IMG/VR virus record: IMGVR_UViG_3300037991_006036
Coordinates: 58,294-122,293 of that record
Strand: one strand, 5' to 3'
DNA length: 64,000 bases
Source: a virus
Lineage: Duplodnaviria; Caudoviricetes
Shown: positions 1 through 64,000 of the stretch, in pieces
Position numbering within the stretch: the stretch's first letter is position 1
Layout of the letters: each line of letters opens with the position of its first letter
Made by a program: the position numbers and the translations under genes
Notes under the pieces: generated by a model
Seen by the model: the letters and a program-made list of their open reading frames with translations, nothing else
Database searches by the model: none
What the model was told of the DNA's origin: nothing

Positions 1-498
1 AATTAAATCTTCTAAGAATCTTACATGTTGCTTATATAATTCAAAATCATGAAAATCATGTTCGATGTGCATTAACTCAAAAACTTTACCATCCTCTATC
101 CAATCAATACAAAAATCAGCCATATACTTAGGCTTAATATTGATTAGTTTTTGCAGACGTTTGTTGTGTTTGGCAAACTCTTTTAGCTGCTCTAACGCTT
201 CACCAGCATACCCGTATCTGGTGTTTAAATGGCAGTGGTCTAAGAAAATGTGGGGGTGAGGTGTGTCTTGAGACATCCAATCTTGAAAGCATGCAGATGC
301 ATCTGTAGGTCGTCCAGGTACAAGTATATGGCCTGGGATGTTGGATTGTTTATGGTATTCGCCTTCTACATAAGTTAATTCGTATCCAATACGATCAAAA
401 AAATCTGGTATGATCATTTTTTCAAATACGGTTTCATCTTCTAAAGGTTTTATAATATATGGGTAATCAACTAAATGGTAATTAAGTTTACTTATCAT
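1..498 (-). CDS. Hypothetical phage protein, 3'-truncated by the window edge (MISKLNYHLVDYPYIIKPLEDETVFEK...)
   Basis: Manually translated. ATG at 498 overlaps the end of the upstream gene and the frame stays open to position 1. Absent from the ORF track because there is no stop in the window. Confidence 0.75.
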   Translation of the reverse strand, partial: MISKLNYHLVDYPYIIKPLEDETVFEKMIIPDFFDRIGYELTYVEGEYHKQSNIPGHILVPGRPTDASACFQDWMSQDTPHPHIFLDHCHLNTRYGYAGEALEQLKEFAKHNKRLQKLINIKPKYMADFCIDWIEDGKVFELMHIEHDFHDFELYKQHVRFLEDLI

Positions 499-3424
499 AT
501 CTAACTATAAAAGTTGTATCTACGTTGTTTGGTAGTTTTAATGGAAATCCTAGTTTTGCAACTGCTAACATTTCTCCATATTCGTTATATAATCCTATAG
601 CAGTTACGTATGGTTTAAAATCAGATCCAGTTGTGAATGGTCTAAATTCGTATTGGTTTGAAGCAGGATTATATTCTTGTATGGTGGGATTATTGCTACG
701 ATTAAACTCTCCTGCCCCAACTGTACATGCTACCTCTTTTTCGTATATCGTATGAGTTCCTCGTGCTGACACTTCTTTTATGTCCATGTAACGAGATATA
801 ATTGATCCTAGAACCATTTGACCGTGATTGTAAAACACATTACCTACTACTGTTGTAGCACGCCCAAGTGTATGATAAGATAAAAATCTATCACTATCAC
901 TCATCACTCCTGCATACATTTTTATGTTGTCAATTAATCCATCAAACCCTCGATCCGCTGATACATTGTTACCTATATATATGTCAGACTTGTTGGAGCA
1001 TCCCGCTACATCTGTGACGTCGGATCCAGTTGTTTGTAAGACATTGTCTATGTACATCATCAATTTTGAAGAGCTTAGTTGACAAGTTACGTGATGCAAT
1101 TGGTTTAATGTTAAACTGCCAGAAACTTCTGCTTGCTCAAACAAATTATCACGTTTGAATCGTAAAATCGTACTTCCGGAATCCATAGTAATAACATATG
1201 GAGTTCGATCGTCGCTTGCGTATGAGAACACATTGCCATTTATATCTACTCCATGATCCTCAGAGGTGCCTTGTTTGGTTAAAACTACAGAACCGGAAGG
1301 GTGTGCAGAGTGGGCAGTGGGTCTTATCATAAAAGTAAACGTAAAGTCGTTATTTTCAAAATTGTAAGACTGTCTATAATTTTGTACTGCTGCTGGTTGT
1401 ATGTGAACGCTTGAAGATAAGCTACTGCTAAATGTTGGAACCACTCCTAGTAGATCGATGGGTTGAGGTACTGGTAAGGTTGTTCCAGCAATATCGGTAA
1501 ATTTTATGTTTTTGTAGTGAGTTTCCATTACCCAATTACCGCGATTAAAGCTACTTGTCAAGTTAACTGCTCCTTTGCCATTATACTTATACAAATCTCT
1601 AGTAGGCCATTCTCCTACGCTAGTTATTGATAATGATTCACTTACTCTTGTTGTTGGAGATATTGGTGAAATCAATCCTCCTGATACATATAGATTACCG
1701 TTAAGGTCATCTGTTATTTCTATAGATTCGTTATTGCTACCGCTTATATTATAGTTTGCTTTTAGTAATAAAGAGGATTGCTGAATACCTTCTCCAAATT
1801 TTGTTTGAGCAAGATTTACTATATATGCTTGATCTTCTAAATCTCTAATTTGGTTGTTAATATTTCCATTACCGAACGCTGCTTTAGTGTTACTATAAAA
1901 ATCTTCGTAAAATAAATGGTTTATAGATTTATGTACAACTCGTTGGAATTTTTTATTGACCGTGATTGGTTCGTAATATTGGAAATGTGGATTGCCTTGA
2001 TCAAAGAGTGTGTTTAAGGGGTTGTAGCTTGGGTGTGATGGTATAGGATTGTAATCTGCTTTGTATACAGAAAAAGTTGGTTCTGAGTTTATATCAAATT
2101 GAATAAATCTTTCACTGTATGATGAGCTAAATCCAACAAATATGTCTGAACTTGATACATCTGCTTTTAGTGCTGTTCCTATACGTAAATCTCCTTTTGT
2201 AGCTCCAAAATGATCTGGATCTGAAATTTCGTATGTATCAGGATTGATTGTAAAAAACACAGACTCTTGCAAACTACCTGTACTTCCTGCGAATACTCCT
2301 ATTGTTGCTGGTGTTTGGTTAGTTTGTATTGTTGCTTTAACTTCACGTTTCAATGCTACCCACTTTCTTGCATCTACGACTTTTTCAAAAGATGCTACAT
2401 TATAGGCAGTGTTAACTGCATACAAATCAATTCCAACTCTGCCATCACGATACACAACATGCACTTTACTTGTCTGTAAAGTTGCTGATCCAGATATAAA
2501 GTTGGTTTTGTCCATTAGAATATCTGCAACGCCTGATGTTACGAGTTGTGATACTGCTGTATCTTTTACTACAAATAATTTTCCGTCTTCAAATAATGCA
2601 AAGTATCTGTTTTGAGTACCACAATATAAAAATGTTTTTAAAGCAGTTGGTGTTGTTGCTCCATAAACACTCGCTCCATATACAGAATAACCAAAAGCAC
2701 TTCCCGGATTTACAGATCCACTAAAACTAGCGGTTAGTGTTTGTGGAAATGATCCAGTAAAAGAAACAGCATAAGCTCCTAAAGAGCCGGTAGATGCAAT
2801 TGCTAAAATTTTATCATTTACGCTTTTACCTTCTGCATTTACAGCACTAAATGATCCAGTAAGAGTGGGTGCAATAGAGGTTGGCATTATTACACCTTCT
2901 GCTACAGATGATGTATAAGCTAGTGAGTTAGGAAAGTATAATTTTGAAGTTATGCCTTTTTCACCAGCAACATAAACGTAGTCAAAACTAGCTGATGGTG
3001 TTGAGGAAATACTTGCAATGCTTGTTACTTTTGAGCTGGTATAACATGCTTTTGCGTGTGTAGGGTTTTTTGTTAAAGTTCGTGAAAACGCACTTATTGC
3101 TCCAAATCCATTAGCTGTTGAAGCTGCATGAATACTGCTTTGAAGTTGACCTACACCATAAGCAGTTACACCGTTTAAGTTTGGTGTACTTATATCATTA
3201 AGTATTTCGTAATTGTCGTTCTGATTAAGTCGTAACAATCTGCTACTACTTACGTCGGTTGTATAAAGGTGTGTACCGCTGTATAATGTTCCAACACTAA
3301 CTGGACTAGCTTGTACATTAGAGTAATAGTTTTTGTAACAAACAGTGCTAAACCATTTCTTGTGTGCTTTAAACGGGGTGAGCCGAATATCAGATGCGTC
3401 TAGATTTTTGAAAACTCCTGCCAT
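488..3424 (-). CDS. Baseplate/tail structural protein with LamG-like domain and tail-collar-like C-terminus
   Basis: 978 aa. LamG-like segment (HHVTC..LMMYIDN..IYIG..FDGLIDNIKMY). C-terminus PYVTAIGLYNEYGEMLAVAKL is shared with the neighbouring gene. Confidence 0.7.
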   Translation of the reverse strand: MAGVFKNLDASDIRLTPFKAHKKWFSTVCYKNYYSNVQASPVSVGTLYSGTHLYTTDVSSSRLLRLNQNDNYEILNDISTPNLNGVTAYGVGQLQSSIHAASTANGFGAISAFSRTLTKNPTHAKACYTSSKVTSIASISSTPSASFDYVYVAGEKGITSKLYFPNSLAYTSSVAEGVIMPTSIAPTLTGSFSAVNAEGKSVNDKILAIASTGSLGAYAVSFTGSFPQTLTASFSGSVNPGSAFGYSVYGASVYGATTPTALKTFLYCGTQNRYFALFEDGKLFVVKDTAVSQLVTSGVADILMDKTNFISGSATLQTSKVHVVYRDGRVGIDLYAVNTAYNVASFEKVVDARKWVALKREVKATIQTNQTPATIGVFAGSTGSLQESVFFTINPDTYEISDPDHFGATKGDLRIGTALKADVSSSDIFVGFSSSYSERFIQFDINSEPTFSVYKADYNPIPSHPSYNPLNTLFDQGNPHFQYYEPITVNKKFQRVVHKSINHLFYEDFYSNTKAAFGNGNINNQIRDLEDQAYIVNLAQTKFGEGIQQSSLLLKANYNISGSNNESIEITDDLNGNLYVSGGLISPISPTTRVSESLSITSVGEWPTRDLYKYNGKGAVNLTSSFNRGNWVMETHYKNIKFTDIAGTTLPVPQPIDLLGVVPTFSSSLSSSVHIQPAAVQNYRQSYNFENNDFTFTFMIRPTAHSAHPSGSVVLTKQGTSEDHGVDINGNVFSYASDDRTPYVITMDSGSTILRFKRDNLFEQAEVSGSLTLNQLHHVTCQLSSSKLMMYIDNVLQTTGSDVTDVAGCSNKSDIYIGNNVSADRGFDGLIDNIKMYAGVMSDSDRFLSYHTLGRATTVVGNVFYNHGQMVLGSIISRYMDIKEVSARGTHTIYEKEVACTVGAGEFNRSNNPTIQEYNPASNQYEFRPFTTGSDFKPYVTAIGLYNEYGEMLAVAKLGFPLKLPNNVDTTFIVRYDK

Positions 3425-3428
3425 TACA

Positions 3429-3436
3429 TATAAATA
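3429..3436 (-). promoter_or_regulatory. Putative late promoter TATTTATA
   Basis: Recurrent motif just upstream of late gene starts; here it follows a terminator hairpin. Confidence 0.55.
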
Positions 3437-3443
3437 TGTCGGT

Positions 3444-3480
3444 AAAACAAATCCCTTCCATTATGTTGAAAGGGATTGTT
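3444..3480 (-). terminator. Intrinsic terminator
   Basis: Minus strand AATCCCTT..AAGGGATT stem followed by TGTTTT, downstream of the 3503..4564 gene. Confidence 0.6.
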
Positions 3481-3502
3481 GGCTAGTTTGATTGTGTGAT
3501 TT

Positions 3503-4564
3503 TTAGTAGTCTAGCTTTACCTTCACTAATGCTTCTCTATTGAAACTCTTTAGTAATGGCTTGCTCAATTTAGCAACAGCTACTAATCTATTATTATCAT
3601 CATACATTCCAATTGTCGTAACATAAACACTTGGATTTCTTAACATGCTAGCATGCTTAAAAGTTCCAGTACTTCCAGTTACAAATGTTGGATTGTTTGA
3701 AAAGTTAAAGTTTTTATTTGTTACACGAACAAAATAGTGTGTAGAGGTTATTTTTTCTTCACTCCTTGCTGCAAAATATGTAGATGCAGAAATGTACATT
3801 GATGCTGTTACTGCATTTTTTGGTTGGGTTCCGGCTGCTGATAATGTAGTTGCATTACCAGTATTGAAATTCATTCCTGTTTCTGTTTTTAATCTTGTAG
3901 CATTAAATACCAACACTCCGTGGTCTGGATAGAATAATCCATACTGTGTGTTGGAGGCTGTTACTGCTCCAGATCCACTAAAGATTCCAACTACACGTCC
4001 AGCTTCGTTTACAGTTGGTGTTTCTTCTTCACCACTATTATCGATAAACGACATATAAGAACCTACAGATAAACCACCACTAGAAATTCGTAGTTCCCAG
4101 TTTCCTGGATCAATTTTTTGTCTAAATCTTGCTCGAGCAACATTAATTACCATAATGTCGTCTGGTGTATCACTTCCAAAAGTAAATGCTGTATCTGTAG
4201 GAGGTAGTAGTTGGTTTCTGTACTGTGAGTATATAGCTCTTGTTGGTGTATCGTTGGCGTTTTGACCAACAGTATTAGGATCTCCAAATGATCCACTTCC
4301 TAATCTATTACCATAAGCTACAGCAAACTGCACAGCTGCTGAAGCAGCCTCGTTAGTGTCTTGTGGATTTCTGTGAAGTACGTTTACATAATAATCACCA
4401 GATTGTGATACCTGAGCTGATGATGTAAAGAATCCTATTCCGGTTGAACCTCCGTAAGATTGTGAATATGGATTCATATTTTCTGACCATACTGGTTGTG
4501 ATACTGTTTGAGTGTCCCCAGGTACTATGTCGTCTCCTTGAAAGTCTTTATATATTTCTGCCAT
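3503..4564 (-). CDS. Baseplate/tail structural protein with tail-collar-like C-terminus
   Basis: C-terminus FNFSNNPT..VYVTTIGMYDDNNRLVAVAKLSKP is paralogous to 488..3424; lies in the structural module. Confidence 0.65.
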   Translation of the reverse strand: MAEIYKDFQGDDIVPGDTQTVSQPVWSENMNPYSQSYGGSTGIGFFTSSAQVSQSGDYYVNVLHRNPQDTNEAASAAVQFAVAYGNRLGSGSFGDPNTVGQNANDTPTRAIYSQYRNQLLPPTDTAFTFGSDTPDDIMVINVARARFRQKIDPGNWELRISSGGLSVGSYMSFIDNSGEEETPTVNEAGRVVGIFSGSGAVTASNTQYGLFYPDHGVLVFNATRLKTETGMNFNTGNATTLSAAGTQPKNAVTASMYISASTYFAARSEEKITSTHYFVRVTNKNFNFSNNPTFVTGSTGTFKHASMLRNPSVYVTTIGMYDDNNRLVAVAKLSKPLLKSFNREALVKVKLDY

Positions 4565-4574
4565 TTTATTTTAT

Positions 4575-5327
4575 TTATCTAACGGATGTTGCTGTTGTAA
4601 TATCTAATGTTGTAAACTGTGTTGGATCAACAGTTACAACTACTGTCTTGAATCCACCAGTTTCATTACCTACAATTGTTAACAACGCTTTTACTGTCTT
4701 AGTTGTGTCTGCTTGTGGTTTAGCTTTGATAATAAACTTGCTTCCAGTTCGTGTAATCGTTTTACCAGTTGTAGAGGTTCCAGTCACTTCGTCATCTATA
4801 AAGCTAGTTGCAGCTGAAGCTAAGTCTGTATTTCCAGCAGTAGGGCTAGCTGAAGCTGGTGATGTCTGTCTTCGTGCTTTAGAAACGGCACCGTCTGGAG
4901 CAACTTCTAAGGTTGCTACAGTATCGTCACTCAAGATGGCTGTATATCCGTTTGTTGAATTTGCACCTTGTAAGTTTAGAGTACTTGGTGCAACAGTAAT
5001 CTCTTGAGTAAGAGATGTAAATGTTACTGCTGATGGTGTAACACTAATCACTGGTATACCGATAACATCCTTGGGCAGAGTAATTAACTTGTATCGCAAC
5101 ATTTGCGTTTCATCGGGAAGTGCTTCTAAAACTGGCATGTCTTCTATGACCTTTCCGTAAAAATTAGTCCCTAATGTATGAGCTGGATTCCATAAATCGT
5201 AATCTACTTCGTCATCTGATAATGCGAATTTTACGATATTCAATCGGCCTCCTGCCGCCAGGATCTCTCGTCCTTTGTTAGTTAAGATTGCGTCAACTGT
5301 GACGGTTGTATTATCTAAATATCCCAC
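4575..5327 (-). CDS. Conserved virion structural protein (baseplate region)
   Basis: N-terminus MGYLDNTTVTVDAILTNKGREILA..KFALSDDEVDY. GTG start, preceded by the late motif. Confidence 0.6.
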   Translation of the reverse strand: MGYLDNTTVTVDAILTNKGREILAAGGRLNIVKFALSDDEVDYDLWNPAHTLGTNFYGKVIEDMPVLEALPDETQMLRYKLITLPKDVIGIPVISVTPSAVTFTSLTQEITVAPSTLNLQGANSTNGYTAILSDDTVATLEVAPDGAVSKARRQTSPASASPTAGNTDLASAATSFIDDEVTGTSTTGKTITRTGSKFIIKAKPQADTTKTVKALLTIVGNETGGFKTVVVTVDPTQFTTLDITTATSVR

Positions 5328-5352
5328 TGTAGTAAAGTTTTATCTTGTTTTA

Positions 5353-5360
5353 TATAAATA
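5353..5360 (-). promoter_or_regulatory. Putative late promoter TATTTATA
   Basis: Intergenic copy about 25 nt upstream of the 5327 start. Confidence 0.55.
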
Positions 5361-5380
5361 TGCAGTTATTAAGAAAAACG

Positions 5381-8300
5381 TTATCTAATTGCAAACGTAC
5401 CTGCTTGCTTTCCTGGTTTAACTGCTAATTGTTTTCCTCCACCTTCTGTTACGGTGATTACGGGTCCTCCATCTACTGTATCTGGACTATCAACATTGTA
5501 ATCTGTAGAAGTTAGTTTGCATCCTTCGTATCGAGCATTCACCATTCCTTTGGCATTCCACAAATGATAATCTTGTACAGATTCAAAATAATTTAATGGT
5601 TGTACTCGTAAGTTATTTATAGCACTGAAAGCTGCTGCTGCACCCCTAAACGATTGTATCGTTATAACAAGGTTTGGTCCATCTGCTTGTGTAATAAAAT
5701 CGAAAGATTGATCATTTCCAGCAACGTTGTTTGTGTTAGTTACTACAATGCTATCGCTGTATGCTGATCCTTCTTTACCATATTGTAAGTGCAGTTCTAC
5801 TCTACCAGTTCCGGTTGAAGAAGCAAAGTTTCCTGTAATTCTGTATCTAATATCTTTTGTTGATGCATCCTCTCTTTCACTAAAAAAACTATTAAGTAAT
5901 ACAGATCCAGTATACCTACCGGTAGTTGTTGCTCTCCAGTTTAATCCGTCATAAGGACCGGAGCCACCTCCATTATTTGTACCAATTCGTGATCCGCTTA
6001 TTTGCCAATACGCAGTGGTATTAAGTGGTGAGCTGTATTGTGTAGTTCCGCTGTAAGAGCTGGATATACGTAAACCAAAATTGGTTACCCATATGTTTTC
6101 GTCAACGGTTGCTGATGAGGTTAGTAGTGTGTTGACACTTCCAGTAACTATTCCACCATAAGTTACTGGGTATAGTTGTTCAAGTGCTTTATAGCTCCAA
6201 ATATCTTTTTGATATTTTGGTTCATCTGGAGCACTTCTTTCACTAAATCGACTTGTTATTATTGTTGGGTTTATTGCTTGCCAATCATCATATCGGCTAG
6301 CGGTTACAAAAGTCAATACTCGAGGGTTACTGCCACTTGAGTTGTATGTCATGTAGATGTATTTACTACCTTCATAACGTGAATTGTGTCCAGTTCCGTT
6401 TACTCCTAAGTCAATAGCAGCACCTTCTCTCATTTCAAAAATTGATCCAGTAGGTTCTCCAGTCATATCAATAGGTGGAGTAGATTCAGCCACTACACCA
6501 TACAATCCAGATGGTTGAAGAATTTGTAAATCTATAGATGCTGTGTTTTGTTTAGGTAATAAATCTTGTGCAGAGCTGGTTATTTGTAAATAATCCGACA
6601 GATCACCTCCTATTGTAGCTGCTGCTACATAATGTGTTAGTGGTGTATTTGTTGGATCTTCAACCTCACCTTTGGGTGGAAAAACTTTTTCCGGACCTAA
6701 ATCTAAAGATGCTGTTAGTAGTAAGTCTTCAGCTACTGGAGGTGGAGTTGGTAATTTGCTACGTTCTAATATAGTAGGTTCAATTAATAAACCAGTTTGT
6801 GTGTTTGCTCTATAAGGCACAAACTTTTTTATAAGTTTAAACAAAGCTGCATTGTAGTGTTGTAACAATCTAATATATTCGTTTGGCTTATTTGTGCCTT
6901 TATATTTTTTTGAATATACCCTTGCTAGGCCTTGTAAATCTGTATAATCGTCTAATTTTAGTTGAGCTGGATTACCTATATAATCATCTATACTAAGTCC
7001 ACCAAACTGTTCTGCTATGTCTTGGTTAACTTCGTTTGTTGGAGATAAGAAAACACCTAATTTAGAGTTATCAGGCGGATTATTATCAGTTAACGGCTTC
7101 TCTGCTTTACTGTCTTTGAATAGTTGATTTCCTGCTAATGTTGTGTTATCAATTCGTATTTTTGAAGAAATACTTCTATTTGCTCCTAAATCAGGCCATT
7201 CTAATGAGTTTTGTTCAATTACTCGAAAATATGCTGAGCTTGTTACATTGTAAAAGGATGCTGACGGTTGTGTTATGTCTTGGTTTGGGTGTTGAGAGTT
7301 GAAACTACTAGTTGCAGGATAATGGTCGTCTAGGGTTGTTTTATTATCTGTACCTAAAGTCAATCGATACATTAAACTATCAAAACTTGATGTACTTCCT
7401 GTAAACACCCCATCAGTATTGCCTTGAAAACTTGTTGGAGTCAGTGTATGGTTATCGAGTATAGCATCTTGTAACTCAGAAGACCACATTCTAAATTCTT
7501 GAATACTCCCTGAAAACAAATCCATTGAGTGCGAATCTGCTAATGTATAGCTTCCTGATCCTGGTATCCATAAACTACCACTATTTGTAAAAGAATAATT
7601 ATATGATGATGAATCGTTTCCGTCTACAAACAACGATGCAGTTGTTGTCGATACAACTTTGTTGTAACGAGAAGTTTTTACTATTAGTCTATATGTTTGA
7701 TCTGTGGTAATATCGTCATCTTGAGCCTCTCTTCTCAATGCAATATGGTGCCATCTCGTGTCTTGATTTGTGTAAGGATCTTCTGTGTCTGTATCGTATA
7801 TAGATGAGCTTACACTTGATGTAGCCCAAGTTGCACCACTTCCACTACTCAAAAAGAAACCTATATGATTCCCACTACCACTCTGAAATGCTCGAATTTT
7901 CCATCTACCAGGAACCTCCATGATGGTTTGATCTTTAGTCTGGCTATCAGCCATTCTAACTCTCATCTCAATAGTTTGCGCAGTTGCGTTACTACCACTT
8001 AATCTTTGCCACGGTACCTTTACTTGTTGAGCTGGTAATCCAGTTGTTTGTCCATTGTATCCAGCAACAAATGCGTAGTTAAATCTGTCATAAACAAAAT
8101 CAGATTTTTTATCAAATCCACCTTCATGACCTCCATATTCTTTTATGCGTAAGATTGACTCCGGAATTCCAAAACAATTAATTAATGCTCTTAGACATCT
8201 TTCGGTGCCTTTAGTTTGTACGAGATATGGCAAATTGTTTATAAGACGTTTCCACGTCTCTTTCATGGTATCTGAAGTGCTGGTTTCGTATGCTGTGTTT

Positions 8301-10018
8301 ACACTACCAGTTGCATCTGTGCCTAAGGTGTAATTCCATAACTCGTCTAAAGCTGCACCGTTTTCAAATTCAAATCCTAAATTTTGACCAATTAGATATA
8401 ACAAATCCTTACTTAATCCAGCAGTTAATTCTTGACTTTTATTATATTTGTTGGTGTATTCGTCAATATATGGAAGTATATCATCAAAGTAGTGACCAGC
8501 AACTTTTACGACTTGTGTAAAAGTGTCATTATCTGAATCTTCTACGATGTGGGCTGGTAAGTTTCTTGTTAATGCGTTTGTATTATTTTGATCATATATA
8601 CTTGCTGAAGCTAAGGCACCTACATACCACTCTTCAACTTGAGAAGATGTAAACGAATAAAGAGGATAAGGTTTAGTAGTTGTTGACTTAGGCCATGTAG
8701 AGGGATAAAACTCACCATAAGAGCTTGTTTCGTAGCTAGCTGATTCGTAGTAAAGATATCTTTCGTAAGCATCAAATCCTCCAATAACACTACTCTTTCG
8801 TTTAATGTTTGTTAAGATGTTTGTGTTGAACGCTGCACTACTAGATGCTGATGAGCTTACTAGACCAGTTAGGTCAGTAGTTAAGGCTGCTATTCTTGCA
8901 TCGTAGCTTTCAATTAACCTTACTTTGTGTCTAAAGTTAAATAAACGAGCTTCCGCATTACTGTATGTGATAAAGTTTTCATATTTTCGAAAATCGACAT
9001 TAATATCAATATTTTCAATAAGCGAGCTACTTGTTAATCTATCTTGTAGTTGATAATATACACTATTAGCAGATCCCGTATCAGTTCCTACTAAATCGTC
9101 TTTATCTTTATATTCTGTAGAAACTCCAGTTCTAATTCTAGCTAATATATCAAAATTAGGTCCAGCTATTTCTAAAGTTCTAGGTTTTAGATCTGGTGGT
9201 ATTAGTGTTATATCTGTACTAAAGTCTCCGCTAACCTCTTGTGCTAACCATAACTCATCACCTACAACAATGTCTGCAGGGATTGGAGCAGCTAGTTTGA
9301 ATATAATACTATAGGGTGATGAGTTTATTGTAAACTTGTCTTGTACATAATCAAATACTGGAAAGGATAAATTTGCATTCTTAAAAAGAAATAGATTGCT
9401 TAGTATTTGGCTTTTTGGTGTAATGAATAAACCACTCTCAAACTGGTTTAAGAAGCTAGTATTGTCAAGTGTAGATGATAATATTGGTCGTACTCTAAGC
9501 TCTAATCCGTTGGAGCTTATTTCTTGAACAACAATCTTATGACCATCTCCAGATCCTAATATGTTTCTGTGAAACTTATAAACTGGTTTGTATCTTCCAG
9601 CAACGTATCCCAACTCTTGTATGTCTTCTTCAACGTTAAGTAATACGGATACGTTTGGTGATGGATCGTTTGATATGCTAGACTGTCTACCTTCTTCCTT
9701 ATATCTTTCGATTGTAAAATCTGGTACACGGTAGTTTGTTCCTAAGTACGCATCTACAGCGTTAAAAAGATCCAATCTAACTACATCGTTTGGATAGTTG
9801 GTTAGATTTTGTGCTTTAGTACCAAAAGCCTGTACTGGAGATGTATTATCCTGTTGCGGGGTTTCTTGGTCACGGCTTGCGGTCACGATCGGTGTAATGC
9901 CATCAGACACATCTGTTGGTTTAGATGGTGATGTTAAAGGTGCTCGCTCTTGTTGTTTTGATATTAGAGGTTTTGATTCTCCAACAACTTGCCTAATATT
10001 TTTTGGTCCGTATGCCAC
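5381..10018 (-). CDS. Large baseplate wedge protein (P2 gpI/T4 gp7-like motif) with LamG-like domain
   Basis: 1545 aa. Motif LPYLVQTKGTERCLRALINCFG; LamG-like WHHIAL..FSGSIQEFRMW; baseplate context. Confidence 0.65.
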   Translation of the reverse strand: MAYGPKNIRQVVGESKPLISKQQERAPLTSPSKPTDVSDGITPIVTASRDQETPQQDNTSPVQAFGTKAQNLTNYPNDVVRLDLFNAVDAYLGTNYRVPDFTIERYKEEGRQSSISNDPSPNVSVLLNVEEDIQELGYVAGRYKPVYKFHRNILGSGDGHKIVVQEISSNGLELRVRPILSSTLDNTSFLNQFESGLFITPKSQILSNLFLFKNANLSFPVFDYVQDKFTINSSPYSIIFKLAAPIPADIVVGDELWLAQEVSGDFSTDITLIPPDLKPRTLEIAGPNFDILARIRTGVSTEYKDKDDLVGTDTGSANSVYYQLQDRLTSSSLIENIDINVDFRKYENFITYSNAEARLFNFRHKVRLIESYDARIAALTTDLTGLVSSSASSSAAFNTNILTNIKRKSSVIGGFDAYERYLYYESASYETSSYGEFYPSTWPKSTTTKPYPLYSFTSSQVEEWYVGALASASIYDQNNTNALTRNLPAHIVEDSDNDTFTQVVKVAGHYFDDILPYIDEYTNKYNKSQELTAGLSKDLLYLIGQNLGFEFENGAALDELWNYTLGTDATGSVNTAYETSTSDTMKETWKRLINNLPYLVQTKGTERCLRALINCFGIPESILRIKEYGGHEGGFDKKSDFVYDRFNYAFVAGYNGQTTGLPAQQVKVPWQRLSGSNATAQTIEMRVRMADSQTKDQTIMEVPGRWKIRAFQSGSGNHIGFFLSSGSGATWATSSVSSSIYDTDTEDPYTNQDTRWHHIALRREAQDDDITTDQTYRLIVKTSRYNKVVSTTTASLFVDGNDSSSYNYSFTNSGSLWIPGSGSYTLADSHSMDLFSGSIQEFRMWSSELQDAILDNHTLTPTSFQGNTDGVFTGSTSSFDSLMYRLTLGTDNKTTLDDHYPATSSFNSQHPNQDITQPSASFYNVTSSAYFRVIEQNSLEWPDLGANRSISSKIRIDNTTLAGNQLFKDSKAEKPLTDNNPPDNSKLGVFLSPTNEVNQDIAEQFGGLSIDDYIGNPAQLKLDDYTDLQGLARVYSKKYKGTNKPNEYIRLLQHYNAALFKLIKKFVPYRANTQTGLLIEPTILERSKLPTPPPVAEDLLLTASLDLGPEKVFPPKGEVEDPTNTPLTHYVAAATIGGDLSDYLQITSSAQDLLPKQNTASIDLQILQPSGLYGVVAESTPPIDMTGEPTGSIFEMREGAAIDLGVNGTGHNSRYEGSKYIYMTYNSSGSNPRVLTFVTASRYDDWQAINPTIITSRFSERSAPDEPKYQKDIWSYKALEQLYPVTYGGIVTGSVNTLLTSSATVDENIWVTNFGLRISSSYSGTTQYSSPLNTTAYWQISGSRIGTNNGGGSGPYDGLNWRATTTGRYTGSVLLNSFFSEREDASTKDIRYRITGNFASSTGTGRVELHLQYGKEGSAYSDSIVVTNTNNVAGNDQSFDFITQADGPNLVITIQSFRGAAAAFSAINNLRVQPLNYFESVQDYHLWNAKGMVNARYEGCKLTSTDYNVDSPDTVDGGPVITVTEGGGKQLAVKPGKQAGTFAIR

Positions 10019-10032
10019 TTACTTGCGTTTTA

Positions 10033-10040
10033 TATAAATA
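10033..10040 (-). promoter_or_regulatory. Putative late promoter TATTTATA
   Basis: Intergenic copy upstream of the 10018 GTG start. Confidence 0.55.
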
Positions 10041-10055
10041 GTTGCATTAAACAAT

Positions 10056-12500
10056 TTATGCATCATCTTCATCTACATCTCCACTAGCAAAATCAATACC
10101 CTCCTGATCAATAGAAGTAGCACCAAAGTCTGCTTCTTCTTTGGGTGAAAATCTGTTTGGTGGTGTTGCGTTTTCGGTCAAGTCTCCTGCATCAACAGCG
10201 TCTGTGTATGCTTGTTTACCAGCTTCTACTGTGTCTAGAGTAGGTTCTGGAGAGGCTGGAAGACCTAATGGTTGTACTAATAAATATTTGAATTCTGTTT
10301 TACCAGACGTATCCCACACTGGCTGCTGTACAAGACTTTTTGCAATTCCAGCTACTGTCACATTGTTAGGTGGTATTGTGTATGTAGAGTGTTTTTCGGA
10401 TGCTATATCTCTATTTGGTACAAGTTGTAGTTTCATTTTTGTAATAGCACATCTAGGTTCTCCATATGCAAAATAGGGTTGTGGTACATTTTCAGCAGTA
10501 CCTTCTACACTAAACAAGTTATTGTATATATCGCTCTGATTCCAATTTTTTGATATAGCAGAATCATCATTTCTCGATGGTGTGTCGTTTGCAAACCTTA
10601 CAGTTATAGATATTCGTCTGGTTCCTATTGGAATATCAATGTCTCTACCTACAGCAAAAAATGCTTCAGCTCCAGCACCCTGATCAACTGCCAGATTTTT
10701 ACGCTTATCATCTACAATATCTTTATACCAATCGTTTTCTCGTATCCATGTGTCTTTGGGATATCCTTTGTTCCATTGTGAATAAAACGATCCATATCTT
10801 TTTGCTAAAAATCTAATATTAATGTCATCAACGTTAGGAGACACTGCTCCAGTAAACTGTCCAACTGTAACACCTCCTGGACCGTTACTACTCTCTATTA
10901 CAGACTTATCAAACATTCCTAAACCACTTTCGGGTTCTTCTGATAAAAGTTTAAATAGTGATTTTGTGTTAGTGTATTTTTGGCCATAGAATAAAATGTC
11001 ATGGCCTGAGTCATTATCATCGTCATCGTCAAAAAAAGCATATATTGGAAACAACATTAATCCAATGTCTACCTTCTCTTTCACAGCCCATAAGTCTATA
11101 GCTTGAGGTCCTTTAAGAGTTTCTTGTTTTGTTTCTATAAGTTCTTGATTAAAGTATGTTATGTCTATTTCTGTAGTATCGTCTGTACAAGGTATTATTT
11201 CGATTGGAGTTAGTGGATCACATGTTATTGGTGCAATACCTCCTCCAGCTAAAAAGTTTTTATATGATTCGTAATCATAAACAAGCCATGGATAATCCAC
11301 AACATCTCCATTTTGTATCACTCTAATCTTATATCTACTCAAAGCAATTCCAACATATGAGAAGAATTGTGCTGTCATATAATCAACACCTCCTACTTGT
11401 CCGTCTACTAAGTTAGCTACTTCACTTATGTCGATAGTTTGGGTAAAATCATGCTCCTCATCTTCGTTGAATTCAATTAAGTCTCTTGTAAAATAGCTTG
11501 TTGGTCTTACCCCTTTTTTTAATTCCTCTTCTAGTGGATAAAATCCTTGACGTACTGATTCATTTCTGTTATAACGATCAATAAACGCTGGTGCTGGAAA
11601 GTATCCTTGTGGAGCATTTTCGTTATCTATATCTTCGTTTGGAATAATACTTGCTCTCTGTGCTACACTAGCATAATTAAACCAATCAGATATCTTAGCT
11701 TTCATTGCATCAGAGGTCGGTATGTCTAAATTTAACAAGTCTGGTTCTTTACTAGACCATAAATTGTACATTGGATAAAATAAGTTCCATTTATTTATCT
11801 GTGTGTTAAATCTAAAAGGAAGAGGTGGTGTGTAATCTGGATCAGTGACTGGAATTACTGGATAGTCGCTAGTGTATCTTGTCATGGTGTTTGGAGTATA
11901 TCTTGCTGAGTTGTTTCCAACTACTGATATTATTTTACCACTAGGATTAGTCCAGTTTTCTAATCCAAACTCTCCATCTCCGTTTTTGATTAAATTTGTA
12001 TACAAGATTGCACTACTGTCTAAATCGATTACTTGCAGTGTAAATGGTACTGTACGTGTTGTGCCAAATTCGTTTGATACCTCACACACATACTCACCTT
12101 CAATTTCACCAGTGCATTGTTCTTCTGAAAATTCTATGGCAGTTACACCAAGTCCATCATTTTGATTATTAATTGTAAATAGCGAGTTTCCATCTCTTTT
12201 CCACACAAATTGCAAATTTGAAATATCATTTATGTTATTAACATTAGATGGATCAACACAAAAAAACTCAAACCTAACTCGCGTACCCTTTCTTACAGTA
12301 AACACATCGAATATAGGATTCACTTGTTTGAAAGCTAAACTACCGTCTGAATCAACTGATGCCCATGTTAGTTGAGAAAAGTTACGTATTGGATGTGAAG
12401 TAATTACCGGAGGTTGTGGGTTATCCGGTAACAAAGCAAAGTCCCCTACACGTAGTGCGTCATCTGGTTTAGCTGTTTTTATGTTTACTCTTTGTTTCAT
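10056..12500 (-). CDS. Ig-domain virion protein
   Basis: Ig I-set-like signature (FVWKRDG..GEYVCEVSNEFG) followed by YTNLIKNGDG; paralogous to the next gene. Confidence 0.65.
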   Translation of the reverse strand: MKQRVNIKTAKPDDALRVGDFALLPDNPQPPVITSHPIRNFSQLTWASVDSDGSLAFKQVNPIFDVFTVRKGTRVRFEFFCVDPSNVNNINDISNLQFVWKRDGNSLFTINNQNDGLGVTAIEFSEEQCTGEIEGEYVCEVSNEFGTTRTVPFTLQVIDLDSSAILYTNLIKNGDGEFGLENWTNPSGKIISVVGNNSARYTPNTMTRYTSDYPVIPVTDPDYTPPLPFRFNTQINKWNLFYPMYNLWSSKEPDLLNLDIPTSDAMKAKISDWFNYASVAQRASIIPNEDIDNENAPQGYFPAPAFIDRYNRNESVRQGFYPLEEELKKGVRPTSYFTRDLIEFNEDEEHDFTQTIDISEVANLVDGQVGGVDYMTAQFFSYVGIALSRYKIRVIQNGDVVDYPWLVYDYESYKNFLAGGGIAPITCDPLTPIEIIPCTDDTTEIDITYFNQELIETKQETLKGPQAIDLWAVKEKVDIGLMLFPIYAFFDDDDDNDSGHDILFYGQKYTNTKSLFKLLSEEPESGLGMFDKSVIESSNGPGGVTVGQFTGAVSPNVDDINIRFLAKRYGSFYSQWNKGYPKDTWIRENDWYKDIVDDKRKNLAVDQGAGAEAFFAVGRDIDIPIGTRRISITVRFANDTPSRNDDSAISKNWNQSDIYNNLFSVEGTAENVPQPYFAYGEPRCAITKMKLQLVPNRDIASEKHSTYTIPPNNVTVAGIAKSLVQQPVWDTSGKTEFKYLLVQPLGLPASPEPTLDTVEAGKQAYTDAVDAGDLTENATPPNRFSPKEEADFGATSIDQEGIDFASGDVDEDDA

Positions 12501-12503
12501 AAT

Positions 12504-15500
12504 CTAGTCTAGTGTGGGAGTATATCTACTATAATCTAAATCTGGGTCTGTTACACCTCCACTAACCGTTTCAATTTGTTCTATCTTAATATTTTTTACA
12601 ACATACTCTACGTTTCTTGAATCATCTTCACCACTTAACGGTGTACCTACAAACGAATCCGCAAATACAACATCGGCTCCTTCTCGCGCTGTTTCAAAGC
12701 CATTAATTTTATTTGCTAATGTTGATGGTCGCACACCATATAGGCATACCCTATAATTAGGATCTGGAGCCATTGAACCGCTTCCATCAACGTCTATCAT
12801 AGGAATTCCTAATCCTCCTTGTAATCTGGATCGAGTTAAAAACTCGTCAGGTAGTGGAATACCAGCTGTGGTTGTTTGTGAGCCTGCTGCTTTTTCTATA
12901 TCAATTATCACAGGTTTCATGTTTATAGACTCACTACCAAAAGATTTATAAACCTTTGTACCAGTTGTTGTTGTGTTATCTTCTGGAGTTAATCCTTGTA
13001 CTGCAAATGCGGTAGTTGCACTTGGATCGGCAAGATTTGTTATATCGTTTGCGGACGGAAATTCAAAGCTGTCAAAGCTCGGTAAATATTCAACACCTCC
13101 TAAGTTTGGTGTTTTGTGAATTATAGCTTGATCTGCTCGACAATCTAAATAATAATTATCTACAGCATACAAACTTCCAGTACTGTCTATACTTTCGCTT
13201 ACGTTATGTACACCAAGCGTAATAACAAATCTACTTTCTTGCATCCAAGTAGTTTCTTTCTCATCCATCTTAGGTTTGAAAAAACCTTGGCCTGGTGAGA
13301 AAGGTCCGTTATTCCAATTTTGTATATATTGTCTGTAATTTAGATCTGAACCTGGAACAGCCCAGTATGTGTATTTTTGAAGAGCATCTGTTGCTACAGA
13401 TCCAGTTTTATATATGTTTAATTTGTCCACATCTCTTAGAGAGTACCAATATATTGGAAATCTTGGAGCTATGGTAGGATTAGGGTCAAACAGTTTGTTT
13501 GTTACTCCCTTATTTAAAGCCTTATCGTGTAGTTGAGTATATCTTGTTCGTAGTTGATCTTCTATAGGTTGTATGTATATTGGCGACAACAAGCCGTTTG
13601 TTTTTACCATATTGTTAAACAATCCACCTGGTGGATTTGTGTTTAAATTTGAGCTACCTTCTATTGTAGGTGCTGATGGTATTGTAGTTATTGAGCTTGG
13701 TAGAAATGGAAACAATCCAGGAACATATTGTTCTACGTTCTTATTTGACGGTTTGCTTGGATTGTATGTTTCTACCTTTATGTTAATATTGTTTTGATCT
13801 TTTATTAATGCAAAACTAACATCAACATGTTTAGTTTGTACTTCTGTTGAAACAGTTTTATCGACAATTGGTCCTGGTACTAATGCTTTTACAACTTCGT
13901 TTTGAGTATATATGTTGTTTACTGCTGCTCTTATAGAGGCTTCTTTTCCTATTTCATTAGGAATTAAACACAAGTTGAATCCAGTTGCAAATGCTTTTGA
14001 TAATGGTGATTTTGGCAATCGCTGTTCAACAGAATCTGGCCAAGAAGCGCTTGTTCTGTATTCATTTCTTATCACATCGACAATTCTACGCTCTGTGGGA
14101 GGATCGTTTGTTTTGTTGGCTGGACTATTTTGTTGATAAGTACCTTGCCAACCAGGCTGAGCAAATACACCACCCCTGAGAGAAGTTACTGGTAAACCGG
14201 TTTTTGTTTCTTGCATTACAAATCCTAGATCACCCATTACTTCGATTGTAAAGTTGATGCGAATTTTATTTGTTTTAGGATTAAGGAATGGTATTTCAAT
14301 TTTATGAAACTCTGCATATTGACCATATGTGTATCGGTCAGCTATGTTTGGAACAAGCTCATCTATTATATACAGATGTACATCTCGACTATCACCAGTC
14401 AGAGATGCTGGTAATGCATCATCGCCAGGATCAGCAAAATATCTTTGGTTTCGGTAATTTGGTATTCTACTATTCCATGGATCGAGTACACGTTCCAAAA
14501 TTTTTCGTGGATTACCAGCTGCATCTAAGCTAAGCAATCTCTCTTCTCTATCATACTCCTCAATCTCAACATAAATTTTTTCTTGCACAAATCCTGGTCC
14601 CATTTTTCTAAAATTGAAATATCCTACTCTTGGACTATCAATATCATAATTCTCAATGTCAGCTATTGTGTCGGGTGTTACGTTTGGAAAGGCTGGAATA
14701 AAATTGTGTATAGCCATTCCTAAGTAAAAAGATACAACAGCTCTAACTCCACCTACTCCGTAAATAGATCCATTTATCTGGTTTTGGATTTCTGATAAAT
14801 CTATATCTTGATAAACTTCTAACGTATTAGATCCACCATTAAGGAGATATTCGTGATTTTCTTTACTAAAGTAAGAGTTGAGATTTTTTAGTGGATTGTT
14901 TTGTAGAGTACCTCCATCTAGTTGATATGGTTTAGGATGCAACATTTCTTTTGTCCAACGAAAATCTGGATTCATTGGGTCAACAGCTATTCTTTTATCA
15001 CGAAATCCATTCGATCTTTGTATTAGTTTTCGTGAAATAACATCACCTCCCACTGTATTCCAGTTATCTACCGATAACTCACCATCTACTCTACCATTTG
15101 GATTTTGTATAAGATTAGTGTAGAAAAAACTATCGAAATCTGAATTGAAGACTTCTAAATTTATTGAGCCACCATCAGTAGCTCCTATATCGTTAGACAC
15201 TAAACATCCATAAGTTCCAGCAAATTGCGGACATATGTTTTTAATTGTTAATGTATTGCCGCTTACTATTCTTGATGATCGTAGCTCAGGAATTGCATCG
15301 TTAGCTACAATATTTTCGCCATCAAGATTCCATCGATATGTAAGTTCCGTTTTAGGTGGAATAATTTCCAACACTCCATTCTCTACATTGAATACGTCAG
15401 GTTGTTCTGCTTCAATTCGCAATACAATTGTAGTTCCAGCATGCACTTTAACTGTACCATCTGGGAACAAATACATATGATCTCCTTGTAGAGACGTTCT

Positions 15501-15830
15501 TGCTGCTGCATACGGTTTTACTGATGGAGTAGAAGCATCTGCAATTGGTTTTGTTATTATTGGAGGTTTATTTGCTAATACTGGAAGTAAATCATATACT
15601 GTATCGTTTTCGTTTAGATCTGTGTTTGGTGATATTGTTTGTAGTGGTCGTGTTTTGCGTTTTCTTCTATTCGTTGTTGCTACTATAACTTCGGAATCAG
15701 TTGAATGTCCAGTTCCAGTCATAAGTGCTCCAGATGGCATCTTATGAAAAGCACCAATGTAAGGTTGGCCAGTTAACGTAACGTACTCACCTTCCTTCGC
15801 ATAGAATATGTTTTGTTCGTTGTATTCCAT
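12504..15830 (-). CDS. Ig-domain virion protein
   Basis: Ig signature (YRWNLDG..GNTLTI..GTYGCLVSNDIG) followed by YTNLIQNPNG. Confidence 0.65.
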   Translation of the reverse strand: MEYNEQNIFYAKEGEYVTLTGQPYIGAFHKMPSGALMTGTGHSTDSEVIVATTNRRKRKTRPLQTISPNTDLNENDTVYDLLPVLANKPPIITKPIADASTPSVKPYAAARTSLQGDHMYLFPDGTVKVHAGTTIVLRIEAEQPDVFNVENGVLEIIPPKTELTYRWNLDGENIVANDAIPELRSSRIVSGNTLTIKNICPQFAGTYGCLVSNDIGATDGGSINLEVFNSDFDSFFYTNLIQNPNGRVDGELSVDNWNTVGGDVISRKLIQRSNGFRDKRIAVDPMNPDFRWTKEMLHPKPYQLDGGTLQNNPLKNLNSYFSKENHEYLLNGGSNTLEVYQDIDLSEIQNQINGSIYGVGGVRAVVSFYLGMAIHNFIPAFPNVTPDTIADIENYDIDSPRVGYFNFRKMGPGFVQEKIYVEIEEYDREERLLSLDAAGNPRKILERVLDPWNSRIPNYRNQRYFADPGDDALPASLTGDSRDVHLYIIDELVPNIADRYTYGQYAEFHKIEIPFLNPKTNKIRINFTIEVMGDLGFVMQETKTGLPVTSLRGGVFAQPGWQGTYQQNSPANKTNDPPTERRIVDVIRNEYRTSASWPDSVEQRLPKSPLSKAFATGFNLCLIPNEIGKEASIRAAVNNIYTQNEVVKALVPGPIVDKTVSTEVQTKHVDVSFALIKDQNNINIKVETYNPSKPSNKNVEQYVPGLFPFLPSSITTIPSAPTIEGSSNLNTNPPGGLFNNMVKTNGLLSPIYIQPIEDQLRTRYTQLHDKALNKGVTNKLFDPNPTIAPRFPIYWYSLRDVDKLNIYKTGSVATDALQKYTYWAVPGSDLNYRQYIQNWNNGPFSPGQGFFKPKMDEKETTWMQESRFVITLGVHNVSESIDSTGSLYAVDNYYLDCRADQAIIHKTPNLGGVEYLPSFDSFEFPSANDITNLADPSATTAFAVQGLTPEDNTTTTGTKVYKSFGSESINMKPVIIDIEKAAGSQTTTAGIPLPDEFLTRSRLQGGLGIPMIDVDGSGSMAPDPNYRVCLYGVRPSTLANKINGFETAREGADVVFADSFVGTPLSGEDDSRNVEYVVKNIKIEQIETVSGGVTDPDLDYSRYTPTLD

Positions 15831-15840
15831 GCTTTGTTGT

Positions 15841-16962
15841 TTATTGTCTTTCTATCTTGAATATAAAATTGTGATCCCGTACTTCATAACTCACACCATC
15901 TTCTTCTGGTACTTTAATCATTATTCTATAATATCGCTCAGGCTGAAAGCTATCTAAATGTAATCTAAAGAAGCTGCCTCGGCTGTCTGATGCCATATAT
16001 GTGTATTTTGAAAATGGTATCACAGCATCATCAGAATTTGCATAATAGACAGCATATTGTGATCCAGTTGGAAGTCTGAATGAGTCTAAGAATAGTGATG
16101 ATGTTTGGTATACTAGAGCTGGATATCTGTATCGTGGAGCGAAATTAAACTTAGGTCTTGCTGTTTCTTTGTAAACTTCTCTCAAGTTAGTACACACTAA
16201 ATTGTAATCTTCCTCTGTATCTAATACTGCAAGTGAACCGGTATTTGTTTGATAACTAGACTCGTCATACCTTGCTTCAATTACTGGAGAATATATAGTG
16301 TGAGTTTCTTTGCTATAAAATCCTAAGTTTCTAAACTTGTTCAAGGATGTTTCATCAGCTTCAGTCTTCTTTATAATTAACCCATTAAAGCTAATAGATC
16401 CGTTCTGTACTTCTCGTATAATAGATGTGATATCCATATCAACATCTGTAGTTGTATAGCTGAAAGATTGTGTAGCTTGGCTTGATGTATACCAGGTTCC
16501 TCCTCCAGGATTAACTGAATATGATCCAGTTGATAGTGCCGCAAAGGATGCGGTCAACCATGCTGTGCTTGGTGTTTCCTTTCCTTCTCTATAATACCAA
16601 CTACATCCTTCTGTCGTTGCGGGAGTAGTTCCTTTTTTTCCTATTCCCATATTCCATGATTGTGATACTGGAAAGGCTTCTATTGTGTAGTCGAGTGGAA
16701 TCTCATCTGCTTGTGTAGCATATAATCTTAATCCAAAATCAAAAGTATTTGGATCGTATCCTAAATCTACAATACTTTTTGATATAGCGGTATAATCAAA
16801 ATCTAGTAATATACGAGAATTAAAGCTCGACGTTGCAGCAGCTCCAGTAGATCCTGTGGCTGCTTGTTTTGATATCTCCAATATACTATCCAAACCGGTA
16901 TTTGTCTCCGGTGAGTTTTCATATATTGTTGCGTCCTTTGTTGGGTAAAATCTTAATATCAT
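15841..16962 (-). CDS. Virion protein with DNRLRE-like beta-sandwich N-terminus
   Basis: FYPTKDATIYE..NTGLD..SRILLDFD..LRLY pattern; adjacent to the baseplate genes. Confidence 0.5.
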   Translation of the reverse strand: MILRFYPTKDATIYENSPETNTGLDSILEISKQAATGSTGAAATSSFNSRILLDFDYTAISKSIVDLGYDPNTFDFGLRLYATQADEIPLDYTIEAFPVSQSWNMGIGKKGTTPATTEGCSWYYREGKETPSTAWLTASFAALSTGSYSVNPGGGTWYTSSQATQSFSYTTTDVDMDITSIIREVQNGSISFNGLIIKKTEADETSLNKFRNLGFYSKETHTIYSPVIEARYDESSYQTNTGSLAVLDTEEDYNLVCTNLREVYKETARPKFNFAPRYRYPALVYQTSSLFLDSFRLPTGSQYAVYYANSDDAVIPFSKYTYMASDSRGSFFRLHLDSFQPERYYRIMIKVPEEDGVSYEVRDHNFIFKIERQ

Positions 16963-16963
16963 G

Positions 16964-18904
16964 TTAGTAGTTTACAATTCGTCCTTTAATATCGTTATCT
17001 GGAAGCTTCACTTCAAATATCATTGGATCAAGACTTGGATATATAATTCCGTTTCTTGTTGCTTCTTTTATGTTGTATGCAATATTACTATAACCTAAAC
17101 TAGAATCATTCAGATTGTTTATTACCACATTTGTTACTGTTTGTACTCCAGGCTGTCTTAATAAGATATTGTAAATGTCTGTGTATTGTATTGGTTGGTT
17201 TATTTGCCATTTTTCAACATCAAAATAATCTTTTATGGCATTCACACAAGTTAGTAATACTTGATTTGCGTTTCGATCACCAAGTGGTATAATGTCAAAG
17301 TTTACTTGAATATTAATGATAAACGCATCTCTCAAATTAATACTATCTGTCAACATTCTATATTGTGATAGATATGTTTTAAGGTTTTCTTTTACAGCTC
17401 GATTTGTTGTGGTTAGGTTCTTATTAGAATCGTAACCTAACACATACATATTCATAGCTAGTGGGTTAGATACGGTATCTGTAGTATCACTAGTCAGTAG
17501 GTTGTTTTGCTCATCTGGAGTGATAAACACCTTGCTAACGCTTCCAAACTTAGGTGGCATTGTTATTGCTCTCACCATATAATCATCCCGAGTAACTGCT
17601 CGATTTTGTGATGATAATTGTTTGATTGCATTTTGACGCACCTCATCTAAAGTTTCTTGAGATCTTCCTCCAAATGCTGGATTTGGATTGTTGCATGCTA
17701 CAGAGTTTAAAACTGTAGTGTTTAGTGTTCCAGTATTTGGAAATCCGTTTGTGTTGGTGTCTAGTGCTGTTATGTTGGTGATAGTATCACTTGTAACATT
17801 AGATCTTATTCCTCCTCCAGTCAAGTAAGTGACTGTTAGTGTTGTGTTGGAAGGTGCAATACCATATGCTTTTGTTACTCCTGGAGAATTGGGATCAATC
17901 GATTGGTCAATGTTTATTTTTCCAGTAGGTAAGTTTAATCCTATATTTTCTGGTGTAGGTAAAAGCTCTTCGTCAGCTGACGTACTTATTCCGCTACCAA
18001 ATTGAATTTCAATTCCATCATCCAGTATGCGAGTAACAAAACGTCTTGGTACTTTTTTTAATTTTAATAGATATGGTATTTCATCACTATATACAGCAGC
18101 ATCTGGATCATTTAGAGCTGTGTTTTGTATTGACTCAAATACAGTATCTTGAGCGAGGTATGGTACTTCTGTCCAAGTGTTTCCATCTGAATCTACTATT
18201 GAGTCGATTCCAATAAAGGTTGGAGTGTTAATATCGTCAAAGGGTATCTTAAATTTGTAAAACTTTTTTACAGCTCCAACAACTTCTTCATAAACTGTTG
18301 GTGTTGCTGATACTGCTTTTGCTGTTTTTTTAGCTAAGTAATATTCTGGATTACCAGCGGCATCAATACTATACACTTGAAATTCAATTGGATCATCTGC
18401 TGTATCTATAGAAAAATCAACAGCTTCTTGTATATAAAAATCAACAGTATCGCTTTGGTCTTGGCTTTGATAAGTGTTATCAATTAAAGTAGATAAAGTA
18501 GCTTGTGCTTGCATTCCAGGTTGGATACGTAGTGCATATCTCATATCAGGAGCTGCATTATCACCCGTACCAGTTGAAGGCATTAATTGAAATATGTCTA
18601 AGTCTACATTTGCAGGAACACTTGTAAGAGGCTTGTATCCCATTGCTGCTGCAATAGCTAACACGTTTCTTCTTTCTGTTGCTTGAAGCAGTTGAGATTC
18701 TTTAAACTGCGAATCTATATAATAGTTTAATGTATCACCAACATACGCCATCAACTCTAAAAACATCATTCCAGGTGATGCCTCATTGAAATCGTTGTAG
18801 GTGTTTGGATAATAATTTTTAACAAACTCAACTAAGCCTTGTTTGATTGTATCAAAATCTCTTCCTAAGTATTCTATATTTTTTGATGGATCGTATTCTG
18901 GCAT
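16964..18904 (-). CDS. Baseplate wedge protein (T4 gp6 / baseplate J-like)
   Basis: RDFDTIK..NDFNEASPGMMFLELMAYVGD; FGSG; GGRSQET..QNRAVTRDDY are hallmark motifs. Confidence 0.9.
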   Translation of the reverse strand: MPEYDPSKNIEYLGRDFDTIKQGLVEFVKNYYPNTYNDFNEASPGMMFLELMAYVGDTLNYYIDSQFKESQLLQATERRNVLAIAAAMGYKPLTSVPANVDLDIFQLMPSTGTGDNAAPDMRYALRIQPGMQAQATLSTLIDNTYQSQDQSDTVDFYIQEAVDFSIDTADDPIEFQVYSIDAAGNPEYYLAKKTAKAVSATPTVYEEVVGAVKKFYKFKIPFDDINTPTFIGIDSIVDSDGNTWTEVPYLAQDTVFESIQNTALNDPDAAVYSDEIPYLLKLKKVPRRFVTRILDDGIEIQFGSGISTSADEELLPTPENIGLNLPTGKINIDQSIDPNSPGVTKAYGIAPSNTTLTVTYLTGGGIRSNVTSDTITNITALDTNTNGFPNTGTLNTTVLNSVACNNPNPAFGGRSQETLDEVRQNAIKQLSSQNRAVTRDDYMVRAITMPPKFGSVSKVFITPDEQNNLLTSDTTDTVSNPLAMNMYVLGYDSNKNLTTTNRAVKENLKTYLSQYRMLTDSINLRDAFIINIQVNFDIIPLGDRNANQVLLTCVNAIKDYFDVEKWQINQPIQYTDIYNILLRQPGVQTVTNVVINNLNDSSLGYSNIAYNIKEATRNGIIYPSLDPMIFEVKLPDNDIKGRIVNY

Positions 18905-18905
18905 A

Positions 18906-19346
18906 TTAATAGCTTGTTTCAGGGTTATCGTTTTCTAATGTAACGTCTATTTGTCTGGTATCGAATTCGTTCCCAATCAAGTTTATATTTAACGTGATAC
19001 CAATTAAATTAGGATTAGTATCGGATCTAGAAACTGTCAGTTTTTGTATATTAATGTACGGTAATTGTACTTGAAAATTGTCACGAATAGTTTCTTCTAC
19101 TTCTTCTACAAATTCATCAGTGGCGTTATCGAACAAGACTCCTCTTAAATTGCATCCAAAACTTGGACGCATTGGTCTTTCTCCATGATTCGTTAGTAGT
19201 AAATTTTTAGCATTAGCTACTGCTTGATCTATGCTAGCATAATTCAATTGAAATGTAGAACCAGCACGTCCATTCATAGGTAAATCAATACCTATTGCTA
19301 CATCTTTTTCAAAATCTAATGCTGGTTGGTTTATCTCAATTGCCAT
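18906..19346 (-). CDS. Baseplate wedge subunit (T4 gp25 / GPW-like)
   Basis: NLLLTNHGERPMRPSFGCNL motif; directly upstream of the gp6-like gene. Confidence 0.9.
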   Translation of the reverse strand: MAIEINQPALDFEKDVAIGIDLPMNGRAGSTFQLNYASIDQAVANAKNLLLTNHGERPMRPSFGCNLRGVLFDNATDEFVEEVEETIRDNFQVQLPYINIQKLTVSRSDTNPNLIGITLNINLIGNEFDTRQIDVTLENDNPETSY

Positions 19347-19777
19347 TATCCTCTATTATACTTTTTATCGTGTATTGCTGTTGCTGATTTTAATACTTGT
19401 GAATAATCTTTAACAAATGCTGATGTTGGATCATTTGGGTTTACTGCTGGCATTGTATCCTGCATCATATGTCCAAATCCTTGAGCTTGATCAGCAGTGA
19501 ATTGTGAAGCCATATCTGGATATGCTCCGTCATCTCCTATTGGAGCTGATAGACCGCTTCTCATAGCGTTAGCTGTTTCAGCCAATATTCCATCCAAACT
19601 AGTATTTCCAGTTTTTGGAATTGGTTTTTGAGTTACTGGAGCGTGTGTAGTGCTCTGTATATCTCTTACCGGTTGTTTGTTTGTCTTTAGTGCTTCTTTC
19701 AGCTCTTCTCGTATAACTGTTCGCACTTCTTTTTTAATGATCTCTTTTAAGATCTTTGCAAAATCTACTGCTTTCAT
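19346..19777 (-). CDS. Hypothetical late protein
   Basis: 143 aa. Helical N-terminus KILKEIIKKEVRTVIREELKE; preceded by the late motif. Confidence 0.7.
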   Translation of the reverse strand: MKAVDFAKILKEIIKKEVRTVIREELKEALKTNKQPVRDIQSTTHAPVTQKPIPKTGNTSLDGILAETANAMRSGLSAPIGDDGAYPDMASQFTADQAQGFGHMMQDTMPAVNPNDPTSAFVKDYSQVLKSATAIHDKKYNRG

Positions 19778-19795
19778 AATAATTGTGTTGTTTTA

Positions 19796-19803
19796 TATAA
19801 ATA
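19796..19803 (-). promoter_or_regulatory. Putative late promoter TATTTATA
   Basis: Intergenic copy (CTATTTATATA) upstream of 19777. Confidence 0.55.
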
Positions 19804-19812
19804 GGCAAGTTT

Positions 19813-22800
19813 TTATTTATACCCTACAAATGGAAAGGGTGGAATTCCAGTTGCTGGATTGGGTATACATAATCCTTGCATTTGTGTTAATTGTAGTTCA
19901 AAGTTTCTTGCTAACTCTCTTACTGATGGAGCTGTTCCTTCTAATCGTCCATCAATTCTTAGTTTCTTGAATGGTGGAATAGTAATTACTTGGAAAGTTG
20001 CTCCAGTTGTATTTGTCCATACAGCTCCAGTCCAAAACAATAAAGATGCTATATTGTATGTTATAGATTGAGGAATTAAGTCGTTTTGTAGTTTCTTTTT
20101 GAGGATAGCTTGTAATCGGTCTTCGTATTGTTTTTTTTCTTTATCAACTCTTCCTTTAACTTCTTTTTTTATAAAAGAAACAATTTTATCTATTTGTATA
20201 TTTACAAAACGTGTAAACTTAGCTATTAATTTTGATAATTCTTTTATTAGAAAAATTATAAAAGAGCCAGTTTGTTGGCTTAAAACTTTATGCATTTTTC
20301 GTAGAGTTGTGTACATTTTTGTACTTCCTAATTTTTCTTTAGCAGCTTGCTGTCTTCGTTCTTTTGCTTCTTGAGCTTTTCTAAAATTACTAGCAATTAA
20401 TCCTTCATTGTTTGTATCTCGTATTGGATCATCCTCATCTTTAGGCTCTACAACGCCAACCATTTGTCCTAATAATTTTCTTACTTTCACCAAATACTTT
20501 TGTTCTAAACTTATAAGGCTAGGCGCAAAACTGACCGGTTGTAAGAGATCTTCTAAAAGAACTCCTTTTGTTGTAGCTTCAATTTCTTTGAGAGTGCTGA
20601 TTAATCCTTTGGGATCTTCTATAGGTGCATCAATAAAATTTTTAACAATGTTAATATTGTTATTAACTAACCTGCCTGCAGTATTGCTAAGATCTATATT
20701 TGTTGCTTGATTTTGTACTCTATTAGCTGCTTGTAATAGATCTCGCTCCAACTCTTCGGCAAAGTTTTTTGGTCCATCTGCAACTTTAGTAGGGTTTTCT
20801 CTTAATCCTTTAATAGTTAATGATGCAATAGTAACCAACTGTTCAATCTGTTTAAGAGTTTCAATTTCTTTTAAGAATCGTTTTTTATCATCTTCTTGTT
20901 TTTTATATTGTGGACTGGACGATTCTACACCAACAGTAAAATATTGAAACTTGGCATTAGCTACTTTTTGTAGGGGTTGTTCGTTTTTGGCTGACGAAAA
21001 GTCGCCTCTTCCTATGTTTGTTCCAACTTTAGCTGCATTGGAAGCTAATAATCCTGCAGCTTGTATTTTTTGTTTTGTCTGTTGTACCTTTACCTTGTAT
21101 TGTTTTATTGTTTCTTTTTTTTCTTCGGCTGCTGCTCGTTTAGTTTCAAAGTCAGCTGTTATTGTTGGTATTGGTAGTGAAGCTATTACAGCTATTTCAA
21201 TATCTTTTGCTATACGTTTTGCTTTTGCTATTTGCTCATTAGCTATCTTTTCGGCTCTCTGCAATTGCTTATTTATAAACGATTCTACCCGCTGCAACAG
21301 TACATTTAATTTTTTTAAAACTGATATGATTGTGTTTCGAGCTCTAGTTCTAGTTGGTGCTTTTTTCCTTGAAGGTTTTTGTTTTGGTGGTATGTTTTGA
21401 AATTCTCTTAGTGAATTTTCAATAGCTATAAATTGATCTTGCAAAGCTACTATCTTTTTTTCATACTGATCGTATTTTGTGTCTGTTTGTTCGAGCAACT
21501 TCCTTATGTCAATAAAATCAACAGTTAAAGATCCTATAGATTTATTAATAGGTTCATATAACTCCTTTAAACCTTGTGCTGTTAAATAACTTCTCAACTC
21601 ACCAGAAGTGTTTGATCCAGATAAATTAATACTTGTTTCTACAACATCTTTTTTAGTTCGTTCTTTTAATTTTTCAAAATCTACTTTTAATGTGTCTATT
21701 TCTTTTGTAATCTCATCTGCAAGTTGAGTACCAGCTGTCAAAAGTGCAGTTCCGTTTTTTGTTATGGTTGTTACTAATTTTATTGCTTTTTTAGCTCGAA
21801 CAATATTAGCTTCGTTTTCTTTTTTTAATCTTTTAGCATCATCAATATACTTCTCAAACAATTTCTTTTTTTCAGATTTATTTTTACGTATAGTGAGTTC
21901 TTTTGCCTTTTTGCTGATTGCTTCTTTTTGTCTATCAAGCTCGGTTTTAATCCTTTTTTCAATGTTTTCTTTTTGAACATTTACCTTTTGTTGCAAAACT
22001 CTAATTTGAGGTTCTACAACAAACTTAATAAATTTTATAGCTTGAATTGCTTGATCAGCTTGCCGAAGTTTTCTTTGTGTAGCTTCTGTTATATTAGATT
22101 TATCGGCTATGAATTGAGTTAATAGACTGCCAAAACTTTCCGGTTCTATTAGTGTTGCTACAATTTTTGTAATTTTTTGTGCAGCTGAAGATAGTCGTTG
22201 TTTTATGTATCTTCTAGTTTGATCTTCGTTAGATGCTACACGATTAGCTTTTTCTATATATTGTATAACAATTTGTATATTGTTAAAAGTCTGACGGATT
22301 TCTCCTATAGAGCTAAGCTTAAACTCTAAGTTTTTTAAAGTCTCTATTACAGCATGTTCTTCTGGAAAAGCATCTTCAAATTTAATGTTGATATCAATAT
22401 CTGAAGCAGCTATTTGTTTTACTTCATCAGCTACTTTTAACAATTCTTCCACATAATACGCTTCCATCTCTTTAGCAGTTTCTCCTAGCTGCTTTATGTT
22501 GGCTGGAAGTTCCTTTACTTTTTGAGATAGTGTTTTAATTTGAGTTATAGTTGCTTGTATTAGTTCTTTTTGGTATTTTGCTTTTCTTATAATACCTTCA
22601 AGAGCTTTCTTTTTTTGTTCTAAATTTTCTTTTTGTAATAAAAGTTCTTTGGTGTTAAAGTATGCAAATACAGCTCTGTTGAACTTTTGTTTGCTGATAT
22701 CGTTAAATGGTAGCTTGTAGTTGTCACCAGGACCAGTGCCTACTGGAGCAGGAGCTCCTAACGCTACCGGTGAAGGTAGTGTTGGTGGTATTCCAATCGG

Positions 22801-22932
22801 TGCTCCTTTTTGAATCGTTTGTGTATAATATTTTGTCACACCATCTGCAAATTCACCAACATCTTTAAAGTTGCCGTTTTCCAGATCTTTTAATAAGGGC
22901 TGGACAAAATCTAACTCAAAATTAATTGGCAT
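19813..22932 (-). CDS. Long coiled-coil virion-associated protein
   Basis: 1039 aa. K/E/Q-rich heptads between Pro/Gly-rich termini; located between the spike and wedge genes. Confidence 0.6.
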   Translation of the reverse strand: MPINFELDFVQPLLKDLENGNFKDVGEFADGVTKYYTQTIQKGAPIGIPPTLPSPVALGAPAPVGTGPGDNYKLPFNDISKQKFNRAVFAYFNTKELLLQKENLEQKKKALEGIIRKAKYQKELIQATITQIKTLSQKVKELPANIKQLGETAKEMEAYYVEELLKVADEVKQIAASDIDINIKFEDAFPEEHAVIETLKNLEFKLSSIGEIRQTFNNIQIVIQYIEKANRVASNEDQTRRYIKQRLSSAAQKITKIVATLIEPESFGSLLTQFIADKSNITEATQRKLRQADQAIQAIKFIKFVVEPQIRVLQQKVNVQKENIEKRIKTELDRQKEAISKKAKELTIRKNKSEKKKLFEKYIDDAKRLKKENEANIVRAKKAIKLVTTITKNGTALLTAGTQLADEITKEIDTLKVDFEKLKERTKKDVVETSINLSGSNTSGELRSYLTAQGLKELYEPINKSIGSLTVDFIDIRKLLEQTDTKYDQYEKKIVALQDQFIAIENSLREFQNIPPKQKPSRKKAPTRTRARNTIISVLKKLNVLLQRVESFINKQLQRAEKIANEQIAKAKRIAKDIEIAVIASLPIPTITADFETKRAAAEEKKETIKQYKVKVQQTKQKIQAAGLLASNAAKVGTNIGRGDFSSAKNEQPLQKVANAKFQYFTVGVESSSPQYKKQEDDKKRFLKEIETLKQIEQLVTIASLTIKGLRENPTKVADGPKNFAEELERDLLQAANRVQNQATNIDLSNTAGRLVNNNINIVKNFIDAPIEDPKGLISTLKEIEATTKGVLLEDLLQPVSFAPSLISLEQKYLVKVRKLLGQMVGVVEPKDEDDPIRDTNNEGLIASNFRKAQEAKERRQQAAKEKLGSTKMYTTLRKMHKVLSQQTGSFIIFLIKELSKLIAKFTRFVNIQIDKIVSFIKKEVKGRVDKEKKQYEDRLQAILKKKLQNDLIPQSITYNIASLLFWTGAVWTNTTGATFQVITIPPFKKLRIDGRLEGTAPSVRELARNFELQLTQMQGLCIPNPATGIPPFPFVGYK

Positions 22933-24338
22933 TATGTTGGTATATTATTCAATCCTAAATCTGCATACCATAAGTTAGATTCACTATTTTTTACTCTAGC
23001 ATATGGTCCTTTAACAGCTTCGTTTGGTCTAAATTCAAAGTGCCACTCTTCCGATCTTACCGCTCTTATAAAGCCATATTTGTGAGCATTGAAAGCTAAC
23101 CATTTGTACACTGCGTCATTTAATTTTTTACTAAAGAACTTACGACTTCCAGTATTAAAATCTAAAGCAAATCCTAATCCGTGATTTGATCTTCCTGGAG
23201 GTGCTGTTGGTGCTGAAAACGCTCCTGATGTTGCATACCATATGAACGCTTCCTTTCCACTTTTTAGACCCCACATACCGTTTCCTCCTTTGCTTGTTTT
23301 GTATGTTTCTCCACCAGTCACAAACCTTTTATAGTGACTATGCCCTTTTACCCATCTACCACTATCTCGTCTCAAAGCTTCTTGTGTGGTAAACTTACCA
23401 CTCACTCCACTGTCTGAAGTCCATGACATTGCTGATCCTGCAGCAGGCCTAAATCCAGAATTACAGCTGAGGGTTATGCCTGCAGATTTTGCTGCTGCAA
23501 ACATCTTGGAGTATGCTTGTACAGCCTCTTTTGTTCCAGTTTGTTTGTTAACTCTAAATAATATTGAATACTGATTTCCATCATTATCGGAAACGGGAGA
23601 TGTTAATCTAACCGCATCCATCCCTAATGATACTGGATCTTTTGCTGCTTGAATAGTAGATGCTTTTAGTTGTATAGCAGAAGCTGGTATAGCTGTTCGT
23701 TGAAATCTATTTACTATATTAGCAACAGCTGCTGCGCTAGTTGCTTCATCTTTTATTTGCTTGAAGCCTATGTAATACAATCCAACACTTCCATACATAG
23801 TTAAGCCATATAGTAGTGCGTTGTTTTGTAACCATTTTTTTACTGCACCATCATATTCTTGTACCATAATGATACGACCATGTCGTCTAGGGTCTAGCTC
23901 TGTCGTGTTTGGAATATTGTAAACACTTGTTGGTCCTCCACTTCCACTTGGGGGAGTTGCAGCTGACTTGTATGCATCCGCTAATGGTGGATCAAAAGCT
24001 CCTTTTGCTTTAGTGACGCAATCGTTCATATATCTTTCTAAATCAGGATAATCTGTTTGTTTTGCTATTTCTAGCATTGCTTTTTCTGGATCTAATAATG
24101 GTGTCAGTGTCTCCTTAAAAGTAGATACTCCTGGTGGTGCTGCTGTTTTAAATTCATCTCGCAATTTTTTACGAAGATCATCAACCACTTCAAATTTTGA
24201 TAGATAGCTTGGCTGTAATACTAACTCTTTTGTAGTGCTCTCTTTAAGTTTTGCATTCAATGCTTGAAAATAGTCGTGTGCCTCTCTCAATACGACACTA
24301 TCTCCAAATTGTGCTAATTTTCCTTCTAATGATGCCAT
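22932..24338 (-). CDS. Tail-associated M15 (VanY-like) peptidoglycan peptidase
   Basis: SGFR..APPGRSNHGLGFALDF..KWL..NAHKYGF..SEEWHFE zinc-peptidase motifs. Confidence 0.85.
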   Translation of the reverse strand: MASLEGKLAQFGDSVVLREAHDYFQALNAKLKESTTKELVLQPSYLSKFEVVDDLRKKLRDEFKTAAPPGVSTFKETLTPLLDPEKAMLEIAKQTDYPDLERYMNDCVTKAKGAFDPPLADAYKSAATPPSGSGGPTSVYNIPNTTELDPRRHGRIIMVQEYDGAVKKWLQNNALLYGLTMYGSVGLYYIGFKQIKDEATSAAAVANIVNRFQRTAIPASAIQLKASTIQAAKDPVSLGMDAVRLTSPVSDNDGNQYSILFRVNKQTGTKEAVQAYSKMFAAAKSAGITLSCNSGFRPAAGSAMSWTSDSGVSGKFTTQEALRRDSGRWVKGHSHYKRFVTGGETYKTSKGGNGMWGLKSGKEAFIWYATSGAFSAPTAPPGRSNHGLGFALDFNTGSRKFFSKKLNDAVYKWLAFNAHKYGFIRAVRSEEWHFEFRPNEAVKGPYARVKNSESNLWYADLGLNNIPT

Positions 24339-24347
24339 AATAATATT

Positions 24348-25307
24348 TTATAACGCGTCTCCAAATAATGGTGATGCTGGTGTCTCGTAAAATCCTGCAA
24401 CTTCTGCCATAGGGTTAGTTACCGGATTAGGTGGTGGTCCTGCTGCTCCAGGTCCTCCAGCTCCTACTGCGCCTGATACTGTTCCAGTTAAGGTTCTTGG
24501 TGGAACATAGTCTTTAGCTTTTTCTTTAGCTGCTTTTACCGTCTTTAATCTCTCCGCATCTATAGTTCCGTGAGTTAAACCGTCTATGAATCCATATTCG
24601 CTAATAAGTTCAGGAAGTCTTGTTTTTAGTAATTCAAATTCTGCTAAAGAAGATGGTTGAAATACACCATTACCTAATGGTCCAGCTATTTCTGAATTTT
24701 CTAATGTTACAATGAAATCTTCTAAAAAGTTTATAAGTTTTACTCCTAAGATTAGAGGTTCATATAATTCGTCTGGTGTTGGATCACCTACTGATGCTGC
24801 TGGATCTCTTGCCTTATCTACATCTCCTGTAATCTCCTCTCCTCTATTAGGAACACCTATAAAAACCTGCTCATGACCAAATAAGGTTATAGATGTTCCT
24901 GAGTCTATGTTTACTTCTTTAGGAGAACCAATGGCAACACCCTCCTTTCCAAACATCATGGTATAATCGTCTTTGGAATTTATAACAACGCGACTGCTGT
25001 TTAGAAATATACTACCTCCAGTTGCTCCTGGAATGTAAATATTCTTTTTGCTATTATCAATTCCAAGTAATTTAGTTACATCTTGAGCTTTTACATCTAC
25101 CCTTGCATCAAAGGTTTGGTCTGACTCTTCAGAAAAAGAAAGAGCCATAACTTCGTCTTGATACTTACCTATATCAATAGTTGTAGTACCAGTGAAGGTT
25201 TGTGGACCTGTGGCTTGCTGTGCATTTATTGTAGATGCTATTGCAGGAGGTAAGCCTCCATTATTGGCAACTATCTGTTTTATTTGATCGTAAGTATATT
25301 CTGCCAT
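24348..25307 (-). CDS. Putative baseplate spike/hub protein, C-terminal-type part
   Basis: Beta-repeat segment GGSIFLNSSRVVINSK..EVNIDSGTSITL..IGV..EPLILG; position in the spike locus. Confidence 0.5.
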   Translation of the reverse strand: MAEYTYDQIKQIVANNGGLPPAIASTINAQQATGPQTFTGTTTIDIGKYQDEVMALSFSEESDQTFDARVDVKAQDVTKLLGIDNSKKNIYIPGATGGSIFLNSSRVVINSKDDYTMMFGKEGVAIGSPKEVNIDSGTSITLFGHEQVFIGVPNRGEEITGDVDKARDPAASVGDPTPDELYEPLILGVKLINFLEDFIVTLENSEIAGPLGNGVFQPSSLAEFELLKTRLPELISEYGFIDGLTHGTIDAERLKTVKAAKEKAKDYVPPRTLTGTVSGAVGAGGPGAAGPPPNPVTNPMAEVAGFYETPASPLFGDAL

Positions 25308-26452
25308 TAGTCTCCTATTTCAAGTTTGAATTGAGTAGCTAATGCAGCTGCCATTGCTTTCATTCTAGCTGCACATTTGGGTGAGTATTGAAACTCATTT
25401 GCTCCATTATTGTGTACACGTTCATTTATTATAATTAACATGTTAACAAGTGATTTTGGATTCTTGAAGAATCTATCAAACCATCCTTGATAAAAATCCT
25501 TGTTTGCGTTTGTTTTTTGAGCTTGTAACCATTTATATTGTGCTTGTATGGCTGCTACGCAGCATCCTATGCTAACTACATCAGCTGATGTTGCTGTATC
25601 ATTAAACACAAACTTATTTGAATCAAACGGAAAAGTGCTAAACTTACTTTTTTCAGCAGCTTGTATTCCTCTCTTGGCTAAAGCAGTATCGCCTCCATTC
25701 CAACCAATCATCATATTGAAATAACCCAAATATGAGTTTAGATTAGCACCCGTTAATATTGGACGTCCTAGTGCTGGATTGTTTCCGTATTGACTAATCC
25801 ACCAAACTTTTGCTGCTTGTTCAGTTGTAAATAATTGTTGAAGAAATGATTTAGTTTTAGATTGATCTATATCTCCTGCGTCACTAGGACCGAAAGAGAT
25901 CGAAGAATTGTTTTCAAATCCTAATTTAGGCTCGTATCGTGTATAAGACTTAGTCCATTTCATCACATCAACATACGCATCTGTGAGATCCCTAAAGTAT
26001 CCATACTCTAGAGGTGCAAAAGCAAAATCTAATTTTCTAGAATAAGGTTTTCCACGACCACCACTCATCATTTTCATTACTGTCTTCATAGCAATTCCTC
26101 TCATAGAGGTTAACTCTTTTGCAGTAGGATGATCCACTAACGCTACATCAACTTCTTTAATGCTAGGCCACCAAACTCCGTCAACAATTTTCCACATTAC
26201 GGATGGATGGATTCTATTTACATCTTTAGTGATGTAGGCTTCAAAATCTTTTGCAATAACTTCATCAATACGCGTATTCAAAACATCTTTAGCGGTTGAA
26301 GGTCCTGCATTCAACACTTTTAAGTAGTTTGCCCACAACGTTGAATCAGTCCCAGCTACAATACGAATTGTATGAGCTCTAGCCAACTCATCACCTTTTT
26401 CGGTTACGACTTGATTAAATCTTTGAATTGTACTTTCTGGTATTGCTCCCAT
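25307..26452 (-). CDS. Hypothetical protein in the spike locus
   Basis: 381-aa ORF translationally coupled to its neighbours; no recognisable motif. Confidence 0.6.
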   Translation of the reverse strand: MGAIPESTIQRFNQVVTEKGDELARAHTIRIVAGTDSTLWANYLKVLNAGPSTAKDVLNTRIDEVIAKDFEAYITKDVNRIHPSVMWKIVDGVWWPSIKEVDVALVDHPTAKELTSMRGIAMKTVMKMMSGGRGKPYSRKLDFAFAPLEYGYFRDLTDAYVDVMKWTKSYTRYEPKLGFENNSSISFGPSDAGDIDQSKTKSFLQQLFTTEQAAKVWWISQYGNNPALGRPILTGANLNSYLGYFNMMIGWNGGDTALAKRGIQAAEKSKFSTFPFDSNKFVFNDTATSADVVSIGCCVAAIQAQYKWLQAQKTNANKDFYQGWFDRFFKNPKSLVNMLIIINERVHNNGANEFQYSPKCAARMKAMAAALATQFKLEIGD

Positions 26453-26454
26453 AA

Positions 26455-27615
26455 TTAATCTTGTATTCCACTTAAACCAGTTTGACCTTGTGTATAGAAT
26501 CCGTTATAGCCTCCACTTCCTGGATCATTTGCTTCGTTATCTACAATTGGTGTTTCATCTTGAGGTGTGTCTGTTGGTGATGCTGTTGTAGATGGTGGCT
26601 CTTCGTTTACTTTAACATCCTCAGCTTTGTTTCCTTCCTTTGGTGCTGTTTTATTTGCTCCACTTCTAGCTGCTTCCCCATCCTTAGCTTTACCAGCCGT
26701 CTTCTTCACATCAGTGAGGACTTCGATGCCATATGTGTTTGCCCACGATGCTAGTGGATGTGCTTTATTGCCCTTATCCGGCAAAGCTAGCTCTAATGGT
26801 ATTTGTTGTGTAGATACTAAATACAAAGAAGTTCCATCTTCATTAATAGATTCTACTTCAATTGCATCATCTTCTAATTTACCCTTCTCATTTCTTCCAT
26901 TATCAACTCTCATCAACACTATAGGATCTCCAGGTGTTCCTTGTTTTCCTTTTGCCCAATCTTGATCACGCACTTGACTATCAATAGGTGTTCCAGCAAA
27001 TCTTATGCTTCCGCCAAACCGACCTTGCAATATAAAATCTCCCTCATTCAACGATACTTGTTTACGTACTATTGAATTGCCTCTTGAATCTTTGAACGAG
27101 TCTAAGTTTTTTATCTTTTTATCAAATCTCCTAGACAGCTCTCCTACTGTTCTTGCTCCTGGAAGAAACGGATTAATTCTGTCTGGATCAATTCCTATAA
27201 ATGGTGCTGAGTTTGATGTAATGTTGTTAGTGATGCTTACTACTTCTCCATAATAAGTTTTTGTAGTCATGAACACATCTGGTCCATCTAGTTTGCTAAA
27301 CTTTGCATCGTAGATTAAAACTTGTTCACCTGGTAATGGTACTTTAAAATTGCTACGATTGAGTGGATTAGCTTGTTTTGAAAGTAATGCTTCCATAAAG
27401 CTAAACGAAGTTCCTCCAGGTGATGCAAAAGCGTTTCGATAGAATATTGTACCAATTACTCTGTTTTCATCTGGATTGTATTGTGGATGGCTTTTGTCTA
27501 ATATAACATCCAACACATGACCTACTCCAGACCGATTATATGGTAAATACGGTTTGGGAGGTTGAGGTGGTGCTGGTGGCTTAAATGCGCCAAATAATCC
27601 GCTAAAAAATCCCAT
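26455..27615 (-). CDS. Putative baseplate spike/hub protein, gp5-like N-terminal part
   Basis: VPLPGEQVLI (OB-fold gp5/VgrG-like) and EGDFILQGRFGGSIRF motifs. Confidence 0.55.
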   Translation of the reverse strand: MGFFSGLFGAFKPPAPPQPPKPYLPYNRSGVGHVLDVILDKSHPQYNPDENRVIGTIFYRNAFASPGGTSFSFMEALLSKQANPLNRSNFKVPLPGEQVLIYDAKFSKLDGPDVFMTTKTYYGEVVSITNNITSNSAPFIGIDPDRINPFLPGARTVGELSRRFDKKIKNLDSFKDSRGNSIVRKQVSLNEGDFILQGRFGGSIRFAGTPIDSQVRDQDWAKGKQGTPGDPIVLMRVDNGRNEKGKLEDDAIEVESINEDGTSLYLVSTQQIPLELALPDKGNKAHPLASWANTYGIEVLTDVKKTAGKAKDGEAARSGANKTAPKEGNKAEDVKVNEEPPSTTASPTDTPQDETPIVDNEANDPGSGGYNGFYTQGQTGLSGIQD

Positions 27616-27618
27616 ATT

Positions 27619-27960
27619 CTATCCTTTATCTAATAAATCTTGTGCAGCATCCATTAATTGTTGCTTTTCAGCCTCTGTTAACATACCTTCATCGCTAGTG
27701 TTATTTTTAGCGCTAGAAACAAGTAATCGCTGCACAATTGCAGTTAATTTTACTAGATTATCGTCGTTTTTTACAGAAACTTCGAGATATTCCTTAATTA
27801 AAGGAACCATCATAGAAGCATCTGTCATATTTCTAATCATAGGTTTTAACTGCTCGATTAAACCAGTGATTTGTGCTTCTTTCTTTTTGGTATTGTTATA
27901 AATATCTTTCAGAAGGTCTGAAAAATTCTTATCGTCAAATAATGGTGAATCTTTATCCAT
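27619..27960 (-). CDS. Conserved hypothetical helical protein
   Basis: 113 aa; first gene after a late motif. Confidence 0.7.
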   Translation of the reverse strand: MDKDSPLFDDKNFSDLLKDIYNNTKKKEAQITGLIEQLKPMIRNMTDASMMVPLIKEYLEVSVKNDDNLVKLTAIVQRLLVSSAKNNTSDEGMLTEAEKQQLMDAAQDLLDKG

Positions 27961-27972
27961 AATGCCTTTCTA

Positions 27973-27980
27973 TATAAATA
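27973..27980 (-). promoter_or_regulatory. Putative late promoter TATTTATA
   Basis: CTATTTATATA upstream of 27960, at the head of the tail operon. Confidence 0.55.
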
Positions 27981-27995
27981 GGTGAGAGGTAAGTT

Positions 27996-28241
27996 TTACG
28001 ATTCTCCTCGACTCTCAATCTCTTCTAAGTAGGCATATAATTTTTTGATACGAATGCCTGCTGTCCAAGCTATTCTGTTTTCGTAGAATCCTAATTCTGT
28101 TAATTTATCTTCTATATCTGGTTCTAAAGCGTCAAACTCAAATGCTAATAAATTTGGTGTACCATTACAAACACTCTCCCATGCTTTTATTTCGTCATGG
28201 ATGAAATCTCGAATATAGTCTTGTGATACATTTATTAACAC
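27996..28241 (-). CDS. Hypothetical protein
   Basis: 81 aa; GTG start coupled to the upstream stop. Confidence 0.6.
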   Translation of the reverse strand: MLINVSQDYIRDFIHDEIKAWESVCNGTPNLLAFEFDALEPDIEDKLTELGFYENRIAWTAGIRIKKLYAYLEEIESRGES

Positions 28242-29002
28242 TACTTTTCTATTTCGTATATTTTATCTTTTGGGATATATCCCTTTTCAAGAAAATCGCT
28301 GTACATATGTTTCCATCGTAACTTCATATCTTTTACAACTTTAGTAATTTGTTGTGTATTAGCATTAGTCATCTCACGAATATATACATACAATGCTTTT
28401 TTGTTGAAGATCTCAATTCTATCTCTTTTTCTAAACAACTCCAATACCGCCTCAGCTAATCTTTGGTCACGTTCTTTTTTATAATACAACTCAACTTTAT
28501 CATCCCAATACTCCAAATACTTATCAAAAAACTTCTCTAAGTCTGGACCTTCTTCATCTGCAGTTGGGGTTGAGTCAGCTATCTCAATAGACAAATCATA
28601 ATCGATTCGTTTTGTTTCGATTAGCTTTTTATAATTTTTTCTGTTTTTTAGAATGCAATAATTCTTAGCAACCATACTGAAGTAACTAAACGCTTTACTG
28701 CCTTTCTCAGGTTTAAACTTAGGTAACTTTTCGCATAAGAAAGAAACTACCTCATGCTGGACTTCATGTAAAGGAACATTATCGGTATAATAAAACTTGA
28801 AGGTGTGTATGATGTTTTCAACCAACTTTTCCATTGGATACTTAATCTCCCTTTCGTATATTCTACTTTTTATTTCCGGATCTTCTGTTGCGTTGTATTT
28901 GATGATGCTTTGGTCTACTTCCGGTCCAAAGTATTGTTTTTTACTCTTTCTCGTTCTCTTTTTCTTCTGCGTCATTAGATATATACTTTTTAACAAACTC
29001 AT
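28241..29002 (-). CDS. Phage sigma-like (T4 gp55-like) transcription factor; true start probably MTQKKK at ~28975
   Basis: Sigma region-2-like segment LCEKLPKFKPEKGSKAFSYFSMVAKNY. Confidence 0.6.
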   Translation of the reverse strand: MSLLKSIYLMTQKKKRTRKSKKQYFGPEVDQSIIKYNATEDPEIKSRIYEREIKYPMEKLVENIIHTFKFYYTDNVPLHEVQHEVVSFLCEKLPKFKPEKGSKAFSYFSMVAKNYCILKNRKNYKKLIETKRIDYDLSIEIADSTPTADEEGPDLEKFFDKYLEYWDDKVELYYKKERDQRLAEAVLELFRKRDRIEIFNKKALYVYIREMTNANTQQITKVVKDMKLRWKHMYSDFLEKGYIPKDKIYEIEK

Positions 29003-29273
29003 CTAAGTCTGTGGTTGCTTCCTTAATTTCTTTGAATATAAATCCAGTCTCGTCGTCTGCTTCAAAGGAACCTAAACGATCTACGTCTTTCATTCTCTTG
29101 TAAGCTCTATTTGTACGAAGTGCTATAACAGATAGCATTCTAACATAAAGCTCAAGGTACGCCATTAATTTTTCTGATTTTCTAAACTGAATGATAAGAA
29201 GCCATATTGCTACAGCTAACAAAACAGACAGCGTTATAACTGCTACTAACATATTACTTGAATAATTGATCAA
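28941..29273 (-). CDS. Membrane-anchored hypothetical protein
   Basis: N-terminal TM helix followed by DRLGSFEADDETGFIF. Confidence 0.65.
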   Translation of the reverse strand: MINYSSNMLVAVITLSVLLAVAIWLLIIQFRKSEKLMAYLELYVRMLSVIALRTNRAYKRMKDVDRLGSFEADDETGFIFKEIKEATTDLDEFVKKYISNDAEEKENEKE

Positions 29274-30000
29274 ACGCGTTTTTCAGATTATCCTTATCTG
29301 ATTCTGTAACGCTTGTATTTTTTCTTTTAGAAGTTTTCTTTTCTGGAAAGGTTGCTACTGGTTCACCTTTTTGCATATTAGACTCGATTCGAGCTGCCAT
29401 TGCATCTGCTTGATGTAACACATAAGGAAGATTAGTACGCAAAGCGCTATCCGGATTCCAACTAACGTAGTATGGTTTATTAGCTTCTTCATACATGCCA
29501 TCGTGAAGTTTGATTCCAAACCACTCGTTATCAGTAATAGTGATACCTCTATCATATAGAAGTTTTAATCCTCTATCTGGAACAGTCATAAAAGCATTAA
29601 CTGGATTGTTTGTGTATAGCTTTCCTTGATTCTTTCTATGCCAGTCAGATGGATTATGAATATACTGCTCAGCTTCTTCAGTTCCTATTTTTCCTAAGTC
29701 ATGATTCATTGCAGAGAATATTAATTCTTCTGTAGTATAATCTTTTGTTGCACCATGCTTACTCCAAAGCTCATCTACATCTAATGCACATTGCATAACA
29801 CGTATGACGTGATCTACATATCCACCAATAAAGCAATTGTGATAGTGAGCTGTACCTGAGGCAGGCATCATCATGATACGCTCTTCATGATCTGTGTATA
29901 ACTTTTTTAACTTTTCTTTTCTTTCTCCAGTAATGTATTGATCAATGAAGGATAGAAAGGTTTTATAATTCTCTTGTAACTGTTCGGCTGTATAATTCAT
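29254..30000 (-). CDS. HD-domain phosphohydrolase (YhaM-like)
   Basis: PAS..YHNCFIGGYVDH..HDLGK..HDG..LHQAD metal-binding motifs. Confidence 0.85.
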   Translation of the reverse strand: MNYTAEQLQENYKTFLSFIDQYITGERKEKLKKLYTDHEERIMMMPASGTAHYHNCFIGGYVDHVIRVMQCALDVDELWSKHGATKDYTTEELIFSAMNHDLGKIGTEEAEQYIHNPSDWHRKNQGKLYTNNPVNAFMTVPDRGLKLLYDRGITITDNEWFGIKLHDGMYEEANKPYYVSWNPDSALRTNLPYVLHQADAMAARIESNMQKGEPVATFPEKKTSKRKNTSVTESDKDNLKNAFDQLFK

Positions 30001-30416
30001 AACTGTTTGCTTAACTTTTTTAGCTTACTTTCTAATTTACGTCTATATGTAACACGCTTTTCTTTTTTTATTTCTTTTTTTAATCTACTAATACTTACAA
30101 GAAGATCTTGACGATCTCGTTGTTTTTGTGCTTTAGTTCTTGTGTCTTTTTTTGTTTCTTTTCTAGGAGTTGCAGGTAATGTACCTTTTAGATCAGGCTG
30201 TTCTACACCTTTATGATACACAGTACCATTCTCATGCACAAACACTTTCATAAACTTCCACCCTCTATGAAATCCAGAAGGTCGTTTAGGTTTAGGAAGA
30301 TCGTTAGGGTCCCAAGATTCTCTTACGCAATCAGAACACATTTTTAATTTAGTGCCAGGAGCAACGTAATCTCTTCTAAAAACTTGTCCGCAACATTGGC
30401 ATTCTATTTCTTGCAT
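29997..30416 (-). CDS. Hypothetical protein with N-terminal Zn finger and basic tail
   Basis: CQCC..CSDC; K/R-rich C-terminus. Confidence 0.65.
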   Translation of the reverse strand: MQEIECQCCGQVFRRDYVAPGTKLKMCSDCVRESWDPNDLPKPKRPSGFHRGWKFMKVFVHENGTVYHKGVEQPDLKGTLPATPRKETKKDTRTKAQKQRDRQDLLVSISRLKKEIKKEKRVTYRRKLESKLKKLSKQL

Positions 30417-30474
30417 AGCTTTGTACTTATGTGACTATTATAGTAGTAACTATACAACTTTTTTTCCAAAAATG

Positions 30475-30915
30475 CTAATTTTCGCTAATAGGTTCAAAAG
30501 GAAACACTGTCCAGGTAAGGCAAAACCACAAAAACTGGCCATTTACTTTACGTTTTGTGATATAATAAGGAATCATTCCCTGCTCTTTGAAATCTAAAAG
30601 AACAGATTTTTTTATAGATTTTTTGTTTGGACTTGCGTATATAAGGATATCAAACGCGTTTAAAACCATCACATCATGCTCTTCATCGAGTTGATCTAGG
30701 TTATCAATTACGTGGCTAAACAACTCTAGTTCATCGCATAAATAATCGAAGTCAAGTTTTTTTTCATTGCGATCAAAATGCCACATCCACTCTCCTTTTA
30801 TCTCGGATATGGATGGTAGAGTGGGTGGATATATAATAGCAGCCGCTTTGTTTATTTGACGTTTTGCCTTTGACAAAAAACCACTACTCACTAACGCGTT
30901 ATAATAATTATCCAC
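30475..30915 (-). CDS. Hypothetical protein
   Basis: 146-aa ORF, in operon. Confidence 0.6.
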   Translation of the reverse strand: MDNYYNALVSSGFLSKAKRQINKAAAIIYPPTLPSISEIKGEWMWHFDRNEKKLDFDYLCDELELFSHVIDNLDQLDEEHDVMVLNAFDILIYASPNKKSIKKSVLLDFKEQGMIPYYITKRKVNGQFLWFCLTWTVFPFEPISEN

Positions 30916-30918
30916 TCT

Positions 30919-31179
30919 TTATTTCTTTTTTGGAGAACGTCTAGTTTTCTTTCTTGTACCATTTTTCTTTTGAGGAGAATCTAAATTTGATACATGTTCG
31001 AGAAGGGAATTTCTAGTCTCTTCTAATTTCTTAATTTTCTTATAGGCTTCATCAGCCCATCCTTGAATAGCTTTAACCTTGAATTGTAAATCTTTTCTAG
31101 TATTATTATTTCGAAATATTACAATTGCTAATGCAATATTGATAAAGGTGCTAATTATTAATGAAGTTGTAAGTAACAT
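30919..31179 (-). CDS. Small membrane-anchored coiled-coil protein
   Basis: N-terminal hydrophobic helix and basic tail. Confidence 0.6.
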   Translation of the reverse strand: MLLTTSLIISTFINIALAIVIFRNNNTRKDLQFKVKAIQGWADEAYKKIKKLEETRNSLLEHVSNLDSPQKKNGTRKKTRRSPKKK

Positions 31180-31217
31180 AGTATATTTAATGTTTTAAAT
31201 GTTAATATATAACTTTT

Positions 31218-31246
31218 AATATCCGGAAAATAATCCAGAAAGTCAA
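31218..31246 (-). promoter_or_regulatory. Host-type promoter TTGACT-N17-GATATT
   Basis: Same spacing as the copies at 33186, 59022 and the palindromic family. Confidence 0.45.
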
Positions 31247-31264
31247 CAGTTTTGCAAACTTTTT

Positions 31265-32635
31265 TTAGCCTGAGAAGTCGTATTTGTTAGCATCTCCAAC
31301 TCGTCCATTAAAATAAACTCTTCCAGCCGCATATGCTGTAAATTCAAAGTAATCACCTTTATAAAAATTCCCTACAGAGTTGTTCACAATCTGAGGAACA
31401 TTACTTGCTGTGTAAGCAACAAAATTTGAACCACCAAATGTAGTCTGGGTACTTACGTGTCCATACAGAGTAGTAGCATCGAATGTAAAGGTAACACCGG
31501 TTCCAACAGACATGCCTGGGTTGAAAAGAAACTTATAAACATCACCAGGTAACGCACTATTAAAGTTTATAGTAACATCGTTATCAGTTGTACTAAAGTT
31601 GCAGAGATGCAATGCTCCAGGCACTAATGAGCTACTCAATTCTCCTGCAGATGCATTTGTTAAACTAACATTAGCAGGACTGCTTAGTCCACCAATCCAA
31701 TCTTGACGATTACTACAACTAATATTTGCCATAGATGCAGTTCCATTAGCTGATGTTTGCACATTACCAAAAGTTGCAGTAACTGTACTAGGATTGTACT
31801 GACATCCTTGACCTGATTTTACATTAACACCATCATTGCCACTTGTTGCACTGCCAAAATGAAAGAAAAAATTAGTATTACTTGTTTCTGCAGTAATTGC
31901 TACGTTAGTTGCAGCTGTTGCAGTAGCTACTGCACCAACCACATTATCTCCACTTATGTGTGATGAAGTTATTGCATGGGATGCTGTTGTTGCTGTTGTT
32001 GCTGATGTTGCTGTTGTTGCATTTCCATATAATGGACCCACAAACCTAGAAGCACTAACAATTCCAGATGCTGTTATATCAGCAGTTGGTCCATCTAAAT
32101 TTAGATTACCTGATACATGTAATTTAGCTGTAGGCGAAGTTGTGCCAATACCAACTTTACTTGTTGATCCATCTGTAAAAAATAATTTAGAATCTGCTTC
32201 TCCTTCTATTCTGACATCTAAATTTTGTGAAGCTTCGTTGATAGTTAGTTCACTCACTGAATCTTGAGTGAAATCCATAAAGTTAATATTACCAACTGTG
32301 ACGTTTATATCATCATCTGTAAAATTAATGAATGTATCAGTATCACCGCTATGTTTAATGTATTGCTTAACTAATACGTCTCCATCTACAGTAAGCGATC
32401 CAGTTATACTAGCGTTACCGTTGTGAGAACCATCCCACTCACCAGTTACTCCAGTTATATTTGTTCCGTCTCCTGAAAATTTTCCAACATAAGATCCAGT
32501 AAAGGATCCGGAAAAAGATCCAGATGCAACAACTTCAGTTGCTTCTGAACCGTCTAAAGCATCGATAATTCTTGTGATGTGTTCCGCATCAATAGTATTG
32601 GTATTCGAAATACCAGTTCTTGAGATTGTTGCCAT
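31265..32635 (-). CDS. Fibre-like virion protein
   Basis: S/T/G-rich beta repeats (ITGSL, KVGIGTTSPTAKLHVSG, GNATTATSATTATTASHA); preceded by the late motif at 32652-32659. Confidence 0.65.
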   Translation of the reverse strand: MATISRTGISNTNTIDAEHITRIIDALDGSEATEVVASGSFSGSFTGSYVGKFSGDGTNITGVTGEWDGSHNGNASITGSLTVDGDVLVKQYIKHSGDTDTFINFTDDDINVTVGNINFMDFTQDSVSELTINEASQNLDVRIEGEADSKLFFTDGSTSKVGIGTTSPTAKLHVSGNLNLDGPTADITASGIVSASRFVGPLYGNATTATSATTATTASHAITSSHISGDNVVGAVATATAATNVAITAETSNTNFFFHFGSATSGNDGVNVKSGQGCQYNPSTVTATFGNVQTSANGTASMANISCSNRQDWIGGLSSPANVSLTNASAGELSSSLVPGALHLCNFSTTDNDVTINFNSALPGDVYKFLFNPGMSVGTGVTFTFDATTLYGHVSTQTTFGGSNFVAYTASNVPQIVNNSVGNFYKGDYFEFTAYAAGRVYFNGRVGDANKYDFSG

Positions 32636-32672
32636 TTACGTACGTGTTTATTATAAATAGCTAGGAATAAGA

Positions 32673-33179
32673 TTAAACTTGAAAAATTGAGTCACTTAAT
32701 CTTCCTAAACCGTCTGGATGATCCATTCCATAGCCAAATACCCACTCATCTTGTATTGTATATCCAGAAAAATCTAACTCCATTGGACAATTGTGTCTTT
32801 TTAGTAGAGTTGCTTTGTAAACGCGTTTAGCTCCTTTGTCGTAAGCAAGTTTTTCTAAGTATGCCATAGTGCTTCCAGAGTCGCATATGTCATCGATCAA
32901 CCAAACATCTTTATCCATCAAATTGACGTTCCAGGCTTTATACAAATCAAAAGCTCCTTGTTGCTTTCCTTCATAAGATCGTATACCTACACAATCCACA
33001 TAAGCATCAAATAACAAAAATTTAGCTACATCTTGAAAGAATGTGATACCTCCTTGTAGGATTGGTGTTAGTACTGGGTAAAGTGCTTTTGGTTCGTTTG
33101 GATAGAGTTTATTCATCTTATCCGCTAACTCTAAAACTTTATCCTCTATTGCGTGAGGACTGAATAGTATTTTTTCCAT
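32673..33179 (-). CDS. hpt: Hypoxanthine(-guanine) phosphoribosyltransferase
   Basis: ILQGG..F; PRPP-binding loop VWLIDDICDSGSTM; WVFGYGMD. Start set at the ATG of MEKILF. Confidence 0.85.
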   Translation of the reverse strand: MEKILFSPHAIEDKVLELADKMNKLYPNEPKALYPVLTPILQGGITFFQDVAKFLLFDAYVDCVGIRSYEGKQQGAFDLYKAWNVNLMDKDVWLIDDICDSGSTMAYLEKLAYDKGAKRVYKATLLKRHNCPMELDFSGYTIQDEWVFGYGMDHPDGLGRLSDSIFQV

Positions 33180-33185
33180 AGACCT

Positions 33186-33214
33186 AATATACAAAATTCA
33201 AATCAAACTATCAA
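33186..33214 (-). promoter_or_regulatory. Host-type promoter TTGATA-N17-TATATT
   Basis: Directly upstream of hpt. Confidence 0.5.
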
Positions 33215-33381
33215 CTTTTAACTTGGATGATTATTTTATCATTGACTCTTTTAACAATAAAATTGGAAGGTACAATGTTTGTGAGATATTCTTCGTAGTA
33301 TGCATTACGATCAAACTTAGGCTTTTTAGGAACCTCAGCCTTAACATATCCGGGTGGCATTATGTCTTTTAGTTTGATCAT
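33211..33381 (-). CDS. 56-aa protein with class-B-like leader (MIKLKDIMPPGYVKAEVPKK...)
   Basis: Manually translated, below the track cutoff. ATGA overlap with the upstream stop; starts MIKLKDI like the other leader proteins. Confidence 0.7.
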   Translation of the reverse strand: MIKLKDIMPPGYVKAEVPKKPKFDRNAYYEEYLTNIVPSNFIVKRVNDKIIIQVKS

Positions 33382-34502
33382 GTTAAATTATAGTATGTCA
33401 TTATATCATTATTAATAGCTGATATGTTAGCTTCCTCTGACGATTTAAAAACAATAGCTTCCATAAACTCAGGACCTGAAGCTTTGTTGCTTTGATCATA
33501 CACAAATTGTCTAGTTTGTGTTTTTGTAAAATCGGTACGTGAAGCTTGCAACACATTGTTTACATAATATGCAGTAGTTCCTGGATCGTTTTGTAATAAT
33601 GTTGTGAAGGTGTATGGTGTATTAGTAGCAAATGTGTTTGTGCTTGTTAATATATTAGTAGGTCCCGTTCTATTAATTAATACAAATTGATCAGTAGTTT
33701 CATCATACTCAATAATAGCGTTATTTGCAAATTGTTTTGGTGACATTGAAACTCCTTCTACAGTAAAACTACCTCCAGGATCTTTTACATTAGTTGTTGT
33801 AAATATAGTTAATGGTTGAGATGCATCAAGATAATCAGAAGCATCTAGTGTAGCTGTTTTGTCTTGTCTCCACGTATTTACTGCTGCTACAAATTCTTTT
33901 CCACCTATTGTTATAGTTTCTAATACTCCATTAGTTACTAACTCATCCATTTGCCCACCAACATTAGCATTTAAGTGTGTCAATGTTTGATCTACTGTTT
34001 GGTTATAAAATTTTTCAATTTCTACAATATCTGCAGAAGGCATTGAATCAGGATTACTATATCCTGGTGCTGCACAAAATTCACCCAACGTTGTAGCTAA
34101 AACACCCGATGTAACTGCTGTTATTGGACTATCTAGTGATGTATAGTTGTTGCTATCAAAGTGTAAATCTGCCTGATCATCGGCAGTTCCTGTCGATCCA
34201 GCAGTACCTCGTCTTCTTATTCTCATTGAGAATCCAGTATAATCTGTTCTGAGTTTTCTAAATGAAGTGGCTAAAAAGGCTGTTGATCTGTTATCTAATA
34301 GAAGACCTCCCGTATCAACACTGCCGTAGGTTCTAGCAAACTGTTGTCTCAGATGCTCTTGATAACGCAAAAACGCTTCTTTTTTTCTTCTTTGATTGCG
34401 AGCATTATTAGCTTTAGAGGCTTCTTGTTCACGAAGCTCATCCTTAAGCGCTTGCTCTCTAGCCCAATCACTATTTCGTAAGTATTTGTTAAAATCTCCC
34501 AT
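33378..34502 (-). CDS. Shared-N-terminus protein with ArabFuranosidase-B-like/lectin domain
   Basis: NQRRKKEAFLRYQ N-module; SFRKLRTDYTGFSMRIRR motif. Confidence 0.65.
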   Translation of the reverse strand: MGDFNKYLRNSDWAREQALKDELREQEASKANNARNQRRKKEAFLRYQEHLRQQFARTYGSVDTGGLLLDNRSTAFLATSFRKLRTDYTGFSMRIRRRGTAGSTGTADDQADLHFDSNNYTSLDSPITAVTSGVLATTLGEFCAAPGYSNPDSMPSADIVEIEKFYNQTVDQTLTHLNANVGGQMDELVTNGVLETITIGGKEFVAAVNTWRQDKTATLDASDYLDASQPLTIFTTTNVKDPGGSFTVEGVSMSPKQFANNAIIEYDETTDQFVLINRTGPTNILTSTNTFATNTPYTFTTLLQNDPGTTAYYVNNVLQASRTDFTKTQTRQFVYDQSNKASGPEFMEAIVFKSSEEANISAINNDIMTYYNLT

Positions 34503-34503
34503 A

Positions 34504-35337
34504 TTATAATTCTGGAATATCTCCTTGTATATCTCCAGCTGTCATATTTTTTAACTCACCATTAAACCCACCGCTTCCATGATCAATTAAATCTGGGAAC
34601 GTGTCACCATCTCCCATTCGATACCATGAGTTTGGAGATAATGACGATAATCCTCCAGGCACTCCTCCATTATACATAGTTGCAAAGTTGGCTGATTGAT
34701 CTGAAGTCCAAAAGGCAGCTTCATCAATTTTTCCTAAAAATCTACCATAAGCACTAATACTCAATCTTAACCCATTGTAAGAAGTATACAGAATTGTCGC
34801 ACCTATAGATACATCACTACCTTGTACACCATTAACCATTCTCTTTAACGTACTTCCATCGTATGCAATGGCAACATGTGTCCACTCATCTTGTCCATTA
34901 CCTGCACCAAGACCTTGTGTTGTTCCATTTATTCTTGCAACAAATTGATTATAGTTCCAATAAATTTCTATTCCTTGATTACCTACACTGTGTGAGCCAT
35001 TTAAGAAAATATTTCTTCTATTAGAAGCTTCTGGCTTAGCCCACACGCTCATTGTTAGAGTTTGCACTTTTCTTGATGCATCAGAACCTAAAATAGCAAA
35101 ATCATTACTTCCATCGAACGCTGTACTGAATTGGTTTACAAAAGACTCTTCACCATAAGCGCTACCATAAGTTTTTGCGAATTGCTGATTTAAGTGTTGT
35201 TGATATCGTAAGAATGCTTCCTTCTTTCTTCGCTGATTTTGTCTTTTCTTAGCGTTAAAAGCCTCCTCCTCTTGCAACTTTTGTTTTGCTGCTAGCTCCC
35301 TAATATAATCTGCATTTCTAAGAAAGTCTCTTGACAT
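34504..35337 (-). CDS. Shared-N-terminus protein with LamG domain
   Basis: Same N-module; FDGSND..TMSVWAK..WTHVAIAYDG..FLGKIDEAAFW..WYRMGDG. Confidence 0.75.
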   Translation of the reverse strand: MSRDFLRNADYIRELAAKQKLQEEEAFNAKKRQNQRRKKEAFLRYQQHLNQQFAKTYGSAYGEESFVNQFSTAFDGSNDFAILGSDASRKVQTLTMSVWAKPEASNRRNIFLNGSHSVGNQGIEIYWNYNQFVARINGTTQGLGAGNGQDEWTHVAIAYDGSTLKRMVNGVQGSDVSIGATILYTSYNGLRLSISAYGRFLGKIDEAAFWTSDQSANFATMYNGGVPGGLSSLSPNSWYRMGDGDTFPDLIDHGSGGFNGELKNMTAGDIQGDIPEL

Positions 35338-35343
35338 AATTAA

Positions 35344-35592
35344 TTATTCTATTGTCCAATCATTTCCAGCTAATCGTGTTAAACATTCCGCATGAGTACC
35401 TCTCCAAGTTAAAGACACACTACCATCAGTAATAAATGTAGGTTCGTTTGCTGTAAACCATTTTAATGTAAATTGTGATTCGTCGACTGATAATCTGACT
35501 GTATCAGCTGATGTTTCCATCACTTGTGAAAAGTCTACCTTATCTATGTCTGTTGCGTTTGCGAATGCGTATGTTCTATCTGAATAATCCAT
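35344..35592 (-). CDS. Small fibre-associated hypothetical protein
   Basis: 82 aa (VDFSQVMETSADTVRLS) between the lectin-domain genes. Confidence 0.6.
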   Translation of the reverse strand: MDYSDRTYAFANATDIDKVDFSQVMETSADTVRLSVDESQFTLKWFTANEPTFITDGSVSLTWRGTHAECLTRLAGNDWTIE

Positions 35593-35594
35593 TA

Positions 35595-36602
35595 CTAATA
35601 AGTTTTGTAATAATTGTTAATATTAGTCTCTATAGCTGCTCTGTCAGTAGTCTTGTCTGCTAAATACATTATTAATTCAACTGGGTTTGCTGCATTATTA
35701 GATAATGCTTTATCGGGATAAAAAGTACTCCCCATTCGTGGAATAGTAGTCTCACTTCCTGATGCTATTTTATTTCCTTCAAAATATAAAGCTGTTTCTC
35801 CTGGTGCTTCATTAACAATAGCTGTTATTGTGTTTAGTGCATCTTGAGTGTGAGTTGCTGATCCTGATATATGACCTATGGTGCCATAAGGAGCATTCGA
35901 CCCTGTTTCAAGAGTTATGACATCACTTACTGTTTCTATTATTTCTTTACCTGCAGTGTGTTCAGCTAAATTTAGATAAAATTGTGATGCTGCATGAGCG
36001 TAGTTGGTTACAAACACTGTATGAGATGTTCCTGGATCTATGTCTTGGAGTCTTGCAGTAGCAGCATATTGTTTGTAAGTTTCGTTTAGATATAAGATAC
36101 TGCCCGAAACATACACATTACCACTTGTATCTGATACGAATAGAGAATTAGATCCAGCATTAATAGAATTTCTCACAGTTCCTTGCGATTGATCATACCA
36201 AGTATGCAATCTTCCCTGATTTCCATCTAAAAATGTACTTAAACTTTGTGTATCTAAATAATTGTCAATAAACCCAATATCCAATTCAGCATCATCAGAA
36301 GCACGTCTTACCCTAATAGCTGAGCCAGTGTAATCAGTACGTAGCTTTCTTAAAGACCATGCTAAATAAACGTCATCTCCATAATCATCTAACAGAAGTG
36401 ATGTTGATCCGCCAGGATTAGATCCTGCAGCCATTGCTCTTGCTGCTAACTCCTGTCGAAGATGTTCTTGATATCGTAAAAACGCTTCTTTTTTTCTTCG
36501 CTGATTTTGTTTCTTTTTAGCCTCAAACGCTTCTTCCTCTTGCAGTTTTTGTTTTGCTGCCCAATCTCGAATATGATCTGCATTTCTGAGAAAGTCTTTC
36601 AT
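35595..36602 (-). CDS. Shared-N-terminus protein with ArabFuranosidase-B-like/lectin domain
   Basis: Same N-module; AWSLRKLRTDYTGSAIRVRRASD..WYDQS..IETNINNYY. Confidence 0.7.
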   Translation of the reverse strand: MKDFLRNADHIRDWAAKQKLQEEEAFEAKKKQNQRRKKEAFLRYQEHLRQELAARAMAAGSNPGGSTSLLLDDYGDDVYLAWSLRKLRTDYTGSAIRVRRASDDAELDIGFIDNYLDTQSLSTFLDGNQGRLHTWYDQSQGTVRNSINAGSNSLFVSDTSGNVYVSGSILYLNETYKQYAATARLQDIDPGTSHTVFVTNYAHAASQFYLNLAEHTAGKEIIETVSDVITLETGSNAPYGTIGHISGSATHTQDALNTITAIVNEAPGETALYFEGNKIASGSETTIPRMGSTFYPDKALSNNAANPVELIMYLADKTTDRAAIETNINNYYKTY

Positions 36603-37471
36603 TTGTCTGATGTGGTTTCTACTACAACTTGTATTTTTGGTTCATAGCCTTGAGGCAGTTTATTTACCAATCCTTTGAAAGTAGAGTTACCAGCATCGTG
36701 TCTGAATTCAAACTTCAGATTATTAAGATCCATCATTACTTGTGATGATGTTGTAAAGCCATAACTGTTATCTCTTCTATATGGATTCATAAATTTATCA
36801 CTATCATGTTGCTTTGATAGTGCATCTAATATGTGTTCTTGTGACGATATATCCGACAATACATCGTATGCAATTTGTTGGCGTGACTTGGATGATTGTC
36901 TTTTTATCCCTCCAGTATATCCAGTATCTGGATAAGCTACACCATGATTTGTTCTTGTGATTGTTTGATCTGGTTGAACACGTTTAATAGTTGGTAAATG
37001 CTTTGTTGTCATTTCAATAATAAAACTATGCTGTGCATTAGATACAATAGTCATTCCTTTAACTCCAACATCATCTTCATCCTCTCCTTTAAAGTTGATT
37101 ATTGAGCGAATTGCTTTTGACAGCTTACCCTGCTCAAGAGCCTTTCTAATCTTTAACCCATCATATGATGGTTTTCCATTTTTACCCTTCTTAGCTTTAT
37201 CCTTAGCAAGGTCACCTTCCTTTTCATCAAAACCAACCATCAAAGAAGCATTAACTATTCCAATCCCATTCTCATTCATCCCTTCACTCCAATCAGTTAA
37301 CACATCTCTCATATATACAACCTCAACACCATCTACTAACTCATGCACTACTTCCAAATCAGGAGCATACATACGATCACGATTCTTTGCAAGAATAGTA
37401 TTACCATCAACACGACAACGTGCAATAACACACTCACTTAAATCGTGAAGAAGATGGCGAAGTTTAATCAT
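36599..37471 (-). CDS. Ntn-hydrolase (NRDE/C45/CBAH-like) with class-B leader
   Basis: Leader MIKLRHLLHDLSE, then CVIA..GNTILAKNRD..SEGMNENGIGI..RTNHG. Confidence 0.75.
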   Translation of the reverse strand: MIKLRHLLHDLSECVIARCRVDGNTILAKNRDRMYAPDLEVVHELVDGVEVVYMRDVLTDWSEGMNENGIGIVNASLMVGFDEKEGDLAKDKAKKGKNGKPSYDGLKIRKALEQGKLSKAIRSIINFKGEDEDDVGVKGMTIVSNAQHSFIIEMTTKHLPTIKRVQPDQTITRTNHGVAYPDTGYTGGIKRQSSKSRQQIAYDVLSDISSQEHILDALSKQHDSDKFMNPYRRDNSYGFTTSSQVMMDLNNLKFEFRHDAGNSTFKGLVNKLPQGYEPKIQVVVETTSDK

Positions 37472-37496
37472 GATCAGCTTTCTAATAAATAGTCAA

Positions 37497-37904
37497 CTAT
37501 TTTTTAGTTTCTTTGTGCTGATCGATTTTTTCTAGAATTTTAGATAGTACGTCTAATTGAATCCAACCACTCAGTGAAGCGTTTTTAAGTGCGCTGATAA
37601 GTTGGAATATTAGGAAAGGAACAACAACGGTTTCACTTAACCAACCCGTTCCTACAAAGCCCTTTTCTACAGCTAAGATTACACCTAAGATAACCCACCA
37701 CAATACTAAAGTTCGTAATACTTTGATTGCTTTATAGGTTTTAAATCCTTCACGTTTGATGCCAGCTATGATTCCAAAGAAGCCATCGAGAAGAACAACA
37801 CAAGCTACCGCTAAGAATTGTTCAGCGTTATCTAACGCAAGTCCTAAGAAATAGGAACAAATAAATGCACACGTGGTAGCAGCTGATATTATTGAAGTTT
37901 TCAT
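37497..37904 (-). CDS. Holin (phage holin family 4-like)
   Basis: Three TM segments, LDGFFGI..ISALKNA; adjacent to the endolysin. Confidence 0.7.
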   Translation of the reverse strand: MKTSIISAATTCAFICSYFLGLALDNAEQFLAVACVVLLDGFFGIIAGIKREGFKTYKAIKVLRTLVLWWVILGVILAVEKGFVGTGWLSETVVVPFLIFQLISALKNASLSGWIQLDVLSKILEKIDQHKETKK

Positions 37905-38860
37905 AAGGCTTTAAGCATTTCAACGAGCTCTGGTTGTGGAAAGCAATCAAACTTATCCTTACGAACATTTGTGTGTGTCCATAAGCCAAATTGTCTTGCA
38001 TTGTATGCATCTGAGTTAAACTCAAAAGCATCTTTTGGATGCACTCCTTCTTTTAGAAGTTTAGGCAATCCATTAACCAGATCCATTTTTGGGTATATAT
38101 TTTTGAGGTGTAATATTAATAATCGAAGAGATTCGATTTGTTTATCTGTGTATGCATGCCAATACTGATGTCCTCTGAATTTGTAACCTAAGTCACAAAC
38201 AAATTCTGGTTTAACCTCTGTATTGACGTAAGTATAATACTTATCGCCTTTTTTAGTTAAGTACCCAAAATTGTTAAGTTCAACTCCTCCGGACATCTTT
38301 GATATTGCAAACTTACCTACCTTACCCAAATGCCAACCTAAATAATTATTAGGAAAACACTCTACAACAGTTCCATCATATTTAGCTTCTTTACCCTTAA
38401 CATTAGAACCACCTATTACATACTGTGTAGCAACTCTACCACGCTTATCTTTGTTCCAACTATTAACAGTATTATAAGGATTATCCCAACCTGCAGTGTG
38501 GTGAATAAAAAATCCTAGTGGTTCAATTTTGCCATAATCTCTTACATATTCATCAGAATCAAGATACACTTTATCGATCACAAGACCATCTTCAGTTGTA
38601 TATGTTCCGTGTTTAGCAAGTTTATTATCTTTATCATAAGCAGTATCTTCTGCTGTTGTGTTGTTAGATTGATCTGTATCTATACCAGCAGCCTCCCATG
38701 TTGCTGGACCAACTATGCCGTCAGCTACCAGTCCTTTTTTCTTTTGCCACTCAATAGTTAACTTCTCAGTGTTAGCTCCAAATATTCCATCAGCAGCCGT
38801 ACCTATTACTTTTTGCCACTCCTTTACCTCTGCTCCTTTACTTCCTTTTCTTAATAACAT
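37901..38860 (-). CDS. Endolysin: PG-binding domain plus N-acetylmuramoyl-L-alanine amidase (Amidase_2)
   Basis: LRKGSKG..DGIFG..DGIVGPATW; IHHTAG..WHLG..GVEL..THTNVRKDKFDC. Confidence 0.9.
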   Translation of the reverse strand: MLLRKGSKGAEVKEWQKVIGTAADGIFGANTEKLTIEWQKKKGLVADGIVGPATWEAAGIDTDQSNNTTAEDTAYDKDNKLAKHGTYTTEDGLVIDKVYLDSDEYVRDYGKIEPLGFFIHHTAGWDNPYNTVNSWNKDKRGRVATQYVIGGSNVKGKEAKYDGTVVECFPNNYLGWHLGKVGKFAISKMSGGVELNNFGYLTKKGDKYYTYVNTEVKPEFVCDLGYKFRGHQYWHAYTDKQIESLRLLILHLKNIYPKMDLVNGLPKLLKEGVHPKDAFEFNSDAYNARQFGLWTHTNVRKDKFDCFPQPELVEMLKAL

Positions 38861-38870
38861 ATTTTATTTT

Positions 38871-39200
38871 TTAAAAGTCACTCATTATAAGATTATCAAT
38901 CTCTTCTTGTATTTCACTTCTTGTAGCGGTAATCTTAAAAGAAAGATCAGCTTGATATCTTTTAACCTCTTCTCCATGATCAAATATAATAATAGTAGGA
39001 AAAACTACTAACTTATATTTTTTTTGATATGAAGGATATTTAGCTACATCTATATATTTAACACTACAATCACTCAATTTTCCTAACCACGTAACAGTAT
39101 TGGCTTTATTCCAATCTGCATTAAATTGTTTGACTGATATCTGCGAATAACACGCTGTAACGCATAATACACAAATCAATAATGAAAACAGTTTTTTCAT
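38871..39200 (-). CDS. Exported thioredoxin-like protein lacking CxxC
   Basis: Signal peptide; FNADWN..VVFPTIIIF..GEEVKR thioredoxin-fold pattern. Confidence 0.65.
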   Translation of the reverse strand: MKKLFSLLICVLCVTACYSQISVKQFNADWNKANTVTWLGKLSDCSVKYIDVAKYPSYQKKYKLVVFPTIIIFDHGEEVKRYQADLSFKITATRSEIQEEIDNLIMSDF

Positions 39201-39206
39201 AGCAGT

Positions 39207-39494
39207 CTATCTTAATTTGTCAATTTTTTCTTCTAACCTCTTCATATCCTCCTTCATCTCTTTAACATCTTCTTGAGTAGTCATGATGGTTTGTCTTATC
39301 AATTGATCCTTCATATCATACTCCATTCTAGTGACTTCTGGGTCTGGTGGTTTAGGTAGTTCTTTAGCTTCTTGTATGTCTGCTTGTAGTGCATACCACA
39401 TACCTACAACAGTTGCAATTCCAATAGCAATTCCAATAAGCGTCTTGATACTGACCTTAAATGATGAATCCTCATTTAGCTCTTTATCTGCCAT
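39207..39494 (-). CDS. Single-TM coiled-coil protein
   Basis: TM LIGIAIGIATVVGMWY, followed by a coiled coil. Confidence 0.7.
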   Translation of the reverse strand: MADKELNEDSSFKVSIKTLIGIAIGIATVVGMWYALQADIQEAKELPKPPDPEVTRMEYDMKDQLIRQTIMTTQEDVKEMKEDMKRLEEKIDKLR

Positions 39495-39496
39495 TT

Positions 39497-40561
39497 TTAC
39501 AAAATTATGTAGTTAACACCAACGCTAAAGTTGTGCCAACTACGATTCCAGTACTTGTTATATTTGCCTTCTAAAAATACTCCAAGGCTCTTATTAAACT
39601 TGTAACCGAAAATCAATCCTCCAGAATAATCAATCCACTGTCCACCATGAAAATTGTGATAAGAATACTCACTTTTAGTTTTCAAATGCACTGGCATTAT
39701 ATTACCCCAAGAATGTAACCAAAAGTTTTTAGTGTAGTGATAAAAGTCAAATCCTATTACCATCGAATAATTCCATTGTGGCGGTAGAGCACTTCTTTCG
39801 CTATCAGTGTAATCAGCTAACACTTCCGGAATTACAACTGCTTCCCACACTTGAGTATTTTCAGCTACTAGATCGCCAGCTGGATTGTAATAAGTAGTGC
39901 CGCCATTTCCATCAAACTCAATTGTATATCCTTCTTGTAATGCAAGTTGTGTGTAATGTAAATTGCCATTTGGTAACATCCAATCTTCTAATGGATTGTA
40001 TCCATATGGTTCAGATATACGTTGTACTGCTCCAATATTAAATGATAATTTTTCTCCAATTTTTTGTCTAAATCTTTCAGACGCTTCAAAGTATTGAATG
40101 TCTGCAAATCCGTCTTGTAAATACTCTACTTTAGCTATCCATCGCTTAGCTACATACCTCAAAAAATGATCTTGATTAAAAAATGAGATGCCTTGCTGTC
40201 TTGTCCAATCTGCTTCAAATAAGAATTCAAATCCATTTATCTTACCTATTGTAGCAGCATCACCATATGACTTTTCTGTTCCATCATAAAACACATTAGC
40301 TCTATTTTCATATCCAAATCTTGCAATCTTTCTTACACCAACTGCAACTGAATAATCAAAAGGTGTAGCTATAGTTTCTTTTGTTAAACCATTACTAACT
40401 GAATATACATCTACATCTGAAACAGAGTTACCTCCAGTTACTGCACCATAAAAAGTTGAATATTTGAATAACTTTTTAAGACCTGTCTTAAATTTAGATG
40501 GTTCTTTTTGACTAAAAAGAAGTGTAGGTATTAGTAAAAATATTAGTAACAGTCTTTTCAT
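39497..40561 (-). CDS. Exported protein, probable outer-membrane beta-barrel
   Basis: Signal peptide; aromatic-rich alternating strands; C-terminal FSVGVNYIIL. Confidence 0.6.
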   Translation of the reverse strand: MKRLLLIFLLIPTLLFSQKEPSKFKTGLKKLFKYSTFYGAVTGGNSVSDVDVYSVSNGLTKETIATPFDYSVAVGVRKIARFGYENRANVFYDGTEKSYGDAATIGKINGFEFLFEADWTRQQGISFFNQDHFLRYVAKRWIAKVEYLQDGFADIQYFEASERFRQKIGEKLSFNIGAVQRISEPYGYNPLEDWMLPNGNLHYTQLALQEGYTIEFDGNGGTTYYNPAGDLVAENTQVWEAVVIPEVLADYTDSERSALPPQWNYSMVIGFDFYHYTKNFWLHSWGNIMPVHLKTKSEYSYHNFHGGQWIDYSGGLIFGYKFNKSLGVFLEGKYNKYWNRSWHNFSVGVNYIIL

Positions 40562-43284
40562 TGTTTTATAATTCTTTTAGTAAATCTTTTCTCTTCGTGA
40601 ATCAAAGTTAAAAGATATACACCGGTTTCATAAACACCTAACTCTAAACGCTTATCATTACCAGTTAATATCAATTTGCCCATCATATCTCTTAACTCAT
40701 ATTCAAAAGTTAAGTGCGTTTCTATGTTTAATGTATTGTCTGTTGGGTTAGGGTAAATAATAAATCCATTCAAGTCTGCTTCATCAACACCTACTGGCCA
40801 ACCTTGCTGACAGTAATCATACATTGCTTGGCATGATGCATCCCAATTATCTGTACAACAGTAAGTATCAACATCTATCACCCAAGCATAACATCCGTCG
40901 TTTAGCCAATAAGGTACTCCAGGTCCACCATAACATCCTGCATCGTATAAGCATGCTGATGAATCTGGTACGTTTGCTGTTGGATCATAGTTGTAAGCGT
41001 TCGGGTCTGTACAGCCTGGAATTGGTAGTATACATGTTCCATTATCTGTATTAGCCATTGGATCATAGTTCAATGCTGTAGAATCGGTACAACCAAATAT
41101 GAAAGGAATACAAGAGCCGTTGTCTGTATTTGCGTTTGGATCGTAGTTAAACATTGTAGGATCCATACAACCATAAATGTAAGGAACACAAGATCCATCA
41201 TCTACGTTAGCATTAGGGTCATAATTAAACATGGTAGGATCTGTACAGCCATATATTGGATAAATACAACTACCATTATCTACATTAGCGTTAGGGTCAT
41301 AGTTTAGTGCTAAAGAATCCGTACAACCGAAGTATATACAAGACCCATCATCAATGTTTGCAAATGGATTATAGTTCCATGAAAGCGAATCCATACATCC
41401 TACAATAATAGGAATACAAGAACCATCATCCACATTTGCAGCTGGGTCATAGTTAAATGCTAGAGGATTAGTACAACCGTATACTGGATAAATACAAGTA
41501 TCGATTGTGTTCGCTAGTGGATTGTAGTTAATTGCATTAGTGTCTAAACATCCATAAATTTTTGGTATACAATAATTACCACAGTCTACTATTTCAGTAT
41601 ATTTGTAAGGGAATTGTAGTAAGGCATTAGTCCATGGATTAGTTCCTTCTTCTACTATTACTTGTCCATCAGGACCAGTTAATCTAAAGCCACATTGATT
41701 AGCAGTCTGTACAGATTGACCTGGTGCAAAGAACATAATTTGTACTGGATGTAGAGCGCTTAACGTGATGGTAAAATCTTCTTCAGCTCCATCATTAGGT
41801 CCCATCATATAAGGTCCATAAGCTGTTCCATCTTGATATAATCCTAACCAAGCTCCAAACCATCCATCCTCAGCTCCATCAGTTAGCGTTAAAGTATAAT
41901 CACAACTTGGAACAATGCTCATTGTATTAGCATTAGGGTCATAGTTAAATGCATTTGTATCTATACATCCTAAAACAACTGGTGTTGCACAACTTCCGTC
42001 ATCAACGGTAGCTAATGGATTGTATTCTGTATATCCTGGATCCATACAACCTGATATCACTTGAGGTACGCATGGTTGTACTAAATATGTTACTAAAGTG
42101 TCTGTGCCAAAGTTTGAGTTTCCTAAATTAGGATTAATGTCAAATATAGTGTTACCACAAAGATCTTCAACTAAAACTGAACCGTCCTGTCCTCCATAAC
42201 AAGTTCCGCAAAGACCATCACCAAAAGAATCTAATAACTCAAACTCAATCACAATGTTATCTGGAACGCATACTTGAGTTACAGTTGGTACATTAGGGGA
42301 TGTATACTGTGGTGATGTAGCAAAAATAGTTCCAGTAGTATCTGCTACTGTCCATGAAGTTTCTCCAGGATAAGTGTCAGGTATTACGGTTACTATTAAA
42401 TTAGTTTCACCTGGAGCACATATAGATGTAGAATAAATACAAGAGCCGTCATCAGAGTTAGCCCATGGATTATAGTTGACAGCATTCGGATCCATACATC
42501 CACCAAAGCAATCACCAGTTGTAGCAACTAATGTATCAGTATATGTGCCATCGACTAGTTGAGCTTGAAAGTAGTATGTAGTATTTGGTTGTTGATTGTT
42601 CCACACTAGACCAGTGTTTCCAAAGTTTGCAGGATAAGGGTACCATGTGTTTCCTAGGTTATTTATATTGCTTACTTTTGTGTATGCAGCAATTCTACAA
42701 TTAGGATTAGGCATATTTGACCAATGGTAGTGTAACTTGTTATTGTTCCCATCACAGTAAGTTTCTACCCAGAAAGTGTCTAATCCTGCGCAAGGTGGAT
42801 ACACACATAATGAGTCTACATTCCACGAAGCATTAGGGTCAAAGTTTACAGATAATGGATCTAAACATCCTCCATAAGGTGGGGCACATGGAGCAATTGT
42901 AAGTGATTGTATAAATTGCGAACCATAGTTACCTTCAGCATAGGCTAAAGTGTCTACACAAGTATTGCTTAGTAAAACAGATCCTATATAGTTCCAACTT
43001 AAACCGTCACCATAAGAATCATTTACTGTTAATGTGTAAGCACCAGATACAAGGGAATCGATTAATATAGTCGTATCTGATAATCCGTTGTAATAAGGAC
43101 CACCGCTTGCTACAACGTTGGAACCTTTTTCTAATGTCCAAGTAACTTCTGATGCATAGCCGTCAAAATCGAAGTCTAACTGAGCCCATGTGTCAGGAGC
43201 TGGTGGTTGTGCAAATGATACAATTGGCAATAAGATTGCCAACAAAAACATACTAAAACTCTTCTTCGGAAACTTTTTCATCAT
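40558..43284 (-). CDS. Secreted Cys-repeat protein with T9SS type-A C-terminal sorting domain
   Basis: Signal peptide ..IVSFAQ; about 11 GC(T/M/L/I)DxxxxNY(D/N)PxAxxxxGxC repeats; C-terminal IYPNPT..GVYLL..KRIIKQ. Start moved to MMKKF. Confidence 0.8.
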   Translation of the reverse strand: MMKKFPKKSFSMFLLAILLPIVSFAQPPAPDTWAQLDFDFDGYASEVTWTLEKGSNVVASGGPYYNGLSDTTILIDSLVSGAYTLTVNDSYGDGLSWNYIGSVLLSNTCVDTLAYAEGNYGSQFIQSLTIAPCAPPYGGCLDPLSVNFDPNASWNVDSLCVYPPCAGLDTFWVETYCDGNNNKLHYHWSNMPNPNCRIAAYTKVSNINNLGNTWYPYPANFGNTGLVWNNQQPNTTYYFQAQLVDGTYTDTLVATTGDCFGGCMDPNAVNYNPWANSDDGSCIYSTSICAPGETNLIVTVIPDTYPGETSWTVADTTGTIFATSPQYTSPNVPTVTQVCVPDNIVIEFELLDSFGDGLCGTCYGGQDGSVLVEDLCGNTIFDINPNLGNSNFGTDTLVTYLVQPCVPQVISGCMDPGYTEYNPLATVDDGSCATPVVLGCIDTNAFNYDPNANTMSIVPSCDYTLTLTDGAEDGWFGAWLGLYQDGTAYGPYMMGPNDGAEEDFTITLSALHPVQIMFFAPGQSVQTANQCGFRLTGPDGQVIVEEGTNPWTNALLQFPYKYTEIVDCGNYCIPKIYGCLDTNAINYNPLANTIDTCIYPVYGCTNPLAFNYDPAANVDDGSCIPIIVGCMDSLSWNYNPFANIDDGSCIYFGCTDSLALNYDPNANVDNGSCIYPIYGCTDPTMFNYDPNANVDDGSCVPYIYGCMDPTMFNYDPNANTDNGSCIPFIFGCTDSTALNYDPMANTDNGTCILPIPGCTDPNAYNYDPTANVPDSSACLYDAGCYGGPGVPYWLNDGCYAWVIDVDTYCCTDNWDASCQAMYDYCQQGWPVGVDEADLNGFIIYPNPTDNTLNIETHLTFEYELRDMMGKLILTGNDKRLELGVYETGVYLLTLIHEEKRFTKRIIKQ

Positions 43285-43594
43285 CCTTGCTGTTACTGTT
43301 TTTACTGCTAAGTACCTTGCCAATTTCAGCGATACCAAAACTGCCTAACGTCACTATTAAAAACGAATTATAAATAAACTCTGATATGACCAAGTGATTA
43401 CCTGCCACACCAGTTACAATATCAGTGATAGCAAATATTGCCATCATACCAAATGACAAAAAACCGACAATTGTCTTCTCATTAATGCCATTATCATCCT
43501 TAAAAATATCTCTAAAAGCCATAAATTTTCTATTTAAGAACATCGTAATTCTTGAAACCTTTATAGCGTTATATAACCTTTTAAAGATGCTCAT
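43253..43594 (-). CDS. Two-TM membrane protein
   Basis: INEKTIVGFLSF..LGSFGI; first gene after the late motif at 43601-43608. Confidence 0.65.
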   Translation of the reverse strand: MSIFKRLYNAIKVSRITMFLNRKFMAFRDIFKDDNGINEKTIVGFLSFGMMAIFAITDIVTGVAGNHLVISEFIYNSFLIVTLGSFGIAEIGKVLSSKNSNSKDDEKVSEEEF

Positions 43595-43615
43595 GTTAAT
43601 AATAAATAGCTCTTA

Positions 43616-43645
43616 AAAACAGAAAATGCCGGAAAGGCCGGCATT
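43616..43645 (-). terminator. Intrinsic terminator
   Basis: AATGCCGG-CCTTT-CCGGCATT followed by TTCTGTTTTT on the minus strand. Confidence 0.8.
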
Positions 43646-43667
43646 AACTTTATAGGTTTAAAATCTT

Positions 43668-44744
43668 TTATAAAACAAACTCCTCAATACCAAACGCGTT
43701 TTTAATATCACGAACATCTCGTACAAAATCTCTTCGTTTTTCTTCGGATAATTGCTTAGAAATGTGCAATACTAAAGCGGTACTTGTTCTAAATTTATTG
43801 TCGATTTTTTTGTCAAATCCATTCATTTGAGCCACTTCACAAATTGTGTCAAAAACGCCAGAATCTAGCGGATTTTTAGTGATTTCTTCCGCCATTTTGA
43901 AGTATTCATCATCGTATAAAGAACGCAACATTGTCTTCATTTTTTCGTCACTTGCATCCGGAAATTCTTGCTTAACTTTAGCGAAAAATTCCTCAAAATT
44001 ACTCGATTCATCCGCTAAAATTTGCAATTCTGAAAACGCTCCTTCCTCCAATTTTACATCGTATCTACCGAGGTTTTCTTTGAGATCATCCTTACGCATA
44101 TACCCTTGAACAACCGTGCGAGGATTAGCCATATCCTTCATTTTATCGAGAAATTTCAATCTTTCGCCTAACACGTTTTGCATCAGTTGTAATGTCTCAG
44201 AATCGAATTCATCATTAACATATTCAACGAATTCTTTAGCTGTGAATTTAGGTGCAGCTGCTTCATTAAGTGTAACACCTAATCTTTGTAAATTTCTAAT
44301 ATCATTTAGATCTAATGTAACTTCTTGTTTTCCTTCGTGATTGACATAAACACCTTTCTTATGATCAGATACTATTTTATCTTTTACAAAGGTTCCTTTA
44401 TATAGCTTATCTTCATGTACCCCCCACGAATTATAATTTACATCCTTTTCTAATGTAAACTCCATTGGAAAGTCTGAAACTGATTCATTAACCGATTCTT
44501 GGAGATTGCTAGTTACTTCTGATGGTAACTCATTCCACTCCTTTTCAAAATGCAATTCAGCTTCATCTGGATCTTTTACGACTGTTAGTAACATACCAAT
44601 TCGTTGATCATCATTTGCCTTATCCCAAGCTGCTTTATCAACTTTTTCGTTAATTGATTTGTGAGCTCTTACTTCTTGGATAACAATGCTTTGAAGTTTT
44701 GATACTTCTTCGTTCACGATATTTTGGATTTCTTTCTTTTTCAT
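43668..44744 (-). CDS. Acidic modular protein with multiple [LIV]-x-E linkers
   Basis: INE/LQE/VNE/LNE/LKE motifs spaced through the protein; last gene of the leader array. Confidence 0.75.
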   Translation of the reverse strand: MKKKEIQNIVNEEVSKLQSIVIQEVRAHKSINEKVDKAAWDKANDDQRIGMLLTVVKDPDEAELHFEKEWNELPSEVTSNLQESVNESVSDFPMEFTLEKDVNYNSWGVHEDKLYKGTFVKDKIVSDHKKGVYVNHEGKQEVTLDLNDIRNLQRLGVTLNEAAAPKFTAKEFVEYVNDEFDSETLQLMQNVLGERLKFLDKMKDMANPRTVVQGYMRKDDLKENLGRYDVKLEEGAFSELQILADESSNFEEFFAKVKQEFPDASDEKMKTMLRSLYDDEYFKMAEEITKNPLDSGVFDTICEVAQMNGFDKKIDNKFRTSTALVLHISKQLSEEKRRDFVRDVRDIKNAFGIEEFVL

Positions 44745-44746
44745 AT

Positions 44747-45112
44747 TTATGAGAATTCATCAAATAAGTCTACTACTTTTTCCTCTTCTGCTTTGCTTAG
44801 AGGTCCATCATCAAACATGCCTGATATGTCATAATCACTTTCACCTTTAAGAGTAAGCTCACCTTCGTGAGATTTGCCTGCTGCATCCACATAGATGAAT
44901 TCTATCCTGGTACCCATAGCATATTTATCTTCAGCCATCTCTACTGCGTCAGCATAAATATCATTATCTAATTCCGTAGGTTTAGGAAACTGCATATCAG
45001 TACTTCCGTTATCCATACGTGAGATTAAAATTGTGTTTGGTTGAGCTATTGCTTCATTGAGACCAGCGATCTCCATCAGCCTTTTTCTTGTAAAATATTT
45101 ATTCATTTTCAT
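44747..45112 (-). CDS. Class-A leader protein
   Basis: MKMNKYFTRKRLMEIAGLNE plus acidic body. Confidence 0.8.
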   Translation of the reverse strand: MKMNKYFTRKRLMEIAGLNEAIAQPNTILISRMDNGSTDMQFPKPTELDNDIYADAVEMAEDKYAMGTRIEFIYVDAAGKSHEGELTLKGESDYDISGMFDDGPLSKAEEEKVVDLFDEFS

Positions 45113-45117
45113 TGAAT

Positions 45118-45447
45118 TTATAGTTGTATTGCTTCAGTAGCTTTTTTTAATGACATTGCGTTTATCGATGGGTCTTTCTTTTTCATATAAGCAATCAATT
45201 GTTCAAACCATTCTACCTCATACTCATCGTTAGATGCCCAATCTCCAGACTCTAAACTTGCTATAACGTCAGCCGGTTTTGCTGGTTCTTCTCTCATTGA
45301 TTCATCAGCTGTTTGTTCATCAAAGTTATCTGGATTAATATCTAGTAAATTTTCAATTACACCATATCCTGCATCTTGATCTGCTACTTCGTTGATTGGC
45401 AATCCTGCCATCTCCATTAGTCTTTTTTTTGTAAAATATTTACTCAT
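45118..45447 (-). CDS. Class-A leader protein
   Basis: MSKYFTKKRLMEMAGLPINE plus acidic body. Confidence 0.8.
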   Translation of the reverse strand: MSKYFTKKRLMEMAGLPINEVADQDAGYGVIENLLDINPDNFDEQTADESMREEPAKPADVIASLESGDWASNDEYEVEWFEQLIAYMKKKDPSINAMSLKKATEAIQL

Positions 45448-45734
45448 TTTTCTAGTATTGCTATTAATCGTTTATGGCCCTCTTCAGCACCAGTTTTATC
45501 TCCTCGTTTCAAAGCGTCGATAACATCACTCAAAGCTGAAGCTTCAGTGTGATAGTTAACATCAGTTGCGCTGTCTTCTACTTTTTCAAGTTCAGCAACG
45601 TCAGCAGTCTGTACATCAATATTCTTCATATACTCTATCATGCCATCGTAATCAAAATTACTAGCCCATCTTTGGCCAGGCTGAAAAGTCTCCTTGAGAC
45701 CCGCTAATTGTTTAAATCTACTTTTACTTATCAT
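45444..45734 (-). CDS. Class-A leader protein
   Basis: MISKSRFKQLAGLKE plus acidic body. Confidence 0.8.
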   Translation of the reverse strand: MISKSRFKQLAGLKETFQPGQRWASNFDYDGMIEYMKNIDVQTADVAELEKVEDSATDVNYHTEASALSDVIDALKRGDKTGAEEGHKRLIAILEK

Positions 45735-45982
45735 AGGTAATCTCTTAAACCGTATTCGGATTGTTGCATTGGATTAGCTTTAAAGAAAGTCTTTAACTCC
45801 TCACGAGCTTGATCCATCTTTTCTTCGTAGTCAGGACCATCTAGCTCCTCTGGCATATCTACATCAGTTAACTCAAACGCTGATGACATATCGTCAGCTA
45901 AGAATTCATCAATAGCATCCTCAAGTTGCATATCAGTCATTGACTCGTTAATGTGTTGTGGTATAAGGTCTCTCAGTTTCAT
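45731..45982 (-). CDS. Class-B-like leader protein, very acidic
   Basis: MKLRDLIPQHINE plus D/E-rich body. Confidence 0.8.
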   Translation of the reverse strand: MKLRDLIPQHINESMTDMQLEDAIDEFLADDMSSAFELTDVDMPEELDGPDYEEKMDQAREELKTFFKANPMQQSEYGLRDYL

Positions 45983-46134
45983 AAGCTATCTTCTTTTTTA
46001 ACGTATATTAGTTTTTCACGAATCTTATCCCAGATCGTGTAATCCAGTTTATCTTTAGGTAATCCGTCCAGATAGCCTTTCAGCCACGTTACGAATTCTT
46101 CTGGAGTAATATCGGTTGTGTTATTTCCTGCCAT
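45979..46134 (-). CDS. 51-aa hypothetical protein (MAGNNTTDITPEEFVTWLKGYLDG...)
   Basis: Manually translated; fills the gap, with an ATGA overlap to the next gene. Confidence 0.65.
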   Translation of the reverse strand: MAGNNTTDITPEEFVTWLKGYLDGLPKDKLDYTIWDKIREKLIYVKKEDSL

Positions 46135-46137
46135 GGT

Positions 46138-46482
46138 TTACTTAGTTATAAAATCATCATATACACCTTGATCAATACCATCCTCTAACCACTGAGCACC
46201 ATTATTACCTAACCATATCTCTAAATCTTCTCGCATTGTTTCCGCAAGTTTTTGCTGCTGTGCTTTATCGTTAGGATCCATTATAATGTTAGCATCCATC
46301 TCTTCAGCAGATGTTAGAAAATACTCAACAGCTCTTTCAAACATCACTGTCATTTCAACATCACCTCCTGCTGCAGAAGGAATAACTTTAGCATTAGACT
46401 CCTTTAGATTCTCTTGTTTAGGTTCAACAAAAGGATTGTTGATAGCGGCTAACTCTTGAAGCCTTTTCTTAGTTGTTTTCAT
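46138..46482 (-). CDS. Class-A leader protein
   Basis: MKTTKKRLQELAAINN..NLKE. Confidence 0.8.
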   Translation of the reverse strand: MKTTKKRLQELAAINNPFVEPKQENLKESNAKVIPSAAGGDVEMTVMFERAVEYFLTSAEEMDANIIMDPNDKAQQQKLAETMREDLEIWLGNNGAQWLEDGIDQGVYDDFITK

Positions 46483-47042
46483 TATTCTTCGTTTTCCGTT
46501 TCTTTTTCTCCTTCGAGTGATTCAATAGCATCTCTTACAAGAGAAGTAAAGAATCCATGAATAGCATCATTACTATATCCAGCATCAACTTGATCTGCGA
46601 TCATCTTTTCAAGTGCTTGATCTAATAGATTAAAAGCAGCCTTATCAGAGTCTTGTCGCATAGTCATGATTGTACCAGCTTGACGTGATATAAGGTTTTC
46701 CGCTTCTTCCTCAAAACTCTCACTTAGAGCCGTGGCGCGTTCTAACATTAAGCCGCCGTATTTTTCGACCCCTTGAAATTGGTCAGTGGGCACGATATCC
46801 ATAAGACGGAATCCCCCTTGTATCGCTCCTCCAAGCATGTCAAGGACTTCTTGCCTATCGTTTGTCTTTAGTGGCCCGACAGTGAAGTCTTGACCTAATA
46901 CTCTATATACAGCAATATACCCCTTATGCTTCTTGTATTGGTTAGCACTTACGTTATTATTGTAATTGAGTTTAGCATTATCTGCTTTGGGATCTTCTTT
47001 AAGACCCGCCATCTCCATTAATCGTTGTTTGGTTAGTTTCAT
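46482..47042 (-). CDS. Class-A leader protein, two modules
   Basis: MKLTKQRLMEMAGLKE; internal MLE..LSE linker. Confidence 0.8.
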   Translation of the reverse strand: MKLTKQRLMEMAGLKEDPKADNAKLNYNNNVSANQYKKHKGYIAVYRVLGQDFTVGPLKTNDRQEVLDMLGGAIQGGFRLMDIVPTDQFQGVEKYGGLMLERATALSESFEEEAENLISRQAGTIMTMRQDSDKAAFNLLDQALEKMIADQVDAGYSNDAIHGFFTSLVRDAIESLEGEKETENEE

Positions 47043-47044
47043 AG

Positions 47045-47365
47045 TTATAGCAATTTTCCTAATGCACTCATGTCCATAAGTGTTTGGATGTCTTTATATA
47101 TTTTTATCTCGTTCTGTATAGCCATTAGATTTTCCGATTGATTTCTGGGATCACCTTTTACTACTTTAGCTACCTCTTCGAGATCCTTAATTAGACCGGG
47201 AAGGTTATCTGCTAATGCATAGTATCCATCCTCTAAAGACTGAGCTACCATACCAATTTCATCATAATCGATTATGGCTGATAATGGCTCTGGATCATTA
47301 GGATTAGTGAGACCTAATTGTATCTCCTTAATACCCGCTAATTCTTGTAGTCTGCTTTTTTTCAT
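47045..47365 (-). CDS. Class-A leader protein
   Basis: MKKSRLQELAGIKE. Confidence 0.8.
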   Translation of the reverse strand: MKKSRLQELAGIKEIQLGLTNPNDPEPLSAIIDYDEIGMVAQSLEDGYYALADNLPGLIKDLEEVAKVVKGDPRNQSENLMAIQNEIKIYKDIQTLMDMSALGKLL

Positions 47366-47366
47366 A

Positions 47367-47573
47367 TTATCTTATATCATGCTTTTCTAGGACCTCCATA
47401 ACAATAGGAATCATGTTTGCACTTAATAAAGAACCTCCTCTATTATTCTGCTCTATTACTGCATCCATAATCTCCTGCGCTAAGGTTTCTTGAAATTTCC
47501 CTGAGCCCAAGGAGTGAACACTTACGGGTGCTTCCTTAATATTAGCTAATTCTTGTAATCTACTCTTCTTCAT
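47367..47573 (-). CDS. Class-A leader protein (start corrected to 47573)
   Basis: MKKSRLQELANIKE; TAA-T-ATG junction. Confidence 0.8.
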   Translation of the reverse strand: MKKSRLQELANIKEAPVSVHSLGSGKFQETLAQEIMDAVIEQNNRGGSLLSANMIPIVMEVLEKHDIR

Positions 47574-47574
47574 A

Positions 47575-47820
47575 TTACTGTATGTTTCCAGATCCGTCCT
47601 CTGGGATAATTGCATTTAAAAAGTTAAGGACATCACCTTTATCAAACCCCTCTGCATACCACCCGTCTAATAGCTTATCCATAGAGTCGATCATTTTCTT
47701 GTATTGTGCTACATCAGCCATACCCTCCATCCTAGATACTAGTTCTCTGAAGTATGGTGTATTAGTGTTTTGCTGATACTCCTTGATGTTAGCTAACTCC
47801 ATTAATCTACTCTTTTTCAT
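47575..47820 (-). CDS. Class-A leader protein
   Basis: MKKSRLMELANIKE. Confidence 0.8.
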   Translation of the reverse strand: MKKSRLMELANIKEYQQNTNTPYFRELVSRMEGMADVAQYKKMIDSMDKLLDGWYAEGFDKGDVLNFLNAIIPEDGSGNIQ

Positions 47821-47821
47821 A

Positions 47822-48025
47822 TTATCTTACTTTATGTTTTTCCATGATTGCAGCTGCTAAGTCATAGAATAGAGGATAGTCTACTGATCCGCCTGATAAA
47901 GCACCACCTTCTTCCTCGTCTTTCTGAACCAACTCTACTAGCTCATCGGCAATTGTTTTAATCTTGAGGTTATATCCATCGACTTCATTTAACCCTGCTA
48001 ACTCTTGCAATCTGCTCTTTTTCAT
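47822..48025 (-). CDS. Class-A leader protein
   Basis: MKKSRLQELAGLNE; body resembles 47367..47573 (GG[AS]L..EKHxxR). Confidence 0.8.
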   Translation of the reverse strand: MKKSRLQELAGLNEVDGYNLKIKTIADELVELVQKDEEEGGALSGGSVDYPLFYDLAAAIMEKHKVR

Positions 48026-48243
48026 ATAGAGATTTTTTTTGTAATTTTTTTTTGGAAGACCTCCTGGTAGGAGGGTAGTCCCTTTATTATATAAGTAGTC
48101 ACCATTTCTTTAATACATTCAACAATACGAAGTATTGGTGATGTGTCTAAATTTCTATAGCAAAAAAATTGGCATCCAAATGTGTGTGCATTTAATTTTT
48201 GTAATATCGGCCCTAACCTACTGGTTTTCACGGTATTATAACA

Positions 48244-48356
48244 CCCTGATTTACAGGGATTTACGCGGTAAAACAGGGGGATACCCCCTGCGTATACTGC
48301 GGTTTTGACATGGGTATACCCCCCTATTCTCACGCTGAATATATGGGGGGTACCCC
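48244..48356. repeat. Cluster of G/C-rich inverted repeats
   Basis: CCCTG-N5-CAGGG, CAGGGGGATACCCCCTG, GGGTATACCC, GGGGTACCCC. Confidence 0.7.
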
Positions 48357-48368
48357 TATGTGTTTGTC

Positions 48369-48671
48369 CTACCATGTGCTTCTATCTCCTCTCTTACTAG
48401 TGTATACTTTACTCTCATCAAAGGCATTGTTGCTCTTACGGATCATGTTACTAAACCAATTTGTGTACTTGGCTTGGTTCCATGCCTCCCTTACTGTCTG
48501 GGCTGGAGGGAGTAGTAGCTCTGGGTCTACTATACTCCTTCCATTACTATCCACTACTGCAAAGCTGTTATCGTGCCTTCTAATGGTATAAGCTCCCGGG
48601 AACCTCTTCTGTATGAACCTCTTCACCTTTGCAAACTCCCTTGCCTCCGGTGTCATCTTAGCTCTTCCCAT
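48369..48671 (-). CDS. Hypothetical protein
   Basis: 100 aa, coupled to the AAA gene. Confidence 0.7.
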   Translation of the reverse strand: MGRAKMTPEAREFAKVKRFIQKRFPGAYTIRRHDNSFAVVDSNGRSIVDPELLLPPAQTVREAWNQAKYTNWFSNMIRKSNNAFDESKVYTSKRGDRSTW

Positions 48672-49810
48672 TATAGTGTCTCTTCCTCTGCTTGATCGTT
48701 AAACAAGTTCTCATCGGTTCCATCATTGATGAACTTCTGGACTATCTGTCTCATGAATGTTCTCTCTGACTGTAACCCTCCCTCTTCTGAGTATAGTGGG
48801 TAAATACCTACTTGAGCCACTTCTGCAATTGAGAAGCCATCTACTAGTAATCCTCCCATTTCAATTACTGATCGGGTAGAGATCATAGTACTAATCTGAG
48901 GCTGATCACTCTGGATCTCATCTCTTGTTAGCTTCGCTATCTCTGCGAGGTTTTCCGCATCACTAGTTTCCATGTCTGGATAGATCTTCTGTAGTAGTGA
49001 TGTCTCCTGCTCTTGAGTTAAGTAAGGAATCTCTGCAATTGTGAATCTATCTATCAATGCTCGGTCCATTACTCTTACTGCAGTATATTCAGCTCCTAGG
49101 TTGGCAGTACCAATGAACGATACTCCTTCCGCAACTTTAATAGTTGGAGCTCCTACAGCCTCATCTAATCTAATATATCTCTGACCTGGATCAAGTACTG
49201 TCATTAGTATGTTCCAAGCCTCTGGATGTGCTCTCGATACCTCATCCAATAGTATCACTGTGTTAGGAGTCTTCAGTGCTTTAACAAAAGCAGACTCGTT
49301 AAAGAATGTCCCTGCATCCTTAGAGAAGTGAGTGTTCCCGATAAGTGTTCCTCTAGGATCCTGAGTGGCTCCTAAGTTAATGTAGAACAACTCTCTCCCT
49401 AATGCCTTTGCAACAGCAATAGCAGTCTGTGACTTACCAGTCCCGGTAGGTCCAGTTAGTAACATGTTAGCTCCTCTGTAGACATTACGACAGATAAACT
49501 TCCAGTTAAGGTCATTCATATATAATGTGTCAGGTCTCTTGTCAACACAAGTCTTTAAGAAGGACATAACCTCGTTAGTCTTCTCTACTGGCTTCTCCTC
49601 TGGTAGGGTGGAGTTACTAGCAACCTGAGTCCAAGCAGAGTTCTCAGTCTCCTTGTACAAATACATTCCTTTGTCCAATGCATTCTTCAATGTAGCATAG
49701 ACAATTGACCTAGTGATGTCCTCACCGGTCCTTGCATCGAATGCCCTATTCGACATCTTTCCTCCCTTTCCTGGAGCTCTCTTAACTTGGGCTAATAATG
49801 GATATTTCAT
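48671..49810 (-). CDS. MoxR/CbbQ/CobS-type AAA+ ATPase
   Basis: Walker A GPTGTGKS, Walker B ILLDE, GTAN, DRALIDRF, STRS sensor. Confidence 0.9.
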   Translation of the reverse strand: MKYPLLAQVKRAPGKGGKMSNRAFDARTGEDITRSIVYATLKNALDKGMYLYKETENSAWTQVASNSTLPEEKPVEKTNEVMSFLKTCVDKRPDTLYMNDLNWKFICRNVYRGANMLLTGPTGTGKSQTAIAVAKALGRELFYINLGATQDPRGTLIGNTHFSKDAGTFFNESAFVKALKTPNTVILLDEVSRAHPEAWNILMTVLDPGQRYIRLDEAVGAPTIKVAEGVSFIGTANLGAEYTAVRVMDRALIDRFTIAEIPYLTQEQETSLLQKIYPDMETSDAENLAEIAKLTRDEIQSDQPQISTMISTRSVIEMGGLLVDGFSIAEVAQVGIYPLYSEEGGLQSERTFMRQIVQKFINDGTDENLFNDQAEEETL

Positions 49811-49840
49811 GCGTGATTATTTATGTTATTAATTATCTTT

Positions 49841-49881
49841 CTTTACATGGTAAAGATCAGGATCATTTACCAGACTTGCAA
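49841..49881 (-). promoter_or_regulatory. Repeated promoter with CTTTAC-N3-GTAAAG palindrome (copy 1)
   Basis: TTGC and palindrome at the same spacing in 4 full copies. Confidence 0.7.
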
Positions 49882-49909
49882 CTTTTTGCAAGGTTTTTTT
49901 TAAACTTTT

Positions 49910-50212
49910 TTACATACATCTGTAGTGCTCAGTCTTACTCCAAGCATCATAAAACTGCTTAGCACACTCTGTTAACTCAGTGAGTGGGACTCTCTTATAA
50001 CGAACCTTTCCTCCCCACACTTCACCAACGTTGGCCCACTTACTATTGATACGAGTGATCCTTCCCTGACATACGAGAGGGACTAATGTGTACTTAGTAG
50101 AAGCTCCTCTCTCCCACTTCTTTCTCATCCCACCATTCTGGTCAATGAACTTAACAATTGATCCTTTCTTGATCTCCGTTCCGTGCTTGTCTGTATAAAT
50201 CATATCTGTCAT
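49910..50212 (-). CDS. Hypothetical SH3/YopX-like small protein (start corrected to MTDMIYTDKHG)
   Basis: DKHGTEIKKGSIV motif; ATG lies just downstream of promoter copy 2. Confidence 0.7.
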   Translation of the reverse strand: MTDMIYTDKHGTEIKKGSIVKFIDQNGGMRKKWERGASTKYTLVPLVCQGRITRINSKWANVGEVWGGKVRYKRVPLTELTECAKQFYDAWSKTEHYRCM

Positions 50213-50220
50213 ATCTTTCT

Positions 50221-50261
50221 CTTTACATAGTAAAGAACACCCTTCTAGTCCAGAAAAGCAA
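50221..50261 (-). promoter_or_regulatory. Repeated palindromic promoter (copy 2)
   Basis: TTGC..GTTCTTTAC-TAT-GTAAAG. Confidence 0.65.
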
Positions 50262-50286
50262 CAAAAAGCCAAAATATTTTTTATAG

Positions 50287-50514
50287 TTTTGCACAAAGTT
50301 ATGAACCGGGTTGGTTCTTTTTTTTTATATAACCCCCCCCACAAAGATACAAAAAAAATAAACACGAGACAACATTTGTTCATAACCTTCCCAGTTATGC
50401 ACGGGTTATGCACAGCCTGCCTGCCTAATTGTTCATAACTCTAGGGGTGGAGGGGACGTAACTGACTCAGGATCAAGGGGATACACTTGGGGGTGGAAGG
50501 GGTATTGTGCATAA
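50287..50514. repeat. Cluster of DnaA-box-like 9-mers; candidate replication origin
   Basis: TTATG(C/A)AC(A/G/C) in both orientations at 50299, 50377, 50395, 50406, 50430 and 50506, plus TTTTGCACA at 50287. Confidence 0.55.
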
Positions 50515-50673
50515 ATTCTATACAAAAAATTTTGCGGGATCGAAATAAATGTGTATTAGCTTCTCACCTATATTATAGACACTAAAAGACCCCTCCCCCA
50601 TATAGTGAGTAGAGTATACAATGTTATTATATCGTATCTAGGTACGTAGTGTATAGAATATACAATATGGTGC

Positions 50674-50703
50674 AAAAAGAAAACCCTGCCTTATAGGGCA
50701 GGG
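50674..50703 (-). terminator. Intrinsic terminator
   Basis: CCCTGCC-CTATAA-GGCAGGG followed by TTTTCTTTTT on the minus strand. Confidence 0.8.
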
Positions 50704-50704
50704 C

Positions 50705-51145
50705 TTATGTAATCAACCAACCTCGGTAGGCTGTCCGTATCTCTGGTCCGACTGGAATATAGTACCTAATGGTCCTACAGTGATACGTTAGGTTTAGTAG
50801 ATGTTGACTCTCAGCACAATCGCCATCCAGGTTACGCAAGTACTTAGGCTCTCACCTCCTGAGGAATAACCTCTTGTCTATGTACTCGACCACTCTCATG
50901 ATCACTAGATTCCTCCAGCTCGCCTCCAACATAGTGTCTCTCAACTACTTCCGCCAGACGCCCAGAACATTCGGATCTCTCCTGCCTGGGAGGAGCTATG
51001 TAGTTGGCTCATCACCAACACTCCTTTGAATCCAACACTGTCTACAAACAGTCCACAACATGCCATGAGTGGTATGGGCTTGTGAGGTAACGACTCCTCT
51101 TCTCATCATGCCAAGCTAACACTAGCCCTTGTCAATGGGTCACGT
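50705..51145. ncRNA. Candidate structured ncRNA, family unrecognised
   Basis: ORF-free, visibly more GC-rich than its flanks, many short stems, bounded by a terminator. Confidence 0.4.
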
Positions 51146-51149
51146 TTCT

Positions 51150-51335
51150 TTAGTTTTGTTCCGTGTTGTCATTTGAGTTGCGTTTAAGTGCTGTCAACTC
51201 TTGATTGTTAAACAGTGTTAACATGGACCAGAATATTAGTTGACGTATGTCTTCCGGCTGTGTCATATAATAGTACACAGTCATTCCCATGCACCACAAT
51301 ACTAATAAGGTTAAAAATATTCTCATAGCTTCCAT
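51150..51335 (-). CDS. Small membrane protein
   Basis: 61 aa with hydrophobic helices. Confidence 0.55.
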   Translation of the reverse strand: MEAMRIFLTLLVLWCMGMTVYYYMTQPEDIRQLIFWSMLTLFNNQELTALKRNSNDNTEQN

Positions 51336-51470
51336 ATGCTTTTACGTGATCTGCTAGGCTTCTTGTATGACCACCATAACATGATCTTGCTGATTAATTT
51401 TTTTATCATTTATGTATTACCATTAGGTGGAAGGAGCATAGTCTTATAGTATGTCTTCTCCTTCTCCTTA

Positions 51471-51704
51471 TCATTTAGTTAAATCGTTTAGTGCGTGTCT
51501 ATACGCGTCTACGATTGACCTCTCCCTGCCACCTTTTTCTCGCGCGACGGCTTGTATGACCTCCTCTTTCAAACCATGCGCGTCGGCTTCCTCGAGTATC
51601 TCTTTGATGGCTTCGTTGTCGGCTGTTCTTCTTACATTCCTCACTAATGCATAGTGTGGTATGTTTACATTATCCCATCCTTTCATCCAATCGTGTTCAC
51701 TCAT
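51471..51704 (-). CDS. Hypothetical protein
   Basis: Translationally coupled small ORF. Confidence 0.65.
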   Translation of the reverse strand: MSEHDWMKGWDNVNIPHYALVRNVRRTADNEAIKEILEEADAHGLKEEVIQAVAREKGGRERSIVDAYRHALNDLTK

Positions 51705-51883
51705 ATTTGTTTATCTCTAATTTTTACACAGCGCTCATAGTCTTCTATGTCTATAAGATACTGCAACGTAACTAAAGGGTCTTCATGGTTCTTTGGTAAC
51801 AAGAATGGACCATCTTTACCTAACTCTTCATATGTTGTTTCACCTACTAACAACTTAAAGGAGTTTTCATACGCTTCACTCAT
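51701..51883 (-). CDS. Hypothetical protein with UVR-like C-terminus
   Basis: EDYERCVKIRD motif. Confidence 0.6.
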   Translation of the reverse strand: MSEAYENSFKLLVGETTYEELGKDGPFLLPKNHEDPLVTLQYLIDIEDYERCVKIRDKQI

Positions 51884-52149
51884 CTTTGTCCTTTTTTAGT
51901 TAGCCATGTTAGTGATCGTAACATCTGTGTTGGTATCTCTATTATCTGTCCAGCACAATCATTATATTTTCCCCAGTTCAATCCTTTCCTCTTACTATGA
52001 TTCTTCACCACCTTGAAGTATCCCCACTTGTCATCATATCCAAGCAAGCGAGCTCTGTATGTAGGTGAGATGCATGTTGCCGCTCTCTTGCCAATCATTG
52101 TATCCAAATCTTGGACTACATCTACTCTAGGTGTTATTCTTCTATTCAT
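51880..52149 (-). CDS. Hypothetical protein
   Basis: Coupled small ORF. Confidence 0.6.
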   Translation of the reverse strand: MNRRITPRVDVVQDLDTMIGKRAATCISPTYRARLLGYDDKWGYFKVVKNHSKRKGLNWGKYNDCAGQIIEIPTQMLRSLTWLTKKGQR

Positions 52150-52366
52150 AGTTCGTTCGTTTAAGACTCTTTGCCCACAGTGCTCTAGCTATCTTGAAAT
52201 CTGATAGCACACACAGCTTTAGGTTGTATTCTTTAGCAATCTGATTCAATCCATCTTCAGCTTCTGTGATTGAATACTCTTTATGTTCTTGCTCCAACCA
52301 ATGACTCATTGCCATATCAAATGCGTGGTCTTCTAGGTCTTCTAACTCTTCATCTTTCTTGGTCAT
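52142..52366 (-). CDS. Hypothetical protein
   Basis: Coupled small ORF. Confidence 0.6.
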   Translation of the reverse strand: MTKKDEELEDLEDHAFDMAMSHWLEQEHKEYSITEAEDGLNQIAKEYNLKLCVLSDFKIARALWAKSLKRTNYE

Positions 52367-52682
52367 ACAATTTTTTTAATAGTTCATGTCCTCCTGGTTC
52401 GTTCTCTATCTCTGCTAGCATTGATCCAAACACATCATTCTCATATGATAATCGATCAATCTCCTCTCCCATCAATGTAGTTGTTTTCAACAACTCCAGT
52501 TGCTCATCTTCTAAGCATCTGTTAGCTTCTTGTAGAGTTTGTACTTGTTTTTTATATCCTTCAGCCATACTGTTTGCTAAAGAACCTAAAATACTAATCC
52601 CCAATACTAATACAATTGGAATACCATACTCAGCGACAAATCTCTTAACATCATTCCAGTAAACTTTTCTCCACTTACTCAT
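52350..52682 (-). CDS. Single-TM coiled-coil protein
   Basis: TM followed by a coiled coil. Confidence 0.65.
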   Translation of the reverse strand: MSKWRKVYWNDVKRFVAEYGIPIVLVLGISILGSLANSMAEGYKKQVQTLQEANRCLEDEQLELLKTTTLMGEEIDRLSYENDVFGSMLAEIENEPGGHELLKKLYDQER

Positions 52683-52951
52683 ATTGCTAAAGTACTAATC
52701 ATTTTTCCTAACAAAAGTCCAGCAGCTAATCCGATAACCACTCCAATGACCATTCCTTGTAAGAATTTTTTTTGCAGTGGATCTTGTAGCAAGGCTTGTT
52801 CCTTGTTGTGCATTTCAATTGTTGATTCTACTATACGTATCAACGTATCCTTTCTTAATCTTCTGTCTAGTTCTACTCCGTATTTTCTCGCAAGTACTTC
52901 TAGCTCTCTTTTACTCAATTTTGAGTAGTCTTCCATTACTGGTGCTTTCAT
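52679..52951 (-). CDS. Rho-N-like helical domain with C-terminal TM anchor
   Basis: SKLSKRELEVLARKYGVELDRRLRKDTLI; C-terminal hydrophobic helix. Confidence 0.6.
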   Translation of the reverse strand: MKAPVMEDYSKLSKRELEVLARKYGVELDRRLRKDTLIRIVESTIEMHNKEQALLQDPLQKKFLQGMVIGVVIGLAAGLLLGKMISTLAI

Positions 52952-53101
52952 ATTCCGTATTTTATTCGTTCGTAAATTCTGTAGCCTAGTAGGCTAATCA
53001 CAGCCACTCCGTAGATTGACAGTATTGTTATGGTTAGTGCATCCATTTTATTTTATTTAAAGAAGGAGGACTTACTATCACTTTGATTGCCTCCTTGTTG
53101 T

Positions 53102-55222
53102 TTACTTATTCATTAACTCTTTGTTCATGTGAGTTGCAATCGCAGTTGCATTACTAGCATCTGGAAGAGCTTTGCTTTGCTTCACTCCATACATCTCTTT
53201 GAATTGACTGAATCCATACCCTTCATCACTTCCGAAAAAGAAACCTACATGATTGATTCCCAACTCATTGTTGATTCTCTTTACTTGTCTCTTAGTATGT
53301 GCAAGAGCGTTACGTCCTCCATAGTTACCACACCCTGGAGATCCATCACAGATGTTGATTAAGTAACTATCACAATCTTCGTTAGAAGGAGTTAGTAAGT
53401 TCTTCTTCAACATAGCTTCTAAACATAATCCTTCTGGAGTCATTGAGTTACAATCGTAGATGTTAAGTAGGCTAGTTAAGTGACCTAGTCTGTTAGTTCT
53501 ACTATCGTAAATGATAGTGATTACTGGAGTATCATTGTTATCAGTTTCTCTCATACTCACTTGAAGTTCTAATCCATCAATCATACTAACTGCTTTTCCA
53601 ATCGCAGCAGCCATCTTGATTGAGTTTTTCCATCTCTCACCTCCCATTGATCCAGAAGCATCAATCGTTAGGTGAATGTTAGCTTTCTTGTACTTCTCAA
53701 TATGAATCTGACTAAAGATATTCTCAATCCCATAACCAGCATGAGCAAGTCTCTTGTTATCAATTCTTCCACTTCTCAATCTATTAGTCTCTAACGATCT
53801 TGACTCTCTACGAGTAAGAAGTTTTCTTCCTAACATAGCTCCAAGCTGAAGACCTTCATTTACTTGAGCTTCATTCTCTCTACTTCCTAAACGAGAACCC
53901 CAAGACAATCTATTCAATCCAGCTGGACCATCATAACTCTTACAAGCCTTTTCAGCATCAGCTTGTTCTTGAGTTTTTTTACCATCACTGTAGTAACCTA
54001 CAAACTCATCTTTAGCTCTAAGATCTGTAAGGTAGTCATTAGCTTTTGTAACAGCAGCTAATTTATGAACCTCTTTGTCTAATCTATAGATCAAACAATC
54101 TTGCTTCTGACGACCATCTCCAACAGCAGCAAAGTCAATCTCTGAATCTTGTAGTTGAACAATCTTCTTAGCAACAGATCTCTGAATCTGTTTCTTCTGA
54201 ACCGTTTGTCTCACTTGTTGCTTAGCTTCTTCAAGAGCTTTCTGAACCTTATACTCTTCAGAAGGAGTTAAGTCTTGCATTTCTGGACCTTCATTTCCTT
54301 CTTCATCACCCTCACCACTTCCTGCTCCAGGAGCTTCTTCATCACCTTCAGACCCTTCATCCTCAGTATCTTCATCTCCTTCTTCATCAGAAGAATCTGG
54401 ACCTGGACCTGATTGAGTTTCTTGATCTTCATTCTCACCAGCTCCTGACTGTTGTTGTTGTTGAGTCTGATTCATTTTTTCTTCTTCGATGATTTGATTA
54501 ATCTTCTCAATAACTCTGTGAGCAAGTTTCAAAGCATCTTCAGTATTTTTCAAACGACTAATGTTATTAACATCAATCAACTTCACTATCTCAGTAAGAC
54601 CAACAATTCTTCGAGAATCAAAAGCTGGATTCATCATATTGATAATGTGAGCGAAAAAGTTCTCCATAGTAGGAGTACAATACTTAGGACTCTTCAACAT
54701 CTTAGCGATGTCTTTGTTTCTAAAGTAGTGATCGTACATCTTGTGATAATAACCTTTGTAACCTGGACAGTTCTTAAAGACGATAGTATCAATCCTACGA
54801 TCTTCAATCCAGTTCAACATATCTTTGATCTCTTGTTTATCATCACCTTTGTAGTTTTCAATGAAGTGTGTAAGCACTTCTTTCTGAGTGTGTTTAAGAT
54901 GACTAGCTTCGTGAAGAGCTAGACCAGCAGTAACATCGAAGTTTTTCTCGTTAATGTTACCAGCGATAGTTACGTGATTAAAGTCTGTATAAGACTCAGT
55001 ACCTTTGAACAAAACTGGAACATCTTTCTGAGATAGAATCTTCACAAAGTTTCCGATAGCTTTCTGATAGTTACGAAGCTTAATAGCTTTTACAACACTA
55101 CTAGCTTGACTCCTACCATCAAGAGTAACATTAGCTGCTCCTCTATCAAGCCAGAAACCAGCATAGGTGTGGTCTTTCTGAGCTTTTGTTCTCTTTTTCT
55201 TGTTGTTAAATATAATTGCCAT
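53102..55222 (-). CDS. VWA-domain protein with N-terminal HExxH domain (CobT-like MoxR partner)
   Basis: LHEASH..EDRRI; acidic linker; MIDAS IDASGSM..TPEG..ICDGSP. Confidence 0.85.
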   Translation of the reverse strand: MAIIFNNKKKRTKAQKDHTYAGFWLDRGAANVTLDGRSQASSVVKAIKLRNYQKAIGNFVKILSQKDVPVLFKGTESYTDFNHVTIAGNINEKNFDVTAGLALHEASHLKHTQKEVLTHFIENYKGDDKQEIKDMLNWIEDRRIDTIVFKNCPGYKGYYHKMYDHYFRNKDIAKMLKSPKYCTPTMENFFAHIINMMNPAFDSRRIVGLTEIVKLIDVNNISRLKNTEDALKLAHRVIEKINQIIEEEKMNQTQQQQQSGAGENEDQETQSGPGPDSSDEEGDEDTEDEGSEGDEEAPGAGSGEGDEEGNEGPEMQDLTPSEEYKVQKALEEAKQQVRQTVQKKQIQRSVAKKIVQLQDSEIDFAAVGDGRQKQDCLIYRLDKEVHKLAAVTKANDYLTDLRAKDEFVGYYSDGKKTQEQADAEKACKSYDGPAGLNRLSWGSRLGSRENEAQVNEGLQLGAMLGRKLLTRRESRSLETNRLRSGRIDNKRLAHAGYGIENIFSQIHIEKYKKANIHLTIDASGSMGGERWKNSIKMAAAIGKAVSMIDGLELQVSMRETDNNDTPVITIIYDSRTNRLGHLTSLLNIYDCNSMTPEGLCLEAMLKKNLLTPSNEDCDSYLINICDGSPGCGNYGGRNALAHTKRQVKRINNELGINHVGFFFGSDEGYGFSQFKEMYGVKQSKALPDASNATAIATHMNKELMNK

Positions 55223-55254
55223 ATTGCGTGATTATTTGTTTGTAATTATCTTTC

Positions 55255-55295
55255 CTTTACGTAGTAAAGGTCAGGAATATTTTCCATATATGCAA
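55255..55295 (-). promoter_or_regulatory. Repeated palindromic promoter (copy 3)
   Basis: TTGC..GACCTTTAC-TAC-GTAAAG upstream of the VWA gene. Confidence 0.7.
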
Positions 55296-55303
55296 CAGTT
55301 TGA

Positions 55304-55519
55304 TCAATTTTTTTCTCTAAATTTATCAATTAATTGACATATTCCTATTCCGGCAAACACTGCAACTGTGAGTAATCCCAATCCTTTTACGGGAGTCAAT
55401 ATCATTACACCTAATGCCCAAACGAACATCTTGATTACTAATTGTACTAAAGCCATTGAGACAACAATCATAGTAACCCACATGCAACAGTTCTTAAAAA
55501 ATTCTATGTACGTTTTCAT
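55304..55519 (-). CDS. Small membrane protein
   Basis: Two hydrophobic helices. Confidence 0.6.
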   Translation of the reverse strand: MKTYIEFFKNCCMWVTMIVVSMALVQLVIKMFVWALGVMILTPVKGLGLLTVAVFAGIGICQLIDKFREKN

Positions 55520-55713
55520 TTCTTTTTCTCTTTAATATAAATCCATAATAAACCTAATCCCATTCCAAAGACAAATAAACATACTGAGATCCATATTGGT
55601 GAAGTAACCCACCACCATGACCAATCTATGTTATCTGTTAACTTCAGTATCAGGAACACTAAGAATAGTGCTCCTGAGAAACTGATACCTCCACTGTTGT
55701 TGTTCTTTTCCAT
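55516..55713 (-). CDS. Small membrane protein (LKL..IDWSWWWV.SPIW family)
   Basis: Characteristic Trp-rich motif of a common phage membrane protein. Confidence 0.7.
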   Translation of the reverse strand: MEKNNNSGGISFSGALFLVFLILKLTDNIDWSWWWVTSPIWISVCLFVFGMGLGLLWIYIKEKKK

Positions 55714-56132
55714 TACTTCAATCCTATAAATTCTTGTTCTAACTCCAACTCCATATCTTCTGCCATCTCTTTCAATCGATAGCTAGCAGCACTTTCAAGC
55801 TCGTTAATAACTTCTGCATTAACATCTTTCATACTGTATCCCATTCCGAATCCATAACAAGTAATATCTTTCTGAATGTTTCTCAACTCTTCGGTTTGGA
55901 CATCTGTGTATTCTCTTTCTGCGAAAGGTTCGATCTCATAACCATTCTCCTCAGCTTCGATCTCACAAGTATTCTCATCATACTGTTTCTCAGCTTCTTT
56001 GTAGGCTGCTGCCCATTTTTCCCATATTTGATCACGAACATCAGTCGCAACTTTCTCATTGTGAGCATACATTTCCTTACTCCAAGGCTTTGTGATCTCG
56101 ATTCCGTACTTGATTTCTTTTGCTTTTTTCAT
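55713..56132 (-). CDS. Acidic hypothetical protein
   Basis: 139 aa, directly downstream of promoter copy 4. Confidence 0.7.
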   Translation of the reverse strand: MKKAKEIKYGIEITKPWSKEMYAHNEKVATDVRDQIWEKWAAAYKEAEKQYDENTCEIEAEENGYEIEPFAEREYTDVQTEELRNIQKDITCYGFGMGYSMKDVNAEVINELESAASYRLKEMAEDMELELEQEFIGLK

Positions 56133-56157
56133 AGTGATTATTTATTAATTATCTTTC

Positions 56158-56198
56158 CTTTACGTAGTAAAGGTCAGGAATATAATCCACTTATGCAA
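56158..56198 (-). promoter_or_regulatory. Repeated palindromic promoter (copy 4)
   Basis: Near-identical to copy 3. Confidence 0.7.
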
Positions 56199-56227
56199 CA
56201 GTTTAGCAAAAAAAAATTAAAAAAATT

Positions 56228-56371
56228 TTATATTGCATTCTTGTGAAATCGTCCTCTCTTTGGCCTTCTGTTCTTCTTTTGTGGTCTTTTTTCATCTTTG
56301 GTTTTGATCCCCATAGATCTTCTCCAATCTTGCAAGCATTGTAGTCTTGCTTTAGCGCTGATTCTGCTCAT
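56228..56371 (-). CDS. 47-aa basic protein (MSRISAKARLQCLQDWRRSMG...)
   Basis: Manually translated; fills the gap. Confidence 0.5.
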   Translation of the reverse strand: MSRISAKARLQCLQDWRRSMGIKTKDEKRPQKKNRRPKRGRFHKNAI

Positions 56372-56837
56372 TGTTTATTTGTTTTTGTTTATTAAGTCTT
56401 TTGTATTTATATAACATCAATCCATGGAATAATACCAAACAGCTTACAGCTATTAGTTCAGCTAATAACATATCATAAAACACTATTAACATACAGAACA
56501 TATAAGGTCCTAGGATCCACTTGAAGTGATTGGTAATCATCAATGGCACAGCACATGCTATAAAAAAAGCTACAGCCATCCAGTTGTGGATAGTTGCATA
56601 ATCTTCTACAGAAAAACCTACCAACAATACTAAGAATACTGCAGGCACTTTCCATCTCTCTGAATCGAATAGATAGTAGGCTGTAATGATGTTTGATAAA
56701 ATGAAGAGTGGTTGTAGTGGAGTTTCCCAGTATTGTGAATAAGAATACTCCCAACCATAAGTAGCTACACATGCGAATGGTGCAACCAATGCTAGTAGTA
56801 GAGCTAGCGTGCGAACGGATAATTCAACTCTACTCAT
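56352..56837 (-). CDS. Polytopic membrane protein
   Basis: About 5-6 hydrophobic helices. Confidence 0.7.
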   Translation of the reverse strand: MSRVELSVRTLALLLALVAPFACVATYGWEYSYSQYWETPLQPLFILSNIITAYYLFDSERWKVPAVFLVLLVGFSVEDYATIHNWMAVAFFIACAVPLMITNHFKWILGPYMFCMLIVFYDMLLAELIAVSCLVLFHGLMLYKYKRLNKQKQINNEQNQR

Positions 56838-56839
56838 AG

Positions 56840-57064
56840 TTAAAATGGAAGTTTAGTCTGCGCTTCATCTTCCATCTTACAATCTTCTAATCTATAGAAT
56901 GTATCAACACTCACACTAACTTGCACTTGTTCATAAGAAGCAAAAGTGTTGTAAGGCTCTCCTGGTGTGAGTGTGTAATTAACTTTTGAATAATCGCCTC
57001 TTAGAAGAGACATGAAGTCTTCTTCGCGAACATAAATTGTAACTGATTTTATTTCTGGTTTCAT
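56840..57064 (-). CDS. Hypothetical protein
   Basis: 74 aa, ending KLPF. Confidence 0.6.
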   Translation of the reverse strand: MKPEIKSVTIYVREEDFMSLLRGDYSKVNYTLTPGEPYNTFASYEQVQVSVSVDTFYRLEDCKMEDEAQTKLPF

Positions 57065-57094
57065 ATAACTTAAATTTAGATAACTATACTCTTT

Positions 57095-57328
57095 TTATTC
57101 TAGAAAATCAACAAGATCTTCATACTTTCCTAATTCAATATAAATTGGTGTTTGTTCACCTACATAAGCTCCCCACACATTATACTCAAGATATTCAATT
57201 GCATCTTCATGAGACATATCCATTTCGTATACTGCAATTGATATCATCTTTTGACGATCATATACGAATCGTTGTGAGTTAGGCTCTAAACCTACAATTG
57301 CTTTATCAAATCCATCTGGCTTCATCAT
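57095..57328 (-). CDS. Conserved phage hypothetical protein
   Basis: DGFDKAIVG..EYNVWGAYVGEQTP motif. Confidence 0.7.
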   Translation of the reverse strand: MMKPDGFDKAIVGLEPNSQRFVYDRQKMISIAVYEMDMSHEDAIEYLEYNVWGAYVGEQTPIYIELGKYEDLVDFLE

Positions 57329-57858
57329 AGCAACTCCTCTTGTACTTTAGTCCAATAAACATTTGTTGAAGCATATGTCATTCCTGATGGTCCTCCATTC
57401 CAACATCTTGCAATCTCTTCAAAGTCTTCTAACTGATAAAACTTAGTGAAAATTTTTAGCATCTGTATTGATTTCTCTCGTGACCATCTATCTTGTAGTG
57501 TGTAGGTTTTTTTGATTCCTAACAACTTGCAAATACGATTAACCTCTGAAACCATAATAGGTCTAATTTGCAAACAACCTACAGCCTTTTCTACTGCACA
57601 GTATGCTGAATCGTTTCCTTTGCTTTCAACTTGAATCATAGCGTAAACCAAACTATCAACGGATGGTTTTGGTGCTACTGCTTTTACATCAACCTTATTA
57701 GTTATTGTAGTGTCTACAGTTTGAATATTTTCTTTTGGTTGAATGGGATCTGAATGATCGTGATCGCAATCGTGATGCATTAAAACGCCATACAATGCAA
57801 TAACAAAGTATGACATAATTGTAAATCCAACAATTGCTCCAATGTGTGTTTTTTTCAT
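57325..57858 (-). CDS. Membrane-anchored lysozyme/transglycosylase-like protein
   Basis: N-terminal TM; MIQVES..GCLQI..ARCWNGG. Confidence 0.75.
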   Translation of the reverse strand: MKKTHIGAIVGFTIMSYFVIALYGVLMHHDCDHDHSDPIQPKENIQTVDTTITNKVDVKAVAPKPSVDSLVYAMIQVESKGNDSAYCAVEKAVGCLQIRPIMVSEVNRICKLLGIKKTYTLQDRWSREKSIQMLKIFTKFYQLEDFEEIARCWNGGPSGMTYASTNVYWTKVQEELL

Positions 57859-57869
57859 AATTTATGTTT

Positions 57870-58226
57870 TTATTTCCAAAATACCTGCACTGCCATTAAG
57901 CCTAATGCAAGTGATAAACTTACTAGGGTTTTTGCATTCATTCCTTCGTTCTTTAACAAATACACTAGCAATGCGAATATGATAACTCCAATTCCAAAAC
58001 TTAAAAATCTTGCAGGCCATAACACTCCACCAAAACCAGTAACCATATACTTTGTAGCAAAGTAATAAAATATTGATATTGGGATGGATGGTATGATTAT
58101 AAATAACCAAGGATGTTCTTTTGCCCATGTCCAAACAAACTGACTGTTTAGTTGAAACCATGTAGATGCTTGTGCAGCTATCATGAAGAATGCTCCAATT
58201 ATAATTGATCTGATATCCATTAACAA
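57870..58226 (-). CDS. Four-TM membrane protein (DMT/SMR-like size)
   Basis: 118 aa with four hydrophobic helices. Confidence 0.65.
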   Translation of the reverse strand: MLMDIRSIIIGAFFMIAAQASTWFQLNSQFVWTWAKEHPWLFIIIPSIPISIFYYFATKYMVTGFGGVLWPARFLSFGIGVIIFALLVYLLKNEGMNAKTLVSLSLALGLMAVQVFWK

Positions 58227-58657
58227 CCTTCTAAATATTCTTCTAATACTTCTCTCATCTCTAAAAATAATTCCTTTACATCTCTTTGTGGATTCTCAAA
58301 CCAGATTTGACAATATTTGGAAACCTCATCTAAAGCTAGAGTGGATGAAGTTTGCCAGAATAGTTCAGCGTCTTTACCACTCTGAAGCATTGTATCAAGA
58401 AACATGAATGCTTTTGTGTACGGTGATATAAACTCATCTGCAATTCCATCCTTACTATAAGGACCAAACTTATCTAGCTGATCTACGTTTTCTTCTGGAT
58501 CATAAATCATCTGCCACACATACTCTGCATACGGTTTATCTTCTACAAAATGCTCTGAAGTCCACTCCTCCATACCTCCAAAAGTTTCTACACTCTTGAG
58601 AGCTTCAGGAGAAACTCTCTCCGGATACTCTAACCACTCAGTTATATTTATTGCCAT
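58220..58657 (-). CDS. Acidic hypothetical protein
   Basis: 145 aa, coupled. Confidence 0.65.
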   Translation of the reverse strand: MAINITEWLEYPERVSPEALKSVETFGGMEEWTSEHFVEDKPYAEYVWQMIYDPEENVDQLDKFGPYSKDGIADEFISPYTKAFMFLDTMLQSGKDAELFWQTSSTLALDEVSKYCQIWFENPQRDVKELFLEMREVLEEYLEGC

Positions 58658-59001
58658 TAGTTTTGGTATTTTTCAAATTCAAATGTTGGATTACTCTTTT
58701 CCAATTTAACTTGTCGATCTCTCAATGCAGTTCCTAACTCTTTATCATTAGGAGTTGTCTTAATTGTATGACTGATAGGGTTTGCATTGATTGGTAGCTT
58801 AATACCAAAGACTGTTTTAATCTCTTTGTCAGATAAAACGTCTGCACTCACCACACTTCCTGGCCATATTGCAGTATAAGGTGATTCCTTTATTACATAA
58901 AAGAGACGCTCATCTCCGTCTGTAAATCCAGTTGGAATAAACCTCACTACCTCATCTTCTGTTTCTAAATTGTAAATTGTTGCTGTGCTTAACTTGTCCA
59001 T
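58657..59001 (-). CDS. Hypothetical protein
   Basis: 114 aa; TPNDKELG motif. Confidence 0.65.
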   Translation of the reverse strand: MDKLSTATIYNLETEDEVVRFIPTGFTDGDERLFYVIKESPYTAIWPGSVVSADVLSDKEIKTVFGIKLPINANPISHTIKTTPNDKELGTALRDRQVKLEKSNPTFEFEKYQN

Positions 59002-59021
59002 ATGTTTAATTTATTTGATTA

Positions 59022-59050
59022 AATATACGGACTTTTATTCGATTTTGCAA
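59022..59050 (-). promoter_or_regulatory. Host-type promoter TTGCAA-N17-TATATT
   Basis: Upstream of 59001; marks the switch from the leader cluster to non-leader genes. Confidence 0.55.
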
Positions 59051-59581
59051 CTATGCTTTGACTGATTTTATTATAATATCTGGATATTTGTCTTGAAGCT
59101 TTGCTACTGCATCTACATTCTTCTGAGAATCATCTATAAAGAATATCTTGTTATAACCTTTCTTGATTTCCTTTTCAATATACTCAGCTTTCTTTTGTGG
59201 ATTAGAGTCACCTACTGGTACAATGTATGGGTCAATGTTGTGTTGTGTCTTGAAGAAATGCTTCATTGGATATCCCATTGCACGTGCTGTTAGTATAGTG
59301 ACTTTGTTTTGTGCATTAGACATAGCTTTCTTCAGCATCTTCATGTTACGATCAATAGTCTGTGGATTCTTTAACATGCTGTTAAAATCTTTCCAATCAA
59401 ACTTATCACCTGGCTCCTCTTCGTACTTGGCATACTCAGCTGGATCCAAAGTTAATTTAGTTCCATCTGCTTTTGTTATGTATATGTAAGATTCAGATGT
59501 AGCTAATGTATCATCAAAGTCAAATATGACAAGTCGTTTGCCAAGTTGCTTTTCGTTTAATATTTCAGCTAGTTTGATCAT
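59051..59581 (-). CDS. HAD-superfamily phosphatase with class-B leader
   Basis: MIKLAEILNE; FDFDDTL, ILTAR, K, FIDDS motifs. Confidence 0.85.
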   Translation of the reverse strand: MIKLAEILNEKQLGKRLVIFDFDDTLATSESYIYITKADGTKLTLDPAEYAKYEEEPGDKFDWKDFNSMLKNPQTIDRNMKMLKKAMSNAQNKVTILTARAMGYPMKHFFKTQHNIDPYIVPVGDSNPQKKAEYIEKEIKKGYNKIFFIDDSQKNVDAVAKLQDKYPDIIIKSVKA

Positions 59582-60645
59582 CCCTTCTTCCAGCCTCCTC
59601 CAGCTGCTTTGTATTTTTTAGCTGCCCATGCATTAGCATAAGCACTTGGATAAACATCAAATTTCTTCTTAGCTTGTGACTTGTAATATGACCATTTTGA
59701 TGGATTAGTTGGTACATTCTTTTCTAAAAATAACTCCAACTTTTCATGTAGCTTGTTACTCATTTCGTTTGCTTTAGTTTTTACTCTAATAGGTTTACGT
59801 CCTTGTCCTGGTTGTTTCTTTCCTCCTCTACCAGCTTTATTTTGTGCTGCTCGTTTTCTACGAGTAGCTGATTCTTTTTCTTTCTTACTCATGGTTCTTG
59901 CTTTAGCAGCAGGAACACACTTAGCATATCCTCTCTTCTTACCACTTGTTCCACATTCTGGATGCTTACCAGATTTATCCTTCTTTCCAATATTCACCCA
60001 CTTCTGTTTGAACCACTTACGAAGATCTTCTGAGAGCTCTACTTTCTTGAGTTTGTCTTGATTTTTCATATACCAATCTAACCAGGTTTTTTTGATTTCA
60101 TTCCAATCTGCATCTTTGTGATGTTGAAAGTTTAGTATATTTTCCTTTTGCCAATCATCCATCACTTGATCGAGTGTTTGTTTTTTGTATCTCGCTCTTG
60201 TTATAAAACCCTTAACATAAGCAGGCACTTCAACAGCACTTGTTAAGTATCCTTGATAAGTGTCATGGTCTTTGTCAGATCCTGTGACTATAAACATATC
60301 ATCAAAATTCTGTTGTCCAACATGCTCAAGCTCGTGTCTAACCGACTCTCTAATCTCTGCAATAAAGTCATTCATAGCTGCTGGGAACATTTTTGGGTTA
60401 TACTCTATATCTAAGGTTAGCTTATCCGAAGATCCTCCTCCAGTTATTGAGTGTGAGTATTCTTGATTAGGTCTTTTGTGAAACTTTGCAACTAAATCAA
60501 ACTCTGCTTCTTCATCACCTCGCTCTATCACATACATCTCTTTGAAGTTTCTTTTATTCTTAAACGCATCAACAATGTCTTTAGATATCATCTTGGTATA
60601 TGAATCAAATATTCCTTCGTACAGTATATCTTTCAGCTTACTCAT
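59578..60645 (-). CDS. Modular class-B leader protein: HExxH domain plus basic DUF5872-like modules
   Basis: MSKLKDILYE; RHELEH..EVPAY; LSE-DLRKWFKQKWV; YPSAYANAW. Confidence 0.75.
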   Translation of the reverse strand: MSKLKDILYEGIFDSYTKMISKDIVDAFKNKRNFKEMYVIERGDEEAEFDLVAKFHKRPNQEYSHSITGGGSSDKLTLDIEYNPKMFPAAMNDFIAEIRESVRHELEHVGQQNFDDMFIVTGSDKDHDTYQGYLTSAVEVPAYVKGFITRARYKKQTLDQVMDDWQKENILNFQHHKDADWNEIKKTWLDWYMKNQDKLKKVELSEDLRKWFKQKWVNIGKKDKSGKHPECGTSGKKRGYAKCVPAAKARTMSKKEKESATRRKRAAQNKAGRGGKKQPGQGRKPIRVKTKANEMSNKLHEKLELFLEKNVPTNPSKWSYYKSQAKKKFDVYPSAYANAWAAKKYKAAGGGWKKG

Positions 60646-61232
60646 TTCTTTTTTCCACTCTTCATGTTAGCACACCAATGATACATCTTACCTCTTTCAC
60701 CACCATACTTCTTAGCTCTTGCTCGCAAATCAGTTACTGATCCTTTACAACTAGCTCCTGCACGTTTGACTCTACCTGGACGACTCTTGCCTTTCTTTTT
60801 TCCATCTTTGAAGTTTTCAGAAACTGCTTCATATTTTTTCCAATTCTCTTCTGCTTTCAGAGCTTCTTTTTCATATGGATGATTTGTGTAGTTAAATCCT
60901 TTATCATAAAACTCTTTAAACTTTGCTTGGTCTTGTAGTGTGTGTGTATGTTCATGCAATAAGGATCTAATAATATTTTCTTCAGTTATCATTAGTTCTG
61001 AATATAAATATATGATGTTATCGTATGGATCATATTCAGCATCTGGATTACCTTCTTCTCGTTTTAGATCCTCAACTGCAACTGCACCTAATCTATCCCA
61101 TATGTTTGGATGAACCTCAACTGGCTTAGCTTGTCCACCTAAGTCTTTAACTATTTGTGGATACACTCTATCAACAATCTTCTTGATCTCGCTCTCAGTC
61201 ACTTCTTTCAATATGTCTTTTAGCTTAATCAT
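60642..61232 (-). CDS. Class-B leader protein: HExxH metallopeptidase-like domain plus basic C-module
   Basis: MIKLKDILKE; LLHEHTH..PYEKEA; VSE-NFKDGKKKGKSRPGR. Confidence 0.75.
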   Translation of the reverse strand: MIKLKDILKEVTESEIKKIVDRVYPQIVKDLGGQAKPVEVHPNIWDRLGAVAVEDLKREEGNPDAEYDPYDNIIYLYSELMITEENIIRSLLHEHTHTLQDQAKFKEFYDKGFNYTNHPYEKEALKAEENWKKYEAVSENFKDGKKKGKSRPGRVKRAGASCKGSVTDLRARAKKYGGERGKMYHWCANMKSGKKK

Positions 61233-62230
61233 TTTGTTTGCCTCTCTCTATCTGTAGGATATAGTTGAAAGTAATCATCGTATGCTCTGTATCTGTAGCT
61301 GTTGTTTAACTTGGGTAGTTGCTTCTTTATGTATGCTGAGTATAGCTTTCCTCTTTTGCTAGAGGTTCCATACTCTGATTCATCCTCCTCAACCTTCGGT
61401 TCAATATTAATCTCATGTATTACGAAATACTCATCCCACTCATTGATCCATTGCAATACGATAGCTACTATTGTAGCCATCACTCTGTATTGTTCATGCA
61501 TGTTAGTCATCCTCATCTTATTGTCTATTTTACCAAAAGACTTAGTATAGAAATCAACGCCAACTTCGAGACCTTCTTGTTCATAATCTCCATCTGAATC
61601 ATATTCAATCTTTACAATATATTCAGTTCCCTTATCTGTTTTAAATTGAAAATTAGAATCTCCTAGATAAGCAGTAGTCGATCCACCACCATATCGTTGC
61701 TGTTTAAACTCAGCAGGAGTCCACATGATGTTGTTGAGGGATTGTTCTTTCCAATCATATGGTTTGATAGATGCATCTCCTATCTCTTTCAACATAGGCA
61801 TGAGCTTAGTCATATCTGCTCTATCAACTGGCATCTCTTCTTTTCCTACTTCCTTATCATCAGTAGGAATATCCTCATACATACTGATCGTATCTCCTGA
61901 CATCTCCCAAGGACCCCAATGCTTTGCTTTGAGTATCCATTTTAGTGATTCATCTGTATTGTAGTATTTGTTATCCTCCTTACGAACACCTCCAATAGCA
62001 TAGTATAAATCTTTAGGTACTTCTAACTTTTTTCCATTAGAGTGATCTAATACTGTATCGTTTGTTTCTACCCAAGCATGACCAAATCTCTTACCTTCCA
62101 ATGCTCCTTGTCCATTCACCATTCCATGCACTAGTGTGTGATCACCACGTAACTTTGTCATAAGTCTGCCAGCTGCTTGATAACAATCTCCAGTTGCAAC
62201 TTCTAGTAATATGTTGTTAAGTTTGATCAT
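61229..62230 (-). CDS. Class-B leader protein: Cys/His (papain/transglutaminase-like) domain plus second domain
   Basis: MIKLNNILLE; GDCY..LVHG..GHAWVE..D; internal LKE-IGD. Confidence 0.7.
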   Translation of the reverse strand: MIKLNNILLEVATGDCYQAAGRLMTKLRGDHTLVHGMVNGQGALEGKRFGHAWVETNDTVLDHSNGKKLEVPKDLYYAIGGVRKEDNKYYNTDESLKWILKAKHWGPWEMSGDTISMYEDIPTDDKEVGKEEMPVDRADMTKLMPMLKEIGDASIKPYDWKEQSLNNIMWTPAEFKQQRYGGGSTTAYLGDSNFQFKTDKGTEYIVKIEYDSDGDYEQEGLEVGVDFYTKSFGKIDNKMRMTNMHEQYRVMATIVAIVLQWINEWDEYFVIHEINIEPKVEEDESEYGTSSKRGKLYSAYIKKQLPKLNNSYRYRAYDDYFQLYPTDRERQTK

Positions 62231-62430
62231 TCAAATTTTCTTCTATACTTTGCACGTTGATCTTCTAGTACATACTCAACTACATCTCTTTTACCGCAAT
62301 GTGGACAATTCAAATGCTCAATGTTTTCAGCTTCATTAATCTTCCACTCTCCTTTGCAGGAGCTACACTTATAAATGTATGTGTGTCGGATAAATACTTT
62401 GTGGCTCATATCTGTGTGTCGGGATACCAA
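62227..62430 (-). CDS. Zinc-ribbon protein
   Basis: CSSC..CPHC; true start probably MSHK. Confidence 0.65.
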   Translation of the reverse strand: MVSRHTDMSHKVFIRHTYIYKCSSCKGEWKINEAENIEHLNCPHCGKRDVVEYVLEDQRAKYRRKFE

Positions 62431-62458
62431 TCGTTGTCATCCCATTCGTCTGGTTGAT

Positions 62459-62932
62459 TCATTTTATTGGTCCTCCTCCGACCCAAGCATCGCAAGATCT
62501 AGCTCCTGCACACTTGAACCAAAAGAATTCACAGAAACCTATATTTGCATTTTTAACTATCGTTTTGCCATCTGGTCCTATGGCTTTTTCAATTTTATTG
62601 AGTGTAGCTTTCTTCTGATCAAATGCTCCACAATTACCACACCTTGATTGTTTAGCAGCTTCTACTGTAGTATTCCACAGCTCAGCTTTATCTTCCCAAA
62701 AAGGTTCAGATCCTTTTTCGTCATCTGGATTGAGTGGTCCATAACTATATTCTTTGATTGTACGATTTCTGTTTAGAGTATTAAGATCTAAATCAGTAAT
62801 CGAATCCTCAGGCTTACCATCTTTGTTACCAATCTCCTTTTCTTTTTTCAAAGCAGCTGGAGTATTGTATCCATCATAATCTGATAACTTTCCTTCAAGG
62901 ACAATGTCTTTTACTATTCCTTTGAGTTTCAT
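62459..62932 (-). CDS. Cys-rich protein with class-B-like leader
   Basis: MKLKGIVKDIVLE; RCGNC..FCE..KC..CDAW metal-binding pattern. Confidence 0.75.
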   Translation of the reverse strand: MKLKGIVKDIVLEGKLSDYDGYNTPAALKKEKEIGNKDGKPEDSITDLDLNTLNRNRTIKEYSYGPLNPDDEKGSEPFWEDKAELWNTTVEAAKQSRCGNCGAFDQKKATLNKIEKAIGPDGKTIVKNANIGFCEFFWFKCAGARSCDAWVGGGPIK

Positions 62933-63504
62933 TAGAATTTACCTATCATTATTTTAGTTACCGGCTGTCCATTAATCTGTCTTGTGTACCATCCATTTCC
63001 AGGTTTGTTGCCTTTAGGATGTTTTCCATGCCATGTTGTCTCTTTAGATCTTCTATCACCTAATACTTTACGTACTTGTGCTTCATCTTCTACTACTGGA
63101 ACACCTCCTCTACCTACAAACGTATCGAAAGCAGCACCTGACACTTCTACATAGTTTCCAGGCTTCTTGAGTTCAGCTGACTTCTTTGTTAAAAGGTTTT
63201 TGATATTCCCTCGTTCACCGTCATGTCCCATTCCAGTGTGTTTAACTCCAAATGGTGTTTCTTTTCCAAAATACACTACATCAATCTCAGGATCTGCATC
63301 CAAGTCAGCAACTCTCCAGAATTTGAGATTTGGATCTGTCATCTTATCTGGACTCTTGTATTTGAGATGTCCTCCAATAGGAGCATAGGCATTTGCAACA
63401 AGGTTATAGAGATCTTGTTTTAGATCATCCACGTCTGCGCTTGTTGGCTCTACATATTTACCTTTAGGTAAATCTAATTCTTTTAGAATGTCTTTCAGTT
63501 TCAT
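62932..63504 (-). CDS. Class-B leader protein, unknown function
   Basis: MKLKDILKE; first gene after the late motif. Confidence 0.8.
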   Translation of the reverse strand: MKLKDILKELDLPKGKYVEPTSADVDDLKQDLYNLVANAYAPIGGHLKYKSPDKMTDPNLKFWRVADLDADPEIDVVYFGKETPFGVKHTGMGHDGERGNIKNLLTKKSAELKKPGNYVEVSGAAFDTFVGRGGVPVVEDEAQVRKVLGDRRSKETTWHGKHPKGNKPGNGWYTRQINGQPVTKIMIGKF

Positions 63505-63516
63505 TAAAGGTGTTTC

Positions 63517-63978
63517 CTATAAATAGTCTTCAAAAATTTTAAGTGGGGTTCTGTGACCGTGATCTCTTAGATAGTATTTCATCTGACCTTCTGCAATGCT
63601 CTTTCTAAGCATGTTAGCAGTTTTAGTAGGATCAATCACATCATCCTCACTACCATTAATCATCACACCGACCACTTCGTTAGGTCCCTCATAAACACCC
63701 TCAGGCTCAAAAGCTCTACTGTGGAGAGCAGGATTAAGAAGCACAACTGGTGTCTTTGTATGAGTAGCAATCATATAAGCAAAGTAGCCTCCCATACTAC
63801 TACCAATGAGTAAGTCAGGCTTGACACTATTGACTAACTCTAACATGTGTTTGAATAAATTAGGATCTTGATAATCCATCTCAGGAGCAAGCACATAGTA
63901 TTTTTTAGCAAGGAAATCAACCTTTGGCCCTCCTTGCCCACTCTCTAAACCGTGAAAATATATTACTTTTTGTTTCAT
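63517..63978 (-). CDS. Alpha/beta hydrolase (YqiA/UPF0227-like esterase)
   Basis: YFHGLES, GSSMGG nucleophile elbow, LLNPAL, DDVI, GH. Confidence 0.85.
   Translation of the reverse strand: MKQKVIYFHGLESGQGGPKVDFLAKKYYVLAPEMDYQDPNLFKHMLELVNSVKPDLLIGSSMGGYFAYMIATHTKTPVVLLNPALHSRAFEPEGVYEGPNEVVGVMINGSEDDVIDPTKTANMLRKSIAEGQMKYYLRDHGHRTPLKIFEDYL
63518..63525 (-). promoter_or_regulatory. Putative late promoter TATTTATA
   Basis: CTATTTATAG overlapping the upstream stop codon, 13 nt before the class-B cluster. Confidence 0.55.
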
Positions 63979-63987
63979 TCTCTCTCT

Positions 63988-64000
63988 CTTTACGTAGTAA
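63988..64000 (-). promoter_or_regulatory. Repeated palindromic promoter (copy 5, truncated)
   Basis: CTTTACGTAGTAA at the window end, upstream of the 63978 start. Confidence 0.55.

What the first reader, a model, noticed from the sequence alone, without database searches (positions are those of the whole stretch)
33211..63504. Probable capsid-cargo addressing system: about 18 unrelated proteins share one of two short Glu-terminated leaders
Seen, class A: KxRLxE[LMI]A[GN]xxE or a close variant starts 9 genes in 44747-48025. Seen, class B: M(I)KLx[DE]ILxE or a variant starts 63504 (MKLKDILKE), 62932 (MKLKGIVKDIVLE), 62230 (MIKLNNILLE), 61232 (MIKLKDILKE), 60645 (MSKLKDILYE), 59581 (MIKLAEILNE), 45982 (MKLRDLIPQHINE), 37471 (MIKLRHLLHDLSE) and 33381 (MIKLKDIM.., no clear terminal Glu). 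The bodies after the Glu are unrelated. Each block follows the late-promoter motif used by the tail genes (63518; variants at 48090 and 37484), and none of the early-block genes carries a leader. Known: T4 internal proteins are packaged via a ~10-aa N-terminal capsid-targeting sequence removed by prohead protease gp21, which cuts after Glu in [LIV]-x-E. Inference: this phage uses a generalised, portable tag to load a diverse payload into the head for maturation and delivery. The prohead protease is not in this window.
Basis: partly seen in the sequence, partly recalled or inferred. Interest (0 to 1): 0.92.

Follow-up and report, generated by a model that had tools for sequence, protein, structure and literature searches.

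The report
Capsid-loading leader tags on phage proteins
An uncultured T4-like phage of Bacteroidota starts at least 18 unrelated proteins with one of two short peptides ending in aliphatic-x-Glu, which most likely load them into the phage head and are then cut off by the head protease, as in phage T4 but on a much larger scale.

Summary
Nine genes at 44747-48025 start with a class A peptide (R-L-x-E-L-A-G-L-x-E type). Nine genes start with class B (MIKLKDILKE type). The protein bodies are unrelated, and conservation is at peptide level, not DNA level.

The record, of which the window is the 3' half, encodes a T4 gp21-type (S77) prohead protease. Class B has the length of the T4 capsid-targeting sequence and is conserved at positions 4, 7, 8 and 10, where targeting and processing were mapped in T4.

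Three results place a functional boundary right after the leader Glu:
- Gene 36599-37471 is a Cys-Ntn hydrolase whose nucleophile, Cys14, directly follows that Glu.
- HAD orthologues without a leader begin at that same point.
- One cargo protein (61229-62230) carries an internal leader copy at a module junction.

Both leaders are common in IMG/VR. Class B heads at least 60 body families there, including an ART-PolyVal ADP-ribosyltransferase, a zeta-type kinase, a Nudix enzyme and an exonuclease. One body family carries either leader.

Packaging, cleavage and injection have not been measured, and class A is less secure than class B. This is a new variant of the known T4 system. The scan has reported similar leaders on other phage DNA before.

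The parts
62932..63504 (-). Class B cargo gene, 190 aa, starts MKLKDILKE; first gene of the six-gene class B array
   Evidence: The exact promoter-like motif lies 21 nt upstream. Body pI 9.1. No Pfam or PHROG match.
62459..62932 (-). Class B cargo gene, 157 aa, extended leader MKLKGIVKDIVLE
   Evidence: 97% identical orthologue in G001.
61229..62230 (-). Class B cargo gene, 333 aa, starts MIKLNNILLE; two modules joined by an internal leader copy
61784..61813 (-). Internal leader copy MTKLMPMLKE (aa 140-149 of the 333-aa protein), directly before the IGDAS module
   Evidence: In relative G001 the IGDAS module is a separate gene that starts MIKLKDILYE then IGDAS. BLASTP aligns its residue 1 with residue 140 here, E 7e-33.
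60642..61232 (-). Class B cargo gene, 196 aa, starts MIKLKDILKE; HExxH motif and a basic tail
   Evidence: Only a weak PHROG match.
59578..60645 (-). Class B cargo gene, 355 aa, starts MSKLKDILYE; HExxH motif and a Lys/Arg-rich C-terminal half (pI 9.7)
59051..59581 (-). Class B cargo gene, 176 aa, starts MIKLAEILNE; HAD-type phosphatase (DxDxT motif)
   Evidence: Pfam DUF2608 and Hydrolase, PHROG 415. Orthologues occur with this leader, with another leader, or starting M-GKVLRVFDFDD with no leader.
47822..48025 (-). Class A gene, 67 aa, starts MKKSRLQELAGLNE; acidic body
47575..47820 (-). Class A gene, 81 aa, starts MKKSRLMELANIKE
47367..47573 (-). Class A gene, 68 aa from the internal ATG, starts MKKSRLQELANIKE
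   Evidence: The longer 82-aa ORF from 47615 places the motif 14 residues further in.
47045..47365 (-). Class A gene, 106 aa, starts MKKSRLQELAGIKE
46482..47042 (-). Class A gene, 186 aa, starts MKLTKQRLMEMAGLKE
46138..46482 (-). Class A variant, 114 aa, starts MKTTKKRLQELAAINN; no Glu at the usual place
   Evidence: An orthologue with the same variant is in L181.
45731..45982 (-). Class B gene inside the class A array, 83 aa, starts MKLRDLIPQHINE
45444..45734 (-). Class A gene, 96 aa, starts MISKSRFKQLAGLKE
45118..45447 (-). Class A gene, 109 aa, starts MSKYFTKKRLMEMAGLPINE
   Evidence: Homologue of 198 aa in G001.
44747..45112 (-). Class A gene, 121 aa, starts MKMNKYFTRKRLMEIAGLNE
   Evidence: Orthologue in L181.
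36599..37471 (-). Class B-tagged Cys-Ntn hydrolase precursor, 290 aa: MIKLRHLLHDLSE then Cys14
   Evidence: AlphaFold model pLDDT 86, with residues 1-11 below 50. VIA-align Z 16-20.5 to IAT, NAAA, acid ceramidase, bile salt hydrolase and penicillin V acylase, with model residue 14 aligned to the first residue of the mature chains. In the homologues where the invariant Cys could be located, the residue before it is Glu, with one Asp.
33211..33381 (-). Class B-like start without the terminal Glu, 56 aa, MIKLKDIMPPGYVKAE
   Evidence: Orthologues keep the same Glu-less form.
63518..63526 (-). Promoter-like motif CTATTTATA ahead of the class B array
   Evidence: The same motif lies 11-40 nt upstream of the portal, terminase and many large virion-module genes of this record (functions of the others not assigned). 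TATTTATA or ATATTTAT is the top upstream 8-mer in four relatives.
37484..37492 (-). Promoter-like motif CTATTTATT ahead of the Ntn hydrolase gene
48090..48098 (-). One-mismatch variant CTACTTATA, 73 nt upstream of the class A array
   Evidence: weak

Best explanation
The two leaders are N-terminal propeptides of the T4 capsid-targeting type.

Proposed steps:
1. The tagged proteins are made together with the head proteins.
2. The leader docks them onto the scaffolding core of the prohead.
3. The phage's gp21-family protease cuts after the Glu of the terminal aliphatic-x-Glu when the prohead matures.
4. The trimmed proteins stay in the head and enter the next cell with the DNA.

Basis for each step:
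- Shown here: the shared leaders; their peptide-level conservation and portability; the protease gene; the match of class B to the functional positions of the T4 sequence; and a functional boundary exactly after the Glu.
- Inferred by analogy: docking to the core, cleavage by this particular protease, retention in the head, and injection.

The cargo in this window is nine small acidic proteins (class A) and nine class B proteins. Class B includes two HExxH proteins with basic tails, a HAD phosphatase, and a Cys-Ntn hydrolase that can only become active once its leader is removed.
For: 1. The record encodes a Peptidase_S77 (T4 gp21) protease, E 4e-28. The motifs around the T4 catalytic His, Ser and Asp are conserved. 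It sits in a T4-order head module with gp20-like portal and gp23-like capsid genes.

2. T4 ipII and ipIII start MKTYQEFIAE and T4 gp24 starts MAKINELLRE. Class B MIKLKDILKE is also 10 residues, with hydrophobic residues at 4, 7 and 8 and Glu at 10. In T4, targeting maps to residues 4 and 7 and processing to 8 and 10 (PMC9026906).

3. In sets not selected for Glu, 49 of 83 MKL or MIKL starts have Glu exactly two residues after the hydrophobic pair, against a 7.2% background. Information content falls to background after position 10.

4. Class A is otherwise different, yet ends in the same aliphatic-x-Glu in 8 of 9 genes.

5. The capsid proteins of this phage and five relatives have [LV]-x-E then G or A aligned with the T4 gp23 cleavage site. 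Several start with class B-like peptides.

6. The Ntn hydrolase nucleophile Cys14 directly follows the leader Glu. The Glu-Cys junction holds in the homologues where the Cys could be located (one has Asp), whatever the length of the propeptide.

7. HAD orthologues without a leader begin exactly where the leader ends.

8. A leader copy sits at the module junction of 61229-62230.

9. One body family carries class A in L212 and class B in L325, L281, L253 and L208.

10. In L113, class A-type and class B-type small genes lie between portal and scaffold, around the protease, where T4 has genes 67 and 68.

11. All four IMG/VR records that are at least 90% complete and carry the class A core have an S77 protease.

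12. Tagged relatives include an ART-PolyVal ADP-ribosyltransferase (E 1e-27), a zeta-toxin-type kinase, a Nudix enzyme and an RNase T exonuclease. T4 Alt is a packaged, gp21-trimmed ADP-ribosyltransferase (PMC5694885; PMC5512222).

Against: - No virion proteome, N-terminal sequencing or expression data exist for this phage or a close relative. The MA9V-1 paper has only an SDS gel.
- Ntn hydrolases usually process themselves, so the Glu-Cys junction proves a required cut but not who makes it.
- At least 60 body families, many of them ordinary-looking cytoplasmic enzymes, is far beyond anything shown for T4. That could point to a broader role for the tag.
- Class A has no studied counterpart.
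- The same HAD enzyme is untagged in G004, which has the protease, so tagging is optional.
- Gene 33381 has no Glu end, and 46482 lacks it at the usual position.
- The promoter-motif link is direct for only two units in the window. It was not enriched on leader genes in the relatives.
Confidence: 0.68

Rival explanations
1. The leaders are propeptides removed by proteolysis (by the phage protease or by the proteins themselves) to time or gate activity. They do not address proteins to the capsid, and the proteins act in the cell where they are made.
For: The Ntn hydrolase is a clear zymogen. Many tagged proteins are ordinary enzymes such as HAD, Nudix and kinases. The HAD enzyme also works without a tag in G004.
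Against: In T4, gp21 is built into the prohead core and cuts its known substrates (core proteins and the gp23, gp24, Alt and IP propeptides) once core and shell are assembled (PMC5694885). The conserved positions 4 and 7 are the T4 targeting positions, not the processing positions. Small acidic proteins of 53-170 aa have no obvious need for a zymogen form.
Confidence: 0.12
2. The leaders are uncleaved N-terminal docking helices. They bind one common partner outside the capsid, for example a host factor, a membrane or a phage hub protein.
For: Both leaders are short and charged, with hydrophobic residues at positions 4, 7 and 8 in class B. Class A matches no known capsid-targeting sequence. Gene 33381 keeps the leader start but has no Glu end.
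Against: The Ntn hydrolase cannot work with the leader attached. Two unrelated leaders share only the aliphatic-x-Glu end. HAD forms without a leader start at the Glu boundary. Conservation stops exactly at the Glu.
Confidence: 0.1
3. The leaders are recognition sequences for a modifying enzyme, as in RiPP-like systems.
For: An earlier follow-up of this scan favoured such a reading for a different 16-17-residue phage tag.
Against: The record, about 71% complete, has no radical-SAM match. Three of five complete or near-complete genomes that carry these leaders have none. The other two have only one weak hit of about 270-290 aa each, and only one of them reaches the Pfam cut-off. All five have the S77 protease.
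Confidence: 0.03
4. The shared starts are a nucleic-acid feature: a translation-initiation element, or a recombination cassette that shuffles genes.
For: The starts are A/T-rich. Neighbouring class A genes are tightly packed. Array content differs between this phage and G001, which is about 80% identical.
Against: Synonymous codons vary freely while the amino acids are kept, and the upstream DNA is not conserved. The pattern is rare and scattered in 596 Gb of cellular genomes, which include Bacteroidota. An internal copy occurs in mid-protein.
Confidence: 0.03

Closest known systems
Phage T4 capsid-targeting sequence (CTS) on internal proteins IPI, IPII, IPIII, and the N-terminal propeptides of Alt and gp24, all removed by prohead protease gp21 (Mullaney and Black 1996, as reviewed in PMC9026906, PMC3012670, PMC5694885)
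   Same: A roughly 10-residue peptide at Met1 on otherwise unrelated proteins. Hydrophobic residues at positions 4, 7 and 8 and Glu at 10. A gp21-family protease in the genome. Capsid protein propeptides end in the same motif. Cargo includes small acidic and basic proteins and, in relatives, an ADP-ribosyltransferase.
   Different: The host phylum and phage lineage are far from the T-even phages. There are two interchangeable leader classes, and possibly a third. The record has 18-20 tagged genes, against a handful in T4, and the wider group has at least 60 body families. Cargo includes enzymes such as a protease-gated Ntn hydrolase and a HAD phosphatase. No cargo is homologous to the T4 internal proteins. 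Nothing has been shown experimentally.
Propeptide processing of head and ejection proteins in giant phages phiKZ, 201phi2-1 and SPN3US (cut after Glu in S/A/G-x-E or A-x-E; PMC5694885)
   Same: Many head-internal proteins are trimmed after Glu by a gp21-related protease. Paralogues share identical N-terminal propeptides. Propeptides can contain several sites.
   Different: Those proteases belong to family S80 and prefer a small residue at P3, whereas here P3 is aliphatic as in T4. Their propeptides are long and diverse, not one short portable tag.
Polyvalent proteins of phages and conjugative elements (Iyer et al. 2017, PMC5512222)
   Same: Sets of enzymatic effector domains predicted to be packaged and delivered with the DNA. 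An ART-PolyVal domain and a zeta-type kinase carry the class B tag in relatives. Gene 61229-62230 joins two modules.
   Different: Here most effectors are separate genes, each with its own tag. Where modules are fused, the junction is a copy of the tag.
Cys-Ntn hydrolases (isopenicillin N acyltransferase, NAAA, acid ceramidase, bile salt hydrolase, penicillin V acylase)
   Same: Same fold, and the nucleophile Cys must be the free N-terminal residue.
   Different: The propeptide is the phage's class B leader, and the residue before Cys is Glu (one Asp) preceded by aliphatic-x. This fits cutting by the head protease rather than, or as well as, self-processing.

Membership tests
T4-type capsid-targeting sequence / gp21-processed propeptide | The genome encodes a gp21-family (Peptidase_S77) prohead protease with conserved catalytic His, Ser and Asp regions | tested here: met
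   PF03420 E 4e-28 at record 36125-36589; PHROG 207; alignment with T4 gp21
T4-type capsid-targeting sequence / gp21-processed propeptide | A roughly 10-residue peptide at the very N-terminus with hydrophobic residues at positions 4 and 7 (targeting determinants in T4) | tested here: met
   Class B: Leu at 4 and Ile, Leu or Val at 7 in eight of the nine window genes; 62932 (MKLKGIVKDIVLE) deviates. T4 mapping from PMC9026906. Class A does not have this layout.
T4-type capsid-targeting sequence / gp21-processed propeptide | Processing determinants: an aliphatic residue two before a Glu at the end of the leader | tested here: met
   Class B: 8 of 9, either at position 10 or after a 3-4-residue extension. 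Class A: 8 of 9. Glu at that position in 49 of 83 unselected leaders against a 7.2% background.
T4-type capsid-targeting sequence / gp21-processed propeptide | The same leader on otherwise unrelated proteins | tested here: met
   Bodies unrelated by BLASTP. 128 tagged proteins in IMG/VR form 60 clusters.
T4-type capsid-targeting sequence / gp21-processed propeptide | The leader is necessary and sufficient for incorporation into the prohead, and the protease removes it there | not testable with these tools
   Needs virion mass spectrometry or leader-reporter fusions.
T4-type capsid-targeting sequence / gp21-processed propeptide | Cargo is delivered into the host cell with the DNA | not testable with these tools
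   Needs infection experiments.
T4 internal proteins IPI, IPII, IPIII (sequence family) | Cargo bodies homologous to the T4 internal proteins | tested here: not met
   No Pfam or PHROG family of internal head proteins matched any of the 18 proteins. These are therefore not members of those protein families; only the leader logic is shared.
Cys-Ntn hydrolase (gene 36599-37471) | Ntn fold with the nucleophile as the first residue of the mature chain | tested here: met
   Z 16-20.5. Model residue 14 aligns with Cys103 of mature IAT, residue 126 of human NAAA chain B, residue 143 of acid ceramidase, Cys2 of bile salt hydrolases and Cys1 of penicillin V acylase. Cys14 is invariant in 36 aligned homologues.
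Polyvalent proteins | Two or more disparate effector domains in one polypeptide, encoded with virion genes | tested here: inconclusive
   Gene 61229-62230 has two modules, one of which is a separate gene in G001, but neither module has a named domain. ART-PolyVal was found only in a tagged relative.
RiPP-like leader recognised by a radical-SAM enzyme | A partner radical-SAM enzyme encoded in the same genomes | tested here: not met
   No PF04055 match in this record. Absent from 3 of 5 complete or near-complete leader-bearing genomes; the other two have one weak hit each, only one reaching the Pfam cut-off.
Sec or lipoprotein signal peptide | An uncharged hydrophobic core of about 10 or more residues after a basic start | tested here: not met
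   The leaders carry Asp, Glu or Lys throughout. True lipoprotein-like starts in the same genomes (MKKLFSLLICVL type) are visibly different.

The most novel reading that the evidence does not exclude
Across a large group of uncultured aquatic T4-like phages, short leaders that can be read from the sequence mark the full set of proteins delivered with the DNA. The classes are interchangeable, and the system also works as a protease-gated switch that keeps dangerous enzymes, such as the Ntn hydrolase, inactive until they are inside a head. If so, the arrays of small acidic class A proteins would be injected inhibitors of host defences, comparable to T4 IPI. The leaders could then be used to list anti-defence candidates directly from metagenomes.
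Probability: 0.3. Interest if true: 0.8.

Novelty: new variant of a known kind. Interest (0 to 1): 0.6.

Why it matters
In T4, proteins that ride in the head are the phage's first responders against host defences. They are hard to recognise from sequence because they evolve fast. If these leaders work as in T4, a simple sequence rule would identify the packaged proteins of a large group of uncultured phages of Bacteroidota and other aquatic bacteria. That list covers dozens of families, including ADP-ribosyltransferases, kinases, Nudix enzymes, nucleases and a protease-gated Ntn hydrolase.

The rule would also supply new short tags for loading foreign proteins into phage heads. It would show that the T4 mechanism is old and widely used, not a peculiarity of coliphages.

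Tried and rejected
- DNA searches of the window against isolated phages found nothing near. The best distant hit covered only the protease gene, in Flavobacterium phage immuto.
- Pfam, PHROG and PDB sequence searches left most cargo bodies unnamed.
- I looked for an isolate that could serve as a model. Immuto has only a few such leaders. Chryseobacterium phage MA9V-1 has the Ntn hydrolase with L-N-E before the Cys, but only an SDS gel has been published.
- I tried to show that HAD orthologues without a leader come from phages without the protease. This failed: the untagged form is in G004, which has the protease.
- I tested whether leader genes are enriched for the promoter-like motif in four relatives. 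They are not, probably because the genes sit in operons, so timing remains open.
- The close relative G001 could not show the class A array, because its contig ends inside that region.
- A tblastn search with the 355-aa cargo protein found only its small basic module, in pelagiphages and a cyanophage.
- A literature search for the leader strings found no paper.

Full report
**Setting**

The window is the 3' half of a 122,293-bp IMG/VR record that is about 71% complete. All long ORFs lie on the minus strand.

The 5' half of the record holds a T4-order head module: terminase, gp20-like portal (PHROG 213), a gp21-like protease (Pfam PF03420 E 4e-28, PHROG 207), a scaffold-like gene and a gp23-like capsid gene (PHROG 138). 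The protease aligns with T4 gp21, and the segments around the catalytic His, Ser and Asp are conserved.

The host is very likely a member of Bacteroidota:
- A 926-aa protein in the window ends in a type IX secretion sorting domain.
- The nearest isolates infect Flavobacterium and Chryseobacterium.

A six-frame scan of the whole record with a class A expression finds nine matches. Every one lies at the start of one of nine ORFs between 44747 and 48025. Shuffled translations give none.

Class B starts six consecutive genes at 59051-63504, and also genes at 45982, 37471 and 33381. One more class B gene lies outside the window at record 44226-44633.

After the leader the proteins are unrelated by BLASTP, apart from one marginal pair.

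The leaders differ at many synonymous sites, and the DNA upstream of the start codons is not conserved. Selection therefore acts on the peptide. This excludes a DNA repeat, a promoter cassette or a translation element.

**What the leaders look like**

Class B is M-(I)-K-L-x-x-[IL]-[LIV]-x-E. T4 ipII and ipIII both start MKTYQEFIAE, and T4 gp24 starts MAKINELLRE. All three are ten residues long, with hydrophobic residues at 4, 7 and 8 and Glu at 10.

A review of the T4 work reports that targeting depends mainly on residues 4 and 7 and processing on residues 8 and 10. It also reports that Asp at 10 blocks processing but not targeting (PMC9026906). These are the positions kept in class B.

I checked this in gene sets not selected for the Glu. 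Among 83 MKL or MIKL starts, 49 have Glu exactly two residues after the hydrophobic pair, against a background of 7.2%. Most of the rest have a 3-5-residue extension that again ends in aliphatic-x-Glu. Information content drops to background after position 10.

Class A is longer and different: a basic start followed by R-L-x-E-L-A-G-[LI]-x-E. It ends in the same aliphatic-x-Glu in eight of nine genes.

The capsid protein of this phage and of five relatives has [LV]-x-E followed by Gly or Ala, aligned with the T4 gp23 cleavage site. Several of these capsid proteins begin with class B-like peptides such as MKINNILNE.

**A boundary exactly after the Glu**

Three independent results place a functional boundary there.

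1. Gene 36599-37471 is a Cys-Ntn hydrolase.
   - Its model (pLDDT 86, residues 1-11 disordered) matches isopenicillin N acyltransferase, NAAA, acid ceramidase, bile salt hydrolases and penicillin V acylase at Z 16-20.5.
   - In these alignments model residue 14 pairs with the first residue of the mature chains: Cys103, residue 126 of human NAAA chain B, residue 143 of acid ceramidase, Cys2 and Cys1.
   - Such enzymes need the nucleophile as the free N-terminus, so the protein must be cut between Glu13 and Cys14.
   - In the 111 listed homologues where the invariant Cys could be located, the residue before it is Glu (one has Asp), mostly preceded by aliphatic-x. This holds whether the propeptide is a 12-19-residue class B leader or a 90-100-residue extra domain. 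The Chryseobacterium phage MA9V-1 homologue reads L-N-E then Cys.

2. Orthologues of the HAD phosphatase (59051-59581) come in three forms:
   - with a class B leader (for example MIKLKSLLNE then RKALYVFDFDD);
   - with a different leader that also ends in aliphatic-x-Glu;
   - with no leader, starting M-GKVLRVFDFDD, that is, where the predicted mature protein starts.

3. The 333-aa protein 61229-62230 contains MTKLMPMLKE at residues 140-149, directly before a module that begins IGDAS. In the close relative G001 that module is a separate gene starting MIKLKDILYE then IGDAS, and BLASTP aligns its first residue with residue 140.

**Portability and spread**

IMG/VR was scanned for the class A core. 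Of 82 matches, 53 were at ORF starts, on many different bodies. All four of those records that are at least 90% complete have an S77 protease.

The 128 distinct proteins recovered fall into 60 BLAST clusters. The same pattern in 596 Gb of cellular genomes gave 86 scattered stretches, all but one with a single match.

Two complete 172-kb and 183-kb genomes carry both leader classes.

One body family has class A in one contig and class B in four others.

In contig L113, class A-type and class B-type small genes sit between portal and scaffold on either side of the protease, where T4 has genes 67 and 68.

Tagged proteins in relatives include an ART-PolyVal ADP-ribosyltransferase (E 1e-27), a zeta-toxin-type kinase, a Nudix enzyme and an RNase T-type exonuclease. 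T4 Alt is a packaged ADP-ribosyltransferase trimmed by gp21 (PMC5694885). Polyvalent-protein domains are predicted to be delivered with the DNA (PMC5512222).

**The cargo in this window**

- The nine class A bodies are small (53-170 aa) and acidic (pI 4.1-5.1). They have no family match.
- The class B bodies are mixed. Two have HExxH motifs and strongly basic tails. One is the HAD phosphatase and one is the Ntn hydrolase.
- The Ntn hydrolase gene lies just downstream of a holin gene and an amidase endolysin gene, but has its own promoter-like motif.

**Expression**

The motif C[TA]ATTTAT[AT] lies 11-40 nt upstream of the portal, terminase and many large virion-module genes. It also lies upstream of the first gene of the class B array, of the Ntn hydrolase gene, and of a 753-aa gene upstream of the window. 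TATTTATA or ATATTTAT is the most frequent upstream 8-mer in four relatives.

The class A array has only a one-mismatch copy 73 nt upstream. Leader genes in the relatives are not enriched for the motif. Co-expression with head genes is therefore plausible but not shown.

**Rivals**

- A nucleic-acid element is excluded by the synonymous variation.
- A signal peptide is excluded by the charged residues throughout the leaders.
The record has no such enzyme, and three of five complete or near-complete leader-bearing genomes lack one, while all five have the protease.
- An uncleaved docking helix does not fit the Ntn hydrolase or the HAD forms without a leader.
- Cleavage without capsid targeting cannot be excluded by sequence. 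It sits poorly with the conserved positions 4 and 7, and with the fact that in T4 gp21 is built into the prohead core and cuts its known substrates there.

**Limits**

Nothing here measures packaging, cleavage or injection. Ntn hydrolases normally process themselves, so the junction shows that a cut is needed, not which enzyme makes it. Class A has no experimental counterpart. The number and ordinariness of the tagged enzymes may mean the tag has a wider role. The HAD enzyme is untagged in a relative that has the protease.

**Novelty**

The mechanism is the T4 capsid-targeting sequence. The literature already suggests it as a general way for T4-like phages to load varied proteins.

New here:
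- the distant lineage;
- two interchangeable leader classes;
- the size and enzymatic nature of the cargo set;
- the leader-masked Ntn hydrolase.

No paper in the library contains these leader strings. The scan itself has reported similar leader systems on other phage DNA.

Noticed in passing
window 43668-44744 and 19346-19777; L113:1076-12770: There is a possible third N-terminal leader type: basic and rich in charged and aliphatic residues, of the form K-x-[LI]-x-x-I-[IV]-x-E-E-V, followed by aliphatic-x-Glu. It starts seven small genes in the head module of contig L113 (RKLKRIIREEV type). It resembles the starts of two genes in this window (MKKKEIQNIVNEEV and MKAVDFAKILKEIIKKEV).
   Followed up: partly
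L124, L133, L182, L183; L107, L120, L126, L171: In other IMG/VR contigs the class A core (RLRE[LM]AGIKE) lies inside ORFs 150-900 codons long, about 57-90 residues before the stop. It is followed by either a KPDF-x-D-V-D-x-D-G-D-K-K-E segment or a Gly/Ala-rich segment. This may be an internal cleavage site that releases a small C-terminal piece.
   Followed up: no
window 33378-36602: Three neighbouring proteins (374, 277 and 335 aa) share an N-terminal segment (DFLRNAD.IR..AAKQKLQEEEAF). One has a ConA-like Laminin_G_3 domain. They look like exchangeable lectin-type virion proteins.
   Followed up: no
window 40558-43338: A 926-aa phage protein ends in a type IX secretion C-terminal sorting domain (Por_Secre_tail, E 3e-9). 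It sits between the class A array and the lysis genes.
   Followed up: no
window 33211-33381: This 56-aa gene keeps the class B start (MIKLKDIM) but has no aliphatic-x-Glu end, and its orthologues are the same. In T4, a leader with Asp in place of Glu at position 10 is still targeted but not cut. This protein could be a tagged but uncleaved case.
   Followed up: partly
window about 44400-50500 compared with G001 (L087-L095): The 165.6-kb contig of the closest relative ends on both sides inside the region that matches the class A array and the AAA ATPase gene. The array could not be compared. The repeated leaders may have broken that assembly.
   Followed up: partly
window 59051-63504 compared with G001:8609-14438: The class B array holds six genes here and nine in a relative that is about 80% identical. 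Whole tagged genes have been gained, lost or fused, so cargo turns over quickly behind a constant leader.
   Followed up: partly
record 46813-49074 (L084:4813-7074), outside the window: A 753-aa protein with its own promoter-like motif starts MNELSKFLVESILNE, with two aliphatic-x-Glu sites in the first 15 residues. It has no Pfam match. It may be a further large tagged protein.
   Followed up: no
whole record and relatives G001, G004, G013, G017: The promoter-like motif upstream of the virion genes reads TATTTATA on the coding strand. From memory of the T4 literature, not checked here, the T4 late promoter is TATAAATA; if so, this motif is its reverse complement.
   Followed up: no

What the first reader, a model, noticed from the sequence alone, without database searches (positions are those of the whole stretch)
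36599..37471. Ntn-hydrolase whose catalytic Cys sits immediately after the leader Glu: a maturation-activated zymogen
Seen: MIKLRHLLHDLSE|CVIARCRVDGNTILAKNRD..EGMNENG..RTNH. Known: Ntn hydrolases (NRDE/TANGO2, C45, choloylglycine hydrolase) need the nucleophilic Cys as the free N-terminal residue. Inference: the cut predicted from the shared leader (LSE|C) falls exactly where activation requires it. This independently supports cleavage after the Glu and suggests the enzyme is switched on during head maturation. Autoprocessing of the short propeptide is an alternative.
Basis: partly seen in the sequence, partly recalled or inferred. Interest (0 to 1): 0.82.

Follow-up and report, generated by a model that had tools for sequence, protein, structure and literature searches.

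The report
Phage hydrolase armed by capsid protease
A T4-like marine phage encodes an amide-bond hydrolase whose catalytic cysteine sits directly behind a capsid-addressing leader ending in the phage head protease's cutting motif, so head maturation probably both packages the enzyme and switches it on.

Summary

- The phage genome encodes a T4 gp21-type (S77) prohead protease, a Gp23 capsid protein and a T4-type portal.
- About ten unrelated ORFs share the MIKL..IL.E leader, which has the same hydrophobic spacing as the T4 capsid targeting sequence.
- In 114 homologues P1 is Glu in 113 and P3 is Leu/Ile in 100, while P2 and leader length vary.
- In other phage lineages the hydrolase carries that lineage's own shared leader, plus a second [LIV]xE directly before the Cys.
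- S77 was found in every near-complete genome with an E|C junction.
- A sister clade in S77-less, ClpP-encoding huge phages has [KR]x[ASG]|C instead.

Autoprocessing, the norm for Ntn hydrolases, is not excluded. The protease covariation amounts to one deep split. The substrate is unknown.

The protein is a distant relative of peptidase C45, below family cut-offs, in a family seen almost only in viruses. The scan noted the same idea on another genome (e1-5726114), without follow-up. No paper in the library combines 'Ntn hydrolase' with 'prohead protease'.

The parts
36599..37471 (-). Whole ORF: 290-aa precursor of a Cys-Ntn hydrolase (stop codon 36599-36601)
   Evidence: ORF list. AF2 model pLDDT 88.8, pTM 0.88. 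Ntn-hydrolase fold matches, Z 16-21.
37433..37471 (-). Leader, residues 1-13 (MIKLRHLLHDLSE): CTS-like addressing peptide ending in the L-x-E motif
   Evidence: Disordered in the model, pLDDT <50 for residues 1-12. Same pattern at the N-terminus of about 10 other ORFs. Hydrophobic residues at positions 4, 7 and 8, as in the T4 CTS MKTYQEFIAE.
37430..37432 (-). Cys14 codon (TGT): predicted N-terminal nucleophile of the mature enzyme
   Evidence: Invariant in 50 of 50 aligned homologues. Model residue 14 aligns with Cys126 of NAAA, Cys143 of acid ceramidase, Cys2 of BSH and TANGO2, and Cys1 of PVA.
36602..37432 (-). Mature catalytic domain, residues 14-290
   Evidence: Alpha-beta-beta-alpha sandwich starting with strand 14-21. 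NCBIfam C45_proenzyme match covers residues 21-253 against profile positions 100-312 only.
37376..37384 (-). N30-R31-D32 motif (invariant K29-N-R-D-R33)
   Evidence: Invariant columns of alignment A1. In mature numbering these are R18 and D19, close to R18/D21 of bile salt hydrolases (the BSH residue numbers are from my own knowledge).
36941..36955 (-). R173-T-N175-H176-G177 motif, candidate oxyanion-hole Asn
   Evidence: R173, N175, H176 and G177 are invariant in A1. The Pfam AAT match covers residues 140-226.
59051..63504 (-). Six consecutive unrelated ORFs with the same class of leader (MIKLAEILNE, MSKLKDILYE, MIKLKDILKE, MIKLNNILLE, MKLKGIVKDIVLE, MKLKDILKE): 59051-59581, 59578-60645, 60642-61232, 61229-62230, 62459-62932, 62932-63504
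   Evidence: N-termini. The bodies are unrelated: one HAD/DUF2608-like, the others with no family. Codons differ synonymously.
45731..45982 (-). Another ORF with the leader (MKLRDLIPQHINE|S)
37497..38860 (-). Upstream neighbours: holin (37497-37904) and PG_binding_1 + Amidase_2 endolysin (37901-38860). The adjacency is not conserved beyond close relatives.
   Evidence: Pfam. Synteny is seen only in relatives with at least 76% identity.

Best explanation
The gene encodes the precursor of a cysteine N-terminal-nucleophile (Ntn) amidohydrolase, a distant relative of peptidase C45 and NAAA. Its first 13 residues are a T4-CTS-like leader. The proposed sequence of events is as follows. The leader docks the precursor into the assembling prohead core. 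The phage's gp21-type (S77) prohead protease cuts after Glu13 in the L-S-E motif. That single cut removes the address tag and creates the free alpha-amino group of Cys14 that Ntn catalysis requires. The enzyme is therefore inert while it is made in the producing cell, becomes active only in the maturing head, and is probably ejected with the DNA into the next host, where it hydrolyses an as yet unknown amide (C-N) bond. What is shown here: the fold, the nucleophile position, the conserved [LIV]-x-E|C junction, the shared leader, and the S77 protease in the genome. What is inferred: packaging, cleavage by the protease, activation, ejection and the substrate.
For: Fold and nucleophile: the AF2 model has pLDDT 88.8, a disordered leader and a first strand starting at residue 14. 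All top Foldseek hits are Cys-Ntn hydrolases. With VIA-align, residue 14 aligns with the first residue of mature NAAA (C126/C131), acid ceramidase (C143), BSH (C2), PVA (C1) and TANGO2 (C2), at Z 15.7-20.9.

Protease: the same genome record encodes Peptidase_S77 (94.6 bits, cut-off 27), a Gp23 capsid protein with an N-terminal extension (Pfam match starts at residue 69, with LKE55|G upstream) and a T4-type portal. T4-type proteases cut C-terminal to Glu (PMC5694885).

Leader as address: the T4 CTS is MKTYQEFIAE (PMC8442874). In T4, residues 4 and 7 serve targeting and residues 8 and 10 serve processing (PMC9026906). The leaders here have hydrophobic residues at positions 4, 7 and 8 and Glu at 10. 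The pattern is found at 12 of 153 ORF N-termini against 1 of 834 internal Met positions, with synonymous codon variation.

Junction conservation: P1 is Glu in 113 of 114 homologues, P3 is Leu/Ile in 100 of 114, and P2 and leader length (5-120 aa) vary. Among 50%-identity representatives, P1 is Glu in 49 of 49 and P3 is L/I/V/M in 48 of 49.

Lineage-specific leaders: in contigs L046, L048 and L057 the hydrolase leader matches the leader of 3-6 neighbouring unrelated genes of the same contig, and a second [LIV]xE abuts the Cys.

Co-occurrence: S77 is present in all 6 near-complete (at least 90%) E|C genomes and in Chryseobacterium phage MA9V-1 (FLNE|C, 38% identity). It is absent from 15 of 15 contigs of the [KR]x[ASG]|C clade, whose near-complete genomes encode a ClpP-type protease instead.

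Leaderless M|C forms exist, so the leader is not needed for folding.
Against: There is no direct evidence: no virion proteomics for any relative (the MA9V-1 paper has SDS-PAGE only). Ntn hydrolases, including the C45 family, normally free their nucleophile by autoproteolysis, and nothing here excludes that. The covariation between protease type and junction motif maps to a single deep split of the tree, so it counts as about one independent event. One homologue cluster (P0018) has Asp before the Cys, and in T4 an Asp at the processing position inhibits cleavage. For the long-form homologues (about 370 aa) S77 was not found, but those contigs are only 36-43% complete. T4 prohead protease can also cut soluble proteins in vivo (PMC12991175), so cleavage need not imply packaging.
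Confidence: 0.6

Rival explanations
1. Autoprocessing. The precursor frees Cys14 by itself through an intramolecular N-to-S acyl shift, as in C45/AAT, PVA, NAAA and acid ceramidase. The leader may still address the protein to the capsid, and the L-x-E at the junction is then redundant or serves only to trim the tag.
For: The closest named family is NCBIfam 'C45 family autoproteolytic acyltransferase/hydrolase'. Structural neighbours include several self-activating precursors: the AAT precursor, the NAAA precursor and self-activated acid ceramidase. In the wider family the domain also sits in the middle or at the C-terminal end of 500-2800-aa multidomain proteins, where self-cleavage would be a simple way to release the upstream part. 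P0018 has Asp at P1.
Against: Autoprocessing does not explain why P3 is L/I/V/M in 48 of 49 representatives and P1 is Glu in 49 of 49 in one clade, while P3 is K/R in 75 of 75 and P1 is A/S/G in 75 of 75 in the other, with P2 free in both. It does not explain why jumbo-phage homologues keep a second [LIV]xE exactly at the Cys after an earlier CTS site. It does not explain why the motif equals the end of the leaders of unrelated non-Ntn genes in the same genomes.
Confidence: 0.25
2. Late-infection switch without packaging. The prohead protease cuts the soluble precursor in the cytoplasm late in infection, and the hydrolase acts in the producing cell, for example as a helper of lysis or envelope breakdown.
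For: The gene lies directly downstream of the holin and endolysin genes in the same orientation. T4 prohead protease cleaves soluble host proteins in vivo (PMC12991175).
Against: Adjacency to the lysis genes holds only in relatives with at least 76% identity. The leader has the CTS layout and is shared with many unrelated genes that are not near lysis genes.
Confidence: 0.1
3. The leader is not removed. The protein is a non-catalytic or differently catalytic Ntn-fold protein, and the E|C conservation reflects a structural role.
For: No direct evidence of cleavage exists.
Against: Cys14 and the N-R-D and T-N-H-G motifs are invariant across relatives down to about 50% identity. Leaderless M|C forms, which expose the Cys after Met removal, arose several times. 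This argues that a free N-terminal Cys is the functional state.
Confidence: 0.03

Closest known systems
Peptidase C45 / acyl-CoA:6-aminopenicillanic acid acyltransferase (Pfam PF03417 AAT; NCBIfam NF040521 C45_proenzyme)
   Same: Best sequence-family match (E 1.2e-3 in Pfam, 4.1e-10 in NCBIfam). 24 of 50 homologues hit PF03417. The AAT precursor 2x1c aligns at Z 19.5, with model residues 7-279 on chain residues 96-349, which places Cys14 opposite Cys103.
   Different: Scores are below both curated cut-offs (19.1 against 23.2 bits; 39.5 against 85 bits). Only the beta-subunit part of the profile (positions 100-312) is matched, so the roughly 100-residue alpha-subunit/propeptide region is absent. 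The junction is L-x-E|C rather than the Gly|Cys autoprocessing site of AAT (the Gly102|Cys103 site is from my own knowledge).
NAAA / acid ceramidase (lysosomal Cys-Ntn amidases of N-acyl lipids) and CV2077 (PDB 3gvz, unknown function)
   Same: Closest structures: 3gvz Z 20.9, NAAA Z 19.8, acid ceramidase Z 19.3. Residue 14 aligns with the first residue of their beta chains.
   Different: Sequence identity is 14-16% and there is no sequence-level match to any solved structure. Those enzymes self-activate at acid pH and keep the alpha subunit (my own knowledge). The substrate here is unknown.
T4 internal proteins IPI/IPII/IPIII and Alt, with their capsid targeting sequence
   Same: A short N-terminal leader of 10-19 residues, hydrophobic at positions 4, 7 and 8, ending in Glu and cut by gp21. 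It is shared by otherwise unrelated cargo proteins, and the genome encodes an S77 protease.
   Different: In T4 the cut only releases the cargo from the scaffold; in the reviews read here, no cargo is described as being catalytically switched on by it. Here the cut would create the catalytic N-terminus. Position 10 of this leader is Asp, which blocks processing in T4, and the usable site has moved to E13 next to the Cys.
   Same: Same Cys-Ntn fold, with a Cys followed about 16 residues later by an (N)RD motif. Z 15.7 for TANGO2 and 16-18 for BSH/PVA.
   Different: No Pfam hit to either family, and lower structural scores than C45/NAAA. Those proteins start M-C or carry a 3-residue or signal-peptide extension (my own knowledge).
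Polyvalent proteins of phages and conjugative elements (Iyer et al. 2017, PMC5512222)
   Same: Distant family members are 500-2800-aa multidomain proteins that combine this domain with PolyA_pol, LigT/2'-5' RNA ligase, Fe/Mn-SOD and Zeta-toxin-like kinase domains.
   Different: That paper does not mention an Ntn domain: 'N-terminal nucleophile' and 'NRDE' each occur 0 times. The window protein is a stand-alone domain.

Membership tests
Ntn-hydrolase superfamily (Cys-Ntn branch) | Four-layer alpha-beta-beta-alpha sandwich fold | tested here: met
   AF2 model pLDDT 88.8. Of 1000 chains aligned, 877 score Z >= 8, and the top rows are all Ntn hydrolases at Z 16-21.
Ntn-hydrolase superfamily (Cys-Ntn branch) | Nucleophile (Cys/Ser/Thr) at the first position of the first beta-strand of the mature chain | tested here: met
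   Strand 14-21 starts at Cys14. Residue 14 aligns with C126, C143, C2 and C1 of NAAA, aCDase, BSH/TANGO2 and PVA. Cys is invariant.
Ntn-hydrolase superfamily (Cys-Ntn branch) | Free alpha-amino group of the nucleophile in the active enzyme (precursor is processed) | not testable with these tools
   Needs N-terminal sequencing or intact mass of the protein from virions or from recombinant expression.
Peptidase C45 / AAT (PF03417, NF040521) | Score above the curated family cut-off | tested here: not met
   PF03417 19.1 bits against 23.2. NF040521 39.5 bits against 85. Some homologues pass PF03417.
Peptidase C45 / AAT (PF03417, NF040521) | Proenzyme with a roughly 100-residue alpha region N-terminal to the nucleophile that stays as a subunit | tested here: not met
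   Only profile positions 100-312 of 313 are matched, and the protein has 13 residues before the Cys.
TANGO2 / NRDE (PF05742) | Sequence match to the family model; Met-Cys start | tested here: not met
   No PF05742 hit at E <= 1. The leader has 13 residues. The structural match is Z 15.7, below C45/NAAA.
Choloylglycine hydrolase / PVA (PF02275) | Sequence match to the family model | tested here: not met
   No PF02275 hit at E <= 1. The fold match at Z 16-18 shows superfamily kinship only.
T4-type CTS-addressed capsid cargo | N-terminal leader of 10-20 residues with hydrophobic positions 4, 7 and 8, ending in [LI]-x-E | tested here: met
   MIKLRHLLHDLSE has L4, L7, L8 and L11-S-E13. T4 reference.
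T4-type CTS-addressed capsid cargo | Leader shared by several unrelated proteins of the same phage | tested here: met
   About 10 ORFs of class B in the genome. The same holds with other leaders in other lineages.
T4-type CTS-addressed capsid cargo | Phage encodes a gp21-type (S77) prohead protease | tested here: met
   G000:C1:36041-36658, 94.6 bits.
T4-type CTS-addressed capsid cargo | Protein present in the virion, with the leader removed at the Glu | not testable with these tools
   No virion mass-spectrometry data for any relative.

The most novel reading that the evidence does not exclude
Delegated unmasking may be a general rule. An almost exclusively viral family of Ntn hydrolases (574 clusters at 50% identity) has handed the creation of its catalytic N-terminus to the head-maturation protease of whichever phage carries it. 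One deep clade places the Cys after [LIVM]-x-E, the S77/gp21 motif. The other places it after [KR]-x-[ASG], in huge phages that lack S77 and encode a ClpP-type protease. If true, the second motif would reveal the so far unknown cleavage specificity of those huge-phage proteases. It would also define a class of protease-armed enzyme cargo that includes giant polyvalent proteins.
Probability: 0.35. Interest if true: 0.85.

Novelty: new variant of a known kind. Interest (0 to 1): 0.72.

Why it matters
Capsid-delivered proteins are the first phage weapons to reach a new host, yet outside T4 few have a known activity or a known control. Here one proteolytic cut would serve three purposes: release from the scaffold, removal of the address tag, and creation of the catalytic residue. 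That is an economical safety catch, because it keeps a hydrolase harmless in the producing cell and armed in the particle.

The hypothesis is directly testable, because cultivable Chryseobacterium phages (MA9V-1 and MA9V-2) carry a homologue with the same junction. The conserved junction also gives a sequence-only way to read a phage protease's specificity and to list candidate capsid cargo in uncultured marine and huge phages. Finally, it flags a large family, seen almost only in viruses, whose substrate is unknown.

Tried and rejected
- PHROGs gave no family.
- A profile search of PDB sequences gave only a chance hit to isocitrate dehydrogenase, E 0.15.
- Megablast against the phage collection found nothing. 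tblastn found only two Chryseobacterium jumbo phages.
- A scan of one genome per prokaryote species with alignment A1 found no cellular relative. A second scan with A2 could not be run because no stretch was conserved enough. So absence from cellular genomes is only weakly tested, although the protein-atlas clusters are 96-100% viral.
- A link to lysis was considered because of the holin and endolysin neighbours. It was set aside as the main reading because the synteny fades below 76% identity.
- Protease covariation was hoped to be a strong independent test. The tree shows it is essentially one deep split, so it only counts as consistent.
- S78 (HK97-type) protease was sought in the [KR]x[ASG] clade and not found.
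- The long-form N-terminal domain (about 85 aa) and its leader were looked at in L165 without a clear result.
- A protease-substrate complex prediction was not attempted, because enzyme-substrate pairs are poorly served by that tool.
- The substrate could not be inferred.
Full report
**1. The observation.** window:36599-37471 (minus strand) is an open frame of 290 codons that starts at the first ATG after a stop. There is no other Met before Cys14, so any product that contains the cysteine also carries the 13-residue leader. The gene overlaps the start of the next gene by 4 bases and follows a holin (Phage_holin_4_1) and an endolysin (PG_binding_1 + Amidase_2) on the same strand.

**2. The fold.** Pfam gives only a sub-threshold hit to AAT/peptidase C45 (E 1.2e-3, 19.1 bits against a cut-off of 23.2). 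NCBIfam gives C45_proenzyme at E 4.1e-10, but at 39.5 bits against a cut-off of 85, and only over profile positions 100-312.

- A 50-sequence alignment (A1) gave an AlphaFold2 model with mean pLDDT 88.8 and pTM 0.88. Residues 1-12 are below pLDDT 50, and the first strand runs from residue 14 to 21.
- All top Foldseek matches are Cys-Ntn hydrolases: AAT, CV2077, bile salt hydrolases, NAAA, PVA, C69 and TANGO2.
- With VIA-align the best are CV2077 (Z 20.9), NAAA (19.8), AAT precursor (19.5) and acid ceramidase (19.3).
- In the two-chain or mature structures the alignment starts at model residue 14, opposite residue 126 of human NAAA, 131 of mouse NAAA, 143 of acid ceramidase, 2 of BSH and TANGO2, and 1 of PVA. 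The entry titles themselves name several of these as the catalytic cysteines (C126A, Cys143Ala, Cys2Ala, Cys1Ser).

So the fold is Ntn and Cys14 is the nucleophile position. C14, K29-N-R-D-R33, N175-H176-G177, R197 and R232 are invariant in A1, which argues for an active enzyme.

**3. The phage.** The window is the right-hand part of a 122-kb viral record (G000; window = C1:58294-122293). The left part encodes a Peptidase_S77 (T4 gp21-type) prohead protease at C1:36041-36658 (94.6 bits). It also encodes a Gp23-family capsid protein whose Pfam match starts at residue 69, with LKE55|G upstream. A T4-type portal, tail sheath and tail tube are also present. T4-type and giant-phage prohead proteases cut C-terminal to Glu after a short motif (PMC5694885; PMC9026906). 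The host is probably a member of the Bacteroidota. This is an inference from the only isolate relatives being Chryseobacterium phages and from a Por_Secre_tail gene next to a homologue.

**4. The leader is an address tag, not an Ntn propeptide.**

- In this genome about ten unrelated ORFs begin M(I)KL..(I/L)(L/V).E, for example MIKLKDILKE, MIKLNNILLE, MSKLKDILYE and MKLRDLIPQHINE. A second group begins M..K.RL.E.AG(L/I).E.
- The class-B pattern is found at 12 of 153 ORF N-termini but at only 1 of 834 internal Met positions. The codons differ synonymously, so the selection acts on the peptide.
- The bodies are unrelated: one is HAD/DUF2608-like and the others have no family.
- The T4 capsid targeting sequence is MKTYQEFIAE (PMC8442874). 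In T4, residues 4 and 7 carry targeting and residues 8 and 10 carry processing, and Asp at position 10 blocks processing but not targeting (PMC9026906).
- The leaders here have the same length and the same layout: hydrophobic at 4, 7 and 8, and Glu at 10.
- The hydrolase leader has L4, L7 and L8 but Asp at position 10, and its only [LI]-x-E is L11-S12-E13, directly before Cys14.

**5. The junction is conserved; the rest of the leader is not.**

- Among 120 listed homologues (52-92% identity), 114 have a recognisable junction. P1 is Glu in 113 (one Asp, P0018), P3 is Leu or Ile in 100, and P2 is variable. The length of the N-terminal extension ranges from 5 to about 120 residues, including a 365-375-aa 'long form' with an extra domain.
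- All 80 related IMG/VR loci, down to 42% identity, keep [LIVM]-x-E|C.
- Chryseobacterium phage MA9V-1 (38% identity) has FLNE|C and an annotated S77 protease.
- In three other lineages where neighbours could be compared (L046, L048, L057), the hydrolase carries that lineage's own leader. In L057 it starts MKNLVRSILNE while six neighbours start MKNLIRNILKE, MKELIRHILKE and the like. In L046 it starts MNLKDSIKNILRE while six neighbours start MNLQESIRRILRE.
- In these jumbo phages the shared leader already ends in an L-x-E. It is nevertheless followed by a spacer and a second [LIV]-x-E that abuts the Cys, as in ...SILNE-VYQQQNKPDLIKE|C. A cut at the first site alone would leave the Cys masked. 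The second site makes sense only if the same protease is expected to free the Cys.

**6. Protease co-occurrence.**

- Peptidase_S77 was found in 8 of 15 and 4 of 6 contigs with E|C junctions. This includes all six that are at least 90% complete; the misses are fragments 28-71% complete.
- A profile search of 1.84 billion representatives found 574 clusters, which fall into three junction classes:
  - [LIVM]-x-E|C: 49 representatives, P1 Glu in 49 of 49.
  - [KR]-x-[ASG]|C: 75 representatives, P3 K/R in 75 of 75.
  - M|C with no leader: 15 representatives.
- None of 15 contigs of the second class has S77, including three that are 95-100% complete. Four of five have a ClpP-type protease and none has S78.
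- Leaderless M|C forms occur in S77 phages (3 of 3) and arose several times inside the E clade.

Caveat: the tree shows one deep split between the E clade and the A/S/G clade. The covariation with protease type is therefore about one independent event. It is consistent with trans-cleavage but not strong evidence by itself.

**7. Mechanism and rivals.**

Best reading (about 0.6): the leader takes the precursor into the prohead core, and the S77 protease cuts after E13. This removes the tag and creates the catalytic N-terminus, so the enzyme is silent in the producing cell and armed in the particle.

Main rival (about 0.25): autoprocessing, which is the rule in C45, PVA, NAAA and acid ceramidase. 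It is favoured by the many relatives in which the domain lies inside giant multidomain proteins fused to PolyA_pol, LigT, SOD or Zeta-toxin-like domains. It does not explain the two clade-specific three-residue motifs with a free P2, the duplicated site in jumbo phages, or the identity of the motif with the leader ends of non-Ntn genes.

Lesser rival (about 0.1): cleavage in the cytoplasm late in infection without packaging. This is suggested by the lysis-gene neighbourhood and by the finding that T4 protease cuts soluble proteins in vivo (PMC12991175). However, the synteny with lysis genes is limited to close relatives.

P0018 (Asp|Cys) is an unexplained exception.

**8. Comparison with what is known.** By fold the protein is a Cys-Ntn hydrolase. 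By sequence it is a distant, sub-threshold relative of peptidase C45 that lacks the alpha region. It is not a member of TANGO2/NRDE or choloylglycine hydrolase by sequence. The family appears almost restricted to viruses: atlas clusters are 96-100% viral, and no cellular relative was found in one scan. It works like a T4 internal protein as far as addressing goes. In T4, however, the reviews read here describe no cargo as being catalytically activated by the cut. No paper in the searchable library combines 'Ntn hydrolase' with 'prohead protease', and the polyvalent-protein survey does not mention an Ntn domain. The same scan noted the same idea on a related genome (e1-5726114, leader MIKLRNLLHELNE, the type seen here in L005-L009) without follow-up.

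**9. Verdict.** What remains open is who makes the cut and what the enzyme hydrolyses. I rate it a new variant of known kinds (CTS cargo combined with an Ntn zymogen), interest 0.72.

Noticed in passing
P0122-P0269; viral loci L085-L162: A sister clade of the same hydrolase always has [KR]-x-[ASG] before the catalytic Cys (75 of 75 representatives). It occurs in huge phages (up to 375 kb) that lack S77 and encode a ClpP-type protease. The motif looks like a second protease recognition site.
   Followed up: partly
P0154, P0155, P0169, P0170, P0178, P0183: The Ntn domain is fused, at the N-terminus, in the middle or at the C-terminus, to PolyA_pol nucleotidyltransferase, LigT/2'-5' RNA ligase, Fe/Mn superoxide dismutase, Zeta-toxin-like kinase and DUF5661 domains in 850-1900-aa proteins. 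These are polyvalent-protein-like architectures not listed in PMC5512222.
   Followed up: partly
window 33378-36602 (-): Three neighbouring genes (374, 277 and 335 aa) share a charged N-terminal segment of about 55 residues (..DFLRNAD.IR..AAKQKLQEEEAF.AKK.QNQRRKKEAFLRYQ..). They then diverge into Laminin_G_3/ConA-like bodies. An 82-aa ORF lies between two of them.
   Followed up: partly
window 44747-48025 (-): A tandem array of small acidic ORFs all start with a second leader type, M..K.RL.E.AG(L/I).E, which also ends in [LI]-x-E.
   Followed up: no
P0030-P0107 long forms; L165:10001-11119: About 40% of the close homologues are 365-375 aa. They carry an extra conserved N-terminal domain of about 85 residues (..VSKPYEF..GD.VKNIN..C.HYKSTGEVV.VH.NGDITY.V.N..) before the (L/I)NE|C junction. 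Its role is unknown. Their contigs were too incomplete to test for S77.
   Followed up: partly
L167:6502-10545 (Chryseobacterium phage MA9V-1, MA9V1_151): The S77 prohead protease domain of MA9V-1 is the N-terminal part of a 1347-aa protein, far longer than the 205-aa protease of the window's phage.
   Followed up: no
P0018: One homologue cluster (71% identity, seen on 15 contigs) has Asp instead of Glu before the Cys (PLND|C). In T4, Asp at the processing position blocks cleavage.
   Followed up: no
G000:C1:31651-33273 (outside the window): The Gp23-family capsid protein has an N-terminal extension of about 55-68 residues with LKE55|G, a likely maturation cleavage site of the same [LI]-x-E type.
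   Followed up: partly
window 38871-43338 (-): Several ORFs upstream of the lysis genes start with Bacteroidota-style signal peptides (MKKLFSLLICVLCVTACYSQ, MKRLLLIFLLIPTLLFSQ).
   Followed up: no

Follow-up and report, generated by a model that had tools for sequence, protein, structure and literature searches.

Fused cargo-like genes of an ocean T4-like phage carry a capsid-targeting-type leader and candidate prohead protease joints

The window analysed here is a stretch of 64,000 nucleotides from an ocean T4-like myovirus, which is uncultured and represented by an IMG/VR contig of about 71% completeness. Three genes on the minus strand, B (59578-60645), C (60642-61232) and D (61229-62230), encode proteins in which a short common leader is followed by two or three unrelated modules. 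Their open reading frames, leaders and motifs lie exactly where a sequence-only reading of this DNA had placed them. A search of positions 59000-64000 against 50,697 phage records returned a DNA match of 139 bp and nothing longer, and a close cultured relative is therefore absent. A tblastn search with C gave zero matches in phage records, and PHROGs assignments for 20 large ORFs of the window, mostly blank, pointed only to a divergent myovirus.

The capsid targeting sequence (CTS) of phage T4 is a textbook device; to our knowledge, descriptions of its natural cargo are so far limited to single proteins of a few coliphages. Residues 1-10 of each of the three proteins form a candidate sequence of this kind, namely MSKLKDILYE in B (60616..60645, minus strand), MIKLKDILKE in C (61203..61232, minus strand) and MIKLNNILLE in D (62201..62230, minus strand). 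The pattern of the B leader is common to five other genes of the cluster, and the start M-x-K-L-x-x-I-L-x-E is found in six cluster genes, B, C and D included, that are otherwise unrelated. The cluster leader is hydrophobic at positions 4, 7 and 8 and has Glu at position 10, matching the T4 CTS. According to the T4 rule, a propeptide of 10-19 amino acids ends in L/I-x-E and is hydrophobic at positions 4 and 7; T4 genetics ties CTS positions 4 and 7 to targeting, and 8 and 10 to processing (PMC9026906). The leaders of B, C and D likewise end in L/I-x-E and are hydrophobic at both positions. Homologous domains in other phages bear a T4-type leader (MKTY..F..E or MKHLKLFEEHINE) with an unchanged mature N-terminus, and among homologues of C the same domain stands behind either a C-type leader or the T4-type leader MKHLKLFEEHINE. 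Relatives also carry the cluster-type leader on further domains, the leader being conserved and the cargo fast-changing.

The sequence-only reading had invoked a prohead protease, and a gp21-type S77 gene is indeed present at G000:C1:36125-36589 (PF03420, 94.4 bits, E 3.9e-28). Its product is 33% identical to T4 gp21 and retains the GELxHP motif with the catalytic His and the SSRGxGS motif with the Ser. The phage also encodes a gp23-type capsid protein with a plausible propeptide site, L-K-E55|G. These observations bear on the possibility that B, C and D are cytoplasmic proteins, with a conserved 5' sequence that has a role in translation, regulation or recombination and with Glu motifs that are functionless. 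Packaging of the three proteins is deduced from sequence, their cluster is remote from the head genes and borders small genes without known function, and the conserved leader DNA could be a recombination site alone. However, the leader is conserved as protein, in a pattern that fits the T4 CTS positions, and T4-type leaders substitute for it on the same domains without a shift in the mature N-terminus. Furthermore, leader and S77 protease are found together here and in the genomes of two relatives, of which G001 is estimated to be 98% complete, and a virion protein of cyanophage S-SCSM1 contains a module resembling one from gene B. We thus consider a cytoplasmic role improbable.

The first module of B (Bn, residues 11-206; 60028..60615, minus strand) is an acidic zincin-like HExxH domain (HELEH ... 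EVPAYV) that ends at the joint L-S-E206. It is followed by the basic module Bm (residues 207-301; 59743..60027, minus strand), which starts with DLRKWF and runs through a Gly/Lys-rich linker to L-H-E301, and by the basic module Bc (residues 302-355; 59581..59742, minus strand), which opens with KLELFLE, a leader-like half-site ending in F-L-E308, and continues with KNVPTNP...YPSAYANAW...GGGW. Net charge switches from -8 in Bn to +24 in Bm and +9 in Bc. Homology breaks at the same place, as matches to Bn stop at residues 195-202 and those to the basic part start at 204-207; identity with the relative L007 is about 45% up to residue 200 and about 97% from residue 205, and by module it is 46% for Bn and 93% for Bm. 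Bn contains a downstream Glu in addition to HExxH, matches zincins weakly by fold (Z 4-5.5), and is the only module behind the same leader in P0007, P0037, P0146, P0034 and P0050.

The two basic modules are widespread. Bm corresponds to phrog_23735 (E 1.7e-17) and Bc matches phrog_27331, and the two recur across hundreds of other architectures, where their different Pfam partners number at least 15. Whole B gave nothing against Pfam DUF5872 at E <= 0.1, whereas residues 207-355 alone pass the threshold of this family (29.3 bits, E 1.5e-6; gathering 27.5). Bc covers profile positions 1-38 and Bm of relatives positions 53-108; the two modules are the halves of DUF5872 in an order reversed relative to the profile. 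Stand-alone Bm proteins of 79-98 amino acids exist in six non-T4-like phages. In Pelagibacter podoviruses, a small stand-alone Bm protein is encoded beside replication genes, and no leader was seen on these proteins, so the Bm module is independent of the proposed capsid-loading route. Many proteins begin with M-N-E-D-L-R-K-W-F, a stretch too short for a targeting leader. In P0022, the T4-type leader MKTYIDFFTE is joined straight to the KNVPTNP of Bc.

Gene C combines an acidic HExxH domain (HEHTH) that leads to the joint V-S-E139 (Cn, residues 11-139; 60816..61202, minus strand) with a basic tail starting NFKDGKKKG (Cc, residues 140-196; 60645..60815, minus strand), the net charges being -11 and +17. 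The HExxH motifs in B and C, as well as the charge switches at Glu motifs, had been noted from the sequence and are real. The 3566 homologues of Cn are nearly all 135-139 amino acids long and stop at C residue ~135, and Cn stands alone in roughly 3500 proteins. Profile comparison by hhalign, family versus family, gave a probability of 17% for the HExxH domains of Bn and Cn, and we do not claim kinship between them. Searches of PDB sequences with the basic modules and with the Cn and Bn profiles yielded nothing usable, designed-protein matches to Cn being low-complexity helices; Cc had zero matches in Pfam and the PDB. The Cc module also follows the first domain of D (Dn; L014, P0163), the HAD phosphatase A (L012) and other domains (L007, L011, P0180). 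Fusions of the types A+Cn, A+Cc, Dn+Cc and A+Dn+x+Cc all occur.

This distribution is relevant to the proposal that B and C use their HExxH domains to cut their own chains and free the basic tails, the prohead protease being uninvolved. Both Bn and Cn have HExxH and a downstream Glu, Cn matches PF18818 (MPTase-PolyVal) weakly at 14.5 bits, and autoproteolysis has been proposed for such domains (Iyer et al. 2017, PMC5512222). The PF18818 score is nevertheless well under the cut-off of 27.5, and B has no match to this family. Moreover, the same tails with a hydrophobic-x-E joint stand behind non-peptidases (A, the Cys hydrolase-like Dn and further domains), D is devoid of HExxH, and Cn, being nearly always a stand-alone protein, has nothing to release. 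Self-cleavage therefore appears very improbable.

In D, a Cys/His hydrolase-like domain (GDCY ... GHAWV ... LDHS) with an acidic C-terminal tail (Dn, residues 11-139; 61814..62200, minus strand) is connected to an acidic GNAT-like domain starting IGDAS (Dc, residues 150-333; 61232..61783, minus strand) by the decapeptide MTKLMPMLKE (residues 140-149; 61784..61813, minus strand), which contains the candidate cleavage site L-K-E149|I150. The linker from 108 to 149 has a net charge of -7. Dn is 46% identical to gp61 of Mycobacterium phage Barnyard, and the GDCY, GHAWV and LDHS motifs are conserved; its modelled fold matches NTAQ1 (3c9q, Z 6.2), with a weak match to Transglut_core3 (14.4 bits versus a cut-off of 26), and it may belong to the papain/transglutaminase-like Cys hydrolases. 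It also exists as stand-alone 148-aa leader proteins (L008-L010, L012, L013). Among the 50 structural matches listed for Dc, most are acetyltransferases of the GNAT family, aligned across residues 154-333 at Z 6-7, with a Foldseek E of 0.04 and a weak score for PF22028 (DUF6934; 16.5 bits versus a cut-off of 27).

Separate genes for Dc encode proteins of 194-196 amino acids with their own class-B leader, or with a T4-type leader in P0221, and after this leader the stand-alone proteins start exactly at the residue matching I150. In JGI metagenomes, a stand-alone Dc gene has no Dn neighbour in L023 and L024, and on one contig it lies upstream of a separate Dn gene. Residues 140-149 of D align in every column with the leader MIKLKNILLE found in P0155, P0157, P0159 and P0161, and their DNA is identical to that of the C leader at 22/30 bases (hand count). 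Judged by these alignments, the D joint represents a fossil of the leader borne by Dc when it is encoded separately, and it constitutes the strongest evidence in this study. Other, independent fossil leaders are present in P0175, P0223, P0180, P0277, P0320 and the L008 and L013 proteins. Comparison of D orthologues gives identities of 81-93% for Dn, 90-100% for the fossil leader (9-10/10 residues) and 20-31% for Dc, and a divergent orthologue retains I-N-E|V at the joint. An internal translation start at Met140 could make cleavage unneeded by producing a separate Dc with its own leader: the codon of residue 140 is ATG, the next 30 bases resemble a leader-coding start, and T4 genes 17 and 21 have internal starts. 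In P0158, however, Ile occupies the Met140 position, and the relics in L008, L013 and P0175 are without Met while the remaining leader is kept; we give this explanation very little weight.

The proposal that domain changes coincide with Glu motifs holds for all three genes, with homology borders at 195-207 in B, ~135 in C and I150 in D, and separate module searches bear out the mosaic of unrelated modules, since every module was found alone or in other combinations. The joints at these borders are LSE206|D, LHE301|K and FLE308|K in B, VSE139|N in C and LKE149|I in D. The sequence-only reading had described them as [LIV]-x-E linkers. Hydrophobic-x-E does end each of these joints, yet FLE308 has Phe at P3 and the bare motif is not enriched: observed versus expected counts of [LIV]-x-E are 6 versus 3.2 in B, 5 versus 3.4 in C and 5 versus 5.0 in D. 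We rejected such counts as evidence, as they show no excess over chance, and the evidence thus lies in the positions of the motif rather than its number. Against a background of 0.022 per position, hydrophobic-x-E directly precedes Bm in 38/70, Bc in 35/38, Cc in 24/26 and Dc in 7/7 distinct internal contexts. Two details deviate from the simple pattern. At the Bm joint, several metagenomic proteins with a leader carry Thr, Ser or Lys at P3, contrary to T4 L/I-x-E, and the Val at P3 of the C joint is absent from all leaders of the phage itself.

AlphaFold (AF2) models of B and D, of moderate overall confidence (70.6 and 77.3), were consulted for the disordered linkers anticipated at these sites, and the B and D joints do fall into low-confidence segments. 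In B, pLDDT is about 90 at residues 11-200, the LSE206 joint lies in a low-confidence segment at 202-208 (pLDDT below 50), values below 50 at 272-308 take in LHE301 and FLE308, and residues 309-355 are again confident. By comparison, VIE41, IAE97 and IRE100 of B are inside the folded domain with pLDDT above 90. In the D model, pLDDT is low at 108-135 and below 50 at 143-153 around LKE149. Foldseek searches of the PDB with both models found nothing at E <= 0.001.

Taking these observations together, we consider it somewhat more probable than not, from comparative sequence evidence, that B, C and D are capsid-addressed fused cargo whose internal joints the prohead protease cuts. Under this model, units of separate genes would have been fused end to end to give the three proteins. 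The 10-residue leader would dock the cargo on the prohead scaffolding core, like the T4 CTS, and the gp21-type (S77) protease would remove it after hydrophobic-x-Glu. A single leader would thereby bring in an acidic enzyme-like domain and other modules, two or three in total; passenger modules of strongly basic charge, lacking a leader of their own, would ride along in B and C, whereas the second module of D would retain, in worn form, the leader it once had. The exposed linker joints ending in hydrophobic-x-Glu would most likely be cut by the protease too, setting modules free in the head, from which they would exit with the DNA at infection. What is directly established is the modular make-up, joint placement, fossil leader, protease gene and identity breaks at the joints; that the proteins are packaged, cut and ejected, and that the basic modules bind DNA, we infer from these. 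The conserved sequences of leaders and joints also appear to act as recombination points for cargo swaps between phages.

A rather unlikely alternative is that the leader packages these proteins and no internal cut follows, the basic modules being DNA-binding or retention tails that keep the acidic enzymes on the packaged DNA or guide them to nucleic acids in the host, and the joint Glu being a leader remnant or part of the module's own first residues. The Glu ahead of Bm, Bc and Cc could indeed be the conserved first residue of the module or a helix cap. The basic modules are C-terminal on very many unrelated enzymes, like a targeting appendage, podovirus Bm works without any leader, some leader-bearing proteins have the aforementioned Thr, Ser or Lys at P3, and T4 IPIII fusions are packaged as fusions. 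The conservation of the D joint argues against this explanation, as the fossil leader with its L-K-E is far better conserved than Dc, unlike a dead remnant, for which decay would be expected. Similarly, the Glu before Bm is missing in the six non-T4-like phages, so the Bm fold is independent of it. Finally, the joints are predicted to be exposed, and beyond L/I-x-E the cleavage by T4 gp21 shows very few determinants (PMC9026906).

The proposed fused cargo is most similar to the T4 internal proteins IPI, IPII, IPIII and Alt, which carry a CTS and are cut by gp21 (S77) at L/I-x-E (Mullaney and Black 1996; PMC9026906, PMC3012670). Shared features are the 10-residue leader with hydrophobic positions 4/7/8 and Glu 10, the gp21-like protease gene, and a very diverse cargo, small basic proteins among it, behind a conserved leader. 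In T4, a single CTS carries engineered C-terminal passengers into the head, C-terminal fusions to IPIII or to the CTS alone are packaged and delivered (PMC9026906), and Alt is cut at both ends. In contrast to the natural internal proteins of T4, which are single-module, B, C and D share one leader among several unrelated modules; they also differ in having joints with fossil leaders and a leader of the form M-I-K-L-K-D-I-L-x-E. Multiple Glu cuts by a gp21-related protease in the prohead are made in head or inner-body proteins of phiKZ, 201phi2-1 and SPN3US and in T4 gp22, gp67 and gp68. These cuts mostly remove propeptides or destroy scaffold, whereas the pieces of B, C and D are independent, shuffled modules; in addition, the phiKZ cleavage motif is S/A-x-E, and the phage studied here is much smaller and T4-like.

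Polyvalent proteins of phages and conjugative elements unite unrelated effector-like domains, 2 to 15 per polypeptide, in one chain, frequently including HExxH domains of zincin-like type; co-transfer with the DNA and processing are predicted for them, the latter, by proposal, through their own peptidase domains (Iyer, Burroughs, Anand, de Souza, Aravind 2017, PMC5512222). B, C and D resemble them in joining at least two unrelated effector-type domains in one chain, with combinatorial shuffling. They differ in their small size (196-355 amino acids), T4-type leader and joints of the prohead protease type, and the PF18818 threshold is not reached here.

On a broader scale, we tentatively suggest, at less than even confidence, that ocean T4-like phages possess a combinatorial cargo system, in which cassettes of a leader and a domain, as well as leaderless basic modules, would be fused, split and exchanged through recombination at conserved leaders and joints, and the prohead protease would resolve the fusions in the capsid. 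The basic modules (DUF5872 halves, DUF6321 and the Cc tail) would be passengers, the ocean counterparts of the DNA-associated T4 IPII/IPIII, and the enzyme domains injected effectors for host takeover or anti-defence. If the fusions are packaged and cut in the way proposed, abundant ocean phages fill their heads with shuffled enzymes and basic proteins using very few tags, and a testable role emerges for the common viral domains DUF5872 and DUF6321 and for the Cn family with its thousands of members. It would also account for the recruitment of new injected effectors, by fusion of a domain behind any leader via a Glu joint, and provide natural templates for multi-protein delivery with engineered phage capsids.

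T4-like cyanophages encode DUF5872/DUF6321 proteins (T4-GC119 of Sullivan et al. 2010; SBM3_00185 of S-BM3; ORF29 of S-SCSM1) that share Bm and Bc with gene B. The modules are again separated by hydrophobic-x-E, as VMKE|D and IEE|K in S-BM3 and as VSE|G and LNE|K in S-SCSM1, but these proteins are without a class-B leader and without an enzyme domain in front, and their genes adjoin terminase genes. Reading the S-SCSM1 ORF29 translation by eye, we recognized Bm-like, Bc-like and DUF6321-type modules; the Bm-like match, the sole module scored, is weak (E 3.9e-4, 18 bits, 38% identity). ORF29 is annotated as 'virion protein', and the paper describing this phage states that mass spectrometry was used to determine the virion proteome.

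All genes at positions 59051-63978 of the window are encoded on the minus strand. They comprise gene A (59051-59581), whose product is HAD/PNK-phosphatase-like (PF11019 at 1.5e-8, phrog_415), genes B (59578-60645, 355 aa), C (60642-61232, 196 aa) and D (61229-62230, 333 aa), the zinc ribbon gene E (listed at 62227-62430), the hypothetical genes F (62459-62932) and G (62932-63504), and the alpha/beta hydrolase gene H. A leader of the class-B form, M-(x)-K-L-x-x-I-L-x-E, starts A, B, C, D and G, with a longer variant in F; comparison of the N-termini of the cluster genes found none in E and H. The listed TTG start of E is probably wrong: its relatives begin at an internal M-S-H-K-V (60-62 aa), which places the start near 62409.

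The window is the final 64 kb of a 122,293-bp IMG/VR virus contig (G000:C1:58294-122293) with an estimated completeness of 71%, and itself contains baseplate wedge and cobS/cobT-like genes. The head genes lie outside it. A Peptidase_S77 prohead protease is encoded at G000:C1:36125-36589 (PF03420, 94.4 bits, E 3.9e-28); with T4 gp21 it shares 33% identity and the GELxHP and SSRGxGS motifs. The major capsid protein, which is of the gp23 type (PF07068, E 2.3e-76), can be aligned to T4 gp23; directly before its conserved mature region lies a plausible propeptide site, L-L-K-E55↓G (arrows mark joints or predicted cleavage sites). The protease and capsid protein sequences identify the phage as a divergent T4-like myovirus. 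Between the protease and scaffold genes (G000:C1:34625-38089, locus L001) are two small ORFs of 128 and 124 aa with leader-like N-terminal stretches (K-N-I-L-K-Q-L-S-E and L-I-D-I-L-G-E-L-M-L-E), possibly corresponding to gp67 and gp68 of the T4 core.

D combines two domains that are found separately elsewhere. The N-terminal unit Dn (residues 11-139) shares 46% identity with gp61 (114 aa) of Mycobacterium phage Barnyard, and in five related contigs it forms a 148-aa leader protein. The C-terminal domain Dc (150-333), which begins I-G-D-A-S, has a gene of its own (194-196 aa) in the metagenomic homologues P0155, P0157, P0159 and P0161, where a leader precedes it (M-I-K-L-K-N-I-L-L-E↓I-G-D-A-S); in P0221 its leader is of the T4 type. 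The intervening residues 140-149 of D (M-T-K-L-M-P-M-L-K-E) align column for column with the leader of stand-alone Dc, which indicates, at the level of sequence, that D is two leader-plus-domain cassettes fused end to end, with a fossil leader between them. By hand count, 22 of 30 bases are identical between the DNA of this fossil leader and that of the C leader. An assembly artefact was ruled out because five independent relatives have the fused form.

D and its orthologues P0156, P0158 and P0160 share 81-93% identity across Dn, 88-94% in the acidic linker and 90-100% in the fossil leader, but only 20-31% across Dc; the divergent P0162 has two of the ten fossil-leader residues in common and still ends this segment in I-N-E↓V. 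B and its counterpart at the related locus L007 are ~45% identical to residue 200 and ~97% from residue 205, and further on a 7-residue indel separates them in the linker between the modules Bm and Bc, with V-T-E↓K instead of L-H-E↓K. These breaks point to the exchange of modules at joints that are themselves kept. Leader relics recur at the internal joints of independent fusions: G-K-H-I-K-L-K-S-L-L-L-E↓G-K-M-G-D-C-Y in P0175, N-P-K-L-K-D-I-L-L-E↓G in P0223, K-I-N-A-I-L-S-E↓G in an A+Cn fusion at L013, M-S-L-M-S-I-L-K-E before the G domain at L008, and T-K-L-T-D-I-L-N-E↓I after Cn in P0277 and P0320. In the 563-aa P0180, A is joined in series to Dn, a further domain and a tail of the Cc type. 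Separate production of Dc by internal initiation at Met140 of D is very improbable; P0158 has Ile at that position, which argues against an obligatory start there.

B can be divided into Bn (11-206), Bm (207-301) and Bc (302-355). In an exhaustive phmmer search (2787 representatives), residues 1-202 were found alone, the same leader included, in P0007, P0037, P0146, P0034 and P0050 (204-234 aa), which stop at the position where B has K-L-K-K-V. Residues 204-353 take N-terminal, middle or C-terminal places within proteins of 93-1239 aa. The partners across 118 Bm/Bc-type proteins include DUF5872, DUF6321, DUF3008, Pterin_4a, Peptidase_S78 prohead protease, lysozyme, ferritin, Zeta-toxin-type kinase and HNH. 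Scanned alone, residues 207-355 match Pfam DUF5872 at 29.3 bits. Positions 1-38 of the profile correspond to Bc and positions 53-108, in relatives, to Bm, which indicates that DUF5872 itself comprises two predicted modules, arranged in the opposite order in B. Bm also stands alone, as a 79-98 aa ORF (stop-to-stop in some cases), in six phages outside the T4-like group (Pelagibacter phages HTVC027P, 203P, 023P and 106P, phage 023Pt_psg01 and phage DSL-LC04), and in none of these six does a Glu-Asp prelude precede it.

C consists of Cn (11-139) and Cc (140-196). Its 3566 homologues nearly all have a length of 135-139 aa and end in A-E-(E/K)-N-W-K-K-Y-x, equivalent to C residue ~135; they begin with a class-B leader or the T4-type M-K-H-L-K-L-F-E-E-H-I-N-E. 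Fusion of Cn to Cc is rare. The Cc tail is also attached to Dn (L014, P0163), to the HAD phosphatase A (L012) and to other domains (L007, L011, P0180), each time preceded by V/I/L/F-x-E.

The motifs quoted in the sequence-only reading, and the charge switches at the joints, are real: net charge is -8 in Bn, +24 in Bm, +9 in Bc, -11 in Cn, +17 in Cc and -7 in the D linker. Its description of the linkers as [LIV]-x-E holds for their positions at module borders, but FLE308 has Phe at P3 and the bare motif is not above chance (observed and expected counts: B, 6 and 3.2; C, 5 and 3.4; D, 5 and 5.0). It is accordingly the location of the motifs, not their number, that carries the argument. Among 493 distinct proteins (hydrophobic-x-E background 0.022 per position), hydrophobic-x-E directly precedes the module in 38 of 70 distinct internal contexts for Bm, 35 of 38 for Bc, 24 of 26 for Cc and 7 of 7 for Dc; these contexts are related by descent and hence are not independent trials, and the register was picked with the hypothesis known.

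The AF2 models of B and D place the joint motifs outside the folded domains, contrary to the refuting outcome named in the sequence-only reading. In B (mean pLDDT 77.3, N-domain ~90), LSE206, LHE301 and FLE308 fall inside low-confidence segments (202-208 and 272-308), and VIE41, IAE97 and IRE100 lie within the fold. In D (mean pLDDT 70.6) the folded domains span 15-107 and 155-333, while confidence is low over 108-135 and over 143-153, which puts L-K-E149 in a linker. Fold matches were weak: GNAT folds for Dc (Z 6-7), NTAQ1 for Dn (Z 6.2) and assorted zincins for Bn (Z 4-5.5). Self-processing by the HExxH domains, of which Bn is one, appears very unlikely.

In T4, Asp at position 10 of the capsid targeting sequence (CTS) stops processing and leaves targeting intact. 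The T4 protease gp21 cuts after L/I-x-E with few further determinants. The CTS has 10-19 residues, with positions 4 and 7 used for targeting and 8 and 10 for processing; foreign proteins fused to IPIII, or to its CTS alone, enter the head; Alt loses a piece from either end, and in gp22, gp67 and gp68 several sites are cut (PMC9026906; PMC3012670). The class-B leader and the D fossil leader are likewise hydrophobic at positions 4, 7 and 8, with Glu at 10. B, C and D have the sequence features of T4 internal proteins, and it is unlikely that they are no capsid cargo at all. We consider it moderately likely, and more probable than any other reading, that the leader would load the fused cargo into the head, where the prohead protease would then cut the leader and the exposed joints. 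Modularity, joint placement, the fossil leader and the S77 protease in the genome favour this proposal, made in the sequence-only reading and thus partly supported; packaging and processing are what we infer. The main alternative, packaging without internal cuts and with the basic tails as DNA-binding appendages, is less likely though credible: the free-standing Bm of podoviruses and the non-canonical P3 residues of some proteins agree with it, whereas conservation of the D fossil leader speaks against it. Polyvalent proteins (PMC5512222) are alike in concept, but the proteins studied here do not reach the threshold of their signature PF18818. A full-text literature search turned up no account, for T4-like marine phages, of natural CTS cargo with more than one module or of internal fossil leaders.

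The basic modules extend to cyanophages. Modules of the S-BM3 multi-module protein SBM3_00185 (T4-GC119) occur in 472 phage records, nearly all cyanophages; a full-text search found T4-GC119 mentioned solely as a hypothetical protein within a mobile cassette. This protein contains Bm, Bc and a DUF6321 module, preceded by VMKE↓D, IEE↓K and LNE↓K, and its gene (L005:2330-3343) is immediately downstream of the small terminase gene. The T4-like cyanophage S-SCSM1 has its ORF29 (L033:2663-4216) two genes upstream of terL; visual inspection of the ORF29 translation shows Bm-like, Bc-like and DUF6321-type modules, the sole scored match being a weak Bm-like one (E 3.9e-4, 18 bits, 38% identity). Hydrophobic-x-E separates the modules in both proteins. 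ORF29 is annotated as 'virion protein' in its record, and the paper on this phage reports a mass-spectrometric virion proteome.

Several further arrangements were observed. Relatives fuse A to Cn, Cc or Dn, and in relatives G is preceded by a relic of the leader and an acidic segment of 100 aa. Among the 118, one metagenomic protein links a basic module of the Bm/Bc type to a Peptidase_S78 prohead protease domain, and in others the partner is lysozyme or a Zeta-toxin-type kinase. The sequence before Bm in metagenomic proteins (P0118, P0149, P0005, P0056 and others) passes from M-I-K-L-K-N-I-L-Q-E↓D-L-R-A-W-F through M-I-K-L-S-E↓D and M-I-K-E↓D to M-N-E↓D, a graded series that looks like leader erosion and raises the question of which capsid route, if any, such proteins use. 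Within the window, a tandem array at 44747-48025 (minus strand) encodes small acidic proteins with a second leader class, M-K-K-S-R-L-Q-E-L-A-G-I-K-E and variants, each with an L/I-x-E end; the phage would thus have a further, separate set of cargo that bears another address tag.
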